Positions 1 to 64,000 of a DNA stretch of 64,000 bases are shown here, one piece after another. The notes below the pieces were generated by a model. The model saw only the letters and a program-made list of their open reading frames with translations, had not been told where the DNA came from and made no database searches. The translations under genes were made by a program, and so were the position numbers. Origin of the DNA: Candidatus Spyradenecus sp. (GTDB taxonomy: Bacteria > Verrucomicrobiota > Verrucomicrobiia > Opitutales > UBA953); assembly GCA_045535075.1 (NCBI GenBank), contig JAZSKX010000013.1, positions 70,284-134,283 on the forward strand. Direction: 5' to 3'. Position 1 is the first letter of the stretch; each line of letters opens with the position of its first letter.

Positions 1-35
1 TCTGCGGGAACACGTTTTCCGTCAGAAATGTTTTG

Positions 36-2137
36 ATGTCTGCACTCCTCAATCTATTTGAATATTACGGGTCCGTGCCGAACTATTTTATCGCGTTGGG
101 AGATTTTATCGCTTTTTCGGAAATACGTCGGGCGACAGAAGAATTCATCGCAATCCAAACGGATTTTCCCGCGGGAACGGAAATTTTAGAAGACGCGGAT
201 GATGCGGATGACATTGTTCGCATTTTCCGCCGGAAACTTTCCTCCTCCCGAATGCAAAAATCGCTTCGAAGCATTGCCGGAACACTCGTTCGAGTCATGT
301 CGGCTCAGAGACATTTTTTTGCGGGAACGGTTTCAACCATTTCCCCGATTGACAAAATAGCAGAATTTTTTTCGCTTTCGGAAAGCGAAGTCCGTACCCT
401 GGTATTTTTAGCCTGTTGGACTAAAACTCGCCATTTCGACAATTTGTGCGACGATGTCGCCGAAGGGCAATCCCGTGAAGAAGCGCTGAAGTTTTTGGCC
501 CGTTCCGTTCGGATAGAAACACACGAAGTCAACGGCGCTATTCGTAAACTCAAAGAGAAGAAAATCGTCGAAACTTCACGGCAGCGCTTTCCCGAATTGG
601 CGGACGAGATTAACGAATTCATTTTTGAATTCGACGGGGAAGATTTGGCACGGAAATTCAGTTCGTCGCTAGAGGTACTGAAAGTGTTTCCTACAAGTTC
701 TTTCGAGGTCGAAAACGAGGATGTCGAGATTATTTCCAAGCTGCTTTGTCATGAGCACGGCGCACACATTCTCTTTCACGGGAAACCCGGAAGCGGAAAA
801 ACAGAATTTGCCAAATCGCTTGCCAAAGAATTAGGGAAAGCAATTTTCGTTCCCGCACGTAAAGACGAAAAGAAGAATTCACTATCTCCGGTAAAAATTA
901 ATGCGACGCTTTTTGCCGCAAAAACGGGAGCGGGATTGCTCTTATCGACGAAGCGGACGACTTTTTAGAGACAGTGCCGCAAGGATTATCTTCCCTGTTC
1001 GGAGCGGGCGCAAGTAATCAGGAAAAAGGATGCGTGAACACACTGCTTGACGAAAGCCGCGCTCCGGTCATCTGGATTACGAATAGCATTGCGGGAATCG
1101 ACGAATCCACCCGCCGTCGCTTTGCCTACACTTTGGAATTTTCCGGAGTTTCAGATCGACAAAAGCGCCTTGTCCTAAACACGGCATTGCGGGAAAGCAA
1201 TATACCCGAACACCTAAGCGAAGCTATTTTTCCTCTTGTTCGCCAATATTCGCTTTCACCCGCCGGCATTTCGCTTTCCGTCAAAAACGCAAAAATCGTT
1301 TCCGCGGATTCCGAAGAAAAACTCTTGGAAAACATTCAGCGTATCGCGCAAAAGCATTATTCTTTAATCACGGGAAAGATGCCGTCGGAGAAAACGTTTT
1401 CCGTGGATTCCGAATTTGATATTTCGCTCCTGAATACCAATCCGCCCATCGAAGGCATCGTCCGAAGCATTGAAAACTACCGCGAAGCCGTTTATCGGGC
1501 AGGAAAAACTCTGCCGCTTTCCATGCTTTTCTCCGGAGCTCCGGGAACGGGAAAAATTCAACTCGGACGCTACATTGCTCGCCTACTCGACAAAGAAATC
1601 CTGATTCGACGAATCAGCGACATAAAAAGTCCCTTCGTCGGCGTCACGGAGAAAAATATCGCGCGTGCATTCCACGAAGCCGAACGAAGCAACCAAGTAC
1701 TGATGATCGACGAAGCCGATTCGCTTTTTCTTAACCGGCAGACAGCAACACGCTCATGGGAAATTTCCGAAACCAATGAGATTTTGGCGCAAATGGAACT
1801 GTTCAAGGGCGTTTTTATTTGCACAACCAACCTGCTTGAAAATTTCGATTCCGCATCCATGCGACGCTTCCACCGAAAAATCGGATTTCACCCGCTAAGC
1901 ATCGACGGGCGCACTAAAATCTTCAAACGCTATTTCCCGCAGATAAGCGTTGATGCCTCCGTTTTGATGCAAAAAATGAAAAGTCTTGAAGGAATTTGTC
2001 CGGGAGACTTCTGCACCGTTCGGGAACGGATGCGCTACGACACAGCGACAAGAGCGGAAGATATTTTCGGCGCGCTTGATGAAGAATTGCGTTACAAGGT
2101 TCGTGAATCCGCGCGAACGCCTATCGGATTTTTCTGA
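36..2137 (+). pseudogene. Tandem two-domain AAA+ ATPase, split by a frameshift at about 900-940 (ORFs 33..968 and 974..2137)
   Basis: ORF1 has Walker A GKPGSGKT. Its Walker B (LIDEADDF, 941-964) lies in the frame of ORF2. ORF2 carries a second AAA module (GAPGTGKI, MIDEADS, TTN, MRRF) and ends in PIGFF. Confidence 0.75.
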
Positions 2138-2183
2138 GGAATCGGGACAAAAGCGGTTTTCAGCAGCTTATAACTCAGCGCGA

Positions 2184-4286
2184 TTAGGAAAAGTGCCGAA
2201 AAGATGTTCTTCCCGAAACGTGCAACATTTCATAAGTGTTCGGGTCGGCTTCTCGGACAAAGCGCGATGCCTCCATCAAGCCGGGTTCTCCGTAGCCGGA
2301 GCGAATCTTTGGATAGAGCAAATAAAGTTCGTCTTTGGCGCGTGTTGAAGCCACGTAAAAAAGCCGTCGTTCCTCGTCAACGTCTCCGGATTCAATCGCA
2401 CGTTTGAGCGGGAACATTTCTTCGGCGCATCCGATGACAAAAACAATCGGATATTCCAGGCCTTTTGCCTGATGAATCGTGGAAAGGCGTATCATCGGGC
2501 GTTCCCGCTCTTCCCGATCAACGTCGCCTTTGTTCGTCTCCGAGTTCAGAAGAGTGAGCTGCGCCAGCAAATCGTCCAAGCTCGCGAATTTTTCGGCAAA
2601 GCCGATTAAGCTCTGCAAATCATCGCTGCGCTGTTGCCAGTCGGCATAAACATTTTTTATGAAATCGCCATACCAACCGTCTAAGCCTATGCGCACAATT
2701 TCGGCGGGCGTTCCCGTAATTCGCGGTGTTGCGGGAACGTGCGCTTGAGAGAGCGCTTCCTTTGTCGCGAAGGAAAACAAATCGTCTTCCGCTTCATCGG
2801 ATTCCTTCGGGCGCGTTTCCGTTTCCTCGCCGCGGAACGATTCATGCATGTCTTGAACGGAAATAATAAAATCCGTGTAGTCGTCCTTCGCTGCTTCCGG
2901 GATTTTTTTCAAAACCGCATCGTCCAAGAGTGCCGTAAACAGGTGAATTTTCTTCTTTTCGGCGATTTTCTTTCCGAGTTCGAGGGTTTTGCTTGCCGTT
3001 CGCGGGCCGACTTTTTCCATGAGCGCGAGCAAGCGGGAAAACGCGACACCGTCGTCCGGATTTGCCAAAAAACGAAGAATTGCAACAAAATCTCGAATGT
3101 GCGCCTGTTGGAAAAATTGAAGCCCGCTTGTAATCAAAAACGGAATTCCTGCGCGTGAAAGCTCCAGTTCCAGTTCTTTGGCGTGCGCATGCGCGCGATA
3201 CAAAACGATGATGTCGTTCGGCGAATAATCTTCGTCGTTAACGAGTGAGGCAATTCGGCGAATAACGAGGCGCGCCTGATCGTACGCGTCAATTGCCGGA
3301 ACAAGAAAAGGTCTTTTCCCGCGTTCCCGCGTTGCCCGGAGCGTTTTTGAGAAACCGAGGGATTCTTCCCGCGAGGCGAGTACGGAATTGGCGAAATCGA
3401 GGATTTGGGGAGTTGAGCGATAATTGATCTCGATTTTATGCAATGCCGTTCCCGCGTACGTTTCGGGGAAGCGCGTGATGTTTTCATAATTTGCGCCGCG
3501 CCAAGTGTAAATACATTGCGCATCGTCGCCGACCGCCGTCAGCGAATTTTCCTCGGAAATGAGGTTGCGGATGATTTCGGATTGGAGCGTGTTTGTGTCC
3601 TGAAATTCATCGACGAGAATATGGCGAAATCGTTTGGAATAGAGTTCCCGCACGCTCGGATTGTTTTCAAGAATTTCGAGGAAAAGCTCAAGCAAATCGT
3701 CAAAATCGCAAAGATTCTGCGTCCGCTTTTCCTCAGCGTAAGCCTCGCGAAACTGTGGAATAATGCGCTCTGCAGCAGGAACCCACGGCATACGTTCTTC
3801 GATAATTTCTTCGAGCGGGCGGCGAGTGTTGCGGGCGTAGCTGATTAAATCAAAAATAACTTTCGGCTTCGGAGCATTTTTCCCCTTGAGAAATTCCGCA
3901 TTTACGCGTTTGCAAACTTTGCCGAAGAGCGAATCCGCATCGCTCGCATCAAGAATCGTATAATCCTTTCGACGCCCTACTAATTCCGCATTGGCGCGCA
4001 AAACGCGCTGTCCGATGCTGTGGAAAGTTCCGCCCCAAAATTCGCTTCGCGGAACGCCTGTCAGGTCTTCTACGCGCGATAGCATTTCCGCTGCTGCTTT
4101 GTTGGTGAACGTCAGCAGAAGAATTCTCCACGGCGGAACGCCCTGCTCCAAAAGCCAGGCAACGCGATAAGTCAGCGTTCGCGTCTTTCCGGAACCGGCT
4201 CCCGCGAGCACGAGCGCAAAGCGTTCCCGCGACGTTACCGCCGCGAGCTGGTCGTCATTAAGTTCGGAGCGAAAATCGATCGACAT
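2184..4286 (-). CDS. pcrA: ATP-dependent DNA helicase, UvrD/PcrA family
   Basis: Motifs AGAGSGKT, TFTNKAA, DEFQD, VGDDAQCIY, NYRS, TIHQAKGLE, EERRLFYVA. Confidence 0.93.
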   Translation of the reverse strand: MSIDFRSELNDDQLAAVTSRERFALVLAGAGSGKTRTLTYRVAWLLEQGVPPWRILLLTFTNKAAAEMLSRVEDLTGVPRSEFWGGTFHSIGQRVLRANAELVGRRKDYTILDASDADSLFGKVCKRVNAEFLKGKNAPKPKVIFDLISYARNTRRPLEEIIEERMPWVPAAERIIPQFREAYAEEKRTQNLCDFDDLLELFLEILENNPSVRELYSKRFRHILVDEFQDTNTLQSEIIRNLISEENSLTAVGDDAQCIYTWRGANYENITRFPETYAGTALHKIEINYRSTPQILDFANSVLASREESLGFSKTLRATRERGKRPFLVPAIDAYDQARLVIRRIASLVNDEDYSPNDIIVLYRAHAHAKELELELSRAGIPFLITSGLQFFQQAHIRDFVAILRFLANPDDGVAFSRLLALMEKVGPRTASKTLELGKKIAEKKKIHLFTALLDDAVLKKIPEAAKDDYTDFIISVQDMHESFRGEETETRPKESDEAEDDLFSFATKEALSQAHVPATPRITGTPAEIVRIGLDGWYGDFIKNVYADWQQRSDDLQSLIGFAEKFASLDDLLAQLTLLNSETNKGDVDREERERPMIRLSTIHQAKGLEYPIVFVIGCAEEMFPLKRAIESGDVDEERRLFYVASTRAKDELYLLYPKIRSGYGEPGLMEASRFVREADPNTYEMLHVSGRTSFRHFS

Positions 4287-4306
4287 TTTATCGGAAGCAT
4301 CAAATC

Positions 4307-5035
4307 TTACACGTCGCCCTGCCCGTCCGCATTTTCGCGTTGGGCTTCGCGGGCATCGCGAATGATGCGCAAGCAGAGTTCCCGCAGATCGAAAATTCCC
4401 CGGCGCAATGCAGAGAAATCGGAACGGGAGCTTTCGGAAATCGTTTCGCGAGCCAAAGCTTCTCCAAGTTGTGCGGCAATTCCGAGATACTCATTCCAAG
4501 CGGCATGCGCCCGTTTCATCATCAGGATTGCCAATCCGTTTTCCTGCGCCGAAAGAGCATCAATCGCGAGCATCATCGATTGTTCGGCTCGGGAAAATCC
4601 GGCAGCAAGTGCAAGAATCGTTTCCGGAGAAAACGTCGAAAGAGTTTTGCGTTCCCGCGCGAAGATTGACCTCAAGCGATTTTGAGAAGAATCGACGATG
4701 GCGCGAATGGCGACGACTTCCGTCGTATTCAAAAGCGAATAAACCGGCGGCGGGCCGGGCGGCGGCGTAATCGAAAAATCTTGCCCGAACATTTTTACGA
4801 TTTCCTCCCGAGTTTCGGTTTCATCGCCATCGAGTTGCCACCCCATTGCCAGCGCGCACTTGTCCAAGCGATCTTCGTCGGCTCGAATTTCCAGTGTTTC
4901 GTAAAAACGGCGGAAGCGTTCAGTTTCGCGATCTGCCCAAGCGATAAAATGCGTCCATTCCGTTTCTGAGCAGTGAATTTCGGGCGAATTATCCTCGAAT
5001 CCTCCGTTGGAGCTACCTTCAAAATCTTTTTTCAT
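4307..5035 (-). CDS. Hypothetical protein
   Basis: Open frame filling the gap between cysE and the helicase on the same strand; ATG at 5035 (MKKDFEG); no recognised motif. Confidence 0.65.
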   Translation of the reverse strand: MKKDFEGSSNGGFEDNSPEIHCSETEWTHFIAWADRETERFRRFYETLEIRADEDRLDKCALAMGWQLDGDETETREEIVKMFGQDFSITPPPGPPPVYSLLNTTEVVAIRAIVDSSQNRLRSIFARERKTLSTFSPETILALAAGFSRAEQSMMLAIDALSAQENGLAILMMKRAHAAWNEYLGIAAQLGEALARETISESSRSDFSALRRGIFDLRELCLRIIRDAREAQRENADGQGDV

Positions 5036-5049
5036 GAAAATCCTTTTAC

Positions 5050-5868
5050 TTAACACGGCAAACGATGATTCATGCCGCCTGCCGGGTCGGCTTCTTGCGC
5101 CGTGCCGACAATGCGCGCGGGAACGCCGGCAACAGTCGCGTGCGCGGGAACGTCATCAAGCACCACCGAACCGGCGCCGACTTTCGCACAGTGGCCGATT
5201 TCGATATTTCCGAGAATTTTGGCTCCGGCGCCGATGAGCACGCCGGAGCGCACTTTCGGGTGGCGATCTCCGCGCGTTTTTCCCGTACCGCCGAGCGTTA
5301 CCGCATGCAAAATCGAGACATTATCTTCGACAACGGCGGTTTCTCCCGCAACGAAACCCGTCGCGTGGTCAAGCAGTATTCCGCATCCGAATTTTGCCGC
5401 CGGATGAATGTCGACGGAAAGTTTTTCCGAAACCTTGCTTTGAATAAAATGCGCGATATAGCGACGCGATCGATTCCAAAAATAGTGCGCGACGCGATGC
5501 GCGGAAATGGCGAGGAATCCTTTATACCAAAGGAACGGAACCAACAACGATTCACACGCGGGATCGCGCTCCACGGTTGCAAAAATATCGTTTCGGCAGC
5601 TCCGGGCAATTGTAGAATCATGCGCAAAGGCTTCGAGGCAAAGCGCGGCAATCGCGTTGTATTCTTTTTCGGTTGAAGCTAATTTGTGCGCAATGCGAGC
5701 GCTCATCGCAAAATCAAAATCACGTTGGTTTAATACAAAAGTATTGAGCGTTTCCGCCAACGCCGGCTCGCGGACAAGCATTTCCTGTGCGCGTTCCCGC
5801 ATCTGCCGCCACAGCAAGGCAGTCTCGTCGGTTTTGTCCGAGTCTTGCATCTCAATTGAATCAATCAT
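5050..5868 (-). CDS. cysE: Serine O-acetyltransferase
   Basis: RDPAC, DIHPAAKFG, LDHATG, VTLGGTGK, DRHPK, hexapeptide repeats, GVPAR. Confidence 0.95.
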   Translation of the reverse strand: MIDSIEMQDSDKTDETALLWRQMRERAQEMLVREPALAETLNTFVLNQRDFDFAMSARIAHKLASTEKEYNAIAALCLEAFAHDSTIARSCRNDIFATVERDPACESLLVPFLWYKGFLAISAHRVAHYFWNRSRRYIAHFIQSKVSEKLSVDIHPAAKFGCGILLDHATGFVAGETAVVEDNVSILHAVTLGGTGKTRGDRHPKVRSGVLIGAGAKILGNIEIGHCAKVGAGSVVLDDVPAHATVAGVPARIVGTAQEADPAGGMNHRLPC

Positions 5869-5917
5869 TACTGGAATGGGGGAAAATTAAAACCTCACTT
5901 TTCTTGTTTCGCGACAT

Positions 5918-5959
5918 AAAAAACCCGCAGAGAGAAAAGGAGGAGGAACTCTCTGCGGG
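5918..5959 (-). terminator. Intrinsic terminator downstream of tRNA-Cys
   Basis: Stem CCCGCAGAGAG (5924-5934) / CTCTCTGCGGG (5949-5959), followed by a U-tract on the minus strand. Confidence 0.7.
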
Positions 5960-6001
5960 CAATCCGGGCAAGCCGGATTTGGTTGGATTGGGAGAAAAAA
6001 T

Positions 6002-6077
6002 TGGAGGTGTGGGGCGGATTCGAACCGCCGCATAGTGGTTTTGCAAACCACGGCCTTAACCACTTGGCTACCACACC
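6002..6077 (-). tRNA. tRNA-Cys(GCA)
   Basis: Reverse complement GGTGTGG TAGCCAAGTGGTTAAGGC C GTGGT TTGCAAA ACCAC ... GGTTCGAATCC GCCCCACACC TCCA: cloverleaf, GCA anticodon, encoded CCA. Confidence 0.96.
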
Positions 6078-6092
6078 AAAAATTTAAAATTC

Positions 6093-6121
6093 ACTATGTC
6101 TTTTTACCGCATTCAAAGCAA
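6093..6121 (-). promoter_or_regulatory. Possible sigma70 promoter of tRNA-Cys
   Basis: Minus strand TTGCTT-N17-CATAGT, about 15 nt upstream of the tRNA. Confidence 0.4.
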
Positions 6122-6194
6122 GCGTTTTTTTAGAAAACACAAAATAAGCGGATTTTTGCGAGGAAATCGAAATTCTGGTCGAAGCTTAATTCCG

Positions 6195-6224
6195 CTGACA
6201 AACAGGCGCATTGCGGTTTATAAT
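6195..6224 (+). promoter_or_regulatory. Sigma70-like promoter of yggS (probably leaderless)
   Basis: CTGACA-N18-TATAAT, ending 6 nt before ATG 6231. Confidence 0.5.
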
Positions 6225-6230
6225 ATACCA

Positions 6231-6956
6231 ATGATTTCCTTTGAGCATTTTGAAGAAAATTGCCTGCGCGTGCGGGAACGCGTCGCCGAAGCCTGTCGTA
6301 CCTGCGGGCGCAATCCTGATGAAGTTTGCATTCTTCCCGTGACCAAAAACCACCCCGTTGAAGCGCCGATTTATGCGGCCAAAGCCGGCTTTCCTGCTGT
6401 CGGGGAAAATAGAGTCCGAGAAACGGAAGTTAAACGCAGTGAATTTTTTACACGCAGTGAGACTTCTTTGCGCTGGGAACTTATCGGACATCTTCAAAGC
6501 AACAAGGCGCGCAATGCAGTACGTCTCTTTGACCGAATTCAATCCGTGGATTCGGTTTCGCTCGTACAAAAACTTGATCGACTTTGCGAGGAGCTTGCGC
6601 GGGAACGGCTTCCCGTATTGCTTCAGGCAAACGCCGGAAACGATCCTGCGAAGTTCGGAACCGGAGACTTTGATTCGTTGCGCCGGCTCACCGAATCCGC
6701 TTTTGCGGGAACGCATTTGCAAGTTGACGGGCTGATGTGCGTTGCGCCGATTGACGACGATTCTCTCGAAACGGCGAAGCGGTGCTTCGAAACGTTGCGT
6801 ATTTGGCGCGATCGCCTGGAATCCGAATTCGGGCGCGCGCTCCCGCAACTTTCCATGGGCATGTCGCACGATCTCGTTCCCGCCGTTGCCGCAGGTTCCA
6901 CAATGGTGCGTATCGGCACGGCGCTTTTCGGCGAACGCGATTATTCCCGCACATAA
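6231..6956 (+). CDS. yggS: PLP-binding homeostasis protein, YggS/PROSC family
   Basis: PVTK, GENRVRE, IGHLQSNK, LSMGMSHD, GSTMVRIGTALFG; start taken at ATG 6231. Confidence 0.93.
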   Translation: MISFEHFEENCLRVRERVAEACRTCGRNPDEVCILPVTKNHPVEAPIYAAKAGFPAVGENRVRETEVKRSEFFTRSETSLRWELIGHLQSNKARNAVRLFDRIQSVDSVSLVQKLDRLCEELARERLPVLLQANAGNDPAKFGTGDFDSLRRLTESAFAGTHLQVDGLMCVAPIDDDSLETAKRCFETLRIWRDRLESEFGRALPQLSMGMSHDLVPAVAAGSTMVRIGTALFGERDYSRT

Positions 6957-7010
6957 AGGATTAAAAAACTCGAAAGCCTTTCACTAAGTCTGTAGAACTT
7001 AAATACAACC

Positions 7011-8891
7011 ATGAGTTTGCTCATTCATTTTCTCGGCTTTTTTACCGCCTCAATTCCCGTTTGTCTTGCTGCCGCAATCGCCCGCCTCTTAGGACGCATC
7101 GTTTTCGCGACAATGCCTTCCCGCCGCCGCCTTGTTTTGCGAAATCTTCATCATTGTTTTCCGGAAAAAACGGAAGACGAGCGTCGGGCAATCGCCCTCG
7201 AAAGTACATGTCGCATGGTGGAAATGGGAATGTTCGTACTCGCGGCACCGTATTTTTCCGAAAAGAAAATTCGGAGTCGTTTCACGATGGACGCAAAGGC
7301 GATTGATGCTGTTCTCGACGCTCAAACGCCGGTTGTAGCCGGTGTCCCGCATTTCTCTCTGATGGAAGTTCTCACGATGATTCCGCTTTTTTCGGAATCC
7401 GTAAAAAAGCGCGATTGCGGTGTTTTCTACCGCCCGTTTGATAATTCTTCCATCGAGCGCTGGGTAAAATCCACACGGGAACGCTTCGGCTTTAAGCTGC
7501 TTTCCCGAAAAAAAGGACTCACGCAAGCACTCTCCTTCCTCGATAAAAACGGCATCGTTTGTGTTCTCTTTGACCAAAGCCCCGGGAAAAAGCGCGGCGT
7601 TCTTTCGCTCTTCGAAGACCGAGTCGTCACCAATAGCATGCTCGCGGGAACGCTGGCTGCGGGGAAAGCCGGAACACAACTCATCACGGTTTACTGCGAG
7701 CGGAGCGGATTTTGGCGCGGAACGATTCGCATCGAAAAACCCGAAGTTTCCGAACTTTCCGCCGTCGGCTACACCGTCGCGCTCAATCGCTGGCTTGAGG
7801 GAAAACTCGCCGAAAATTTCAATCTCTGCTCGGACTGGCTTTGGATGCACGACCGTTGGAAAGGGTTCAACGGATTAAATCTCGAACACCGGAAAAGTAT
7901 TCTTGAAGAAACCGTAAGGCTGTACGGCTACGATGCGCTCCCGCGAAAGAAGCGCATTTGGATTCGCCTTCCGAATTGGCTTGGTGACATCGTTATGGCG
8001 TTCCCGCTGATTCAAACCATCCGCGCCGCGCGGCCGGACGCGCAGATTACCTTGCTCGCGCGCAAGCATTTTCTCCCGATGCTCGAATTACTCGGTGTTG
8101 CCGATCGACTCATCGCGCTCCCGCCCAAGGGCAAGGGCTATTGGAAATTCTGCCGCAATCTGCGAACGGAATATCCCGACCAGCACTTGCTGTTTACAAA
8201 CTCGTTGCGCGGCGATGTCGAAGCGAAGCTCATCGGCGCACCGCAACGTTTCGGCATGGTTCGCAAAGGCTATCCGCGCCCGTATCTCACGAAAAAATGG
8301 CGCGTTCCCGCAGACTTGGATTTGACAAAAAATCATCAAACTCATGTTTGGGCTCAATGGTTGCGGGAATCCTGCGGACTGAAACACGAACTTGATTTTT
8401 CTCCGATTAAAATCGAATCGGAAAAACAATTACGCATCGGAATGATTTGCGGCACGGAAAATTCTCCGGAAAAACGCTGGCCGATTGAACGCTGGCGGGA
8501 ACTCATTGCGCTCCTGCAAAAAAAATATCCGAACCTGCAAATCTATCTTTTCGGAACGGCAAAAGACGGAGCCATTACAGCTCAAGTTGCCGAGGGACAA
8601 AATGAAAATGTCGTCGACCGAGCCGGGAAAACCGACCTTCCCGCATATATGCGAGAGCTTGCATCCTGCTGCGCCATCTGCGGGAACGACACCGGCGGCA
8701 TGCACCTGGCAAATATGCTCGGCGTTCCCGTCGTCGGTATTTTCGGGCCGACAAATCCCGTCCGCACGGGACCGATCTTCAACGCTCCGGCATGTATTCT
8801 TCAACCGGAAAATTGCCCGCCCACCGGCGGCGCCGATATTCGAGGCGTTTCCGCTCAAAACGCCTGTAACGCACTCGAAAAATTTATTTAA
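7011..8891 (+). CDS. Fusion: lipid A late acyltransferase (LpxL/HtrB-like) plus GT9 heptosyltransferase (WaaF-like)
   Basis: N-half: HFSLME (HX4E), YRP, LFDQ, WLWMHDRWK. C-half: RLPNWLGDIVM, KRWP, GKTDL, NDTGGMHLA, IFGPT. Confidence 0.85.
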   Translation: MSLLIHFLGFFTASIPVCLAAAIARLLGRIVFATMPSRRRLVLRNLHHCFPEKTEDERRAIALESTCRMVEMGMFVLAAPYFSEKKIRSRFTMDAKAIDAVLDAQTPVVAGVPHFSLMEVLTMIPLFSESVKKRDCGVFYRPFDNSSIERWVKSTRERFGFKLLSRKKGLTQALSFLDKNGIVCVLFDQSPGKKRGVLSLFEDRVVTNSMLAGTLAAGKAGTQLITVYCERSGFWRGTIRIEKPEVSELSAVGYTVALNRWLEGKLAENFNLCSDWLWMHDRWKGFNGLNLEHRKSILEETVRLYGYDALPRKKRIWIRLPNWLGDIVMAFPLIQTIRAARPDAQITLLARKHFLPMLELLGVADRLIALPPKGKGYWKFCRNLRTEYPDQHLLFTNSLRGDVEAKLIGAPQRFGMVRKGYPRPYLTKKWRVPADLDLTKNHQTHVWAQWLRESCGLKHELDFSPIKIESEKQLRIGMICGTENSPEKRWPIERWRELIALLQKKYPNLQIYLFGTAKDGAITAQVAEGQNENVVDRAGKTDLPAYMRELASCCAICGNDTGGMHLANMLGVPVVGIFGPTNPVRTGPIFNAPACILQPENCPPTGGADIRGVSAQNACNALEKFI

Positions 8892-8900
8892 CGACAATCC

Positions 8901-9980
8901 ATGGCAAAAGTTCTGGTCGCTCTCTCCGGCGGCGTTGACAGCGCCGTCGCCGCACTTCTCTTAAAACGAGACGGATACGACGTTCACGCCGCTTACATGC
9001 GTACTTGGATGAATGAAGAAGGCGGGAAATTTTTCGGCGAGTGCCCGTGGGAAGATGATGTCGCCAACGCGCGAGCCGTCGCCGACACGCTTGGAATCCC
9101 CTTCAAAATTGTCGATTTAATTAAGGATTACCGGGAACACATTGTTCAATATTTGGTGGACGGATACAGAAGCGGTCTCACCCCGAATCCGGACGTTCTC
9201 TGCAATCGAGAAATGAAATTCGGCGTATTTGCCCGCAAAGCCTTTGCCGACGGATTCGACTATGTCGCAACCGGACACTACGCGCGCCGTCGGGACAACG
9301 CGGACGGCACTTCGGATATTCTTTGCGGCGTCGACCCGAACAAAGATCAAACTTATTTTCTCGCCCTGCTTCGACAGGAACAACTCCGACGCGCGCTCTA
9401 TCCGGTCGGCCACCTGCTTAAACCGGAACTGAGAAAACTCGCCGAAGAAGCCGGCTTGCCGAACGCCAAACGCAAAGACAGCCAGGGAATTTGCTTTATC
9501 GGAAAAATTCGAATCAACGATTTTTTGGAACAATACATTCCGCAAAAACCGGGAAAAATCGTTAATACTGCCGGAAAAATTCTCGGCGAACACAAAGGCC
9601 TTTTCCATTACACTATCGGGCAACGCCGCGGAATTAACGTGCCGTCTAATACGGACAATGAATATTACGTTGTCGTCGCCAAACGCTTTGAAACAAACGA
9701 GCTTGTCGTCGCATTTGATCATCCGGAAACCGCGGGAACGCTCTATACGACGGAATCTTGGGTCAACAATCTCTCATGGATTAATCGCCCGCTGACGGAA
9801 AAATGCGAAATCCTCGTACGCGTGCGTTACCGAGATGCTTCGACGCCCGTTGTTTTCACTCCGGACGGGAACGGCGGCGCCCACATTGCCTACAAGAATA
9901 TGCAGCGCGGTATCGCTCCGGGACAAATCATTGCCTTCTACGACGGAGAAACGCTCCTCGGCGGCGGCGTTTTTCAGTAA
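8901..9980 (+). CDS. mnmA: tRNA 2-thiouridine(34) synthase
   Basis: SGGVDS, TPNPDVLCN, ATGHY, KDQTYFL, DSQGICF, YTIGQRRG, APGQ. Confidence 0.96.
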   Translation: MAKVLVALSGGVDSAVAALLLKRDGYDVHAAYMRTWMNEEGGKFFGECPWEDDVANARAVADTLGIPFKIVDLIKDYREHIVQYLVDGYRSGLTPNPDVLCNREMKFGVFARKAFADGFDYVATGHYARRRDNADGTSDILCGVDPNKDQTYFLALLRQEQLRRALYPVGHLLKPELRKLAEEAGLPNAKRKDSQGICFIGKIRINDFLEQYIPQKPGKIVNTAGKILGEHKGLFHYTIGQRRGINVPSNTDNEYYVVVAKRFETNELVVAFDHPETAGTLYTTESWVNNLSWINRPLTEKCEILVRVRYRDASTPVVFTPDGNGGAHIAYKNMQRGIAPGQIIAFYDGETLLGGGVFQ

Positions 9981-10220
9981 CGAGAACGCGTCGCGAAAAT
10001 CGTCTACCGCCGTCAAAACGGTAATTCCTCCGCAAAATCTTCCTGCAGAGACAATTCACTTTCCCGCGGGAACGCATGTTTGACGACGTCTTGAGCGCTC
10101 CGATTTTTGCCTCCATGCAAGAACGAATCAAATTTTTCAGTTACGAAAACCTCGTGCGTCAATTCGAAGCCGTGACTGCAATTTCCCGCCTTGCGGAAAC
10201 AATTTGATCGTTGTTTTCTT

Positions 10221-10268
10221 AAAAAAAAAGAAGCGTTCCCGCGAATAGCTCACGGGAACGCTTCTTTT
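10221..10268 (-). terminator. Intrinsic terminator of pfp; stem is an inverted pair of the 9-mer motif
   Basis: AAAAGAAGCGTTCCCGCGA...TCACGGGAACGCTTCTTTT with flanking A/T runs. Confidence 0.85.
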
Positions 10269-10285
10269 AAACTTTAACCCTGCTT

Positions 10286-11512
10286 CTATTTGCGGGCGGC
10301 GACGGGTTCCGGCTGTCCGATTTCGCGGAGCAGATTTTTGAACCACGGGAACGCCATGTTGAACGGCTTTCCGCCTTTGATACGTTCGAATTCGATCGGA
10401 CGAAGGCGGTCCTGATGGGCTTCGTCGTGTCCGATAACGCCGCTTTCGCCGCGCATCGCCGCATCAACCGCGAGGTCAACACAACCCTTGATAAGTGTGA
10501 GGTCTTCCGCGTTGGCGGGAGCGGAACGCGCAAAGTAACCGGATTTTTGAACGAGCACTTTTTCGGCACCGATCATTTCGGCAAATTGTTTGCCGAACCA
10601 TTTACCCGGATTAATTGCGTCGAGTTTGACGTGCCCGAATGCGTCGCGCGGAATTTCCTCACCCTTGGCTTCCATTTCCTTGATGATAGCTTCAACGCCT
10701 GCGCCTTCGGAGATGAAGATGTTCACGCAGTCATAAAGATCCATCACCGCGTGGAGACGCTTGGCTTCTTTCGCAAGGTCAATTTCCATTTCCGGCAGGT
10801 AAATTCCGTGGACGTCATAGCGTTTCGGGTGAACACCGCCGATTTCGGGAACGAATTCGTTGGAATAAAGTTCTTTGCGGTATTTGAGCGCCGTTGCCGC
10901 CGTAAGCCAGCCGCAATTGCGTCCCATGACTTCATGTACGATGAGCATGCGCGGATTTGCGGAATTTTCGGCAACAACATTGCGGAAATAGGTTGCGCCC
11001 TGTTCTGCCGCTGTCCACGCGCCGAGCGATTGTTTAATCGGATAGACGTCGTTGTCGATTGTTTTCGGCAAGCCGATAACCGTCAAATCGTAATTGTTGG
11101 TTTTGAGGAACGCCGCAAGATCTGCCGCCGCCGTATTCGTGTCGTCGCCGCCGATGGTGTGGAGCACCTGAACGCCGTCTTTAACGAGCTGATCCGCTGC
11201 AACTTTCTGCGGGTCTTCGCCTTCTTTAACAAGTCCGCGCTTAACGCAGTCTTTCACGTTCGTCAGCTTTACGCGAGAATTCCCGATCGGGCTACCGCCG
11301 TAGAGCAAAAGCGTGAATGCTTTTTCGCGGATTTCCGGAGAAACACGGACGCTGTCGCCGAGGAGCAAGCCTTTGTAGCCGCCGCGATAGCAGATGATTT
11401 CGATTTCCGGATCAATTTCCGTATAGCGCATGATCAAACCGCCGACCGCAGCCGAAAGGCACGGAGCGAGACCGCCCGCCGTGAGAATACCAACTTTTTT
11501 GATTTTTTTCAT
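10286..11512 (-). CDS. pfp: Pyrophosphate-dependent phosphofructokinase
   Basis: TAGGLAPCL, IGGDDT (Asp typical of PPi-PFK), PKTIDND, EVMGRNCGWL. Confidence 0.92.
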   Translation of the reverse strand: MKKIKKVGILTAGGLAPCLSAAVGGLIMRYTEIDPEIEIICYRGGYKGLLLGDSVRVSPEIREKAFTLLLYGGSPIGNSRVKLTNVKDCVKRGLVKEGEDPQKVAADQLVKDGVQVLHTIGGDDTNTAAADLAAFLKTNNYDLTVIGLPKTIDNDVYPIKQSLGAWTAAEQGATYFRNVVAENSANPRMLIVHEVMGRNCGWLTAATALKYRKELYSNEFVPEIGGVHPKRYDVHGIYLPEMEIDLAKEAKRLHAVMDLYDCVNIFISEGAGVEAIIKEMEAKGEEIPRDAFGHVKLDAINPGKWFGKQFAEMIGAEKVLVQKSGYFARSAPANAEDLTLIKGCVDLAVDAAMRGESGVIGHDEAHQDRLRPIEFERIKGGKPFNMAFPWFKNLLREIGQPEPVAARK

Positions 11513-11624
11513 AAGATGAACTGTGTGTTAAAAATGCTGAGAATCGTTTGTCTATATTGAATTTTAAAGCGCTGAAAGTCAAAAGCTTAAACGCGTTCCC
11601 GCGCCGCTCTCGTGATTTTCTAGG

Positions 11625-11666
11625 AAAACAAAAAGCGTTCCCGTAAAAAATTCACGGGAACGCTCT
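11625..11666 (-). terminator. Intrinsic terminator of eno; stem is an inverted motif pair
   Basis: AGCGTTCCCGT...ACGGGAACGCT, preceded by an A-tract on the + strand. Confidence 0.8.
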
Positions 11667-11702
11667 TCGTGAAGCTCTAAGCTTTAAAGCTAATCTTTCC
11701 GA

Positions 11703-13055
<1,353 letters not shown>

Positions 13056-13195
13056 CTAAATTGGACTACAGATTAGCTTTCAAGCCCGAAGAAATCAAGC
13101 GGGAACGGATTCTAACAGACATCTGATAATTGATAACGAAGCGTGTAAAGGAAAGTTGTTTACAAACGCAGTCTGCGGCGATTGTTGTTTTTTAA

Positions 13196-14086
13196 TTATT
13201 TTTTCGGATCGAAGGCGTCCCGAAGCGCGTCTCCGAAAAGATTAAGCGCAAAGAGCGTTCCCGCAAAGAAAAGCCCCGGGAAAAGCAAAAGCCACGGATA
13301 ATCCGCCATTGCGTCGGCGCCTTCTTTAATCATAAGCCCCCACGAAGTCATCGGCGGTTTAACGCCCAAGCCGAGAAAGCTGATAAATGCTTCAAGCAGC
13401 ATGACTCCGGGAACGGTCAGCGTTGCATACACGATTACGGTTCCGAGAGTATTCGGAAAAAGATGGCGCCACATGATTTTTGTCGTTGATTGCCCCATAC
13501 AAATTGCAGCTTCGACAAACGCCTGCGAGCGCAGCTCCCTTACCTGATTCCGCACAATGCGTGCCATGGTGAGCCAGGAAATTGCGCCGATGGCGATGTA
13601 AATCAGCCACATTTCCTGTCCGAAAACAACCGTCAACAAAATCACGAAAAGCGTAAACGGTAATGCATAGAGAATATCCACGATTCGCATCAGAATCGAA
13701 TCGCGCATCCCGCCGACGTATCCGGCAATCATCCCGTAAACGACGCCGATAACGCAAGAAACCACGGTTGCAATCAAACCGACCTGCAAGGAAACGCTCC
13801 CGCCGTAGAGCAACCGCGAAAGCACGTCTCGCCCGAGAGTGTCGGTCCCGAGCCAGTGTTCCCGTGACGGGCCGGCAGGGCCGAGTGCCAAATCCTGCGC
13901 TTCGAACGGGAACGGCGCAATCCAAGGCGCACAGAGGCAGGCGCACAACATCACGAGCACAAAAATCCCGGCAACGACACCGGGGCGATTGGCAAAAAAA
14001 CGTTCGCGGGAACGCTTCCACGGCGAAACCGGGATTTCGGAAAGAGATTCGACCTGCTCGCCGCTTGTTTGTTTTGAGAATTTCAC
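13196..14086 (-). CDS. oppC: Oligopeptide/dipeptide ABC transporter permease, OppC/DppC-like
   Basis: HWLGTDTLGRD, EAA loop (FVEAAICMG), FLGLG, WGLMI, GDALRDAFDPK. Confidence 0.88.
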   Translation of the reverse strand: MKFSKQTSGEQVESLSEIPVSPWKRSRERFFANRPGVVAGIFVLVMLCACLCAPWIAPFPFEAQDLALGPAGPSREHWLGTDTLGRDVLSRLLYGGSVSLQVGLIATVVSCVIGVVYGMIAGYVGGMRDSILMRIVDILYALPFTLFVILLTVVFGQEMWLIYIAIGAISWLTMARIVRNQVRELRSQAFVEAAICMGQSTTKIMWRHLFPNTLGTVIVYATLTVPGVMLLEAFISFLGLGVKPPMTSWGLMIKEGADAMADYPWLLLFPGLFFAGTLFALNLFGDALRDAFDPKK

Positions 14087-14205
14087 GGACGCTCATTAAA
14101 AAACGTCCTGCACGAAAATAGCAACCGCGAACACGCATCCTCGCCGGCAAACTCGCTCTTGCGGGAACGGCAGCGGAAAGCTACGATGAAGCTTCTGTTT
14201 TACCC

Positions 14206-17200
14206 ATGAGCTCTGACCTGAATTTTAATCTTGCCGCAAATGCGAAAAACTACAGCGACGTTCCGCCTTCTGAGCCGGAAACCGTCAACGAAAGTAGCGT
14301 TCCCGCAGAAGAAATTCCGGACTTTGTTCATCTGCACGTCCACTCCCAGTATTCCATGCTCGACGGAGCAACGCGCATCGCCAGTAGCGTTGACAAAAAA
14401 AGCAAAACCCTGCTTGCAAAAGGACTCGTTCAGAAAGCGAAAGAATGCGGCATGCGTGCAGTCGCGTTGACCGACCACGGGAACATGTTCGGCACAAAGC
14501 TTTTTTATGACACCTGCCGCGCCGAAAAAATCAAACCCATCATCGGTTGCGAAGTTTACGTCGCCCGACGCACGCGTTTCGACAAAGGGAAAAACGTTCC
14601 CGCAGATGCCGATCCGAAAATCGACCGCTCCGGCGACCACCTGATTTTGCTCGCGAAAAATCTCACCGGGTACAAAAACCTCGTTAAAATCGTTTCCGCC
14701 GGCTGGATTGACGGGTTTTATCACCGTCCGCGTATCGACAAAGAAATTCTTGAGAAATTTAGCGAAGGACTCATCGTTTCGAGCGCTTGCATCGCAGGAG
14801 AAATTCCGAAGGCGATTTTAAAAAACGATTGGGGGAAAGCCGAAGCCGCCGCAAAATGGTATAAAAACATTTTCGGTGAAGATTTTTACCTCGAAATTCA
14901 GCGTCATCCGAACAACGGCGAACACAGCACGGAGGAAACGCGCGACGTTTACCTGCGGGAAGTCCGCGCCGCACAAGGACTTTTCGAACTCGCAAAAAAA
15001 CTGAAAATCAAGGTTATCGCGACAAATGACGTTCACTTCCTCGATGAAGCCGATGCAGACTCGCATGAAATTTTACTTTGCTTAAGTACGGGAAAAAAGC
15101 TTTCCGACGAAAACCGGATGCGCTACACGCGCCAGGAATGGTTTAAAAGCAAAGAAGAAATGTACCGGTTGTTCAAAGACTGCCCGGAAGTCTTGAGTAA
15201 TACGACGGAAATTGCGGACAAGGTCGAAGAATACGACTTAAACTCGCCGCCGATTATGCCGTTCTTTCCCATTCCTGCAGAGTTCGGCTCGGAGGAAGAA
15301 TACGCAAAACGCTTCAGTGAAGCCGACCTGATCGCACTTTGGGGCGAAGACCGCTTCAAAAAACTCGGCGGCTACGAGAAAGTCCTTCGCATCAAGTTCG
15401 AATGCGATTATTTGGAGCATCTCACGCTTGAAGGTGCCGCAAAGCGATGGCCGGACGGCATTCCGGAGGACGTGCGGGAACGCATTGATTTTGAACTGAA
15501 CACGATTCGGACGATGGGCTTCCCGGGGTACTTTCTCATCGTTCAAGACTTTATCGCCGCCGCAAGAAAACTCGGAGTCATCGTCGGCCCCGGGCGCGGG
15601 AGCGCCGCCGGATGCGTTGTCGCGTACTGCCTGGGAATCACAGGAATCGACCCGACAAAATACGACTTGCTTTTTGAACGCTTCCTCAATCCGGATCGCA
15701 TTTCGATGCCCGATATCGATATCGACTTCGACGACGCGGGGCGGCAAAGCGTACTCGAATGGGTCACAAAAAAATACGGCGCGGATCACGTTTCGCACAT
15801 CGTTACGTTTGGTGTCATGGCTCCCAAAAGTGCAATCAAAGACGTTGCCCGCGTCATCGAATTGCCCTTGGCGGAATCAAACAATCTGGCAAAGCTCGTT
15901 CCCGCGACGCCCAAAATTACGATGTTTAAGGCGATGCAGGAAGTTCCCGAATTAAAGGAAAAACTTTCTTCGACAGATCCCGTCGTCGCGCGAACCATGC
16001 AACTCGCCGAAAAACTCGACGGCACCGTGCGCCAAAGCGGGGTCCATGCATGCGGCATTCTCATTAGCCGCGATCCGCTCACGGAAACGATTCCCGTTAT
16101 GCCGACTGCAGGAGAAAGCCTGCTCACAACGCAATATGACGGACATTTTGTCGAGCCGATCGGTTTGATTAAAATGGACTTCCTCGGCTTGCGCACGCTG
16201 ACGATCATCAAATCTGCGCTTGCCAATATCCGCGAATCTTCGGGCAAAGAAATCGACATCGATAAAATTCCGATGGACGATACCAAGACCTTCGAGCTTT
16301 TTTCCGCGGGAAGAACAACGGCGCTGTTCCAGTTTGAATCAGCCGGCATGAAAAAGCACCTCATGGCGCTAAAGCCGAATCGCTTTGAAGACCTCGTAGC
16401 GATGAACGCGCTCTACCGCCCCGGACCCATGGCATACATTCCGCAATTCATCAAACGCAAACACGGAGAAGAGCCGATTGTTTACGATCATCCTCTGATG
16501 GAATCGTATTTAAAAGATACTTACGGAATTACGGTTTATCAGGAACAGGTTATGCTTCAATCCCGTGCGCTCGGGCAATTTACGCGCGGGGAATCCGACA
16601 CGCTTCGCAAAGCCATGGGGAAAAAGATGGCGGATGTCATGGCAAAGCTCAAAGAAAAGTTCATCAACGGCTGCCTCACGAACCCGAAATTCATGGAAGC
16701 CGATGTTTGCGGGAACGACGAAAAAAAAGCAACGGCGCTTTGCAACAAAATCTGGGGCGACTGGGAAGCATTCGCGCAATACGCGTTTAACAAATCGCAC
16801 TCGGTTTGCTACGCCTACATTGCCTATCAAACCAGCTGGCTCAAAGCGCATTATCCCGTGGAATTCATGGCATCGGTTCTCGATTCCGAAACCGGAAATC
16901 CGGAAAAAATGCTTTTCTTCATCGCAGAATGCGAAAGCATGGGGATTCGCGTACTCGGCCCCGACATCAATTCTTCAAATATCGGATTCGCTCCCGACCC
17001 GAAAAATAACGCCATCCGATTCGGCTTCGGCGGGCTGAAGGGTCTCGGGGAAAAAGTCGCGGAAGAAATCATTCGGGAACGCAAAACAAACGGACGCTAC
17101 AAAAGCTTTGTGGATTTTATGCAACGCATGGCACGCGTTCGCGTTGTTTCCGTAGACGAAAATAACGTCCGACGGGAACAAAAACTCGTCCTCGGTCGCG

Positions 17201-18210
17201 GTCTGCAGGCACTTATCGTCACGGGAGCGTTTGACGGTTGCGACATTTTTGAGGATCGCCGCCATCTGCTCGATTCCGCAGACGCAGTCCGCAATTCCTT
17301 TTCCAAAGAGGAAGAGGATTCAAGTCAACTTGGGCTTTTTGACATGCTCGGCGACAACGTCGGAGACGAACTCAATCGGGATCTCATTACGCGCACGGGA
17401 ACGCCGATGTCCGAAGCCGAAAAACTCCGCCACGAACGCGAGTTGCTCGGGCTCTATATTTCCGGGCATCCGCTCAACGCGTTTGTTAAACTCGATCGCG
17501 CGCTCACAACATTCAAAGGAGCATTTGAGGATTGTAAGCTTTCCCGCTACGAGAAACACAACGTCCGCCTCTGCGGAATGTGTTCCGAAATCAAAGTTAA
17601 GTCCACTAAAGACGGACGAAAATTCATGACATTAATGCTCGAAACGCATTCCGATGCGTACGATATTTTCTGTTTCAGCGATGTCGTCAATCTCAAGATT
17701 CTAAACGCGGGAACGAAACTGCCGGACGGCACAATCGTCAAAAGCGGCGCAATGCTTGAAAACGGAACCGTTCTCGAAGACGGCTCCATCATTGCCGTCG
17801 ACGGAGAACTACGCTTTGCCAAACGCAAAAAAGACGACGTGGAAATCTCCGAATGGCGTTTTAATGCTACGCGTATTTCTTCGCTCAAAGAACAACTTCC
17901 CGTTCTCCTGAAAAAAATTACATTCATTCTCGACGGGAACGCTCCGGAGGAAATGCACCGCTTCCTTAAGGAAAAACTCGTCCCGCATATTTCCTCAAAC
18001 AGCGGCGGAACCGCCATCGCACTTGCCGTTGCCGTCGACGGCGACATTAACAATTTGCTTGAAGCAGATCTCGGCGAGGCGATGACGGCATTTTTCCCGG
18101 CTCCGGCGTTTCGCGAGCTGGCGGAAGATCCCGCCGTCGTCGGATACGAAATTGTTCCCGTCGAGCCCTACAAGCGTCCTTCGCGTTTTCCTTCCCGCAG
18201 TTACAACTAG
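14206..18210 (+). CDS. dnaE: DNA polymerase III alpha subunit
   Basis: PHP motifs HLHVHSQYS and TDHG; GRGSAAG, PDIDIDF, KMDFLGL, FNKSHS; C-terminal OB region (SGHPL). Confidence 0.97.
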   Translation: MSSDLNFNLAANAKNYSDVPPSEPETVNESSVPAEEIPDFVHLHVHSQYSMLDGATRIASSVDKKSKTLLAKGLVQKAKECGMRAVALTDHGNMFGTKLFYDTCRAEKIKPIIGCEVYVARRTRFDKGKNVPADADPKIDRSGDHLILLAKNLTGYKNLVKIVSAGWIDGFYHRPRIDKEILEKFSEGLIVSSACIAGEIPKAILKNDWGKAEAAAKWYKNIFGEDFYLEIQRHPNNGEHSTEETRDVYLREVRAAQGLFELAKKLKIKVIATNDVHFLDEADADSHEILLCLSTGKKLSDENRMRYTRQEWFKSKEEMYRLFKDCPEVLSNTTEIADKVEEYDLNSPPIMPFFPIPAEFGSEEEYAKRFSEADLIALWGEDRFKKLGGYEKVLRIKFECDYLEHLTLEGAAKRWPDGIPEDVRERIDFELNTIRTMGFPGYFLIVQDFIAAARKLGVIVGPGRGSAAGCVVAYCLGITGIDPTKYDLLFERFLNPDRISMPDIDIDFDDAGRQSVLEWVTKKYGADHVSHIVTFGVMAPKSAIKDVARVIELPLAESNNLAKLVPATPKITMFKAMQEVPELKEKLSSTDPVVARTMQLAEKLDGTVRQSGVHACGILISRDPLTETIPVMPTAGESLLTTQYDGHFVEPIGLIKMDFLGLRTLTIIKSALANIRESSGKEIDIDKIPMDDTKTFELFSAGRTTALFQFESAGMKKHLMALKPNRFEDLVAMNALYRPGPMAYIPQFIKRKHGEEPIVYDHPLMESYLKDTYGITVYQEQVMLQSRALGQFTRGESDTLRKAMGKKMADVMAKLKEKFINGCLTNPKFMEADVCGNDEKKATALCNKIWGDWEAFAQYAFNKSHSVCYAYIAYQTSWLKAHYPVEFMASVLDSETGNPEKMLFFIAECESMGIRVLGPDINSSNIGFAPDPKNNAIRFGFGGLKGLGEKVAEEIIRERKTNGRYKSFVDFMQRMARVRVVSVDENNVRREQKLVLGRGLQALIVTGAFDGCDIFEDRRHLLDSADAVRNSFSKEEEDSSQLGLFDMLGDNVGDELNRDLITRTGTPMSEAEKLRHERELLGLYISGHPLNAFVKLDRALTTFKGAFEDCKLSRYEKHNVRLCGMCSEIKVKSTKDGRKFMTLMLETHSDAYDIFCFSDVVNLKILNAGTKLPDGTIVKSGAMLENGTVLEDGSIIAVDGELRFAKRKKDDVEISEWRFNATRISSLKEQLPVLLKKITFILDGNAPEEMHRFLKEKLVPHISSNSGGTAIALAVAVDGDINNLLEADLGEAMTAFFPAPAFRELAEDPAVVGYEIVPVEPYKRPSRFPSRSYN

Positions 18211-18212
18211 CG

Positions 18213-18722
18213 TCAAATGAGCAGGCTTTTCTCTAAACGCAACAACTCTGCTTTACGCGAAGGCCCGCCGGCGTAGCCGCAAAGTTTTCCGTTTTTTCCT
18301 ACAACGCGGTGGCAGGGAATGATGAGCGCAATCGGATTGTGCCCGATGGCGCCGCCGACGGCTCGCGCTGAAGGTTTCGCGTCAGATTCGCCCTGCCCGA
18401 GTGTTCCCGCGAGCGCCCCGTAAGTTTGCGTTTCCCCGTAAGGAATTTCGCGAAGCTTTTCCCAAACGCGCAAACGGAATTCCGTACCGAAAGGCGCGAG
18501 CGGGATTGCCGCCGCCGAAGGATTTTCCCCGAGAAAATAAGCATCCAGCCAACGGAACGTTTCTTTAAAAATCGGCAAATTCTCCCGCAAAATCCAAGGG
18601 CGCTCAGACGCAATTTCCGCAACTTGCCTGCCGCCTTCAAACCATAGCCCGGTAAGCGCATTTTCGCTTGCCGACAAAGTTATTTCTCCCAAAGGCGAAC
18701 GATAGCGGGCGAGATAAATCAT
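18213..18722 (-). CDS. ogt: Methylated-DNA--protein-cysteine methyltransferase
   Basis: GTEFRLRVW, IPYGET, ARAVG, IPCHRV. Confidence 0.93.
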   Translation of the reverse strand: MIYLARYRSPLGEITLSASENALTGLWFEGGRQVAEIASERPWILRENLPIFKETFRWLDAYFLGENPSAAAIPLAPFGTEFRLRVWEKLREIPYGETQTYGALAGTLGQGESDAKPSARAVGGAIGHNPIALIIPCHRVVGKNGKLCGYAGGPSRKAELLRLEKSLLI

Positions 18723-20116
18723 TGCGCTTCAACGACTTTTCGCGCACGCGTTCCCGCAACGTCCGCGGGAACGGCAGAATAGTTTTTAAGAAAAATGAGA
18801 ATAAAGACCACGTTGATTAGCCACGAAAGCGTGTCGGAAATCGGCAAACTGAGCCAAACGCCGCGCGTTCCCCAGAAAAGAGGAAGCACCAGCAAAAGCG
18901 GAATCAACAAAAGCATTTGGCGTGTCATCGACAGGAAAATCGCCAATTTTGCCCGCCCGATCGCCTGAAAGAAATTTCCGATGACGATTTGCATTCCGAT
19001 AACGGGAAGCGCATAGCATGAGACGCGAAGCGCTTCGTCTGCAGCGGCAAGCAAGGCGGCATCTTGCGTAAACATTTTCGAAATAAATTGCGGAAAAAAC
19101 ACGCAAATCGCCCAACCGATCGTCGTAACCACCGTTCCCGCGAGAATTCCGTAGCGCAAAGTCAGGCGCACGCGCTCGGTTTGTCCGGCTCCGTGATTAA
19201 AGCCGGCTATCGGCTGCATGCCTTGGGTAATTCCGTTGACAATCATCGCAATCAGCATGACCACGCGACACAAAATTCCGTAAGCCGCCACGCCTGTATC
19301 GCCGGAATATTTGAGCAATTCATGATTCACGACAATGACGACAAGGCACCCGCAAACATTCATCATGCACGGCGCCAATCCGATGGCGACGATGCTTTTC
19401 GTTACACCGGCGCGCAAACGAAAAATTCCCGAACGAAAATGCAAGGTGTGTTTCGGGTTGAATAAATGCGCAAGCACCCATCCCAGTCCGAAGACTTGCG
19501 CGATCGCCGTCGCTCCCGCGGCGCCGCGCATCTCCCAGCCGAAGCAGTAAATGAAAATCGGCGCAAGCACGACATTTACGATTACCGAGATCAGCAATGA
19601 ATACATTGCTTTTTTCGGATAACCCGAAGCGCGCATAATGTGGTTGAGATTAAAAAAGCAAAACGTAATCGGTAAAGTCAGCAAAATGATTTGCATAAAC
19701 TCGTACGCGGGAACGAACGTCTCCCCGCTTGCGCCGAAAAGCCGCAAAATCGGATCGAGAAAAAAACAGGTTCCCCAGCCGAATCCGATTCCGGAAATAA
19801 GACTTAACCCGAGCACGTTTCCCAAGACGCTGTAAGCCTCGTCCGTTTTTTTCTCTCCGAGGCGAATCGAACAAACCGACGCCCCGCCGATGCCGACCAA
19901 GGTGCCGAGCGCAAAGGTCAAATTCATCACGGGAAATGCAATCGCAAGCGCCGCAAGCGCTGCCGCGCCGATCCATTGCCCGATGAAAATGCTGTCAACA
20001 ATATTATAAAGCGAAAAAACAATCATTCCCGCAATTGCCGGAAGCGAATATTTGACCAGCAACGGCAGAATCGGCGCATTTTCCAGCGCAGCCATTTCGT
20101 TTTCCTTGGGTCCCAT
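18719..20116 (-). CDS. MATE family efflux transporter (MepA-like)
   Basis: About 12 hydrophobic segments; YNIVDSIFIG, GAAGATAIAQ, QGMQPIAGFN. Confidence 0.9.
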   Translation of the reverse strand: MGPKENEMAALENAPILPLLVKYSLPAIAGMIVFSLYNIVDSIFIGQWIGAAALAALAIAFPVMNLTFALGTLVGIGGASVCSIRLGEKKTDEAYSVLGNVLGLSLISGIGFGWGTCFFLDPILRLFGASGETFVPAYEFMQIILLTLPITFCFFNLNHIMRASGYPKKAMYSLLISVIVNVVLAPIFIYCFGWEMRGAAGATAIAQVFGLGWVLAHLFNPKHTLHFRSGIFRLRAGVTKSIVAIGLAPCMMNVCGCLVVIVVNHELLKYSGDTGVAAYGILCRVVMLIAMIVNGITQGMQPIAGFNHGAGQTERVRLTLRYGILAGTVVTTIGWAICVFFPQFISKMFTQDAALLAAADEALRVSCYALPVIGMQIVIGNFFQAIGRAKLAIFLSMTRQMLLLIPLLLVLPLFWGTRGVWLSLPISDTLSWLINVVFILIFLKNYSAVPADVAGTRARKVVEAQ

Positions 20117-20248
20117 GAAGCCGCTACGCTAAATCTTTTTTCTCAAAAATGCAATCGGCGAGAACGCCTGAAACGACGGATAAAAAAACGAAAAAAAACA
20201 AATCGGAGTTCGTCTCAAATTTCTTTTGGTTAAATCCGCTTCTCCCAA

Positions 20249-20283
20249 TAAAAAACGTTCCCGCGCATTGATCGCGGGAACGT
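20249..20283 (-). terminator. Intrinsic terminator of rho; stem is an inverted motif pair
   Basis: AAAAAACGTTCCCGCG...CGCGGGAACGT. Confidence 0.8.
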
Positions 20284-20306
20284 CATTCGTACGGAAAGGC
20301 GAAGTT

Positions 20307-22556
20307 CTAGCGGCTGGCAAGCGTCATTAGAAATTCGGCATTCGTTTTCGTTTTTTTCATGCGGGAAATGAGCATTTCCATCGCATCGACGGACGGCATG
20401 CCTTTCATCGCTCGGCGCATCGAGTAAACGCACTGCATTTCCTGCGGATGATAGAGCAGTTCCTCCTTGCGCGTTCCCGAGCGCTCGAAATTGATTGCCG
20501 GGAAAATGCGTTTGTTCGCCAAGTCGCGATCCAAATCAAGCTCCATATTGCCCGTTCCCTTGAATTCCTCGAAGATGACTTCGTCCATAGTCGAGCCGGT
20601 GCCGACGAGCGCCGTGCCCAAAATCGTAAGCGAACCGCCGTCTTCAATATTGCGCGCCGAGCCGAAAAAGCGTTTCGGTTTGGCGAGCGCTCCCGCTTCA
20701 ATCCCGCCGGAAAGCAACTTCCCGCCGCTCGGCTGAAGCGTGTTGTATGCTCGCGCAAGACGCGTAATCGAGTCCAAAAGAATGATCACGTCCATACCGA
20801 GTTCGACCATGCGCCGCGCGCGTTCGATGACGATTTCGGCGACGTGGGCGTGATTTTCGGCGGATTCGTCGAAGGTCGAGCTGACGATTTCCGCGCCGGG
20901 CGTGTTGCGTTTAAAATCCGTAACTTCTTCAGGGCGTTCGTCCACAAGCAAAACTATGAGCTTTGCCTTCGGTTTGTTTTTCAAAATCGAATTTGCCATC
21001 GTCTGAAGCAAAATGGTTTTCCCGACGCGCGGCGGCGCAACGATGAGTCCGCGTTGTCCCAAGCCAATCGGACAAAGCAAATCGACGCAACGCATGGAAA
21101 GATTATTCGTCGCATCCGGTTCCATTTCGAGCATGATTCGCTCGGTCGGATAATACGGCGTAAGTTCGGTAAACGGCGTCAGGTGTTTAATTTCTTCCGG
21201 CGGCGTTCCCATAATGGAATTGACTGCGACGACAATAGGCGCGGTTTCGCCCGGCATGGGCGGATACACAATCGTGCTCAATTCGTGCCCGCGCTGAAGG
21301 GAATATTTGCGAATAAACGCTGCGGGAACGAAGGCGGAAAGTTCGCGAACGCAATAATTGTCCGCCGTATAAAGCAAGAGTCCGTTCCCGTTGGCGAGCA
21401 ATTCGAGCGTTCCCGCGAGTTCGATCGGGCGGTCTTTCTCAAACGCGGCGGCGAGAATTTTTCGAATCAGCGGACGGCGTTGCGGGTTGCGGAAAACGGG
21501 AATGTCGAATTCGCCGGCAAGCTTAATCAGCTCGTTCATCGACAAATCGTAAATGGCGTTGAAATTCAGCGTTTCGCCCGGCGTGCATGGGACCAATTTT
21601 TCAAGCGGCTTCGGCGGCGTTTCCGAAGTTCCTTCGCCTTCTGCGGAAACTTCCGGAGCCGGCGGCGTCTCCTTAACCAGCTTCACCGTGTGGCGCGCCT
21701 TCGCTTCCAAATCAGCAAGAAACGCTTCTTCCTTGAGTTTGTTGTAATCAAAAGAATTGCCGAGATCGAGCGTTCCGACTTCCGAAGAATCCGCATTTGA
21801 AAGTGCTCCCCAAGCCGGTTTCTGAACATTTGAGCGGTCTTTGAATTTGTCAAACCGTCCTTGCGCGTTGAATTTTCCGGCCTGGAATTTTTCTTTTTTC
21901 GCCTGCGGTTGGAAACGGGCCTTAAAGTCCTTTCCGCCGGATTGTTGCGCGTTCCCGCCGGATTGCGGTCGAAACGCTCCGTTTTGCGGGCGCGATCCGC
22001 GATCCTGCGGATTAAATTTTTGCGTTTGGCGTTTTTCCCAACGATCGCCGCGACCGAAAAATCCGCCGCGTTTCCCCTCGTCGCGCGCTTCTGCGGAAAC
22101 ATCGCCTTCCGATTTTGCAGAGCCCTCCGGAGCGGAAGCTTCGGGAGCATCATTTTTTTCTGCGGGAACGTCGGGCGCCTCGTCATCCGGAGAATAAACG
22201 CTTTCTGTCAATTGAGCAACCGGGCGCTCCGGAGAAAGTTGCGGGCGCGCATCGACAACGGGAAGCGCTTTTTCGGCAGCTTCGGAATTTGTTTTTTCCG
22301 GGGCTTTCGGCTCCGGAGTTTCATGCGCGGGAACGATATCGTCGTCCGGATCAAAAGAGAAAAGCGGTGTCGTTTTTTCGGGAACATCCGTATCGGCTAC
22401 GGGCGTTTCGCTTCGAGCTTTCGGCTTGCGTCCGCGCTTGGCGGGAACTTTTGCCGGAGCATCGCCTTCCGGCAGCGGATTTTTGCGCGGGCGACCGCGT
22501 TTTGCCGGTTTTTTGATTTCTTCAAGCGGCAGAGAGGGAATGGCTTCTTCTTCCAT
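20307..22556 (-). CDS. rho: Transcription termination factor Rho with long low-complexity N-terminal extension
   Basis: [42 protein letters not shown]; about 330 aa P/E/A- and Q/G/K-rich N-terminus. Confidence 0.95.
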
Positions 22557-22557
22557 G

Positions 22558-23136
22558 TTAATTTAAAAATTCGGTGATAAAAAATCGGATTTGTTTTTCT
22601 AAAAATTCGGCTGAACCGTCATTGAAAAAGCAAAAATCCGCTCGGGTCATTTTTTCTTCGAGCGGCATTTGCGCCGCGATGCGAGAACGTGCCTGTTCCC
22701 GCGGCAAACCGCGTTTTTCGAGGCGCTCAAGCTGGACGGGCTCCGAGCACGCAAGGCAAAGCGTATAATCGAAAGCGGCTTCGAGTTTTTTTTCAAAAAG
22801 CAGAGGGATTTCGACGACGCAATGTTCGCCGCGCGCTTCCGCTTCCTCCGCCTGTTCCCGCCACGCTTTTTCGATTTTCGGATGAATGAAATCTTCCAAA
22901 TCCTTGCGCGCTTCGGGATCGGAAAAAACAATCTTTGCGACTTGCGCCCGATCGATTTTTCCCCCGGAAACACAATCATTGCCGAAACGCTTTACCACAA
23001 AATCGACGGCGGCGGAATCGGATAGAATTTCGTGTCCGAGTGCATCCGCGCTGAACGTCGTAAAATGGTGGTTTCGGAAGGCTTGTAATGCCGTGGATTT
23101 GCCGCAGCCGATGCCTCCCGTCAAAGCAATCTTCAT
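22558..23136 (-). CDS. coaE: Dephospho-CoA kinase
   Basis: [26 protein letters not shown]. Confidence 0.93.
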
Positions 23137-23317
23137 AAATAAATAGAATTTGGGAGATCGAAACTTAAAACCGGGATTATTGGAAGCAGCTCACTGATTC
23201 GTCCCAGTTTCGGCAATCATGCACGCCGCGAATCAGGAAATCAAACAGAATTTTCAAAGAAACCGGTTTCGTTTTTAAACATTGCCTTTCTCTTCCCGCG
23301 CTATTTAAAACGTTCTT

Positions 23318-24673
23318 ATGCCTCCTTCCCGTAGAGATTTTCTTAAAACCGGAGCAATTATCGGCGCCGGTCTCGTTATGTTCCCGCAAATTTTCGCAGA
23401 AACGGCAGAAAAACCAGTTGCGCTGTCCGACGAAATATGTGTTGCGCTTATCGGTTGCGGCACACAAGGCAATGTGTTGTTAGACGCCATTCTGCGAATG
23501 AATCGCTCGCTCGGCGTCCGCATCGTTGCCGTTTGCGACCTTTGGAAATTCAAACTCGATTCGACGGTTCGCCGCTTGAAGGCAAACGGGCGGACCGTTA
23601 ACGGCTACACGGATTTTCGTGAAATGCTTTCGCGGGAACGCTCGCTTGATGCCGTTTTCATTGCCACGCCGGATTTCTGCCATGCGCCGCAAACGATTGC
23701 CTGCCTCGCGGCGGGAAAGCATGTTTACTGCGAAAAAATGATGGCGGAAAATATTGACCGCGCCCGGGACATGGTACGTGCCGCACGCGAAGCCAAAAGC
23801 CGGGGAATTCTCACCCAAATCGGGCACCAGCGCCGCTCCAATCCGTATTACAAATTTGCATTTGAACAAGTCCTTCCCGCAAAAATCCTCGGGAGAATCA
23901 CGCACGCCGTCGGGCAATGGAACCGCGCCGTTACCCGCGACTTTACCGCGCCGAAAAAATTTCGCCCCGACGCCGCGTTGTTACGCGAATTCGGCTACGA
24001 AGACGAACACCAATTTCTCAACTGGCGTTGGTTTAAAAAGTATTCCGGCGGCCCGATTTCGGATCTCGGCGCCCATCAAATCGATATTTTTAATTGGTTT
24101 CTCGGGAAACCGGAAAGCGTCATCGCCGCCGGTGGGAACGATTATTACAAAAATCATGAGTGGTTCGACAACGTTACCGCGACATTTGCCTACGCAACGC
24201 CGGCGGGAACGGCTCGCGCCACCTATCAGGTACTGACTACGACCGGCTACGGCGGCGGATATTTCGAAGCATTCATGGGCGACGAAGGCTCTTTGCGACT
24301 TTCGGAAAAAACATCGCTCATCCGCGCCTATCAGGAGCCGCGCTCGGTTGTTGACTGGCAGGACTACGTTGAACGCGGTTTGCTCGCCAACGCCGAAATT
24401 CCCGCTGTCGTTCCCGCAGACAACGATTTCGACGCCCGAGCTTCGGCAAGCGTTCCCGCGGGCGAGTTCGTCTTACCACAACGCATCACGCTCGGAAACA
24501 AGACCATTCATCAGCCGCACGTCGAAAATTTCATTCGGGCAATTCGCCAAAAAGCCTCGCTTACCTGCGATGCTGAGGAAGCGTTTCTTTCCGAAGCTCC
24601 GATTTATAAAGTCAACGAAGCCGTCGCCGCCGAAAAAATGCTCCGATACACACCGGAAGATTTCTCCGTTTAG
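23318..24673 (+). CDS. Tat-exported Gfo/Idh/MocA family oxidoreductase
   Basis: SRRDFLK twin-arginine signal; IGCG, IATPDFCH, GKHVYCEK, QIGHQRRS, DLGAHQID. Confidence 0.88.
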   Translation: MPPSRRDFLKTGAIIGAGLVMFPQIFAETAEKPVALSDEICVALIGCGTQGNVLLDAILRMNRSLGVRIVAVCDLWKFKLDSTVRRLKANGRTVNGYTDFREMLSRERSLDAVFIATPDFCHAPQTIACLAAGKHVYCEKMMAENIDRARDMVRAAREAKSRGILTQIGHQRRSNPYYKFAFEQVLPAKILGRITHAVGQWNRAVTRDFTAPKKFRPDAALLREFGYEDEHQFLNWRWFKKYSGGPISDLGAHQIDIFNWFLGKPESVIAAGGNDYYKNHEWFDNVTATFAYATPAGTARATYQVLTTTGYGGGYFEAFMGDEGSLRLSEKTSLIRAYQEPRSVVDWQDYVERGLLANAEIPAVVPADNDFDARASASVPAGEFVLPQRITLGNKTIHQPHVENFIRAIRQKASLTCDAEEAFLSEAPIYKVNEAVAAEKMLRYTPEDFSV

Positions 24674-24677
24674 TAAA

Positions 24678-24716
24678 TTAACGAAAATTTAACAATTCCC
24701 TTATCTTTCGATAACA
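24678..24716 (+). promoter_or_regulatory. Pho-box-like 11-bp-periodic direct repeats upstream of the response regulator
   Basis: TTAACG (24678), TTAACA (24689), ATAACA (24711) on an 11-bp register. Confidence 0.5.
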
Positions 24717-24744
24717 TTTCCGGCGCACAATCAAGTAATCGCAT

Positions 24745-25431
24745 ATGGCAACAAAAATTCTGGTAATTGAAGACGACGAAGCGATTCGCGACGTGATTTG
24801 TTTTACACTCGAAAATAACGGCTACGAAAACGTAATTGCCGCCGGCGACGGCGAATCCGGTTTGCAAATTGCCCGACGGGAACAGCCGTCGCTTGTGCTT
24901 TTAGATCTGATGTTGCCGCAACTGGACGGGCTGAGTGTTTGCCGAGAGCTTAAGCGCGATGAAGCAACGCACAACATTCCCGTGATCATGCTCACGGCAA
25001 AAAGCGAGGAAAGCGACATCGTCCTCGGGCTCGAAATGGGCGCCAACGACTATATCACAAAACCTTTTAGCAACAAAGTCCTTGTCGCACGCGTTCGCGC
25101 ACAACTCCGAAACGGCTTTGATAAAGAACACAGCGGAGAAATCCGCTACGATGTGCTACTGATGAACACGCTTGAACACACCGCCTCGCTTGACGGCAAG
25201 CCCCTCGATCTCACATTCACCGAATACGGGATTTTGAAATTGCTTGCTAAACGACCGGGACGCGTTTTCACGCGAGACCAAATCGTGACGAAAGTTAAAG
25301 GCGATGACTATCCCGTAACCGATCGAGCCATCGACGTGCAGATCGTCAATCTTCGACGCAAACTCGGCGCGTGGGGCACGCACATCGAAACGGTGCGCGG
25401 AGTCGGTTATCGGATGAAAGCCAAATTCTAA
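24745..25431 (+). CDS. OmpR/PhoB-family response regulator (PhoB/PhoP-like)
   Basis: IEDD, LLDLMLP, MLTAKSEE, DYITKPF, winged helix ending IETVRGVGY. Confidence 0.92.
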   Translation: MATKILVIEDDEAIRDVICFTLENNGYENVIAAGDGESGLQIARREQPSLVLLDLMLPQLDGLSVCRELKRDEATHNIPVIMLTAKSEESDIVLGLEMGANDYITKPFSNKVLVARVRAQLRNGFDKEHSGEIRYDVLLMNTLEHTASLDGKPLDLTFTEYGILKLLAKRPGRVFTRDQIVTKVKGDDYPVTDRAIDVQIVNLRRKLGAWGTHIETVRGVGYRMKAKF

Positions 25432-25444
25432 GCGAACCCGCCAC

Positions 25445-27205
25445 ATGAAGTCTCAGGACAAAACCCTTTTTGCGTTCCCGCTCATTCTCATTTTTTTGGT
25501 CATAATTTCGGCGGGAGCGCTCTTTGTTTTCACTAAAAAATTTGAAGAATCCTATGTCGCGGCAGAAAAGCGCGGAGTCATGCTTGAGGCGCAATTCGTT
25601 GCCTCGCTGATTTCTCCGATGCTGGTTGAAGGCGATGTTGAGCGCGTTGCCGAGTTTTGCGAAGGAATTTCGGAAAAATCCCGGCGCATCACGCTGGTGG
25701 ATTCCGCGGGAACGGTTTTGGCAGACTCCGGTGCGGACAAGGGGATTTTGGACAATCACGCCCATCGTGAGGAAATCGCGATCGCCATTGCGGGAACGCC
25801 CGGAAGCAGCATTCGCTTCAGCAGTACGCAAAATGAACGCATGATTTACTGCGCAATGCCGATTGACGCTACGCTCGACGGAAAAACAAACTATGTCTTG
25901 CGCGTCGCCGTTTACAATAAGGACGTGGAGTCGGTGATTTCCGGCGTTAAAACAATCGTCCTTCTCGCGCTCGCGATCGGCGGAATTTCGGCAATCGCCC
26001 TTGCCTGCTACATTATCTTTCGCATTCGCATTCCCTTAATTCAACTTCAGGAAAGCGCCAAACGCATCTCGCGCGGCAACCTTGACGAAAGAATTTCGAT
26101 TCCGGCAAAAGGCTTCGTACGGGAACTGGCGCTTCCCGTAAGCCGCATGAAAGAGCAACTCAAGCAGCAACTCGATCGCATCACGGCAGATCGGAACGAC
26201 CGCGAAAATCTCTTTTCCGCTCTTTCGGAAGCGGTTTTGCTGATCAATGAAGACCGCGAAGCCATCTACTTCAACAGCGCGGCACGAAAAATCTTCAATA
26301 TCGATACGGCATCGACGCAGTTTAACTGGCGGCGCTGCGGCTCCGCAGATTTGTTAAAACTTTCCGAAATCGCCTTTTCCGAAAGCCGGAATATCGAGAC
26401 GGAAGTAACACTGAATTGCGCGGGAACGCAACGTAGCCTTTACGCCAAAGGCGGCATCATTCTTCATGACGGCAAACGCTGCCTGCTTTTAGCCATCACG
26501 GATATGACGAATTTGCGCCGCCTCGAATCGTTCCGGAGCGATTTCGTCGCCAATGTTTCACACGAAATTAAAACGCCGCTTACGAGCATTCTCAGCGCCG
26601 TGGAATCTTTGCGTGACGGCGCACTGAACTCTCCGGAATTTGCTCGAAAATTCCTAAAAATTCTCAGTACACAAGGCAAGCGTCTCAACGCATTGATTCA
26701 GGATATTTTGAGCCTTGCGGCTCTTGAGCGGAGAGAAATTTCCGGAAAAAAAGAATTCGAGTCTTTCCAATTGGACGCCGCACTTGAAAATGCGGTAAAC
26801 GCCTGCACCGAAAACGCCGAAGCAGCCGATATTTCTCTATGCATTACCCGCAATGACACCATTGAATACTTCGGGGATTCCCAACTTATCGAACAGGCGA
26901 TAATCAATCTTGTCGGCAACGCCATTAAGTACAGCGCCAGTCCGAAAATTGAAATTTCACTGGAACGACAAGGCGCAAACGCCGTCATCGCCGTGAAAGA
27001 TTTCGGAATCGGCATTCCCGCCGAGCATCTTCCCCGGCTTTTCGAGCGGTTCTATCGGGTTCACAAGGAACGATCGCAAAAACTCGGAGGCACCGGGCTC
27101 GGGCTGGCAATTGTCAAACATATCGCCCAACTTCACGGCGGGAGCGCGAGCGCGGAAAGCAAACCCGGAACCGGCTCGACGTTCCGCATTATTCTTCCGC
27201 TTTAA
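25445..27205 (+). CDS. Sensor histidine kinase (PhoR-like; TM, HAMP, PAS, HisKA, HATPase)
   Basis: FVANVSHEIKTPLT, NLVGNAIKY, DFGIGIP, FERFYRV, GTGLGLAIVKH. Confidence 0.92.
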   Translation: MKSQDKTLFAFPLILIFLVIISAGALFVFTKKFEESYVAAEKRGVMLEAQFVASLISPMLVEGDVERVAEFCEGISEKSRRITLVDSAGTVLADSGADKGILDNHAHREEIAIAIAGTPGSSIRFSSTQNERMIYCAMPIDATLDGKTNYVLRVAVYNKDVESVISGVKTIVLLALAIGGISAIALACYIIFRIRIPLIQLQESAKRISRGNLDERISIPAKGFVRELALPVSRMKEQLKQQLDRITADRNDRENLFSALSEAVLLINEDREAIYFNSAARKIFNIDTASTQFNWRRCGSADLLKLSEIAFSESRNIETEVTLNCAGTQRSLYAKGGIILHDGKRCLLLAITDMTNLRRLESFRSDFVANVSHEIKTPLTSILSAVESLRDGALNSPEFARKFLKILSTQGKRLNALIQDILSLAALERREISGKKEFESFQLDAALENAVNACTENAEAADISLCITRNDTIEYFGDSQLIEQAIINLVGNAIKYSASPKIEISLERQGANAVIAVKDFGIGIPAEHLPRLFERFYRVHKERSQKLGGTGLGLAIVKHIAQLHGGSASAESKPGTGSTFRIILPL

Positions 27206-27242
27206 TTGAAAAACTACGGGAACGCCGGCACAACGCGCGCTC

Positions 27243-28094
27243 TCAGAAAAAAGGATTTTCCTGAATTTCCGCGGCGATGCCTGTCGCGGGACCGTGCCCC
27301 GGCGCAACGACGGTTTCTTCGCTCAGGGAATCAAGCAAACGCGCCTTAATATTGCCAAGCGACTGCTCCAAGTCGCCGGGAAGGCAACCGCCGACGCTCC
27401 CGAGAAAAAGCGTGTCTCCCGTAAAAGCAATCGGAGCAAATCCGGTCGACGGATTTTTCCAAAGATAAACAACGGAATCTGTCGTGTGCCCGGGAACGGA
27501 AATCGCCCGCAACGCAAAATTTCCCGCATCAAAATCAACAGCATTTCCCGCCGTGCCGAGAAAAAGTGTATTAAAATTGTAAATACACATCGACGGGAAC
27601 GCGTCTTTCAACTCATTTATTCCGCCGGCGTGATCGAAATGATCGTGAGTAATGCACAAATCGACATGCCGGACAGCGCGCGACTTCAGCACCTCGACCA
27701 GCGTTCCCGCATCTTTGCCGCAATCGACAACGAGCGCATTGCCGCAAGTTTCGTCTGTAACGACATAAGCATTCGATGTCATCTTCGGCAAAACTTTGTT
27801 CCCGCAAAACATAATTTCCCGCCGGAAATTTCTCGGGAACTTCGCTTCTTCCGTAAAATTGCCCGAAACCGCAGAATCGAATTTCAAATCAAGGAGTTCC
27901 AGTTTTTCGGGAAACAAGCCAAGCGCCACGGCAATTTTAGCGCGAGTCTCTCCGCTCGCCCGATGCTTCCGCAGGCGTCGAATTTCAGAAAGCGAAATTC
28001 CCGTTTTTTCGGAAATCATCTCGGACGAAATTCCTCTGCCAAGCATCGACTTGCGTAAAACGTCCGTCGCATTATCCTCAATTTGTATCGACAT
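27243..28094 (-). CDS. MBL-fold metallo-hydrolase with N-terminal HTH-like extension
   Basis: THDHFDHAGG, PGHT, FTGDTLF, PGHGP; ATG at 28094 chosen. Confidence 0.85.
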   Translation of the reverse strand: MSIQIEDNATDVLRKSMLGRGISSEMISEKTGISLSEIRRLRKHRASGETRAKIAVALGLFPEKLELLDLKFDSAVSGNFTEEAKFPRNFRREIMFCGNKVLPKMTSNAYVVTDETCGNALVVDCGKDAGTLVEVLKSRAVRHVDLCITHDHFDHAGGINELKDAFPSMCIYNFNTLFLGTAGNAVDFDAGNFALRAISVPGHTTDSVVYLWKNPSTGFAPIAFTGDTLFLGSVGGCLPGDLEQSLGNIKARLLDSLSEETVVAPGHGPATGIAAEIQENPFF

Positions 28095-28124
28095 CCTCTC
28101 CAATCTCGGTTTCAACGTCTGAAA

Positions 28125-29123
28125 ATGCAAGGGTTTATTTTTAAAAAACAATATTTAAAGTCGTGCTTCACCGGAGCATTGGCGTTTGCGGGAAGCATCG
28201 CCCTGCTCTGTGCGGCAGACCGACCGGCAAACCACACCGAACGGGCAGAACTCCCGCCGCTACTCGCCGTCGAACCCGCGCACGACCTCCCCGTACTCCG
28301 CCTCACCGCTTCGTCACGCCATGCCAAAGACCTCATTTGCGAAAATTCCTCTCTGGAAAAATTCTCCAAGGCGGAAGACGTTTTTTGGACCGTTAACGAT
28401 TCCGAGTCCGGGCCATACCTTTTCGCGCTGACAAGCCGCGGCGAAGTCCTGAAACCAGCGTTCCCGCAAAAAAAGTATCGCGGAATTCTTCTCACGGGAA
28501 GGCGCAATATCGACTGGGAAGCTATCGCCGCCGACGAGGCCGGAAATCTCATCGTCGCGGATGTCGGCAACAATCGGAGCAATCGTCGCAATCTCTGTTT
28601 TTATATTGTTCCCGAACCTGATCCGCGCGCTGAGCAAACCGAGCCATCCCGAAAAATTTCGTTTTACTACCCGACCCAGGACGAATTTCCGGCGCATTCC
28701 CGCAATTTTGACAGCGAAGCCTGCTTCGCCGTAAACGGATTTATTTACTTTTTCACGAAGCAATGGACCAATACGGAAACCGTACTTTGGCGCGTCGATC
28801 CGAACACGGAAAATTATCAGGCGGCAGTTCCCGTCGCGCGTTTCAACTCACGCGGACTGGTTACGGATGCCGCACTTTCCGCGTCTCGCGACCGACTTGC
28901 AATTCTGACGTATCACGCCGTTTGGCTTTTCGACTTGCCGGAAAAAGATGCACGCGGCACGCGAGTCGAATCCGATTTTTTCTCCAAACCCCGTTTTCGA
29001 AAAATCGCCGTTCCCGTCACCGATTGGCAACTTGAAGGAATTGCCTTCTTGGACGATTCAACACTGCTTATTTCCTCGGAATCCGGCTCACTCTTCAAGC
29101 TTCCCGTCTCAGAATTAAAGTAA
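28125..29123 (+). CDS. Hypothetical exported protein (beta-propeller-like)
   Basis: Signal-like N-terminus; WTVNDS, DWEAIA, DVGNN, NFDSEA, QLEGIAF. Confidence 0.7.
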   Translation: MQGFIFKKQYLKSCFTGALAFAGSIALLCAADRPANHTERAELPPLLAVEPAHDLPVLRLTASSRHAKDLICENSSLEKFSKAEDVFWTVNDSESGPYLFALTSRGEVLKPAFPQKKYRGILLTGRRNIDWEAIAADEAGNLIVADVGNNRSNRRNLCFYIVPEPDPRAEQTEPSRKISFYYPTQDEFPAHSRNFDSEACFAVNGFIYFFTKQWTNTETVLWRVDPNTENYQAAVPVARFNSRGLVTDAALSASRDRLAILTYHAVWLFDLPEKDARGTRVESDFFSKPRFRKIAVPVTDWQLEGIAFLDDSTLLISSESGSLFKLPVSELK

Positions 29124-29210
29124 TTTTCCGGATAAAGATTGCGATTTCAGCTTTTTACGATTCCGTTTCGGGCGGCTTCAAGATAGAGTTTCAACTTACG
29201 TTTTCGCTTC

Positions 29211-30785
29211 ATGGCTCGCGTCCTTCTTCATACCTGTTGCGGCATTTGCGCCGGACACTGCGTTTCGCTCTTGCAGTCCCAAGGGCACGACGTCGTCCTT
29301 TTTTACAGCAATGCCAATATCGCACCCGCAGCGGAATTCGACCGCCGGCGCAAGGCAGCGGAAACACTCGGCGGGCATTTCGGCGTTCCCGTCATCATTG
29401 ATACCCCGGATCATCGCGACTGGCTCGAACGCGTTGCACGCGGATTCGAACGCGAGCCGGAACGCGGTGCGCGCTGTCCGCGCTGTTTTCGCTACTCGCT
29501 CGAACGCGCCGCAAAAGCTGCACGCGAGCACGGATTTGATTTTTTTACAACGACATTAACGGTTTCTCCGCACAAACCCTCAAAAACAATTTTTGAAATC
29601 GGAAAATCCATTGACGCAGAACGCTTTCTCGAAGTTGACTTCAAAAAGCAGGACGGATTTAAGAAAACAAACACAATTTCCCGATCGCTCGATTTGTACC
29701 GACAAAGCTACTGCGGCTGCGAATTCAGCCTGCGGGATGCACTGGCTCACCGACGGGAAGGCACAACAAAAAAAGCTGAGATTCTGAGCGGGAACGACGA
29801 TGATATCGCTCTTGCGGGAAGCCTTCTGCGCGCGGGAACGCTCGTCGCCATTCCGACAGAAACCGTTTACGGACTTGCTGCCAACGCATTCGACGAAAAC
29901 GCAGTCAGGAACATTTTTTCGACCAAAGGGCGCCCGTTTATCGATCCGCTAATCGTCCACGTTCACTCGCTCGAACAGGCGGGAACGCTTGCGGAAATTG
30001 GGCATCCTGCGGTCGAAAAGCTGGCGAATGCTTTTTGGCCGGGACCGCTTACGTTGGTTTTACCAAAGAAAAAAACGGTTCCGGATATCGTAACCGCCGG
30101 CGAAGCGACCGTGGCAGTTCGCATGCCCGCGCATCCGCTGGCGCGAAAAATTCTTCAGGCGGCGGGAACGCCGCTCGCCGCGCCAAGTGCCAATCCGTTC
30201 GGCTATGTCAGCCCGACAACGGCTCAGCATGTTTCGGACTCGCTCGGAGAGCGTCTTACGCACATTGTCGACGGCGGAGCCTGCGAGTGCGGGATTGAAT
30301 CGACGATTGTATTGATCGCTGAAAAAATCAGAATTTTACGTCTCGGAGTTATTACGCGAGAGGAGATTCAGAATGTTCTCGGCAAAGATTTTGAGGTTGA
30401 AATCGGCAAAGGGCTTTTAGAAAAAAAAGCGGAAGCCGCGGGAACGCCGACGGCTCAACTCGCTCCGGGAATGCTGAAAAAGCACTACAGCCCGCGCGCG
30501 CGCGTCGAACTGTGGGAAAAGACGATTCCCGATTTCGGGAACACGCCGGAAAAAACCGCTATCGTATTCCAAATGCGCCCGAAAAATCTTCCTCCGTTAC
30601 CGGAAAATTGTGATGTTTTTTGGCTTTCCGAAGACGGCGACCAAGCGGCAGTTGCGCGAAGCGTTTTTGCCCTGCTCCGGCGCTTGGACGAAATCGGATT
30701 TTCCCATATTCGCATTGAACGCTCTCCGAATCACGGGGTCGGCGCAGCCGTCAACGATCGACTTTCGCGTGCCGCAGCAAAATAA
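29211..30785 (+). CDS. Fusion: epoxyqueuosine reductase QueH plus Sua5-type threonylcarbamoyl-AMP synthase
   Basis: N-part: LLHTCCGIC, CPRCF, TLTVSPHK, YRQSYCGC (QueH). C-part: PTETVYGL, KGRP, APSAN, SPT, GIESTIV, PGMLKKHYSP (Sua5). No internal stop. Confidence 0.88.
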   Translation: MARVLLHTCCGICAGHCVSLLQSQGHDVVLFYSNANIAPAAEFDRRRKAAETLGGHFGVPVIIDTPDHRDWLERVARGFEREPERGARCPRCFRYSLERAAKAAREHGFDFFTTTLTVSPHKPSKTIFEIGKSIDAERFLEVDFKKQDGFKKTNTISRSLDLYRQSYCGCEFSLRDALAHRREGTTKKAEILSGNDDDIALAGSLLRAGTLVAIPTETVYGLAANAFDENAVRNIFSTKGRPFIDPLIVHVHSLEQAGTLAEIGHPAVEKLANAFWPGPLTLVLPKKKTVPDIVTAGEATVAVRMPAHPLARKILQAAGTPLAAPSANPFGYVSPTTAQHVSDSLGERLTHIVDGGACECGIESTIVLIAEKIRILRLGVITREEIQNVLGKDFEVEIGKGLLEKKAEAAGTPTAQLAPGMLKKHYSPRARVELWEKTIPDFGNTPEKTAIVFQMRPKNLPPLPENCDVFWLSEDGDQAAVARSVFALLRRLDEIGFSHIRIERSPNHGVGAAVNDRLSRAAAK

Positions 30786-30786
30786 A

Positions 30787-32901
30787 TCACGCAAACGGTC
30801 GAATCAGCACGTCGAGCAAATCCGCGGAAAATCGCAGGTATTTTTGATGCGGGAGCGCGGAAAGGAACTGCCGCCCGTAGGCTTTATTGACAACCCGTGA
30901 GTCCGTCAGTATCAAGCGTCCGCGATCGCTCGCTTTTCGAATTAAGCGTCCGATGCCTTGGCGAAACTGTAAAATCGCGTCCGGAATCGACATTTCGAAA
31001 AACGGTTTTCCTCCCTGCTCCTTAATCCATTCCATGCGCGCTTCGACAAGCGGCACGGACGGATTGGCGAAAGGCAAGCGCGGAACAATCACCTGAGAAA
31101 GCGCCTCGCCGGGAACATCAATTCCGGTCCAAAAGCTCTGATTCCCGATTAAAACACCGTTCCCGCAAGCAACGAAGCGACGCGTCATCTCCTGCCGCAT
31201 CAAGCCTTCCCCTTGAACAAAAACTTCCCGTGAATCGTTCAAGCGGGAACGCAATGCCTCGGCAAGCTTGGAACAGAAATCAAAACTCGTACACAAAATC
31301 AGCGTTCCGCCCGACGGCATCATTTTCACGCAATGCTCCGCCACAATCGCGTTGTATTCGACATTGCGAGCAAGATTTTCGCCGCGATCCGACTCCGGGC
31401 AATCCGTCGCAACAAAAATTTCCATATTGTTGACATAGTCAAACGGCGAAGCTTCGCACTCCGAGCGCACGGGATTTTCTCCGAGATCGGCACCGCAACA
31501 GCGGATAAACCGCGACATGTCTTTCTTGTTGTTGGTCAATGTTGCACTCGAAAGTACGGCACTTGTTCCGCGACCGAAAAGTGCGTCGGCAAGTTGCGGA
31601 GCAACATCAATCGGAGCACCGGAAAGCGTAACAACGCGACGTTTTCCCGACGAAACTTCCGCCCAATAAACATATTTCGGTGCCCGCCTCAATTCCAAGC
31701 ATTCACGAACGGCAAGCCGATACGCCTGAAGTTTTTCCGAAAAATCGTTTATTTCGTCTTTTGCCGTGGCACGCTCCTCTATTTGGGCAATGGCTCGCAA
31801 GCGATTTTCCAAATTGCCGATCGGAATTTCACAAACGTTTTGCGCCCAATCGCGCTCACGAAAACGACGCGTTTGATTTTTTCCGAGAATGCGAAAGCGA
31901 ATGTCGTTAAAAAAAACTTCCGTCGCATCTTTCGCCTCGGCGATGAGTGCCTGCAAGTCCTTCGGCTTGTAAGGAAAAAGAATTCCGTTTTTTTTGCACG
32001 CGGAAAGAACCTGTGAAAGCAAGCGCTGCAGCCCGTAGGAACTTGCCTCAATGCCGAAATAATCCGTAGCAATGTCCGGGACGCGATGCGCTTCGTCAAG
32101 GACGACAAAGTCGTTCGCGTAAAGAATGCCGGGCGTGTTCCCGTGGGGCGCCGCTCCCGCGCCGATAAGAGAAAATAAAAGGCTATGATTGACGATGACC
32201 AGGTCTGCTTCTTCAAGGGCCGCCTTTGCCCGGCGGTGTGCGCAGTTTTTGGGCGTACAGTTTTTACGGGAACAGGCGCGTGAATCCGCATTGACCAAAT
32301 CCCAGACTTCATCGCTGACACGACGCGGCAAGTGTTCCCGTACGCCGCTGCAACCCGGCTCCGCCCACCAATCACGGATCATTTTCAATTCCTGAGCTTC
32401 CGCCGAGCCGTCGCTCCCGTCGAAAATTCCCTCCCGGCGCCGAAGCGCTTCCGCAAGTCGCGTTCCGCAAAGATAATTCGCCCTGCCAATCATCAAAACC
32501 ACTTTGAAATCGGAAAATTCTTCCAATTCCGGCGTGTTTTCAAAAAGTTCGCGGCAAAGCGCCAAATCCTTTTTTAAAATCTGCTCCTGAAGCGGAATCG
32601 TATGCGTGGAAACAACAAATTTTTTCTTCGAGAGCTTAGAAAAAATTAATCCGGGAATCAGATACGCAAGGCTTTTCCCGACACCCGTTCCCGCTTCAAA
32701 GAGTAAGGACGATGCCTCGACAAACGTTCCCGCGACCGCCTCTGCCATGCGCGTTTGCTGCGGTCTGTTTTCCATACGCAAACGCTTTTGAAGCCAGCCG
32801 TTGGCACGAAAAACTTTTTGAGTCAACGCGAGCACTTCCGACGCATATTCACCGAAGCGCGTCGTGCAGGTTTCTTCAAAATCTTCCGCAAACCCGACCA
32901 T
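30787..32901 (-). CDS. dinG: DinG/YoaA family ATP-dependent helicase with Fe-S cysteines
   Basis: EAGTGVGKS, GRANYLC, C..C..C, DEAH, SAT, SPF, WTGID, QGIGRLIR. Confidence 0.9.
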   Translation of the reverse strand: MVGFAEDFEETCTTRFGEYASEVLALTQKVFRANGWLQKRLRMENRPQQTRMAEAVAGTFVEASSLLFEAGTGVGKSLAYLIPGLIFSKLSKKKFVVSTHTIPLQEQILKKDLALCRELFENTPELEEFSDFKVVLMIGRANYLCGTRLAEALRRREGIFDGSDGSAEAQELKMIRDWWAEPGCSGVREHLPRRVSDEVWDLVNADSRACSRKNCTPKNCAHRRAKAALEEADLVIVNHSLLFSLIGAGAAPHGNTPGILYANDFVVLDEAHRVPDIATDYFGIEASSYGLQRLLSQVLSACKKNGILFPYKPKDLQALIAEAKDATEVFFNDIRFRILGKNQTRRFRERDWAQNVCEIPIGNLENRLRAIAQIEERATAKDEINDFSEKLQAYRLAVRECLELRRAPKYVYWAEVSSGKRRVVTLSGAPIDVAPQLADALFGRGTSAVLSSATLTNNKKDMSRFIRCCGADLGENPVRSECEASPFDYVNNMEIFVATDCPESDRGENLARNVEYNAIVAEHCVKMMPSGGTLILCTSFDFCSKLAEALRSRLNDSREVFVQGEGLMRQEMTRRFVACGNGVLIGNQSFWTGIDVPGEALSQVIVPRLPFANPSVPLVEARMEWIKEQGGKPFFEMSIPDAILQFRQGIGRLIRKASDRGRLILTDSRVVNKAYGRQFLSALPHQKYLRFSADLLDVLIRPFA

Positions 32902-32912
32902 CGGCGGGAACC

Positions 32913-35900
32913 TTAGAAAGCGACATTCACGCCCAAATCAGCGCGATGCTCTTCATGTCCGGAACGCAGAATGCCGGTGTAGCCCGTGTAAAGTGAAACA
33001 TTCGTGTTTACGCGATAATTCAAATACGCTCCGAGATCGAAGGAAGAACGTTCCGCTTCTCGAGACGTCAGTTTTAAGTCCGATCGCGTTGAATACTGGT
33101 AGGCATCGACATCAATAACACTGTCGCCCAAGTCTAAATTCCATCCGGCGCGCAGGGTGATTTGCGTTGAATCGAAAGGCAGAAACGCCCACGAAAGCCC
33201 GAAAGTTCCCCGAGCCGCGAAAGTGTCGGCGGCATCAACCTTGAAGGCGTTTTCGTCGCCTTTTTCCCGGAAACTGTCCGTACGGGAATACGCCAATCGC
33301 AGTGCCGCATACGGACGAATTTCGCACCAGGCTTCCGGGCGGAACGTAACGCCGCCTTCGGCGAGCATGCCGAGTTGCCACGAATTGAAATCCGCTTCGG
33401 CGTTCCCGCGCTCGGAATCATTCATTGCGTATGCTCCCGAAAGCGCCAGCGTACCGTCGTAGCTTTCTCCGACGTGGCGGTAAAAGCCCATCAGCTCATA
33501 CGCATCAATATCGATTTTATGCGCATTTTCGCCGCTGTGTTTCATGCGTGCGCGGCTGTAGCCGAAAACCGCTCCGACTTCGTCTTCACTGCTTGTCGCA
33601 ACGCTCGAACCGAGCAACGCGCCCCAGCTGTGAATTCCGTAATCGAGATGATTTTCCCGCGCGTTCGCATTCGTGTGTCCGTATTGCGTTTGCACCCAGA
33701 AGTTATTCGTCAGCGCTTCTGCGGCGCGTCCGAATTCGCCCGGCGCAGATTCGTTGACCGGCGCGGGAACGCCCGGCTTATCATCGGAGGGATTGAAACG
33801 ATTTTTTCGCTCCAAATATTTGCGCATGTAACGGGAGGTTTCCTTCTTTTCGCCGAAAACGGAGGGGTGAATCGAAGCAACTTTGCCGTGTTCCAAACCG
33901 GCGCGCATAAAATCGTAGATGCGGAAAACGTTTTCGCGCACCAAATCGCCGTAGAGCGTCGTTTCGATTTTTCTTCCGTTTAATCCGAGGAAAACGTAGC
34001 TCCCGATTGCGTCATTCCACATGAAACGATCCGTAAGCAAATTCGACGCCGAATCCGTAATTTTCAAGCCGTCAAGTTGCCCGTTCTGAAGCCCCGCCAA
34101 TCCGGTAAATTCTTCGCCGGCGGCGTAATCGGCAGGCGTGATAACCAGCGTTCCCGCGAGCGAAATCGCACCGTCCGTTCCCGCAATTGCGGAAACATCC
34201 AATCCGGCACCCGGATTGATTACAAGTCTACCCGCTTCCGTTTGCGTCAGGCGGCTGCCGGACTCAATTACGGAATTCCCGCTAAAAGTCAGCGTTCCCG
34301 CGTTTGTGATGTTTCCGCCAAGCGAAGTTTCGCCTTCAACGTTAAGCTGTCCGGCAACTTCGTTTTTCAGCGTTCCCGCAGTCGAGACCCGCGCGCCTTT
34401 TTCTAAAGTCAAACGCCCCGCGTTGGTGACATTTCCGGTAACATGCGTTGCGCCCGAAAACGCGGTGCGATCATTGGACGCGACGGAAACATTTCCTGCG
34501 ATTTTTGCCACCGAAATTTTTCCCGAGCCGGAAACATCGCCTTGCAAAGTTCCCGCGCCGCTCACGCCCGCCGACGCGTAATTCTGAAGGCGCGCGCCGG
34601 CAACAAGCGTCGTTCCTTCCAAGATTTTCAAATCACCGCTGAGCGACACGCGCTGTTTCGTCGCGACATTATTGTCGTCCAAGCTATCAAGCAATTCGAT
34701 GACTTGCGTCGTTTTCCCGTCGCCGAACGTTGCGCTTGAGGTAACGGAGAGCGTTTCAATTTTCAGCGGATTTGCGGCACTTCCCGAAGCGGAAAGCGTT
34801 CCGCCGTCGACAACGACGTTTTTATAATCCAACCCGGCAAGATCGAGAGTCGTTCCCGCGGCAATGAAAATTCCGCTTTCAATTTTAACTCCGAAACCGA
34901 CAGAAAAATGCGATGCGACGAGTTTTTTGTTTTCCGAATCGTAGTAGGAATTAAACGCAATCGTGTCGTTTTTCTCCGTTTTGTCGAGAAGGACAAGCGT
35001 TCCCGCGCCCGAAACCGCAATATTTAATTCGTTTTCAGGATCAATCGCGTTCAGAGAATTCAGCAATAATTTCGTTCCCGCGCCCAAAGCCAGCGTCCCG
35101 GATTCCGCAAAATAAACGGCATCCGTCGTGACGTTAAACGGAGTCGAATTACTTCCTCCGACAAAGGAAACTGTGCCGTTTTTTTCGACGTGAATTTGTG
35201 ACACCGCCAGCGAAGCTTCCGTTTCGCCATTGGGGAAAACGGCGTTAAACGTGGCGTTCCCGCGAGTCGTCAGCGCTCCCGTAACGGTGTTTTTCCCCGA
35301 GACTTCGGAAAGAGCGTCGCTCCCGAAAATCAGTTTTCCCGTTGTTCCGACACGAATTTCGGAATCGGAAAGATTTACCGTTCCCGCAACCTCAAGGGTT
35401 CCGTCCAATGTCATTGAGGCAAAATTACAAAATGTCGCTCCGGAAGAAACGGTAAGTTTGGCTTCCGCATCTACGGCAACATTCGTCGCACGCGTTCCCG
35501 TGAGTGAAAATCCGTTTGCCAACGCGGTTTCTCCCGAGCGGAAGGCGAGATTGAATTTCCCGTCGAGCGTCGTTCCGTTCTGCGAAACGCTTTCAAGCTT
35601 CACTTCGTTGTCGCCGCTCCAAATGAAATCTCCGCCGTCGTTCGTTTTCTCAAGCGTAAAATCCGCGCCCTTGAGCGCAACGCGCAAGGGATCCGACAGC
35701 GTCACGGTTTCAAAGCTTTCCCGCGTCGTAACTTCATTACCTTCGGCGTCGGTTGTTGTCGAAAACGTTGCGCCGGAAGCAATGTTCAGATTCACATTTT
35801 TCGAAATAGCGTCGGGGGAAATTCCGTTCCCGACGCTAATTCCGTCGGCGGCTCCGTTTGCCGTGTTTCCGGAAACGGTCGTGTTCCCGCCGAGCGTCAG

Positions 35901-38591
35901 CGTTGTCGCCGCATTTCCGGAAGCGTCGATATAAATTGCGCCGCCGAGCGCCGTCGTTCCCGTAGCCGTGTTCCCAGAAATCGTCGCATTGTCCAAGCGG
36001 TAATTTCCGCCTTTAAGATAAAACGCGCCGCCGAGTGCCGTTCCGTTTTCCGAGCTTGCGGCATTTCCGGAAACCGTTGTTTTTGCGCCCGTAATTTCCA
36101 AGGACCCGGCAGCGTAAACGGCGCCGCCGAGCGCGGTTGCGCTACCGGAAGCCGTAGCACGGTTGTTCGAAAAATCCGCTCCGCCGGCGGCGGCAAACGT
36201 TCCCGTGAGGTAAAGCGCTCCGCCGGAAGCCTCGCGCGTTCCCGTAACGAAATTTTCGTCAAAGCCAGCATTGCCTTTTACGAAAAACGCGCCGCCCGAA
36301 TATACCGCGCCGCCACGGGAAATTTCGCCGTTCGCGTTGTTTGAGCGCAAATCAACCGATTGGGCGTCAAACGTTCCCGACGAAAGATAAATTGCGCCGC
36401 CGCGGGCAGAGCCGAGAGCCGTCGTTCCCGCAAGATCCGTTGCGGAAGCACGGTTATTTTCAAAACGAAGGTCGCGAGCAGACAGCGTCGCGCCGGAAAG
36501 ATAAATCGCGCCGCCCTGCGCGCTTGCATTAGCGCCGTAAGTCGTCGCCGTGTTTTTCGTAAATGTGGCGTCGCCGAGTGCCAGAGTTCCCGCGGAATAG
36601 ATTGCTCCGCCGGCGGCAAGCGAAACGGCATCGCTCGCGGTTCCGCCAGCAGTCAAACTTGTCGAAACCGAATTTCCGGAAAAATCCGCCGCGCCCGAGA
36701 TTTCCGTTTTCGCATTGCGGGAAAGTTGCGCAACCGCGCCGCCTCGGGCGGAAGATCCCGAAATCTCGCTTGAAACGCTCGCCGCGTTTTCCGAGAAAAC
36801 AAGCTTAGCCGCGCCCGTCGCCGTGTAAGATTGCGTTCCTCCCATTTGTGCAATCGCTCCGCCGGAAACGGCGATCGTCTCATTTCCGGAAGCCGTTCCC
36901 GACGCCGTGTTTTTTTCAAAAATCCAACTCGAAGAAAAATCCGCTTTCAGCGTTCCCGCGTCTTGTGCGATTGCACCGCCGGAAGCCGTTCCCGCACCGT
37001 TTGCCGATGCCGAGTTTTTTAAAAACTTCCAAGTTCCGCTCTCTGAAAACAGCGCTTCGGTTTTCGCTCCACCAAGATAAACGGCTCCTCCGGCGGCACG
37101 CGTTCCCGCCACGGAAACCGATGCCGAATTTCCGGAAAAATCAAGTTTGCCGACGCCGGAGATGTTCAGTTTCCCGCCCGTCGCAGCAATCGCACCGCCG
37201 AGCGCCTCGGGAACGAAATTCACCGTTGCCGTCGCTCCGTTTTCTTCCACTTGTTTTTCCATGCTTTTTCCGGCGACGGAAACCGAATTTTCGGAAAAAG
37301 CGAATACGGAATTGCTCGTTCCCGTAAATTCCGCGAGGGCATTTTCACCGGCGATAATAATCGCGCCGCCGAGCGCAGAAGAACCGTCCGCACTCGCCGA
37401 TGCCGCATTCTTCGAGAATGAGAGCGTTCCCGCAGCGGATTTTAAAGTTGAATTTTCGAGATAAAGCGCGCCGCCGGCTGCCGTGTTGCATTCGCCGAGA
37501 GTTTCCGCTCGATTGTTCGAAAACGAGAGTTCGGAGTTTGCGTCAAAATTTGCAATCGACGCACTCGCAAGCACCCAAGCCCCGCCCACGGCTGTTCCCG
37601 TGCGCGCTGAAGCCGTATTCCCGGAAAACGCCAAATGTGAGTTTTTCGCATTGATTGCGCCCGAGACAAAAACCATCGCGCCGCCTTGCGCACTTTCTCC
37701 GATCGCGTGATTGTTATTAAAATTGAGATACGTTCCTTCGCCCAAAAACATGCCGTATTCTTCCGGCTTTTTCTGTGAAGATGTTACGTAAACGGCTCCG
37801 CCGAACGCGTCGGCATCCTTCGATTCCGCCTTGTTGCCGGAAAAATTCACCGCGTTCCCGCCTTGGACTTTCAAGCTTCCGTTCAAGAATGCGACACCGC
37901 CGGCGGCCGCATTTTTGTTTTCCGTTGTCGCGGAAGTCGCCGGATCATTGAGCGTCAGCGTATCTCCGTAAGTTGTAATTCCCGAAAACGTAATCGCCCC
38001 GGATCCGGCGTCCAAGACAATCACATCTGCAGTGTTTGAAGAATAGAAAATTCCTCCGGAAGCCGCATTACTTGTCTTTTCGTTAGCAGAGAAAAACCGA
38101 TCGGAAAAAACCGTGTCGCCCTTCACCGTTACCGACGCAGCAGCAAGAATTGCAAAGCGCCCGTCGGCATTATCCGCTCCCGTTCCCGCGCCGGAAATCG
38201 TAAGGTTTGAGAATGAGTATGCGAGAGTTCCGAACCCGAAAAGATCTCCCGCTCCGTCGCTTCGAAGCAGTGTCGAAGCGCTCCCGTTCCCCGTCAGCAA
38301 AACGTTTGTCGCGACAGGAATGACGGTGCCGTTCGGATTGGATGCAGACACAATTCCGGGGTCGACGGGAACGATCAGTTCTGCGGGAGTGATTTTAAGC
38401 GTATAGCCGTCGTAAAGTGCTTTTTGTGCCGTGCCGTCGGCGCTTTTTTCCGTCGCCGTCAGGACTTCCCGCAGGCTCGCGGCATCCGGAATTTCTTTGA
38501 CGGGAGCGCTTTCTCCCCATACGGGAAGCCATGCGGCGGACATCAGCGCGATTAAGGAAAATGTGTTCTTGGAAAACTCGGATACAGCCAT
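32913..38591 (-). CDS. Large autotransporter with Pmp-like GGA(I/L/V) and FxxN repeats
   Basis: Signal peptide; repeated FSxNxA...GGAI/VY units; A/G/S/T/N-rich passenger; amphipathic C-terminal beta-barrel ending in F. Confidence 0.88.
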   Translation of the reverse strand: MAVSEFSKNTFSLIALMSAAWLPVWGESAPVKEIPDAASLREVLTATEKSADGTAQKALYDGYTLKITPAELIVPVDPGIVSASNPNGTVIPVATNVLLTGNGSASTLLRSDGAGDLFGFGTLAYSFSNLTISGAGTGADNADGRFAILAAASVTVKGDTVFSDRFFSANEKTSNAASGGIFYSSNTADVIVLDAGSGAITFSGITTYGDTLTLNDPATSATTENKNAAAGGVAFLNGSLKVQGGNAVNFSGNKAESKDADAFGGAVYVTSSQKKPEEYGMFLGEGTYLNFNNNHAIGESAQGGAMVFVSGAINAKNSHLAFSGNTASARTGTAVGGAWVLASASIANFDANSELSFSNNRAETLGECNTAAGGALYLENSTLKSAAGTLSFSKNAASASADGSSALGGAIIIAGENALAEFTGTSNSVFAFSENSVSVAGKSMEKQVEENGATATVNFVPEALGGAIAATGGKLNISGVGKLDFSGNSASVSVAGTRAAGGAVYLGGAKTEALFSESGTWKFLKNSASANGAGTASGGAIAQDAGTLKADFSSSWIFEKNTASGTASGNETIAVSGGAIAQMGGTQSYTATGAAKLVFSENAASVSSEISGSSARGGAVAQLSRNAKTEISGAADFSGNSVSTSLTAGGTASDAVSLAAGGAIYSAGTLALGDATFTKNTATTYGANASAQGGAIYLSGATLSARDLRFENNRASATDLAGTTALGSARGGAIYLSSGTFDAQSVDLRSNNANGEISRGGAVYSGGAFFVKGNAGFDENFVTGTREASGGALYLTGTFAAAGGADFSNNRATASGSATALGGAVYAAGSLEITGAKTTVSGNAASSENGTALGGAFYLKGGNYRLDNATISGNTATGTTALGGAIYIDASGNAATTLTLGGNTTVSGNTANGAADGISVGNGISPDAISKNVNLNIASGATFSTTTDAEGNEVTTRESFETVTLSDPLRVALKGADFTLEKTNDGGDFIWSGDNEVKLESVSQNGTTLDGKFNLAFRSGETALANGFSLTGTRATNVAVDAEAKLTVSSGATFCNFASMTLDGTLEVAGTVNLSDSEIRVGTTGKLIFGSDALSEVSGKNTVTGALTTRGNATFNAVFPNGETEASLAVSQIHVEKNGTVSFVGGSNSTPFNVTTDAVYFAESGTLALGAGTKLLLNSLNAIDPENELNIAVSGAGTLVLLDKTEKNDTIAFNSYYDSENKKLVASHFSVGFGVKIESGIFIAAGTTLDLAGLDYKNVVVDGGTLSASGSAANPLKIETLSVTSSATFGDGKTTQVIELLDSLDDNNVATKQRVSLSGDLKILEGTTLVAGARLQNYASAGVSGAGTLQGDVSGSGKISVAKIAGNVSVASNDRTAFSGATHVTGNVTNAGRLTLEKGARVSTAGTLKNEVAGQLNVEGETSLGGNITNAGTLTFSGNSVIESGSRLTQTEAGRLVINPGAGLDVSAIAGTDGAISLAGTLVITPADYAAGEEFTGLAGLQNGQLDGLKITDSASNLLTDRFMWNDAIGSYVFLGLNGRKIETTLYGDLVRENVFRIYDFMRAGLEHGKVASIHPSVFGEKKETSRYMRKYLERKNRFNPSDDKPGVPAPVNESAPGEFGRAAEALTNNFWVQTQYGHTNANARENHLDYGIHSWGALLGSSVATSSEDEVGAVFGYSRARMKHSGENAHKIDIDAYELMGFYRHVGESYDGTLALSGAYAMNDSERGNAEADFNSWQLGMLAEGGVTFRPEAWCEIRPYAALRLAYSRTDSFREKGDENAFKVDAADTFAARGTFGLSWAFLPFDSTQITLRAGWNLDLGDSVIDVDAYQYSTRSDLKLTSREAERSSFDLGAYLNYRVNTNVSLYTGYTGILRSGHEEHRADLGVNVAF

Positions 38592-38815
38592 CAGTAAAAA
38601 AATCTAAGCACGAAAGTCTAAACACTTCCCGAAAGCGCGCAACTGATTCTTTTAGTTTATCTCAATTGCTACGAAAAGTCTCCACTTCCGTGAGTCGCCT
38701 TCTCGCCTGCGGCGGGCTCCCGGAGCGTTCCCGCGAATCGAAACCAAGCTACACTTTCGCGACATGGGTTTTTGCTCGCGTTCCCGCGGTGCGCGGCGTT
38801 TAAATTTTTCCCGCT

Positions 38816-39736
38816 ATGAAAACCTTTGAAAAAGACGGACGAACTTTCCAACAATGGCGCGTCGGCGCTTCCACTTTCACTGCCTGCATGACGCTCGGCG
38901 CCCGCCTGATGAGCTGGGATCTCGATGTCGCGGGAACGCGGCGACAAGTAATTCTTTGGCCCGAGAATGCGGACTTTTCCGCCTATCGCAAAATTCGCGG
39001 CGGCAACCCGATTCTGTTCCCGTTCATGGGACGCAATTATGCCGACGGAAAGCGGTTTTTCTGGAAAAATCCGGTCGACGGCGTGGTGCGTCCGATGCCG
39101 CAGCACGGCTATGCGGTGGACGGAAAATTTGAAATCGTCGAAGCGACGGAAAATTCCGTGAAGGTAAAATATCTGCCGGACGAAGCGGCGCGCGAAGGCT
39201 ATCCGTTCGATTACGATTTCTTCGTCACGTATCGCTTTGCGGAGCTTTCGCTCGAATGTGAATTTGAACTCGTCAACCGCGGGAACGTGCGCCTTCCGTG
39301 GTGCGCCGGGCATCATTTTTATTTTGCGATGCCGTGGCATGCGGAGCTTTCCCGCAAGGATTATGTGCTGAAAATCGATGCCAAAAAATTCTGGCATCAC
39401 GCGTCGGATGGTTCGCTCGTCAAGGCAGACGCGCCGCGCGAGCCGGTTTCTTTCGGCGATCCCGAAATTTGCGATTTGCTTTACACGAAGCTGAAAACGA
39501 ATCGCGTTGCGTTCGGTCCGAAAAACGGCGAGGAAAACGTCGTTGTGCGCGTCGGCGAAAACGAAGTACCTACGCCGTGGACGACCGTCGTTACATGGTC
39601 GGAAAGCGAAGACGCGCCGTTTTACTGTGTGGAGCCGTGGATGGGCGCGCCGAACAGCTGCGAGCACGGGAACGGCTTGCATTTCGTTGAGCCCGGAGCT
39701 TCCGAAACTTTTAAAGTTGCCGTTTCGCTGCAGTAA
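38816..39736 (+). CDS. Aldose 1-epimerase (galactose mutarotase-like) family protein
   Basis: RGGNPILFP, MPQHG, GHHFYF, FYCVEPW. Confidence 0.88.
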   Translation: MKTFEKDGRTFQQWRVGASTFTACMTLGARLMSWDLDVAGTRRQVILWPENADFSAYRKIRGGNPILFPFMGRNYADGKRFFWKNPVDGVVRPMPQHGYAVDGKFEIVEATENSVKVKYLPDEAAREGYPFDYDFFVTYRFAELSLECEFELVNRGNVRLPWCAGHHFYFAMPWHAELSRKDYVLKIDAKKFWHHASDGSLVKADAPREPVSFGDPEICDLLYTKLKTNRVAFGPKNGEENVVVRVGENEVPTPWTTVVTWSESEDAPFYCVEPWMGAPNSCEHGNGLHFVEPGASETFKVAVSLQ

Positions 39737-39753
39737 AAATTTTAGCGCTTAAA

Positions 39754-39791
39754 ATAAAACCGCAGTCTGCGCACGCAAACTGCGGTTTTAT
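39754..39791. terminator. Bidirectional terminator between convergent genes
   Basis: ATAAAACCGCAGT...ACTGCGGTTTTAT. Confidence 0.8.
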
Positions 39792-39809
39792 GTTAGGCTC
39801 CGAATTCTC

Positions 39810-40412
39810 TTAGAACCAGGAACTGTCTTCTTCCAGCTCCTTAATGCGATCGCGGGAAATTTTGAGCTCGGTTTCGACGGCGAAATAATCCTCTTTGAGA
39901 TTTTCCAGCTCGGTCTCACGAGTCGCAAGCGCAGCTTCCAACTCCTTCGTCAGGCGGCGGGAACGCACCAATTCGCCGTTGAGATCGTCATAACGTTTCT
40001 TTTCGTCTTCAAGCAACTTTTCCAAGTCGGAGGCACGCGTTTTTTCAGCCGACAACGCTTTCTCCGCAAGGGAACGCTCGGCTTCCGCCGATTCTTTTTC
40101 TTTCACTGTTGCGTCGGAAAAAAGCTTCATTTTTTCCAGGTCATTATCTTTGACGATCATCGAATTTTTCAGCGACTCATTTTCTTCGAGAAGCTTCTTT
40201 TCGTCTTCGATTGCCTCAAGATTAATTTTCTCAAGCGAACGCACTTGTTCCTTGAGCGAATAGACTTCTCGATTAGCGCTCCTCAAACGCAAAACGTCCG
40301 CACGCGTTTCTTCGCCTTCTGCCGAAAAATTTGACGATTCCAAAGCGAAATAAACGGCAAGCGCCGCAAGAAATACATTCGAGAGTAGAAGGTAGACGGT
40401 CGATTTTTTCAT
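39810..40412 (-). CDS. Hypothetical membrane-anchored coiled-coil protein
   Basis: N-terminal hydrophobic segment, then E/K/L-rich heptads; ATG at 40412. Confidence 0.7.
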   Translation of the reverse strand: MKKSTVYLLLSNVFLAALAVYFALESSNFSAEGEETRADVLRLRSANREVYSLKEQVRSLEKINLEAIEDEKKLLEENESLKNSMIVKDNDLEKMKLFSDATVKEKESAEAERSLAEKALSAEKTRASDLEKLLEDEKKRYDDLNGELVRSRRLTKELEAALATRETELENLKEDYFAVETELKISRDRIKELEEDSSWF

Positions 40413-40478
40413 ACGAATTTTTGAGTATTTCGTTCTATTAAATCGGGCTTCGAGGCGACTCGCAAGCAAACGTTCCCG

Positions 40479-41222
40479 TTAAACCGTTCCCGCGACGGAA
40501 AACAGGCGCGCAATCCAATCCGCAAAATGAATCAGTGGAGAAAACGTCGCTTCAAAGATCGGACGGAAAATGTAAGAAAGGAAAGAATTTCCCGGCGACG
40601 GCAAAAGAATCAGCGCAAGCAAAATCCACCAAGCGTTGGCAGCAATTTTGTAATACGTTTCTTCCTTCATTTTCGCCGCATAGAACATCAGTCGGGAACC
40701 GTCCAACGGCGGAATCGGCAAAAGATTAAAAATCATCAACGCCAAGTTAAGTTGAATGAACAAAACAAAAAACGTAACCGGATCCGCATTTTCCGTTCCG
40801 AAAATTCCGGCATACGCTCCCAGCAAAATTGCCCCGATGAATGCCAAAATCAGATTCATCGCGGGACCGGCGAGCGTCGTCAAAATATCGTCTTTCATGC
40901 GCGTTTCGCGATTCGGGAGCGAAACCAAGACCGGCTTTCCCCAGCCGAAAATAAATTGCGGGAGCCCGCCCAAGAGTGCGGGAACAAAAATCATCAATGC
41001 CGGAATAATCAGCGTTCCCGTACGATCGGCATGTGCGAGCGGATTAAGCGTTACGCGCCCCATGCGTCGCGGGAGCGGATCCCCGCATTTGTCCGCCGCC
41101 CATGCGTGCCCGAACTCATGTAATGAGATCGAAATTACAAGCGAGATAAAAAGCAACGCCGCCCAACGCAGATTCTCCAAGAATCCGCCCTGAGCCGCCA
41201 AAAGGTAAAATGTATTTGTCAT
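40479..41222 (-). CDS. Site-2 protease family (M50) membrane metalloprotease
   Basis: HEFGH, TLNPLAH, AGPAMN, NLLPIPPLDG. Confidence 0.92.
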   Translation of the reverse strand: MTNTFYLLAAQGGFLENLRWAALLFISLVISISLHEFGHAWAADKCGDPLPRRMGRVTLNPLAHADRTGTLIIPALMIFVPALLGGLPQFIFGWGKPVLVSLPNRETRMKDDILTTLAGPAMNLILAFIGAILLGAYAGIFGTENADPVTFFVLFIQLNLALMIFNLLPIPPLDGSRLMFYAAKMKEETYYKIAANAWWILLALILLPSPGNSFLSYIFRPIFEATFSPLIHFADWIARLFSVAGTV

Positions 41223-42160
41223 AATGATTGTTCTTTATTGTTAAAAAGTTTTCTTTTTTCAAAGATAATTTTTCGAATATTTTCGCGGGAATAAATCAGG
41301 CGTTCATCGGCAACGCTCCCAAGGATTTTCTCCGCCTCGTCAAACCTTCCCAACTCGGCACAAGCGCGCGCCCGATGCAACTCTAAACTTTCCAACATGA
41401 GGATTTGTTCAGCAGGATTCGTGCCTTCTTTTACAAAAACTTCAAATATTTTTTCGGCGACATTCCACGCATCGAGCGCCGCCCTCCAATCGGGATTTTC
41501 GACATCATAAAACGATTCCGCGTAGCGCATCGCCGCAGGAAGCGAACGCGGCATCAGTGAACGCGCCGCGCGAAACGCATTTTGCATCGCGAAATCAAGC
41601 TCTTCGCGCGTTTCAAAAACTTTACCCGCAAGCAATTTTTCGCGAAATGCCGCAATCAACTCGCCCAACTGAACTTGGTAAACCGCCTGTCCCGGCTCCG
41701 CTTCAACAGCCTTTCGCATCAAAGGAAGTGCTTTTACCGCGTCGCCCTGCTCTGCGGCAATTGCAGCGAGTTGCTGATAAATCACTGCCCAACCCGGTTC
41801 GATTTTCAACGCTTTTTCGAAAAGCTCCCGTGCTCCGGCATCATCGCCGCCGTCGCGCAGGAATTTGGCATAAAGCACAAGTGTTTCGGCATCCTCCGGG
41901 AATTGAAGAAGCATATTTTCGTAACGCGCCGCAATCGGCGCCAAACGGCGGGAACGCTCCAAATCCGGAATTTCCGAATGCTCGAATTCCGCGTAGATTT
42001 CACGCAACTCTTTCCCGATTGCGAGCAACTCAGCCCGGCGATGGCGTTCCCGCGCGTCTTCAAGCGCAGCATCGACGGCACAATCCGGCGTTCCCGCGCT
42101 TAAACGCAGCACAAACGGGAATGCCGCCATCACGGCGATCAGAAGACTCAAAAAACGCAT
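41219..42160 (-). CDS. Exported tetratricopeptide-repeat protein
   Basis: Signal peptide; TPR-like helices (A..LFEKAL.IEP, A...MRKAVEAEP). Confidence 0.72.
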   Translation of the reverse strand: MRFLSLLIAVMAAFPFVLRLSAGTPDCAVDAALEDARERHRRAELLAIGKELREIYAEFEHSEIPDLERSRRLAPIAARYENMLLQFPEDAETLVLYAKFLRDGGDDAGARELFEKALKIEPGWAVIYQQLAAIAAEQGDAVKALPLMRKAVEAEPGQAVYQVQLGELIAAFREKLLAGKVFETREELDFAMQNAFRAARSLMPRSLPAAMRYAESFYDVENPDWRAALDAWNVAEKIFEVFVKEGTNPAEQILMLESLELHRARACAELGRFDEAEKILGSVADERLIYSRENIRKIIFEKRKLFNNKEQSL

Positions 42161-42445
42161 CTTTGCATTTTCGGCTAAAAAAAATCCTCAGACAAATATT
42201 TTTTGTCTTGGCTACCGCCTGCCGCGTCGTATTCCGCAGACTCACGTATTTTGCGATTATCGATGAACGGAGCTTTCAGAAAACATTGATGCGGAAAATA
42301 TCCGGGAAAAACCTCATTTATCACCGTAAAATGACTTTCGTCGTGTTCGATTTCATATTTTTCTCCCGCGCTATCGGCGTTGCGCGCGGGAACGCGGTTT
42401 TTGGGTTGCGCGAAAACGGATTTTTTTCTCATGATTTCCGCCACT

Positions 42446-43639
42446 ATGGCAAAACAAGTTGTCTCTCCCCGCGTCCGCGGATTCGTCTGCATTACGTCTC
42501 ATCCGGAAGGCTGCGCCGCTCATGTCCGCGAGCAAATTTCCTATGTTAAAAGTCGCCCGGCGATTAAGAACGGGCCGAAAAACGTCCTCGTTATCGGGGC
42601 TTCTACGGGCTACGGCTTGGCATCGCGCATTTCCGCTGCCTTCGGTGCCGGAGCGAACACTTTCGGCGTTTATTTTGAACGCCCGTCCTCCAACGGGAAA
42701 CCGGCTTCCGCCGGCTGGTACAACACCGCCGCATTCGAAGCCGAAGCTCGCAAGGCCGGTCTTTATGCCGCATCCGCCAACGGAGATGCCTTTTCCTCAG
42801 AATTGAAAACGCAGGTTATCGACCGCCTCAAAAAGGAAATGCCGCAAATTGACCTCGTTGTTTACTCGCTTGCCGCTCCGCGCCGCACCGATCCCGTGAC
42901 GGGAGAAGTTTACAAATCCGTTTTGAAAACCGTCGGCGAGCCCTTTGTCTCCAAGAACCTTGATACGGACAAAAAAATCGTCAACGAAGCCACGATTGAA
43001 CCGGCAAACGCAGAAGAAATCACGGCAACGGTGAAAGTTATGGGCGGCGAAGACTGGAAACTCTGGATGGAAGCGCTGGACGAAGCCGGCTTGCTCGCGG
43101 AAGGTTGCCAGTCGGTGGCTTATTCTTACATCGGACCGTCGCTGACTTGGCCGATTTACAAGGACGGCTCCATCGGACAGGCGAAAAAAGACCTCTACGC
43201 CAAGGCCAAAGAGATTGATGCGATTTTGAAAATTAAACGCGGCCGCGCATTTGTGTCCGTCAACAAAGCGCTTGTGACGCAGGCGTCTTCGGCGATTCCG
43301 GTTGTTCCGCTCTATATTTCGATTCTTTTTAAAGTTATGAAAGCGAAAGGGCTTCACGAAGGTTGCATCGAGCAGATTCAGCGCCTTTTTGAAACTCAAA
43401 TGTACAACGACAATTTCCTCGCGTTTGACGAATCCGGACTCGTTCATATCGACGACTGGGAAATGCGGGAAGATGTCCAAAAAGAAGTTTTCGAAATCTG
43501 GCCGAAAATCACGACCGAAAACCTTACGGAGCTCGCGGATCTCGACGGCTACCAAAGCGAGTTCCTGAAGCTTTTCGGCTTCGGAGTTGACGGGGTGGAT
43601 TACTCGCAGGAAGTCGAAGTTGAAGTTCCCATTGCCTAA
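42446..43639 (+). CDS. fabV: Enoyl-ACP / trans-2-enoyl-CoA reductase FabV
   Basis: PRVRGFVC, GASTGYGLASRI, GDAFS, VMGGEDW, TQASSAIP, HEGCIEQ; ATG at 42446. Confidence 0.94.
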   Translation: MAKQVVSPRVRGFVCITSHPEGCAAHVREQISYVKSRPAIKNGPKNVLVIGASTGYGLASRISAAFGAGANTFGVYFERPSSNGKPASAGWYNTAAFEAEARKAGLYAASANGDAFSSELKTQVIDRLKKEMPQIDLVVYSLAAPRRTDPVTGEVYKSVLKTVGEPFVSKNLDTDKKIVNEATIEPANAEEITATVKVMGGEDWKLWMEALDEAGLLAEGCQSVAYSYIGPSLTWPIYKDGSIGQAKKDLYAKAKEIDAILKIKRGRAFVSVNKALVTQASSAIPVVPLYISILFKVMKAKGLHEGCIEQIQRLFETQMYNDNFLAFDESGLVHIDDWEMREDVQKEVFEIWPKITTENLTELADLDGYQSEFLKLFGFGVDGVDYSQEVEVEVPIA

Positions 43640-43650
43640 GCTTTCCGACA

Positions 43651-46047
43651 ATGGATTCATCTCTGATTGACCAACGTACGTTCCCGCAAGTCATTAAGCG
43701 CGACGGCCGCAAAGTAGATTGGGATCGTTCCCGTATCGTGCGCGCCGTTCGCTCGGCGCTTGCCAGCGTTTTTTCGCCCGCCAATTGGTACGACCTCGAA
43801 AATTTCGGGCTCTCCAAAGAGCACATTCAGCTCGCGGACGATGTCGCCCAATTCGTCGAAAATCGCACTTTCGGCGCACTTGAGGAAGGCAAAGAACCCG
43901 CAGTAGAAGACATTCAGAATACGGTTGAGCAAACGCTCATGGGATTCGGTGAGTTTCGGGCGGCGAAGGCTTACATTCTTTATCGAGCCGAACGCACGAA
44001 AGCACGACTGCTCGCCGCCGCGACATCTCCGCGCCCGAACGGCTTGCAGGATTACATCGCTATCGCCAAGTACTCGCGCTACCGCAAGGATTTGGGACGC
44101 CGCGAGGTTTGGCCGGAGCCGGTCGAGCGTGTCCGCAACATGCACCTGCGCCGCTTCGCGTGGGTCGATCGCCAGCCCGGGCTTTTTGACACGGGAACGG
44201 CTTCGTTCGCTTCGCAAATTAATGACGCGTTTCAAGCTGTTGCCGATCGACGCGTTCTTCCGTCTATGCGTTCCATGCAGTTCGGCGGCATTCCGATTGA
44301 GAAGGAAGAAGCTCGCATGTTCAATTGCGCATTTACGTTTATCAACCGCATCGAAGCCTTCCGCGAAACGCTTTGGCTTTTGCTATGCGGCACGGGAACG
44401 GGATTTTCCGTTCAAAAACGCCATATCGAGCAACTGCCGCCCTTCCCCGAACGCGGGAACGAGGAATCTCTTCCCGTCCGGCACGTCGAAGTCCAAGACA
44501 CAATCAAAGGCTGGGCGGATGCGCTTGACGCGCTCGTGCGCTCGTACCTCACAGGGCATCTTGTCGAATTCAATTACTCTAAAATTCGCGATAAGGGCAC
44601 GCCGCTGAAAACTTCCGGCGGACGCGCTCCCGGACACATTCCGCTCCGCCGTGCGCTTGAATATATCCGCAAGATTCTCGACGGCGTTGCCGGTCGCAGC
44701 ATGCGCCCGATTGAGGCTTATGACATTTTGATGTACGCCGCTCGCGCCGTGCTTTCCGGCGGGATTCGCCGCTCGGCGACCATCTGCCTGTTTTCTCCGG
44801 AAGACGAAGAAATGATGACCGCCAAAACCGGAAACTGGTTCAACGAAAATCAGCAGCGTTCGGCATCTAACAATTCGGCTGTTATCAATCGCAATACGAC
44901 GCCGAAAGACGTTTTCCTGCGCCTTTTCGAAAAACAAAAGGAATACGGCGAACCCGGATTTTACTTTGTCGAAAATGAAGATTACGGCGCCAATCCCTGC
45001 GTCGAAATCGGCTTGGCTCCGTTCGCGGATCTGAAGGAACAATCCGACATCGACCGCTTGCGGGAACTCGGTTACGAAGGTGAACTTAAGATCGGCGACC
45101 GCGTTTACGGCTGGCAAATGTGTAACCTGACGACAATCAATGCCGCCGCTTGCGCCACCGCTGAAGATTTCTATGAATCCTGCAGAAAAGCGGCTTTTAT
45201 CGGCACCCTTCAGGCTTCGTACACGAAAATGCCGTACCTCGGTCCGATTTCGCAATTCATCAACGAACGCGAATCCCTCCTCGGCGTTTCGATTACGGGA
45301 ATTTTGGACAATCCGAGTATCATGCTCGAACCCGCAATTCTGCGGCAAGGTGCGCAAGTCGTTAAAGACGAAAACGAACGCGTCGCCAATATCATCGGAA
45401 TTCCTCCCGCCGCCCGCGCAACCTGCGTCAAACCGGAAGGCACCGCCTCGCTTCTGCTCGGCACGGCTTCCGGAATTCACCCGCACCACGCCAAGCGCTA
45501 CTTCCGTCGGGTGCAGGCAAATCGCCAGGAACCGGTTTACCGCTTCTTCCACAGCATCAACCCGCAAATGACTGAGCCGAGCGTTTACGCTCCCGCGTCT
45601 GACGACGTCATTACGTTCCCGATTCAGGCACGTCCGGGAGCAATTGTACGCGACGATATTCGCGCCATCGAATTCCTGGGCTACGTCAAACTTGTTCAGC
45701 AAAACTGGGTTTGCGAAGGACGCCGCCACGAAAAATATAATCCGGGGCTTTACCACAACGTCTCCAACACCGTTGTCGTGCGGGAAGGCGAATGGGATGC
45801 CGTCGCGAACTTTATTTGGGATAATCGGCAGTTCTTTACCGGCGTTTCTCTGATTCAATACCTTGGCGACAAGGTATATCCGCAGGCTCCGAACGAAGCT
45901 GTCGCCGATGAAGCCGACCTTATGCGCTGGGAAGCCCTTGCCTATCACCCGGTTGATTACACGCAAATGCGCGAAGATACGGACAATACGAATCTTCAGG
46001 GCGAAGCCGCCTGCGCCGGCGGCAACTGCGAAATCGTCCGCACCTAA
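43651..46047 (+). CDS. nrdJ: Adenosylcobalamin-dependent (class II, monomeric-type) ribonucleotide reductase with N-terminal ATP cone
   Basis: ATP cone VIKRDG...AKAYILYR; FNC, GTGTGFS, GGIRRSA, NPCVEI, TCVKPEGT; C-terminal CAGGNC. Confidence 0.9.
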   Translation: MDSSLIDQRTFPQVIKRDGRKVDWDRSRIVRAVRSALASVFSPANWYDLENFGLSKEHIQLADDVAQFVENRTFGALEEGKEPAVEDIQNTVEQTLMGFGEFRAAKAYILYRAERTKARLLAAATSPRPNGLQDYIAIAKYSRYRKDLGRREVWPEPVERVRNMHLRRFAWVDRQPGLFDTGTASFASQINDAFQAVADRRVLPSMRSMQFGGIPIEKEEARMFNCAFTFINRIEAFRETLWLLLCGTGTGFSVQKRHIEQLPPFPERGNEESLPVRHVEVQDTIKGWADALDALVRSYLTGHLVEFNYSKIRDKGTPLKTSGGRAPGHIPLRRALEYIRKILDGVAGRSMRPIEAYDILMYAARAVLSGGIRRSATICLFSPEDEEMMTAKTGNWFNENQQRSASNNSAVINRNTTPKDVFLRLFEKQKEYGEPGFYFVENEDYGANPCVEIGLAPFADLKEQSDIDRLRELGYEGELKIGDRVYGWQMCNLTTINAAACATAEDFYESCRKAAFIGTLQASYTKMPYLGPISQFINERESLLGVSITGILDNPSIMLEPAILRQGAQVVKDENERVANIIGIPPAARATCVKPEGTASLLLGTASGIHPHHAKRYFRRVQANRQEPVYRFFHSINPQMTEPSVYAPASDDVITFPIQARPGAIVRDDIRAIEFLGYVKLVQQNWVCEGRRHEKYNPGLYHNVSNTVVVREGEWDAVANFIWDNRQFFTGVSLIQYLGDKVYPQAPNEAVADEADLMRWEALAYHPVDYTQMREDTDNTNLQGEAACAGGNCEIVRT

Positions 46048-46074
46048 GGCAAAATAAGAGATTATACTTAAAAC

Positions 46075-46124
46075 AAAAACGTTCCCGTGGGATTTTCTGC
46101 GAGAACGTTTTTTTGCGAAAGAAA
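46075..46124 (+). terminator. Intrinsic terminator of nrdJ; degenerate inverted motif pair
   Basis: AAAAACGTTCCCGTGG...CTGCGAGAACGTTTTTTT. Confidence 0.75.
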
Positions 46125-46209
46125 CACACAACTCCACGCCACTTCTATCCGAGAATTAGAGAATGTCGCATTCGCACAAAAACGCCCCAAAAACCGCACA
46201 AAAACCTGC

Positions 46210-46237
46210 TTGACAGCAATTTAGGGGGGGGTAAAAT
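46210..46237 (+). promoter_or_regulatory. Sigma70 promoter with a G8 tract in a 16-bp spacer
   Basis: TTGACA (46210-46215) gcaattta GGGGGGGG (46224-46231) TAAAAT (46232-46237). Confidence 0.8.
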
Positions 46238-46273
46238 TGAAGCTTCACTTTCAATAACTACCATTAAATCCCT

Positions 46274-47062
46274 ATGAAGAAACATATTACCCTCGCGGCT
46301 CTCCTCTCTGCAGGCGCCGCTTTCGCTAACGCAGAATCGGTAACGATTCACGACACTGAGTTCACCTCTCCGACAGCCCAAGCTTTACACAGCGCATTTT
46401 CTTCAAACACGGACGCTGCAAATGCAAACGCATATATCAGCAACTTAGCCTATTATACGAACGGCACTAAAGGATACACTTATGGAGGTTTTTACGTCAA
46501 AAATGACGGAGGGTTGAAATTCAATCACGGCACAAATGTCACTGTTTCATTCCTCTATATTGACAGTGGTATTTCTCTAAGACCGAACAATACAAACAGC
46601 CTTGTAGGACAAATCAACTGGAGTAATCAAACTGCTAAATTGCTTTTAAGCAACGCTACAGATGCCTGGGTTGATATCAACGCAAATTATGGAACCGCGA
46701 TCGACCTCAGCAACATGGTTGCCGCGTCGTCTATTTATCTGAATACCTTGGGTTCGCTCGCGACTACAACCAGTAGCGCCTCCATTTACGCAACGGCACT
46801 GACGAATCTCGTCGAGATTGGAGAGCATTCTTCAATTTACGCGTATGACTCAGAAACTAAGACAGTTACCCGTACGCTTTTATCCGGCGATTATTCCGGT
46901 TGGAACGGTACGGTAACACTTTCCGGGGTTTCAAACTACAACATAACAAACGATAGTAACGGCTTGAAGGTTTCCTATGTTATCCCTGAGCCGTCGATGT
47001 TTGGCTTGCTTGCCGGTCTCGGAGCACTCGCGCTCGTCGGCACGCGTCGCCGTCGCCGTTAA
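46274..47062 (+). CDS. PEP-CTERM sorting-domain surface protein
   Basis: Signal peptide; N/S/T/Y-rich body; C-terminal IPEPS + TM helix + RRRRR. Confidence 0.92.
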   Translation: MKKHITLAALLSAGAAFANAESVTIHDTEFTSPTAQALHSAFSSNTDAANANAYISNLAYYTNGTKGYTYGGFYVKNDGGLKFNHGTNVTVSFLYIDSGISLRPNNTNSLVGQINWSNQTAKLLLSNATDAWVDINANYGTAIDLSNMVAASSIYLNTLGSLATTTSSASIYATALTNLVEIGEHSSIYAYDSETKTVTRTLLSGDYSGWNGTVTLSGVSNYNITNDSNGLKVSYVIPEPSMFGLLAGLGALALVGTRRRRR

Positions 47063-47149
47063 TAAAAGAAATTCTCGCAAGAAGCACGTTAAGTTCGCAA
47101 GGTTTAAGATAAACTCTGTGATTTTCACGCGCTCGGCGAGAGATTTTTC

Positions 47150-47196
47150 AAAAAAAAAACGTTCCCGTAATTTATTTCGCGGGAACGTTTTTTTTT
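47150..47196 (+). terminator. Intrinsic terminator; inverted motif pair with A- and T-tracts
   Basis: A-tract, CGTTCCCGT, aatttatttc, GCGGGAACG, T-tract. Confidence 0.85.
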
Positions 47197-47289
47197 GCGG
47201 AAGAAAGCCACTCTTACAGCGCTGCACAAAACGAGGTTTAATTTCTTTTTTAGGAACGGTTTTTTCTTTATTATTCCAAGTGCAAACTC

Positions 47290-48216
47290 ATGAAAAAACA
47301 CTTATTTTCTATTCTCACGACACTGGCATTGAGCGGACTCCCCGCCGCTTACGGGAACGACGATTGGGTTTTGGTCTTTGAAGATCAATTCACGGGAACG
47401 TCGCTCAACTCGCACAACTGGAGTCGCATCGACTATGTCAATTGGGGCGTCTCCGACTGGCGCAAATACCAATCGCAGGAAGCCGAACTACTGCAAATGA
47501 ACGGCAATTCCGTTACGCTTTGGGGTAAATACGGAAACTACGTCACGCAGAGCAATCAAGCGGCAGCGACCGACACTTATGCCTGCGCAGGAATTTATAC
47601 TTTAAGTACATTTAAATTCCAATACGGGCGCGTGGAAGTGCGCGCAAAGTTTGATAGTGTGCAGGGTTGTTGGCCCGCCATTTGGCTAATGCCGAAAAAC
47701 GGCGGAACTTGGCCTGCGTCCGGCGAGATTGACCTCATGGAGCATCTGAACTACGAAGGCAGTGTTTACCAAACACTTCATTATACGAATAACTCCGGGG
47801 CGAATGCGTCGTCGTCGGTTCATCCGGACTTCGCGAGCTATGGCGGCGGTAGCAAAAACGATTGGCACACTTACGCGCTGGAATGGACAGTAAGCGGAAT
47901 AACGTTTTATTTGGACGGAGTTAAAACGAAAACGTTTTCGAGTTCGCTTTCTTCGCGTTGGCCCTTCGATGATGCAGGGAATGAATTTTATCTGATAATC
48001 GACCAACAAATCGGCGGAAGCTGGGTTGAAGGCTTGGGTGCCGGCGGCATTGATCGGACGACGCTCGCGAACAACGGCGCGGCATTTGAAATTGATTACG
48101 TGAAAGTGTGGTCGGATCCGAGTTATATGCACATTGTTCCGGAACCGTCGGTATTCGGCTTACTCGCAGGCTTGGGAGCTTTGGCGCTCGTCAGCGTGCG
48201 TCGCAGGCATCGCTAG
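47290..48216 (+). CDS. Glycoside hydrolase family 16 protein with PEP-CTERM anchor
   Basis: Signal peptide; YGRVEVRAK, WPAIW, catalytic EIDLME, WHTYALEW, IDYVKVW; VPEPS-TM-RRRHR. Confidence 0.92.
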   Translation: MKKHLFSILTTLALSGLPAAYGNDDWVLVFEDQFTGTSLNSHNWSRIDYVNWGVSDWRKYQSQEAELLQMNGNSVTLWGKYGNYVTQSNQAAATDTYACAGIYTLSTFKFQYGRVEVRAKFDSVQGCWPAIWLMPKNGGTWPASGEIDLMEHLNYEGSVYQTLHYTNNSGANASSSVHPDFASYGGGSKNDWHTYALEWTVSGITFYLDGVKTKTFSSSLSSRWPFDDAGNEFYLIIDQQIGGSWVEGLGAGGIDRTTLANNGAAFEIDYVKVWSDPSYMHIVPEPSVFGLLAGLGALALVSVRRRHR

Positions 48217-48473
48217 TTTCCGGATTCTCGCTTTCACGGGGAGCCGTTTCTCAAAAATCTTTTCAATGTTTTATTTCATTTTTATGCGGCAGCGCTAATG
48301 GTTTGACGAACGCGTTTCTGCCACCGGAAGCTTAAGAAATCCAACTGCGAATTCTACTCCCATCGGATAGAACTTTTATGTTTCTTGCTCAAAAAGCGGG
48401 AACGAAAAATTCCTGCCGAAAAAACTTCGCCTTTCCCAAAGACGGTTAAATTCGTTAGAATTGGAAATTAATC

Positions 48474-49553
48474 ATGGAAAAGATTTTTGATACCGTAGAA
48501 GAAGCCCTTGCCGCGATTGCCGCGGGTGAAGTCATCATCGTTGCCGACGACGAGAATCGCGAAAACGAATGCGACCTTGTGATGTCCGGCGAGAAAGCGA
48601 CGCCGGAAAAGATTAATCTCATGATTCAGTACGCACGCGGCTTGATTTGTGCGCCGAACACGGAGCCGGCGTTGCGTCGCCTCGGGATTTTCCCGATGGT
48701 TCCCGTAAACACGGAATCGTATCGTACGGCGTTTACGGTTTCGGTCGATGCCGCAGAAGGCATCACGACGGGGATTTCTGCCTACGACCGAGCTCGCACG
48801 ATCAATTTGCTCTCCTCGGACAAGAGTGTTCCCGCGGATTTGGTCCAGCCCGGGCACATTTTCCCGCTTACGGCAAAGCCGGGCGGCGTCCTCCAGCGCG
48901 CCGGGCACACCGAAGCGACGGTGGATTTGACATTGCTCGCCGGCTTGCATCCGGGCGGGGTTTGTTGCGAAATCACGAATGACGACGGCACGATGGCGCG
49001 CCTGCCTGACGGCGTAGAGTTTGCGAAGCGTTTCGGATTAAAAATGGTTTCCGTCGCCCAGCTTATCGAATACCGCTATCGGCGGGAACGCCTGATTAAA
49101 CTTGAGGCGGAAATGCCGTTCGAGTCCGAATTCGGACAGTTTACGATGCGCGTTTTCCGGAGTGTTGTTGACGGCAAGCGCCACGTTGCCCTTTCCTGCG
49201 GGAACGTATCCGACGGGCGCCCGGTACTTGTGCGCGTTCACCGCGAAAACATGTTCGGCGACGTTTTCCGCGGAAAAGCGTTCGGCAAGCCGGGAATGCT
49301 TCCGGCGGCATTTGAAATGATTGCCCGCGAAGGACGCGGAATCGTTCTTTACATGGCAAATTCGGAGCGCATACTCCCGGAAGCGCCTTCTGCCGAGCCG
49401 CCTGCAAATCTCGACCAACGTGATTTCGGCATCGGCGCGCAAATCCTCGCCGAGCTCGGAGCCAATCAGATTCGCCTGATTACGAACAATCCGAAAAAAG
49501 TCGTCGGGCTCAACGCATTCGGTCTGCGAATTCTTGAGCAAATTCCGGTTTAA
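48474..49553 (+). CDS. ribB: DHBP synthase RibB fused to a degenerate GTP cyclohydrolase II domain (RibBX-like)
   Basis: DDENRENECD, TAFTVSVD, TTGISA, PGHIFPL, RAGHTEA; C-domain has VRVH, GIGAQIL, TNNPKK but no Zn cysteines. Confidence 0.9.
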   Translation: MEKIFDTVEEALAAIAAGEVIIVADDENRENECDLVMSGEKATPEKINLMIQYARGLICAPNTEPALRRLGIFPMVPVNTESYRTAFTVSVDAAEGITTGISAYDRARTINLLSSDKSVPADLVQPGHIFPLTAKPGGVLQRAGHTEATVDLTLLAGLHPGGVCCEITNDDGTMARLPDGVEFAKRFGLKMVSVAQLIEYRYRRERLIKLEAEMPFESEFGQFTMRVFRSVVDGKRHVALSCGNVSDGRPVLVRVHRENMFGDVFRGKAFGKPGMLPAAFEMIAREGRGIVLYMANSERILPEAPSAEPPANLDQRDFGIGAQILAELGANQIRLITNNPKKVVGLNAFGLRILEQIPV

Positions 49554-49608
49554 AAAGCGTTCCCGCGAATCCCGAATTTGGCATAAATTCTGCATCATAC
49601 GTTTCATT

Positions 49609-50259
49609 ATGTGCGACAAAGAAGACAAACAAGGCGCCGAAAGCACTCCCGTATCGGCGCAAATCCAAAGAGAATTTCTCAAGCAGCGTAAAATTTTTCT
49701 CTGGGGAGCCGTGGAAGATGCTTCCGCACGTGAAATCACGGAAAAATTGCTTTACCTTGAATCCGTCGCCCCGGGCGAACCGATTACGTTTTACATCAAT
49801 ACGCCGGGCGGTTCAATTACCGCAGGAATGGCGATTTATGACACGATCAAGCTCATTTCCTCGCCGGTAAAAGTCATTGTAACCGGCATGGCAGCGTCGA
49901 TGGGTTCGATTCTTCTGAGCGCTCCCGCAAAGGGAAACCGCTTCCTTTACCCGCATGCACAAGTCATGATTCACCAGCCGCTGATTATGGGGCAATTCCA
50001 AGGTCCGGCTGTTGATCTTCATATCCAGGCACAGGAAATGGAACGTACGCGGGAAGAACTCAATCGCATTCTCGCTGCCGCCTCCGGTCAGCCGCTTGAA
50101 AAAATCACGCGCGACACCGACCGCGATTTTTACCTGAGCGCAACGGAAGCCATCGAATACGGGCTTGCCGATGCAATTATCGCTCCCGACGGAGCAACAC
50201 CAAACGTGCAGGGAACCACCCCCAAAGCCGCAAAAAAATCCGTCGCGAAGAAAAAATAA
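49609..50259 (+). CDS. clpP: ATP-dependent Clp protease proteolytic subunit
   Basis: YINTPGGS, GMAASMGS, MIHQP, DTDRD, EAIEYGL; ATG at 49609. Confidence 0.94.
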   Translation: MCDKEDKQGAESTPVSAQIQREFLKQRKIFLWGAVEDASAREITEKLLYLESVAPGEPITFYINTPGGSITAGMAIYDTIKLISSPVKVIVTGMAASMGSILLSAPAKGNRFLYPHAQVMIHQPLIMGQFQGPAVDLHIQAQEMERTREELNRILAAASGQPLEKITRDTDRDFYLSATEAIEYGLADAIIAPDGATPNVQGTTPKAAKKSVAKKK

Positions 50260-50286
50260 TCCGCCTTCGAGCAAAACTCTTTCAAA

Positions 50287-52620
50287 ATGTCTGTCTTTCG
50301 GAAACACCTTTATCACGCCGCACTTGCCGCGTTTTTAGCAGTTCCCGCCGTTTTAGCATCGGAAGAAAACGCCCCGAAGGCGCCGGCTCCGTCAGTCGTC
50401 GCTCCCGTGCGGGAAGAAGCCATGCGTTACACGACGACGCAGGAAATGAAAGACGACATTCGGCTGACGCGCTTTTGTCTGAATCGTTTTCATCTCTCGC
50501 AGAAGAACGTCAACGAAATCGACATGAAAGAGGTTTTGAAGAACCTTTCGTCGGCGCTTGATCCTTCGCGCAGTTTTTTCCTTCAAAGCGACTATACATT
50601 GATGTGTGATCGCTTTGCTCCCGCGCTTCCTTATTTTCTGGAAAAAGGAAATATGGCGTCCGCGTTTGCCATTTACGAAACATATCGCAACCGCGTCAAT
50701 GAGCGCATTGATTGGATTCAGGAACGACTTCAAAAGCCGTTTAACCTCGCGGGAACGGGTTCGCTCAAGCTCAACCGCAAGGACGATCCGTGGCCGGAAG
50801 ATGCCGCCGCTGCCGATGCGTTTTGGGAGCAACGCCTGACCAATGATTTAATTAACGAACTTTTAAGCTCAAAAAACGAAAAGGATAAAAAAGCGAAAAA
50901 CGCCGCTCCCGTGCCGCCGGATATCTCCGAAAAATCGATTTCGGTAGCATGCAAAAAAATCGGCGAACGCTATGAAAAACTGCGCAAAAACCTCGTCCTT
51001 GAACCTTGGGAAGTTGAAGAGCTCTTTCTCAATGCGCTGACCAAACAGTTTGACCCGCACACGACGTTCTTTCCCAAAGAATCCATGGAAGATTTTCAAA
51101 TCGCGATGCGCAATTCCCTCTGCGGAATCGGAGCTTTGCTCTACGATGACGAAGGTTATTGCACAATTCGCGAAATCATTCCGGGCGGTCCCGTCGATCG
51201 CTCCGGAAAATTTTCCGTCGGCGATCGCATTGTCGCAGTCGGTACGGGAACAGACGAGTCCGCCGATTTAACCGATGTTGTCGGAATGCGCCTCAATCGC
51301 ATTGTCCGTATGTTGCGCGGGAACAAAGGAGAATCCGTTCGCCTGCTTGTCGAATCCGGCAGCGATCACAGTAACCGAAAGTATATCACGCTGATTCGCG
51401 ACGACGTTAAACTCACGGAACAATTGGCGACTGCAAAAATTATCGACGTTCCCGTCGACGGGAAAACCGTTCCCGTCGGAGTTATCCACCTGCCCTCCTT
51501 CTACGGAAAAGACCGCGACGACAAACAGGCTTTCAGCACGACAGACGACGTCAAGGAACTCCTCGGAAAGCTTAAGGGAAAAAATATCAGTGCCGTTATT
51601 CTTGATCTGCGCGACAACGGCGGCGGCTATTTGAATGAGGCGGTTGATCTGACCGAGCTCTTCGTCGGCTCCGGCGAGCCGGTTGTTCAGGTTCGCGGAA
51701 TTTCGGAACGCGACATCAATGTCCTTAAAACCGGGCGCAGAACAATTTTGCAGGCGGCAAAGAATATTTTTGTCACGACGCTTCCCGATTGGAACGGTCC
51801 GCTGATTGTTCTCGTTTCGAAAGCAAGCGCTTCGGCAAGCGAAATCGTTGCGGGAGCGTTACGGGACAATCGCCGTGCGCTGATTGTCGGAGATCCGCAA
51901 ACCCACGGAAAAGGCTCCGTACAAGAAATCATGCCGTACAGCTACGTTGTCGGCGACAGCAAGCAAAAAGCTTCGATTAAGATTACGCGAAGCAAATGGT
52001 ACGCGCCTTCCGGCAATTCGATTCAGCTCAAAGGCGTTGCGGCGGATATTACGGTTCCGTCCGCATACAGTGTTTTACCGATTGCTGAAAGCGATTTGGA
52101 AAAACCGCTCCCGTGGGACTCCATCCGTTCCGTGCTTTCTGACGACCGTTCAACTCCCGGCTGGCTTTCTGCGCCGATTTCCCAAGAACTCATCGACACG
52201 CTGTCGCAGGCGAGCCTGAAGCGCCAAGCAGAGCTTCCCGAATTTCTCACTCACAATCGAACAATCGCATGGTGGGCGCGGCGGGAAAACGACAAATCCG
52301 TCCCGCTCAATATCGAAGAGCGAATTGAACAGCGTAATTCGGACTTGGACTTCTTTAAACTCGTCCGGGACGAATACTCTGAATTCGCCAAGACGGATTT
52401 TACCACAACGGAAGTCAAATTGGATTCGGCGCTTGAGCAGGAAAAAACCGGCGACGATTCCCGAAACAGCAAGTCCGCGCAAAATCGCAGTGCTTCCATG
52501 CTTCCCGGTATAAGCGACGAAGAAGACAAAGAAGAATTGCCGGATTACGACGTCGTTCTTCGCGAAGCCGCGCGCATCGCCGCCGATTGGGTTGAGTTCA
52601 ATCGTTCCCGCAAGGAATAA
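50287..52620 (+). CDS. prc: Carboxy-terminal processing protease (S41, Prc/Tsp type)
   Basis: Signal peptide; DPHT, GIGA (PDZ), DLRDNGGG, SASASEI, GKGSVQ. Confidence 0.92.
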   Translation: MSVFRKHLYHAALAAFLAVPAVLASEENAPKAPAPSVVAPVREEAMRYTTTQEMKDDIRLTRFCLNRFHLSQKNVNEIDMKEVLKNLSSALDPSRSFFLQSDYTLMCDRFAPALPYFLEKGNMASAFAIYETYRNRVNERIDWIQERLQKPFNLAGTGSLKLNRKDDPWPEDAAAADAFWEQRLTNDLINELLSSKNEKDKKAKNAAPVPPDISEKSISVACKKIGERYEKLRKNLVLEPWEVEELFLNALTKQFDPHTTFFPKESMEDFQIAMRNSLCGIGALLYDDEGYCTIREIIPGGPVDRSGKFSVGDRIVAVGTGTDESADLTDVVGMRLNRIVRMLRGNKGESVRLLVESGSDHSNRKYITLIRDDVKLTEQLATAKIIDVPVDGKTVPVGVIHLPSFYGKDRDDKQAFSTTDDVKELLGKLKGKNISAVILDLRDNGGGYLNEAVDLTELFVGSGEPVVQVRGISERDINVLKTGRRTILQAAKNIFVTTLPDWNGPLIVLVSKASASASEIVAGALRDNRRALIVGDPQTHGKGSVQEIMPYSYVVGDSKQKASIKITRSKWYAPSGNSIQLKGVAADITVPSAYSVLPIAESDLEKPLPWDSIRSVLSDDRSTPGWLSAPISQELIDTLSQASLKRQAELPEFLTHNRTIAWWARRENDKSVPLNIEERIEQRNSDLDFFKLVRDEYSEFAKTDFTTTEVKLDSALEQEKTGDDSRNSKSAQNRSASMLPGISDEEDKEELPDYDVVLREAARIAADWVEFNRSRKE

Positions 52621-52632
52621 CAAGCCGCGTGT

Positions 52633-52677
52633 TTCACAAAAAAAGCTTCGGTTTAACCCCGAAGCTTTTTTTGTGAA
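52633..52677. terminator. Bidirectional terminator between prc and nspC
   Basis: TTCACAAAAAAAGCTTCGG...CCGAAGCTTTTTTTGTGAA, a perfect 19-bp inverted repeat. Confidence 0.85.
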
Positions 52678-52705
52678 CCGGAAACGCAATCGTTCCCGGA
52701 GATTT

Positions 52706-53881
52706 TCAGCTCAGCTTGTTTTTGTAATCGGCGTAGCCGAATTTCCGGATAAGTTTGTATTCGCCCGTTTCGGGAACGTAGCTTGCAATCGCGGGAAGAC
52801 AAATGCCGTTAAACGTCGTGTTTTTCACCATCGTGTAATGCGACATGTCGAGAAGCGCGAGCCGTTGCCCGGGAACGAGCGGCTGCGGGAACGAATAATC
52901 GCCGAGCACGTCGCCCGCCAAGCAGGTTCCGCCCGCCAAGCGATACGTGTGCGCAAACTCGCCGGGCGTTCCCGCGCCGAGAATTTCTGCACGATACGGC
53001 ATTTCGAGCGTATCCGGCATGTGTGCGCTCGCCGACGTGTCGAGCACGGCGATCGGCACGCCGTTGTTCACGATGTCCAAAACCGTGCAAACAAGCACGC
53101 CCGTGCGTATCGCGACGGCTTCGCCCGGCTCCAAATAAATTTGAATGTGTTCGCCCCATTTTTTGCGGAACGCGAGAATCGTTTCGCAGAGCAAATCGAC
53201 ATCGTAGCTCGGATGCGTAATCCAGTGCCCGCCTCCGAAATTGATCCATTTCATCTGCGGGATAAATTCGCCGAATTTTTCTTCGAAATGCGGAATCGTC
53301 CGCGCGAGAACGTCCGCGCCCTGCTCGCACATTGTGTGCATGTGAAGCCCTTCGAGCCCGTCCAAATCTCCGGGACGGATTTCGGAGCGAATCGTCCCGA
53401 GCCGCGATCCCGTCGCGCACGGATTGTAAATTTCGTGCTCCACCTCCGCGTATTGCGGATTCACGCGCATCCCGCAGGAAATTTTGCGTCCGCTTGCCGC
53501 GACGACTTCGCGAAAACGCTTCCACTGCGACGGCGAATTAAACGAAATATGATCGACGAATTTCACCAACTCATCCACGTCTGCCGGCGGGAACGCGGGC
53601 GAATAAACGTGGCATTCGCCGGAGAAAAATTCGTTCCCGAGCAAGGCTTCGTGCAGACCGCTCGCCGTCGTTCCCGCGAGGTATTTCGAGATTAAAGGAA
53701 ACTCGCTGAATTGAGCGAAGCCTTTGAGCGCGAGCAAAATTTTCGCGCCCGTGCGATCCGTTACCGAGCGCAACACGCGGCAATTTTCCTCCAGCAAGCC
53801 GCGATGAATCAAGTGGCACGGCGAAGGCACGCGCGACAAATCCAACCCGGAAAAAGCTTCAATAAAACGATCCTGACTCAT
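52706..53881 (-). CDS. nspC: Carboxynorspermidine decarboxylase
   Basis: LALKGF, ASGLHEA, RVNP, YNPC..GSRLG, HMHTMCEQ, GGGH, EPGEA, HMPD, TCLAGD, HYTMVK. Confidence 0.93.
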   Translation of the reverse strand: MSQDRFIEAFSGLDLSRVPSPCHLIHRGLLEENCRVLRSVTDRTGAKILLALKGFAQFSEFPLISKYLAGTTASGLHEALLGNEFFSGECHVYSPAFPPADVDELVKFVDHISFNSPSQWKRFREVVAASGRKISCGMRVNPQYAEVEHEIYNPCATGSRLGTIRSEIRPGDLDGLEGLHMHTMCEQGADVLARTIPHFEEKFGEFIPQMKWINFGGGHWITHPSYDVDLLCETILAFRKKWGEHIQIYLEPGEAVAIRTGVLVCTVLDIVNNGVPIAVLDTSASAHMPDTLEMPYRAEILGAGTPGEFAHTYRLAGGTCLAGDVLGDYSFPQPLVPGQRLALLDMSHYTMVKNTTFNGICLPAIASYVPETGEYKLIRKFGYADYKNKLS

Positions 53882-53899
53882 AAAAAGAATTCCCCGGAT

Positions 53900-54559
53900 T
53901 TAAATTCGAACATACGGATTCATTTCGCGTTCCTCACCAACGGAACTTGCTGGCCCGTGTCCCGGAAACACGCGCACGTCATTCGGAAGCGGAAAGATTT
54001 TCTCCCGAATGCTTTTTTCGAGGACCGGAAAACTTCCGCCCGGCAAATCCGTGCGCCCGATACTTCCCGCAAAAAGGGCATCTCCCGTGAAAAGCCATTT
54101 TTCTTTCGGGCAATAAAACGCGAGACTTCCCGGGCAATGCCCCGGCACAAAAAGCGCTTTCCATTCTTTTCCCAAAAGAGAAAAAACATCGCCGTCCGCC
54201 GTCGGGCGGGAAAGCGTAAACGCCGGAAAATCCGCCATGCTCAAGCCCGGGATTGCCGCCTGATACCACGGCGCAAATTTTTCCGGATTTTCGTGGAATT
54301 CCCGCCCCTCTTCGTGCGCGAAAACCGGAACATCCGGCGACGTTCCCGCGATCACGCGTGCTACGCCGCCGTTGTGATCCCAGTGACCGTGCGTAAGCAA
54401 AATCGCATCGAGGATGAGCTTGTTTTTTTTCAAAAACGGAAGCAGAAACTCGTCCGAGCCGGGCGGCGCATCGACAATCGCACAATGCGATTTCTCGTCA
54501 TTGATTATTAAATATAAATTGGTGCCGAACGGCCCGGCGGGAACGGTTTGAAGTGTCAT
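53900..54559 (-). CDS. MBL-fold metallo-hydrolase (glyoxalase II/YcbL-like)
   Basis: THGHWDH, PGHCPG, GDALFAGSIGRTD, PGHG. Confidence 0.9.
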   Translation of the reverse strand: MTLQTVPAGPFGTNLYLIINDEKSHCAIVDAPPGSDEFLLPFLKKNKLILDAILLTHGHWDHNGGVARVIAGTSPDVPVFAHEEGREFHENPEKFAPWYQAAIPGLSMADFPAFTLSRPTADGDVFSLLGKEWKALFVPGHCPGSLAFYCPKEKWLFTGDALFAGSIGRTDLPGGSFPVLEKSIREKIFPLPNDVRVFPGHGPASSVGEEREMNPYVRI

Positions 54560-54622
54560 TTCGTGGCTAAAGATTAGGGATTATGAATTAAGGACGCTTC
54601 TAAAAATGTAATTTTTAAAAGC

Positions 54623-54737
54623 CCGATGAGAGCGAATGGTCGGAGCTTAGAGGTGAATGCATTTCCGTAGCGGAAAAAGATTTCGATCTCTTTTTCGTGC
54701 AATCACCCATCGCCTTTCAACCCTCAACTCTCATCGG
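54623..54737. repeat. Long imperfect intergenic hairpin with heptamer repeats
   Basis: Nested pairings CCGATGAGAG/CTCTCATCGG, GGTGAATGCA/TGCAATCACC, GAAAAAGA/TCTTTTTC. Confidence 0.6.
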
Positions 54738-54745
54738 AGTTTACC

Positions 54746-56386
54746 TTACGCGTTCATGTCTTTCCATTTTTTCGCCATTTGCGAGAAAATGATGAGCGCG
54801 ATAGCGGAAACAACGCCGATTGCCGCAAACGGCAACCAAACCGTGAGATTCGGAGAATACGTGTCCCAAAGAAGCGTCGTCGCTTCCTGCGAAGAAAGAT
54901 TCAGCATTTTTTCGAGCGCGGGCATGGCTTCGTTACGCGTGATGCCGAGCGTTTTTTCCAAGTCGCTCACGCTGTCAAAAAACGGGCGCCATTCGATGCC
55001 TTTTTGCTCGGCGATGTAGCGCAAGGCGAGCGTCGCCTTTTCGCCGACGTTCCCGTAAATGAGCCCCGCGAGTTTTGCGCCCGCGAAAATCCCGACGCCG
55101 ACGGGAATGTTGATGTAAGCGAGGTAAACGCCTTTTTTGTCCGACGGTGCAATTTCGGAAAGATACTGTGATTTTTTCGGTCCCGTAAACATTTCTCCGA
55201 GCGAGAAAAACAGAACGCCGAGCAGGAAGAACCACGCGTTTTGCGTGTAGCCTGCGACCACAACGCCGATTGTCGCCATCGCCATCCCGAAGATCATCGC
55301 GTCAAGCGTGCGCATTTTGCGCGTAATCCACGACACGCCGACGACACCGAGAATAATAAATGTCGCGTTCGCGCTGATGAGCACCGCTTGCGGAATGCGC
55401 AGCGTGCCGTCCGGGAGCGTTTCCACAAAGTATTTTGAAATGCCTTCCGGCAAAATCGCGTTTGCCGTTGCCGCAACGTTCGCGCTCGAAACCCAGTCTT
55501 CAAGGAAGTTCGGCTGCAAGTCCCAAAGCTGGAACATCATCAGCCAAAAACCGGACATGATGAGAATCCACGTAAGCAGGCGCGGTTGGAAAATGTCCTT
55601 GATCGCGTTGACGAGAACGCGCCCGATGCCGAGAGTTTTGGACGCGCCCGACGGAGTGTCCTTAAAGAACAGAAGCGGCAGGAAATTCACCAAAATCATC
55701 GCCGCCGAAATGATGAAAACGAGGCGCCAGCGCCCGACGGAATTGGCGACCCCGAGCGCGTCCGGCATAAAGTTTTCCGAAAGAAAAACAACGGGAATGT
55801 AGTGCCCGATGAGCGCTCCGATGTTGACGACCCAGTAGAAAACGCCCCAGCCGAGCGAGGATTTTTCCTTCGGGAGCGTGTGCGAAAGTGCGCCCTGAAT
55901 GCCGGGTTTGAAAAGCGCCGAGCCGGTTGCAAAAACCGTAATCCCGATGAGGAATCCGATATAATTACCGTTCACGCCGTCAAACGCGAGCGTTCCCGCG
56001 AGCGCATCCAGCGACGGCAAATCGCGCAGAAACGCCATGAGCAAATAGCCGAGCGACATCGTGGCGACGGAAATCACCATCATTTTTTTATAGCCGTAGC
56101 GGTCGGCAAAACCGCCGGTGATAATCGGCAAAAAGCATTGCACGACTGCCCACCACGCGTAGAGAGTGCCTTTGGCGGCGGCGGTCAGGTGAAGCCCGCC
56201 GACATTGTCCGCCTGCATAATATAAATCGGTGCGACGACGCGCACGCTGTTGTAGGCGAGGCGCTCCATCATTTCGATGAAGTTCAGCTCGAAAAACGGC
56301 GCCAGCCAGTTTTTTTTCTTTTCTTCTTCCGTCTGAGTTGCGGGAACCGCGTCAGTAATTGCGTTTGGATTCGTCGTATCGCTCAT
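54746..56386 (-). CDS. MFS transporter, POT/PTR peptide transporter-like
   Basis: EMMERLAY (ExxER), GGFADRYG, FKP, FYWVVNIG, LGEMF; multiple TM segments. Confidence 0.85.
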   Translation of the reverse strand: MSDTTNPNAITDAVPATQTEEEKKKNWLAPFFELNFIEMMERLAYNSVRVVAPIYIMQADNVGGLHLTAAAKGTLYAWWAVVQCFLPIITGGFADRYGYKKMMVISVATMSLGYLLMAFLRDLPSLDALAGTLAFDGVNGNYIGFLIGITVFATGSALFKPGIQGALSHTLPKEKSSLGWGVFYWVVNIGALIGHYIPVVFLSENFMPDALGVANSVGRWRLVFIISAAMILVNFLPLLFFKDTPSGASKTLGIGRVLVNAIKDIFQPRLLTWILIMSGFWLMMFQLWDLQPNFLEDWVSSANVAATANAILPEGISKYFVETLPDGTLRIPQAVLISANATFIILGVVGVSWITRKMRTLDAMIFGMAMATIGVVVAGYTQNAWFFLLGVLFFSLGEMFTGPKKSQYLSEIAPSDKKGVYLAYINIPVGVGIFAGAKLAGLIYGNVGEKATLALRYIAEQKGIEWRPFFDSVSDLEKTLGITRNEAMPALEKMLNLSSQEATTLLWDTYSPNLTVWLPFAAIGVVSAIALIIFSQMAKKWKDMNA

Positions 56387-56461
56387 AAGTGTAAAAAGTT
56401 AGAGGGAAAGACTATCAAAACATCTACAGGCAACGCAAGCCGCGGGAACGCAAGTTGAAAT

Positions 56462-56501
56462 AAAAAAGGGCGTTCCCGCGCGAACGGCGGAAACGCCTTT
56501 T
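56462..56501 (-). terminator. Intrinsic terminator of argJ; degenerate inverted motif pair
   Basis: AAAAAAGGGCGTTCCCGC...GCGGAAACGCCTTTT. Confidence 0.7.
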
Positions 56502-56517
56502 ATCTTCGGAAACGAAA

Positions 56518-57795
56518 TTATTCGCCTTTGTTGAAGTCAACGTAGGCTTCCGTTAAATCTGTCGAAATTAAGCGATAGTCATGCGTCCCGATATTGAGGA
56601 ATAAACGAATGTCGAATTCTTTCTTGGCAACGACCTCGCGCCATTTCGCTTCGTTTTGTCCTTGAAGCTCGCCTTTGAGAAATACGGGAACGTCGTCGTA
56701 ATAAAGATCAATTTTGCTTTGATCAATGCCGCATTTCGCATACCCCGCCGAGCACAAAATACGCCCCCAATTCGGATCGCCGCCGCACCATGAGGCTTTT
56801 ACCAAAAGCGAATTGCCGATCGAACGCGCAATTTTGTTCGCATCCGCATCCGTACGTGCGCCGTGGACGTGGAGCGTAACGACGCGAGAAATCTTTTCGC
56901 CGTCGCCGACAATTTTCTTCGCCAAACTGAAGCAGACTTTTTCGAGAGCTTCGCGGAAAAGCGCCAATCCTTCCGGATCGTTTTCCGTAATTTCCGCTCC
57001 CGATTCGCCGTTGGCAAGAATCAAAACCGTGTCATTCGTCGACATGTCGCCGTCAACGGAAACGCAATTAAACGACTGCCCGACGGCGTGCCAAAGGCAT
57101 TTTTGAAGCAATTCCTGCGAAATCTTCGCATCCGTCGCAAGCAATCCGAACATAGTCGCCATATTCGGTTCAATCATTCCCGCGCCCTTCGCCATTCCGG
57201 AAATCGTAACCGTTTTACCGCCGACAACGCCCAGCGCCGCGCCCACATTGAATTTCGCCGTACAGGTTTTTCTCCGCGTATCCGAAGTCAAAATCGCATC
57301 GGCGGCACGTGCAGATTCCTGCAAATCGGGCTTTAAGCGGCGAATTGCCTCCCGCATTCCGTTTTCAATTTTTTCCATCGGGAGTTTCACGCCGATACGT
57401 CCCGTCGAGCAAACAAAAAACTGTTCGGTTTTGCACGCCAGCATTTCGGAAACAAATTCGCACATACGATGCGCATCTTTCATTCCGCGTTCGCCCGTAC
57501 ACGCATTTGCGTTCCCGCTGTTGGCGACAATGCCGTGCATTGCACATTTTCCGTTTGCGTGATTCCGCAAATGCGCCTGCGAAACATAAACCGGAGCCGC
57601 CTTGACATCATTCGTCGTAAACGTTCCCGCCGCCGTGCAAGGACTTTTCGAGTAAATCAAAGCCAAGTCGAGACGCTTGGCGTCCTGCTTGTTGCGAATA
57701 TCGCAAGCCGTTCCCGCGACCGCGAATCCGGGAACTTCGGCAATTCCGTTAGTGTCGTCAATAAATTGAATTTTCGAAATCAGGTTTTCAAACAT
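56518..57795 (-). CDS. argJ: Bifunctional ornithine acetyltransferase / N-acetylglutamate synthase
   Basis: NSGNANACTG, STGRIG, KGAGMIEPNMATM, DGDMSTND, DGE, DPNWGR. Confidence 0.96.
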   Translation of the reverse strand: MFENLISKIQFIDDTNGIAEVPGFAVAGTACDIRNKQDAKRLDLALIYSKSPCTAAGTFTTNDVKAAPVYVSQAHLRNHANGKCAMHGIVANSGNANACTGERGMKDAHRMCEFVSEMLACKTEQFFVCSTGRIGVKLPMEKIENGMREAIRRLKPDLQESARAADAILTSDTRRKTCTAKFNVGAALGVVGGKTVTISGMAKGAGMIEPNMATMFGLLATDAKISQELLQKCLWHAVGQSFNCVSVDGDMSTNDTVLILANGESGAEITENDPEGLALFREALEKVCFSLAKKIVGDGEKISRVVTLHVHGARTDADANKIARSIGNSLLVKASWCGGDPNWGRILCSAGYAKCGIDQSKIDLYYDDVPVFLKGELQGQNEAKWREVVAKKEFDIRLFLNIGTHDYRLISTDLTEAYVDFNKGE

Positions 57796-57851
57796 GGCAA
57801 ATAATTTTCGTTGAGTTTATCGCTAAGCCCGAAATAAAGAAAGCAAAGAAG

Positions 57852-60425
57852 TTATTGTTTCAGCGTGCCGCGCGTAACGCCGAGCTTGGACTCGAGGCGG
57901 AGTCCGCGCCAGAGCGCGTTCCCGTCGATTTTCCCCGCAAGCAAATCGCGATAGCGCCCGAGAATTTCCGTCATGAGTTCCGGCGTTTCATCGATAAATT
58001 CGATGCGGAAATTGCGTACGCCCCGGGAGCGGATTTCGTCGAAAAACTCCGCGCCCGTTTGCGCACGCGCATTGTAAACCGTGTTGCGGCAACCCGCATC
58101 GGCTTTGACAAGATGTTCCAAGCCCGTGCGGTCGCGCAAACGCACAACATGTTTTTCGCATGGACGCCCGCAGTCGCGAAAATCTTTTCCTTCCGACAAA
58201 AACGAACAGAAAACACAGTGCTCCATGTGAAACATCGGCATGTGCTGATGGAGCGTAACTTCGATTTTCTCCGGCGCGGGAACGCGCTCAAGCATCGCAC
58301 AAAGTTGCTCCAAATTCATATCATAAGACGCGGTTACACGTTCCAAATTGCGTTCCCGCAAATAATATTCCGCCGTAAGGTGATTCGCTACGTTCAGCGA
58401 AAAATCGCCGCGCACACGCGTTCCCGCGAACGCGTAGAGATGTTCGTGAGCACGCACGAGAAAACCGTCCGCGCCGCATTCGCGCACAACGCGCAAAATG
58501 CCGGCTTCGTCTGCCGCCTGCTTGAAAATGCGCGGCGGCTGCGCCCAAAACTCCGCCTCGGGAACGGCATGCACGCGCTCTGCGGCAACGCGGTAATCGC
58601 GCGGATTTTCAAACTCCGCGTAAATTGTTTTCGCGCCGAACGCCAGAGCCGCCTCCACCTGCGCCAATTCCCGGACCACAGGAATCAAGCGGGCGGGAAA
58701 ACATTCCGGCTTTCCTTGAGGGAGCGACGAACCATCGGGAACGCCGGACAAATCCGCTGCATCCGCCGTTCCCGCATCGCTCGGCGAAGACAAGACAGGC
58801 TTCGTTTCCGGAATTGTCCACTTCACGGAGTTTTCGCGGGCAGCGTTGAGTTTTTCGACGAGAGCGCGTCGCAACTTGTTGGCGACGCTTGCGGGAACGA
58901 GCGGCGAGCCGGAAATCTCCGATTTCCAGTCGTCTAAAAAATATCCCGTTCCGCCGAGCCGGGCGAACTGCTCGCGTAGCCACGCGTCGCTTGCCGGTTT
59001 ATTCGTCGCGGGAACAAGCGCGTCGCCGATTTCCGCCGAAACCGTGTTTCCGCAGGCATCGTCGCATTCCGCGCGGAGCGGTTTTCCGGTTTCGGCGAAA
59101 ACACGCATATTGATTTCGCGCGCCCAATGCGGCAGGTCTCCGGCAAACGTTTCGCGGATGTTTGCCGTGAGCGCGGGATCGGAGGTTTTCCAAAGTTTAT
59201 CTCCGCGGCGCACGCGTTCCCAGCGGATTCCGGCGCGTGCGAAACGCACGAAAACTTCGCCGCTCCCGCGCGCTTTTTCCACGCCGTAAACGTAGCCGCC
59301 CTCCTCTTTTTCTTCCGGTTTTCCCGCGTCGAAAACTACGCCGTCGCCGGATTTCAGCGCTGCTTTCAGGTGCACGAAAACGCCGTCTTTGCCGAAGCCG
59401 GAAACTTCCCCGAGAAATACGCCGCGCTTTTTTCCGAAGCGCGCGTGAACGAGCTCGCGATTATTGATGCCGCGCATCCAGCCCGTGTAAAGCCCGCGTG
59501 AAAACGCCATCTCCAGCGCGTAGGCGTGGCGTTCCCGCAATTGTTTGGCAAAAGCGGAAAGCGTTTCGGCGGGAACGCCGTCCGTAATCATTTCGTGGAT
59601 ACGATCTACGCTGTCGCGGTAAACGCGCGTTACGGAAGCGACGTATTCCGGGGTTTTTAGGCGACCTTCGATTTTGAGCGAACGCACACCGAGGCGCATC
59701 AGCTCCGGAAGCATTTCCACGCCCGCCAAGTCCCGCGGCGAAAGCAAGTAGCGGCGCGCGCCGAGCGGCACTTTTTCTCCGTCGCAAATCAATTCATACG
59801 GCAAGCGGCACGCCTGCGCGCACTCGCCGCGATTGGCGGAGCGGCCGCCGAGCGCCTCGCTCGTCAGACATTGCCCGGAATACGCCACGCACAATGCGCC
59901 GTGCACGAACATTTCAAGCGGGAGCGATTCCGCCGGATTCGCGTTCCCGCGCGCGACAATTTGCTCCAACTCGCCGATATTTACTTCGCGGGAAAGCACC
60001 GCGAGCGACGCGCCGAGTTCCCGCGCAAAACGCACGCCCGCGGCGGAGGAAACCGTCATTTGCGTCGACGCGTGAACGGGAAAATCCGGCGAAATTTTGC
60101 GAATCAGGCGCACGATGCCGACATCCTGCACGATCGCCGCGTCCACGCCGGACGCGATGATTTTTCGAAGTTCTTTTTCCGCTTCTTCGAGCTCGTTTGA
60201 AAAAATCAGCGTGTTGAAGGTAACGTAGCCGCGCACGCCGCGCCGATGGAGAAATTTCATCAGCTTGGGCAAATCGTCGGCGACAAAATTGTCCGCACGC
60301 ACGCGGGCGTTAAACCGCCCGACGCCGAAATAAATTGCGTCCGCGCCGTTTTCGACGGCGGCTTTCGCGCATTCCCACCCGCCTGCGGGCGCGAGCACTT
60401 CGGGCTTTTTCATTTCAAAATTCAT
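57852..60425 (-). CDS. U32 family protein with DUF3656-like extension (RlhA-like RNA hydroxylation protein)
   Basis: PEVLAPAG, HASTQM, FVHGALCVAYSGQC, SANRGECAQACR, LKIEGR; C-terminal HCVFC...CGRPC. Confidence 0.85.
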   Translation of the reverse strand: MNFEMKKPEVLAPAGGWECAKAAVENGADAIYFGVGRFNARVRADNFVADDLPKLMKFLHRRGVRGYVTFNTLIFSNELEEAEKELRKIIASGVDAAIVQDVGIVRLIRKISPDFPVHASTQMTVSSAAGVRFARELGASLAVLSREVNIGELEQIVARGNANPAESLPLEMFVHGALCVAYSGQCLTSEALGGRSANRGECAQACRLPYELICDGEKVPLGARRYLLSPRDLAGVEMLPELMRLGVRSLKIEGRLKTPEYVASVTRVYRDSVDRIHEMITDGVPAETLSAFAKQLRERHAYALEMAFSRGLYTGWMRGINNRELVHARFGKKRGVFLGEVSGFGKDGVFVHLKAALKSGDGVVFDAGKPEEKEEGGYVYGVEKARGSGEVFVRFARAGIRWERVRRGDKLWKTSDPALTANIRETFAGDLPHWAREINMRVFAETGKPLRAECDDACGNTVSAEIGDALVPATNKPASDAWLREQFARLGGTGYFLDDWKSEISGSPLVPASVANKLRRALVEKLNAARENSVKWTIPETKPVLSSPSDAGTADAADLSGVPDGSSLPQGKPECFPARLIPVVRELAQVEAALAFGAKTIYAEFENPRDYRVAAERVHAVPEAEFWAQPPRIFKQAADEAGILRVVRECGADGFLVRAHEHLYAFAGTRVRGDFSLNVANHLTAEYYLRERNLERVTASYDMNLEQLCAMLERVPAPEKIEVTLHQHMPMFHMEHCVFCSFLSEGKDFRDCGRPCEKHVVRLRDRTGLEHLVKADAGCRNTVYNARAQTGAEFFDEIRSRGVRNFRIEFIDETPELMTEILGRYRDLLAGKIDGNALWRGLRLESKLGVTRGTLKQ

Positions 60426-60439
60426 CTATGCGACCTTTC

Positions 60440-63400
60440 TCACCCGTTGTATTTTTTGAAGTTTTCGGCTTGTTCGAAGATTTCTTTGAAAACTTCGTCA
60501 TTGGTCACGGGCGGATAGCCGTGTGCGTCGAGAATAAGTATCAGATCCATTTTCAGTGCCGCTTTTATGTCTTCGCGCTGCGCCCAATCCGCGTAGCGTG
60601 CCTTGTCGTCCACGATTTTCTTAATTTCCGCCGCGAGAGCTACAAGTTTTTCCTCCGGATAATCGAAGCCGAACTTTTTCGCGATGGACTTCAAGATATC
60701 GTAAAAAGCTTTTTCTTCGTAGGAAATCCCCAAGTCTTTAAAGGATTTTTTCTCGGTGTTGATTTCGTGCAGAAGCGCTGCCATTCGGTCGGCGACTTCG
60801 GAAAGCACTTCTTCCGCCAAAACGGCGTTGTCGCTCCGGTCATTATACCGCGCGACCAAATCATTGAGGCGCTTTGAAAAATCGACACCTTTCATTTTGT
60901 TGACCTTCTGAAACTCCGAAATCACCGTTTTCAGAAGGCGTTCCATCAGCTTGATTTTCGTGTTCGGGAACGGCAATTTCGCCAAACGCGCCATGTAATC
61001 CGCGTCCAGTACATCGAGCGTCTCGTTCCCGCTTCCGAGCTGAATAATTTCTTCAACGCCCTCGGAGCGAATCGCCTCTTCAATCATTGCCGCCACGCGC
61101 CGGTTCATTTGCTCGGTATCGGGAGAGTTCCCGCGGGAAAGTTTCGCGATAATTGCCCGAACGCCGCAAAAATAGTGAATTTCCTCACGTTCTGTATCCG
61201 AGATTTCCTCGTTGCCGCCGCAGAGATTGAACGCCGACTTCAATTTTTTCGCGTGTCCCATGAAAAGGGTTTCGCGTTCCTTGGTGGCTTGAGCAAACTC
61301 CGCGCCGCGATTCAGACAATCAAGCTGCTCCAGCGGCGTTCCCGTCGTAAATAAAGAATAATCGAATTTGGAAAACAACCGGCGAAGAATATCGAGCTCG
61401 TCTTTTACCAGCGTAACGGATTTTTCCGCCGTTTCAACGGAATCGCCGACAAATTCGCCCGACGCATACTTTTTCAGCGCCTGATCCATGCTGTTTTTGA
61501 TGCCGAAATAATCGACGACCAAGCCTTTGTCTTTGCCGGGAAAAACACGGTTTACGCGGGAAATAGTCTGCACGAGCGTATGCATTTGCAACGGCTTATC
61601 AATGTACATCGTATCTAAGCACGGCGCATCAAAACCCGTTATCCACATATCGACTACGATGGCGATTTTGAAATCGGAATCCGGATCTTTGAATAATTTG
61701 TCGAGGTTTTTGCGATCCTCGTCGCTCCCGAGCAAGTCATAGAGTGCGGATTCGTCATCTTTACTGCGCGTCATAACGAGGTTAATTTTCCTGCACGGTT
61801 GCGGAGCATTCCCGTAATGTGACGCCGATTCCGCCGCCATCAGAGGTGCGTTCCCGAAGCTCAACATGTTTTCAGCGTTCCCGCCCGAAGAGACTTCCGC
61901 CCACTCCGGCCGCAACGCAATAATTTTTTTATACAAATCGTAAGCGATGGTTCGATTCGCACAAACAATCATCGCCTTGCCCTTCACTGTAGCGCCTTCA
62001 GCAAGGCGGTTTTCGTAATGCGCAATAAAATCTTCCGCAACCGCCTGTAAGCGGTCGGGATCGCCCAAAATGCGCTCCATCCGCGTTACGGCTCGCTTGC
62101 TGGACTCGATCTGATACGGATTGGTACCTTCCGCCTCGCACATTCGGTAGTATTCCTCAATTTCGCGAAGCTTCGCGTTATCGAGCATTACCCGCGCCGC
62201 GCGTCCCTCATAAACAATGCGGCGCGTAATGCCGTCCGCCACGGATTCCGTCATCGTATACGCATCGACGACATCGCCGAAAACGCGTATCGTCTCGTCA
62301 ATCGGCGTTCCCGTGAAGCCGACATAGGTCGCATTCGGGAACGAGTCGTGCAAATATTTTGCGAAGCCGTAGCTACGCCGCACGCCGCTTTCTTCCCGTC
62401 GCACCTGCTGAGCGAGATTCGTCTGCGAGCGATGTGCTTCATCCGAAATACAAACGATATTCGCTCGCTCGGAAAGCAGCTGTGTGTCTTCGGTGAATTT
62501 GTGAATCGTTGTCAGAAAAACTCCGCCGCTCGTGCGGCCGGCAAGGAGCTCCCGCAATTTCGCGCGGCTTTCCACCGAGACAACGCATTCGTCTCCGATA
62601 AATTGCTTTGCGTTCCCGAATTGCTCGGAAAGTTGCGTATCCAAATCCGTGCGGTCCGTGATCAAAACAACGGTCGGGCTCGCAAACTCGCGGGAACGCA
62701 TCAGCATCCGCGTCAGGAAAAGCATCGTGTAGCTTTTCCCGCAACCTGTTGCACCGAAATAAGTTCCGCCCTTCCCGTCGCCGCCGGCTCGCATTTTGGA
62801 ATGCGCAAGGATATTTGCGAAAAGCTTATGCGTCGCAAAAAACTGCGGATAGCGGCAAACGACTTTCAGTTCTTTTTTCGACGAATCGGGCAAAAAAACA
62901 AAATCCTTTATCACGCTGAGCAAACGCTCCTTGCGAAACAGCCCGCGCACCATCGTCTTCAGCGAATTGATCCCGTCCGCCGCAGGCTCGCCCGGCTCCG
63001 CTTTGTTCCACGCGTAGAAAAAATCATACGGGGTGAAAAGCGAGCCGTATTTGTTATTCACTCCGTCACTGATGACGGTAAACGCGTTGCACTTGAAAAG
63101 CTCCGGAATATCCCGCCGATAGCGCACCGTCAACTGCCTGAAAGCATCATAAATCGTCGCGTCTTCCCGCACGGCACTCTTAAACTCAAGCACGACCATC
63201 GGCAAACCGTTGACAAAAACGATCCCGTCGGGAACGCGCGTTTCCGTCCCCTTAATTTCAAACTGGTTGACGATTTTGAATAAATTACCCGAAACACCGT
63301 TCCCGCTGAAATCAATCGGCTCAATATATAAATTCGGACGCGAAGCATCGTCCCGCTTCAGCGAAAAACCCTCCGTAATGAGACGATACGTTTTGACGTT

Positions 63401-63637
63401 GTTTTCGTAAAGCGACGTTCCCGCATCTGCGGAAAGTACTGCCAAAGCGCGCTCAATTTCCGTCGACGTAATCCCGTCCGATGCGTAGCGTTCCCGCAAA
63501 TACGCCCGAAAATCGTCGCGCAAAAGCACGTCGCCCGAGTCGCGCACAATTTCGTTCCCGCAAACGTAATCATAGCCTTCCGCACGGAAAAGCTCTATTA
63601 TTGCCATTTCAAGCGTGTGTTCGTCAAAGTGCGCCAT
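60440..63637 (-). CDS. hsdR: Type I restriction-modification system endonuclease subunit R
   Basis: PDGIVFVNGLP...EFK nuclease motif; ATGCGKS, DR.DLD.QL, DEAH, GFTGTP, MWITGFD, QTISRVNR. Confidence 0.95.
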   Translation of the reverse strand: MAHFDEHTLEMAIIELFRAEGYDYVCGNEIVRDSGDVLLRDDFRAYLRERYASDGITSTEIERALAVLSADAGTSLYENNVKTYRLITEGFSLKRDDASRPNLYIEPIDFSGNGVSGNLFKIVNQFEIKGTETRVPDGIVFVNGLPMVVLEFKSAVREDATIYDAFRQLTVRYRRDIPELFKCNAFTVISDGVNNKYGSLFTPYDFFYAWNKAEPGEPAADGINSLKTMVRGLFRKERLLSVIKDFVFLPDSSKKELKVVCRYPQFFATHKLFANILAHSKMRAGGDGKGGTYFGATGCGKSYTMLFLTRMLMRSREFASPTVVLITDRTDLDTQLSEQFGNAKQFIGDECVVSVESRAKLRELLAGRTSGGVFLTTIHKFTEDTQLLSERANIVCISDEAHRSQTNLAQQVRREESGVRRSYGFAKYLHDSFPNATYVGFTGTPIDETIRVFGDVVDAYTMTESVADGITRRIVYEGRAARVMLDNAKLREIEEYYRMCEAEGTNPYQIESSKRAVTRMERILGDPDRLQAVAEDFIAHYENRLAEGATVKGKAMIVCANRTIAYDLYKKIIALRPEWAEVSSGGNAENMLSFGNAPLMAAESASHYGNAPQPCRKINLVMTRSKDDESALYDLLGSDEDRKNLDKLFKDPDSDFKIAIVVDMWITGFDAPCLDTMYIDKPLQMHTLVQTISRVNRVFPGKDKGLVVDYFGIKNSMDQALKKYASGEFVGDSVETAEKSVTLVKDELDILRRLFSKFDYSLFTTGTPLEQLDCLNRGAEFAQATKERETLFMGHAKKLKSAFNLCGGNEEISDTEREEIHYFCGVRAIIAKLSRGNSPDTEQMNRRVAAMIEEAIRSEGVEEIIQLGSGNETLDVLDADYMARLAKLPFPNTKIKLMERLLKTVISEFQKVNKMKGVDFSKRLNDLVARYNDRSDNAVLAEEVLSEVADRMAALLHEINTEKKSFKDLGISYEEKAFYDILKSIAKKFGFDYPEEKLVALAAEIKKIVDDKARYADWAQREDIKAALKMDLILILDAHGYPPVTNDEVFKEIFEQAENFKKYNG

Positions 63638-63692
63638 CGGATTGCGATTTTCACGAAAAGCCTCCGAAAACGCGAGAACAAAGGCGCAAAAA

Positions 63693-63985
63693 CCTCATTC
63701 CCGACGAATGGGGCGTCTCCTCCGGAGACGATGTGGGCGGGGGGCGTACTGTCCGTAGGTTGAGTGTGGGAACGTGTTTCAACCTTCGGTTATCCCATGG
63801 GAGTCCGCTACGCGGACAAAAACATACTCGACACTACCTCAATACCTGCGAAACAGATATACACAGGATAACCACAGGTGAAACACTCCGCGTTTTACCT
63901 GCAGACAGAACAATGGACCTGACCGTCTCCGAAGGAGACGCACATAGGATAACCGTAGGTTGAGAGCTCCGCTCGAAACCTACGG
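63693..63985. repeat. Cluster of REP-like palindromic repeats (three degenerate units plus short CGTCTCC/GGAGACG hairpins)
   Basis: GGATAACC..AGGT(T)GA...ACCT units at about 63753-63817 (minus), 63864-63904 and 63943-63985; CGTCTCC-N3-GGAGACG at 63714-63730 and 63924-63940. Confidence 0.7.
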
Positions 63986-64000
63986 GAAGTAAACCCAACC

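Follow-up and report, generated by a model that had tools for sequence, protein, structure and literature searches.

The window analysed here, a stretch of 64,000 nucleotides from an assembly of Candidatus Spyradenecus sp. (Verrucomicrobiota, Opitutales), is scattered with copies of the nine-base word GCGGGAACG and raises the question of what creates and maintains them. A sequence-only reading of the window had proposed a new DNA uptake sequence or a HIP1-like genome signature and had listed 21 starts in the first 10 kb. All 21 are exact (11 on the plus strand and 10 on the minus strand), and the motif runs to the end of the window as claimed, the last copy starting at 63553. The field as a whole is:

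171..63561, both strands: field of 129 exact copies of GCGGGAACG (56 plus, 73 minus) and 191 copies of its eight-base core CGGGAACG (87 plus, 104 minus), in coding and intergenic DNA (19 of the 191 core copies intergenic)

In 100 dinucleotide-preserving shuffles of the window, the 9-mer occurred 2.18 times on average and seven times at most, and none of the shuffles reached 129. The 1.95 Mb genome contains 3,244 copies of GCGGGAACG (1,581 and 1,663 by strand) and 5,159 copies of the core, whereas the same word read backwards, used as a control, was found only 34 times. No published description of the word GCGGGAACG was found. The host genus comprises uncultured or barely cultured anaerobic gut Verrucomicrobia.

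The word is sharply defined. The base preceding the core is G in 63%, A in 25%, T in 8% and C in 5% of the copies, and the (A/T)CGGGAACG variants mentioned in the sequence-only reading are therefore real. The resulting logo is y-(G/A)-CGGGAACG-c, with a strict core (CGGGA followed by A-C-G) and weak flanks (y-R before, c after). Beyond two bases on either side of the word, the flanks carry at most 0.03 bits of information; downstream, T stays at 0.30-0.32 and AT-rich flanking segments are not clear. Genome-wide, GGGAAC (n=6,920) is preceded by C in 94% and followed by G in 77% of cases. Single-base variants at positions 2-6 of GCGGGAACGC occur at 0-15 times expectation, compared to 348 times for the word itself, and all eight core positions, both A's included, are constrained. 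This graded, position-by-position constraint looks like the binding specificity of a protein. In addition, GCGGGAACG differs from its reverse complement CGTTCCCGC and is non-palindromic.

The copies are spread over the whole genome, with a near-uniform core density of 2.4-3.2 copies per kb on all large contigs. The coefficient of variation of their spacing (0.967, with 16 gaps larger than 3.2 kb dropped) is slightly below the simulated value (0.996 ± 0.013), i.e. the copies are slightly more even than random. Both strands are used with mild asymmetries only: 54.8% of the copies (2,698 of 4,919) lie on the leading strand and 59% of the coding copies on the sense strand, while intergenic sites are divided 345:323 by replication strand. 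The Chi- or KOPS-like strand polarity with which the sequence-only reading had contrasted its uptake model is absent. Protein-like constraint and near-uniform density would both suit an array of binding sites, in which the word is bound by an abundant genus-specific DNA-binding protein and its copies persist through selection for coverage of the whole genome; such a protein could be a nucleoid organiser, in line with the chromosome-organising protein considered in the sequence-only reading, or read the word as a 'self' mark for a defence or repair machine. However, selection on each of about 5,000 copies that is strong enough to change protein sequences would be hard to sustain, Chi and KOPS are strand-polarised and far rarer, and no candidate protein was identified. 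We regard such an array as unlikely.

Most copies lie in coding DNA. According to our gene calls, which are crude (greedy longest-ORF calls rather than those of a trained gene finder), about 86% of the 9-mer copies are within genes, as single copies and in all six frames, and 442 copies (13.6%) are intergenic, in about 8.7% of the genome. This agrees with the earlier statement that several reading frames and intergenic DNA are occupied. The commonest frame is frame 0 (GCG GGA ACG, Ala-Gly-Thr), with 978 of the 3,244 copies. Two genes of the window carry several copies each:

14206..18210, plus strand: dnaE, with six sense and three antisense core copies; used to build the genus tree and to search for relatives
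32913..38591, minus strand: autotransporter/PMP-repeat gene of 1,892 aa, with 17 sense 9-mers (frame 0, Ala-Gly-Thr) and one antisense 9-mer

The 17 sense-strand copies of the latter gene account for the long run of minus-strand copies in the middle of the window. Such a gene, and the prevalence of frame 0, are what a by-product of codon or peptide usage would look like, for instance one arising from Ala-Gly-Thr-rich repeat proteins. When synonymous codons were shuffled within genes (30 shuffles), keeping every protein and the codon counts of each gene, only 161 sense and 92 antisense copies were obtained, against 1,670 and 1,147 observed. The enrichment survives this codon-aware null model, with a roughly tenfold excess remaining, and together with the intergenic enrichment this makes the by-product explanation hardly credible. 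Moreover, 81% of the Ala-Gly-Thr tripeptides are spelled GCGGGAACG, compared to 6.9% expected from codon usage, and the two most over-represented tripeptides of the proteome are AGT and VPA (both 5.1-fold); RER is over-represented 3.6-fold and RSR 3.2-fold. The peptide excess follows the DNA word and not vice versa. A true artefact of this kind was seen in the sister-genus genome G019, where CGGGTACG and CGGGCACG were considered as dialects and rejected: unlike GCGGGAACG, they occur on one strand only and within a single giant region of repetitive genes.

In intergenic DNA we found 131 inverted pairs at 10-30 bases, 124 of which are accompanied by an A-run and/or a T-run. Only six lie between divergent genes; the hairpins sit at gene ends. 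In the window, the following pairs were folded:

10234..10260: inverted pair CGTTCCCG ... CGGGAACG, A-run before and T-run after, -26.8 kcal/mol; bidirectional terminator-like hairpin between the convergent genes mnmA (plus) and PPi-phosphofructokinase (minus)
11636..11662: inverted-pair hairpin 3' of the enolase gene (minus strand), -18.7 kcal/mol
20256..20282: inverted-pair hairpin directly 3' of rho (minus strand), -19.6 kcal/mol
47160..47187: inverted-pair hairpin with A7 and T9 runs, 3' of a PEP-CTERM protein gene (plus strand), -20.5 kcal/mol
56443..56478: inverted pair in the opposite (+-) configuration, 3' of argJ (minus strand), -23.2 kcal/mol

Word pairs have probably been co-opted as stems of what are predicted to be terminators. 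A repeated hairpin unit of this kind might also be taken for a REP/MITE-like miniature mobile hairpin or terminator module that spread by insertion. This origin is very improbable for a word of which about 86% of the copies stand singly and in frame inside gene calls, in six frames, and whose flanks are uninformative; the loops and spacings of the pairs vary as well, and orthologous sites differ by substitutions, not indels.

The word is not found everywhere in the genome. Ten word deserts were detected, two of which are Mu-like prophages. The others include an R-M island, a Hachiman/HsdR island, a large helicase gene, two low-GC, poorly annotated blocks and the rpoB/ribosomal-protein cluster. 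As expected, recently acquired DNA is poor in the word, which is missing from prophages and from R-M and defence islands. In H. influenzae Rd, USS are likewise scarce in the Mu-like prophage. Word-free mobile DNA would equally suit a self/non-self mark read by a binding protein. Carriage of the word by phages was considered and rejected, as all 27 viral contigs that match the hairpin pattern are at a background of 0.2-0.7 core copies per kb, hairpin included.

A survey of relatives, suggested by the sequence-only reading, showed that the word is restricted to one genus. In one deep genus of the Opitutales, 15 of 19 species are dense, with 3,060-5,581 copies each. Outside this genus none of 22 genomes is dense: six sister-genus genomes hold 23-82 copies and 16 genomes from other families of the order 0-196, counts that are comparable with those of the reversed-word control. 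In a quick DnaE tree, dense genomes are found in both major clades of the genus, with a dnaE GC content of 45-66%; no 16S rRNA is present in the assembly. No replacement word was found in the 412 kb sampled from the sparse genome G001, where GCGGGAACG continues to lead the enriched G+C-rich words. The G014 repeat CACCACCAACCC was rejected as a dialect, being clustered at contig ends and not dispersed, and small samples of G020 (120 kb), G021 (37 kb) and G022 (46 kb) yielded no genome-wide word.

Orthologous sites were compared by genome-wide BLAST projection; a synteny-based alignment around dnaE was abandoned because gene order is scrambled between the genomes. Of 597 core sites of G000, 370 (62%) recur unchanged at the orthologous position of the dense G018; seen from G018, the figure is 370 of 618. 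As baselines, 8-base windows in general gave 17.1%, words of the same composition 29.1% and one-mismatch variants 23.6%. Against the sparse G001, on the other hand, only 143 of 674 sites (21.2%) are kept, equal to the baseline of 22.1%, and 143 of the 174 G001 sites are also G000 sites. For 51 G018 sites the alignment covers all three genomes; 32 of them are retained in G000 and 13 in G001, and no site is retained in G001 only. The differences at orthologous sites are point substitutions. Two lineages within the genus, one the clade of G001, G002 and G013 and the other G014, have lost maintenance of the word, and the decay of their sites proceeds at the rate of the baseline. These lineages are similar in genome size and show no visible harm, which speaks against an array of binding sites under selection for coverage.

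Conservation and decay do not single out uptake as the cause, since a repair-based drive would leave identical comparative signatures. In such a repair or modification ratchet, a sequence-specific modification together with mismatch repair or gene conversion would turn near-matches into the word, and uptake would play no part. The mechanism has been proposed for HIP1-type words and very-short-patch repair, and it predicts the same clade restriction, above-baseline conservation, decay once the enzyme is lost and absence from new DNA. The genome does contain methylases, namely two C5 enzymes, three HsdM, one MmeI-family enzyme and a D12-class enzyme in a prophage; a core that ends in AC is reminiscent of the sites recognised by MmeI-family enzymes. 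However, MmeI-family relatives were detected in only 10 of the 19 genus genomes, and the query found none in seven dense genomes, including G003, G006 and G009, three of the four densest. We therefore rejected this enzyme as the driver, its distribution across the genus not tracking the word. Vsr-type repair was likewise rejected, as no Vsr endonuclease was found. A PF01555 methylase was not found either (the methylase survey covered four Pfam families and is not exhaustive). Both C5 methylases sit in word-free foreign islands, one in a prophage and one in the R-M island. Furthermore, the target of a deamination-repair ratchet is a single C/G position, whereas here the constraint extends to all eight positions, among them two A's. 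The methylation/repair alternative raised in the sequence-only reading is weakened by the missing Vsr and the location of the C5 methylases, and the methyltransferase that it had suggested might co-occur did not emerge: in the genomes surveyed, the word is not tracked by any methylase or repair gene. We consider a ratchet rather unlikely.

The sequence-only reading had seen no competence gene in the window. In the genome we found ComEC, DprA, a type IV pilus set (PilM to secretin, and PilB/PilT/PilB/PilC) and seven prepilin-like genes, one encoding a 141-aa PilA-like pilin. The seven are located in a cluster at C1:259100-262397 and at C16:98944-99864, C2:44974-45813 and C5:99026-99451, and two proteins without an assigned function are encoded downstream of the secretin. 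ComEA was not found, nothing scoring above the TIGR00426 cut-off; the single strong HHH_3 match, an 805-aa frame, is taken to be Tex-like and not ComEA. A search of all PDB chains with three of these seven proteins gave no ComP match at E <= 1; the three align to solved pilins in the N-terminal helix only. As the control genomes show, ComEC, DprA and pili are common in bacteria that have no uptake sequences, and finding them here supports an uptake role only weakly. In the four sparse genomes, ComEC, DprA, PilB/PilT and the secretin are retained without internal stops, as well as a four-gene pilin cluster (79-91% identity, also without internal stops). Loss of an uptake gene was thus rejected as the cause of decay, as ComEC, DprA, PilB/PilT, secretin, pilins and prepilin counts are all retained. 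A rough relative-rate comparison of the pilins, based on stop-to-stop frames, revealed no acceleration specific to the sparse lineage. Reports of natural transformation in Verrucomicrobia were not found in the literature. The proposal of an uptake signal holds up in the sequence-level predictions that were tested; it is weakened by the missing ComEA, by the uptake genes kept in sparse lineages and by the lack of a ComP match among the three pilins searched, and the mild strand asymmetry and the almost random spacing also count against it.

The data are best explained by GCGGGAACG being a genus-specific genomic signature word that is created and maintained by DNA-level drive and not by selection on each copy. 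As to the nature of this drive, we lean, with somewhat better than even confidence, towards the one known for DUS and USS, with GCGGGAACG as a self-recognition word of the DNA-uptake type that molecular drive maintains. We infer that biased uptake plus recombination is the driving force and that the word is read by a pilin or another pilus-associated protein. In this model, a DNA receptor at the cell surface, belonging to the type IV pilus/ComEC route, would favour word-bearing fragments, with the DNA of dead relatives as the source of word-bearing alleles. Because the receptor prefers the word, such alleles would enter the cell and recombine into its genome more often than alleles without the word, and the word would thus build up wherever proteins tolerate it. 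Pairs of the accumulated word would then be co-opted as terminator stems.

In the parts of the literature consulted, including a 2026 terminator survey of thousands of genomes, uptake sequences are reported from two proteobacterial families only. We see an even chance that GCGGGAACG represents a third DNA-uptake self-recognition system of independent origin, which would be the first to come from outside the Proteobacteria, with a reader unrelated to ComP. If true, self-preferring DNA uptake would have arisen repeatedly, with a third case in a new phylum, and natural transformation would occur in a gut phylum without a documented case. Dense and decaying lineages side by side (62% versus 21% retention) permit a direct test between uptake, repair and selection, and the two decaying lineages make the molecular-drive theory of uptake sequences testable on natural data. 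As they are natural 'knock-outs' within the genus, the reader could be mapped by comparative genomics. Moreover, the word offers a sharp marker with which to bin genomes of the genus and to detect foreign DNA in them, and it may be a handle for genetic tools.

Among known short words, Chi and the KOPS/FtsK-orienting words are read by DNA machines, are skewed to the leading strand and are about ten times rarer; the leading-strand share of GCGGGAACG is 54.8% and its intergenic sites are balanced. HIP1 of cyanobacteria (GCGATCGC) is a hyper-abundant 8-mer found clade-wide in coding and non-coding DNA. It is palindromic, whereas GCGGGAACG is not, forms terminator pairs and is absent from prophages. 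The classical uptake words, DUS included, are two to four times less dense than GCGGGAACG, which reaches 1.7-3.3 9-mers per kb; neither a ComP-like match (three of seven prepilins searched) nor dialects in the sister-genus samples were found. DUS are, like GCGGGAACG, short, non-palindromic, clade-specific and present in thousands of copies on both strands, in genic and intergenic DNA, with inverted pairs as terminator stems. The words themselves are unrelated: the DUS consensus of Neisseriaceae is given as GCCGTCTGAA (PMC13020248) and dialects are described (PMC3630211), and GCGGGAACG, found in Opitutales of the Verrucomicrobiota, is neither. USS share with GCGGGAACG a strict core of 8-9 bases and weak flanks; the USS core of Pasteurellaceae, given as AAGTGCGGT (PMC13020248), differs from ours, and the clear AT-rich flanking segments of USS are lacking around GCGGGAACG. 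A pilin has been predicted as the USS receptor (PMC12616744). USS are described as shaping the proteome (PMC2817400), as GCGGGAACG does, and as lying in terminators with a preferred pair configuration (PMC1852404). The same source sets a threshold of about 1,000 or more copies per genome for uptake sequences, which GCGGGAACG exceeds with 3,244, and inverted copies of DUS and USS likewise form terminators (PMC1852404, PMC13020248).

All 21 word positions listed in the sequence-only reading were found to be exact, 11 on the plus and 10 on the minus strand. According to the match table, the window contains 129 copies of the 9-mer GCGGGAACG (the word; 56 on the plus and 73 on the minus strand), whereas dinucleotide-preserving shuffles of the window averaged 2.18 copies and never exceeded 7. 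The 8-mer core CGGGAACG is present 191 times. In the whole assembly, G000 (Candidatus Spyradenecus sp.; 1.95 Mb, 18 contigs, 52% GC, completeness 99.45%), we found 3,244 copies of the word (1,581/1,663 by strand) versus 34 for the word read backwards, and 5,159 copies of the core. The window corresponds to C2:70284-134283 of this assembly. GGGAAC occurs 6,920 times and is preceded by C in 94% and followed by G in 77% of the cases. The logo of the word sites reads y-(G/A)-CGGGAACG-c, with at most 0.03 bits at each position farther out; GCGGGAACG is a short word and no part of a longer repeat. Among single-base variants of GCGGGAACGC, constraint is graded and strictest at positions 2-6 (C-G-G-G-A), while a change of the second A to G, of the last G to A or T, or of the first G to A is tolerated. 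No second word in G000 comes near GCGGGAACG in enrichment: leaving aside 9-mers that overlap with it, A/T-run words rank next, at about 30 times what the mononucleotide composition predicts.

Genes were called with our own greedy longest-ORF procedure (1,508 genes over 91% of G000). By these calls, intergenic DNA makes up about 8.7% of the genome and contains 442 of the 3,244 copies (13.6%). The copies within genes occupy all six frames, most commonly sense frame 0 (GCG GGA ACG; 978 copies). When synonymous codons were shuffled per gene (30 times), 161 sense and 92 antisense copies were obtained versus 1,670 and 1,147 real ones, so that the proposed enrichment persists at a roughly tenfold excess, under a null into which the word's imprint on the usage of codons and amino acids is already built. 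The excess is a DNA-level phenomenon, and protein sequences are shaped by it. AGT and VPA, translations of the word in two frames, are the top two over-represented tripeptides of the proteome (5.1-fold each), RER and RSR reach 3.6 and 3.2 times expectation, and 81% of the Ala-Gly-Thr tripeptides are encoded by GCGGGAACG versus 6.9% predicted from codon usage.

The core is present at 2.4-3.2 copies per kb in every large contig. The sign of the GC skew flips at two places, around C16:200 kb and around C2:60-80 kb; these were taken as origin and terminus, and the window therefore starts near the terminus. In total, 2,698 of 4,919 core copies (54.8%) lie on the leading strand, with an intergenic split of 345:323, and the sense strand is preferred in genes at 63% when these are co-oriented with replication and 54% in others. 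Strict replichore polarity is thus absent, in line with the strand balance noted earlier and in contrast to Chi and KOPS. For the distances from copy to copy, the CV is 1.10, raised by 16 gaps longer than 3.2 kb (0.9 expected); when these were left out, the CV was 0.967 versus 0.996 +/- 0.013 for simulated random placement, indicating that the spacing is just slightly more even than random.

Close inverted pairs (up to 60 bases) were found 239 times in the order CGTTCCCG...CGGGAACG versus 92 times in the reversed order, with a sharp peak at 20 bases from start to start. There are 131 intergenic pairs at 10-30 bases. An A-run upstream and a T-run downstream flank 67 of them, while 30 have the T-run alone, 27 the A-run alone, and 7 lack both. 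Of the 131, 48 lie between convergent, 77 between co-directional and 6 between divergent genes. Five such hairpins are in the window. In the available text of two papers, USS and DUS are likewise described as co-opted as terminators with a preferred pair configuration (PMC1852404, PMC13020248), and the pairs in G000 show the same co-option, also with one favoured order.

A survey of related genomes showed that the word is restricted to the genus, which comprises 19 species genomes including G000.

Copies of the 9-mer per genome
Dense genus members including G000: 15 of 19 genomes, 3,060-5,581 copies
G001, G002 and G013 (same genus): 3 genomes, 732-760 copies
G014 (same genus): 1 genome, 340 copies
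Sister genera of the same family: 6 genomes, 23-82 copies
Other families of the order: 16 genomes, 0-196 copies

Outside the genus, the counts are about those of the reversed-word control. DnaE of G000 is 94% identical to that of contigs whose titles name an Opitutales bacterium or Candidatus Spyradenecus sp.; for Candidatus Spyradosoma sp., the identity is 83-84%. The names reportedly stem from a chicken-gut MAG study (PMC8035907). Within the genus, DnaE identity goes down to 65%, and the GC content of dnaE varies between 45 and 66%. In a quick maximum-likelihood tree of DnaE, the genus sits on a long stem and splits into two major clades that are both dense, and the word is therefore ancestral to this deep genus. 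G001, G002 and G013 form a tight clade that is sister to G000, while G014 stands alone on a long branch, its placement being less sure. The word has faded twice within the genus.

Different repeats were seen in two relatives. In G014, contigs C1-C10 (L054-L063) carry clusters with the approximate consensus CACCACCAACCC; many of these contigs measure about 5.7-6.1 kb. The 9-base core of the repeat has 80 copies in 87 kb, which concentrate at the ends of contigs and in short arrays. This core occurs 7 times in G000 and not in the first 119 kb sampled of G001. In the sister-genus genome G019, a giant repetitive gene region (C2:1-55000; L160-L162) contains about 120 recurrences of CGGGTACG and CGGGCACG, all but one on the same strand. 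Being confined to one gene region in this way, these were rejected as dialects of the word and exemplify a word excess driven by a peptide repeat.

BLAST was used to project 400 kb of the dense G018 and 412 kb of the sparse G001 onto G000; some 240 kb of each could be aligned, at 77% and 79.5% identity, respectively. The alignments are biased to conserved DNA, but the baselines were drawn from these alignments as well.

Identical 8-base sites relative to G000
G018 (dense): core sites 370/597 (62.0%); all 8-base windows 17.1%; same-composition 8-mers 29.1%; one-mismatch variants 23.6%
G001 (sparse): core sites 143/674 (21.2%); all 8-base windows 22.1%; same-composition 8-mers 22.4%; one-mismatch variants 19.1%

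Read the other way, G000 has a site at 370 of the 618 sites of G018 and at 143 of the 174 sites of G001. For 51 G018 sites, the alignment covered all three genomes; 32 of these were kept in G000 and 13 in G001, and in no case did G001 retain a site that G000 had lost. The retention of 62.0% versus 21.2%, set against the baselines, indicates that sites in dense lineages are preserved by a force specific to the word, and that this force has been turned off in the G001 lineage.

Ten stretches of G000 (5-16.5 kb each) contain a handful of core copies at most, and most have an atypical GC content of 0.40-0.49. Their content, from Pfam annotation of our own ORFs, includes:

C8:21001-33500, Mu-like prophage, nearly without the word
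C16:183501-222500, Mu-like prophage in three such blocks, nearly without the word
C9:58072-65035 (L074) and C12:43027-50171 (L075), defence islands, one with type I HsdR, HamA and a helicase (Hachiman), the other with a C5 methylase, an NgoBV-like nuclease, an AAA_15 ATPase and an HpaII-like nuclease (R-M)
a fused helicase gene (1,609 aa)
a radical-SAM/PMP block
a block carrying a PD-(D/E)XK nuclease
the rpoB-rplJ-rplA-rplK-nusG cluster

The word is therefore missing from foreign DNA, and also from one highly conserved gene block. The two prophages (L073, L077, L078) encode Mu Gam, a MuB/TniB-like ATPase, a Mu portal and a protease; a C5 methylase is present in one, and a D12-class methylase together with an ADP-ribosyltransferase-domain gene in the other. 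C2:15779-21592 (L156), which lies some 50 kb upstream of the window, resembles a defence cluster whose components differ in age. It comprises, in this order, a full-length MmeI-family type IIL R-M enzyme (C2:15779-18766, 995 aa) in which the word has its normal density, a 937-aa reverse-transcriptase-domain gene with zero copies and a T5orf172-domain gene. The MmeI homologue in G001 has an internal TAA.

That repair or methylation drive makes the word is weakened by several observations. Neither Vsr nor a PF01555 methylase was found in G000 (four methylase Pfam families surveyed), and both C5 methylases lie inside word-free islands. The MmeI-family enzyme has relatives in 10 of 19 genus genomes, with none found by this query in 7 dense ones. 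Moreover, a deamination-repair ratchet would leave A positions unheld, whereas those of the word are held. An array of binding sites for an abundant protein is possible as well.

The hallmarks of the word match those of uptake sequences, and relevant genes were identified in G000:

C11:3775-5487, ComEC
C9, DprA
C12, operon from PilM to the secretin
C5, PilB-PilT-PilB-PilC, adjoining RecD2
PilA-like pilin, 141 aa
six larger prepilin-like genes, four of them a conserved cluster in the region between rluD and ruvX

Of the competence machinery, ComEC, DprA, pilus genes and pilins are present, but ComEA was not found in G000, and none of three pilins searched matched ComP, their likeness to solved pilins being limited to the N-terminal helix. 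In addition, the control genomes in the same searches showed that such genes are widespread among bacteria that have no uptake sequences, and they are intact in the sparse genomes also. These four points count against an uptake role. Biased uptake and biased repair are not separable from sequence alone.

Seven genomes (G001, G002, G013, G014, G004, G018 and G012) have 10-11 prepilin-motif genes versus 7 in G000 and the other clade, and in all but G012 (82% complete) a GspE-type ATPase is found a third time. These findings point to a second pilus or secretion system that is absent from G000 and whose presence does not track word density.

Some side observations concern genome structure. Between G000 and relatives whose DnaE is 94% identical, gene order is reshuffled nearly down to single genes; 19 kb of one relative's sequence (L002) map onto six separate G000 contigs. 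A repeat of about 570 bases near contig ends (C1:5095-5669, C6:339-905, C11:1877-2410, C12:11-340, C13:25855-26415), with two matches each in L004 and L005 (the latter from G018), is probably an IS or other multi-copy element that breaks the assembly. In the window, Rho (20307-22556, minus strand, 749 aa) has its conserved region only from about residue 333 and therefore a long N-terminal extension, and one 626-aa frame (7011-8891, plus strand) joins lipid A lauroyl-acyltransferase-like (3-287) and heptosyltransferase-like (468-624) halves.

Among the matches listed, a full-text literature search for GCGGGAACG and the core gave primer-type hits only, and none of the listed papers describes natural transformation in Verrucomicrobia; by title and abstract, no paper joining 'DNA uptake sequence' and Verrucomicrobia was on topic. 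The available text of recent work places uptake sequences in Neisseriaceae and Pasteurellaceae only (10.1101/2025.10.24.684340; PMC13020248). Compared to DUS and USS, the behaviour is the same, while word and phylum are independent, and presumably so is the reader of the word. The word has a putative role in DNA uptake.
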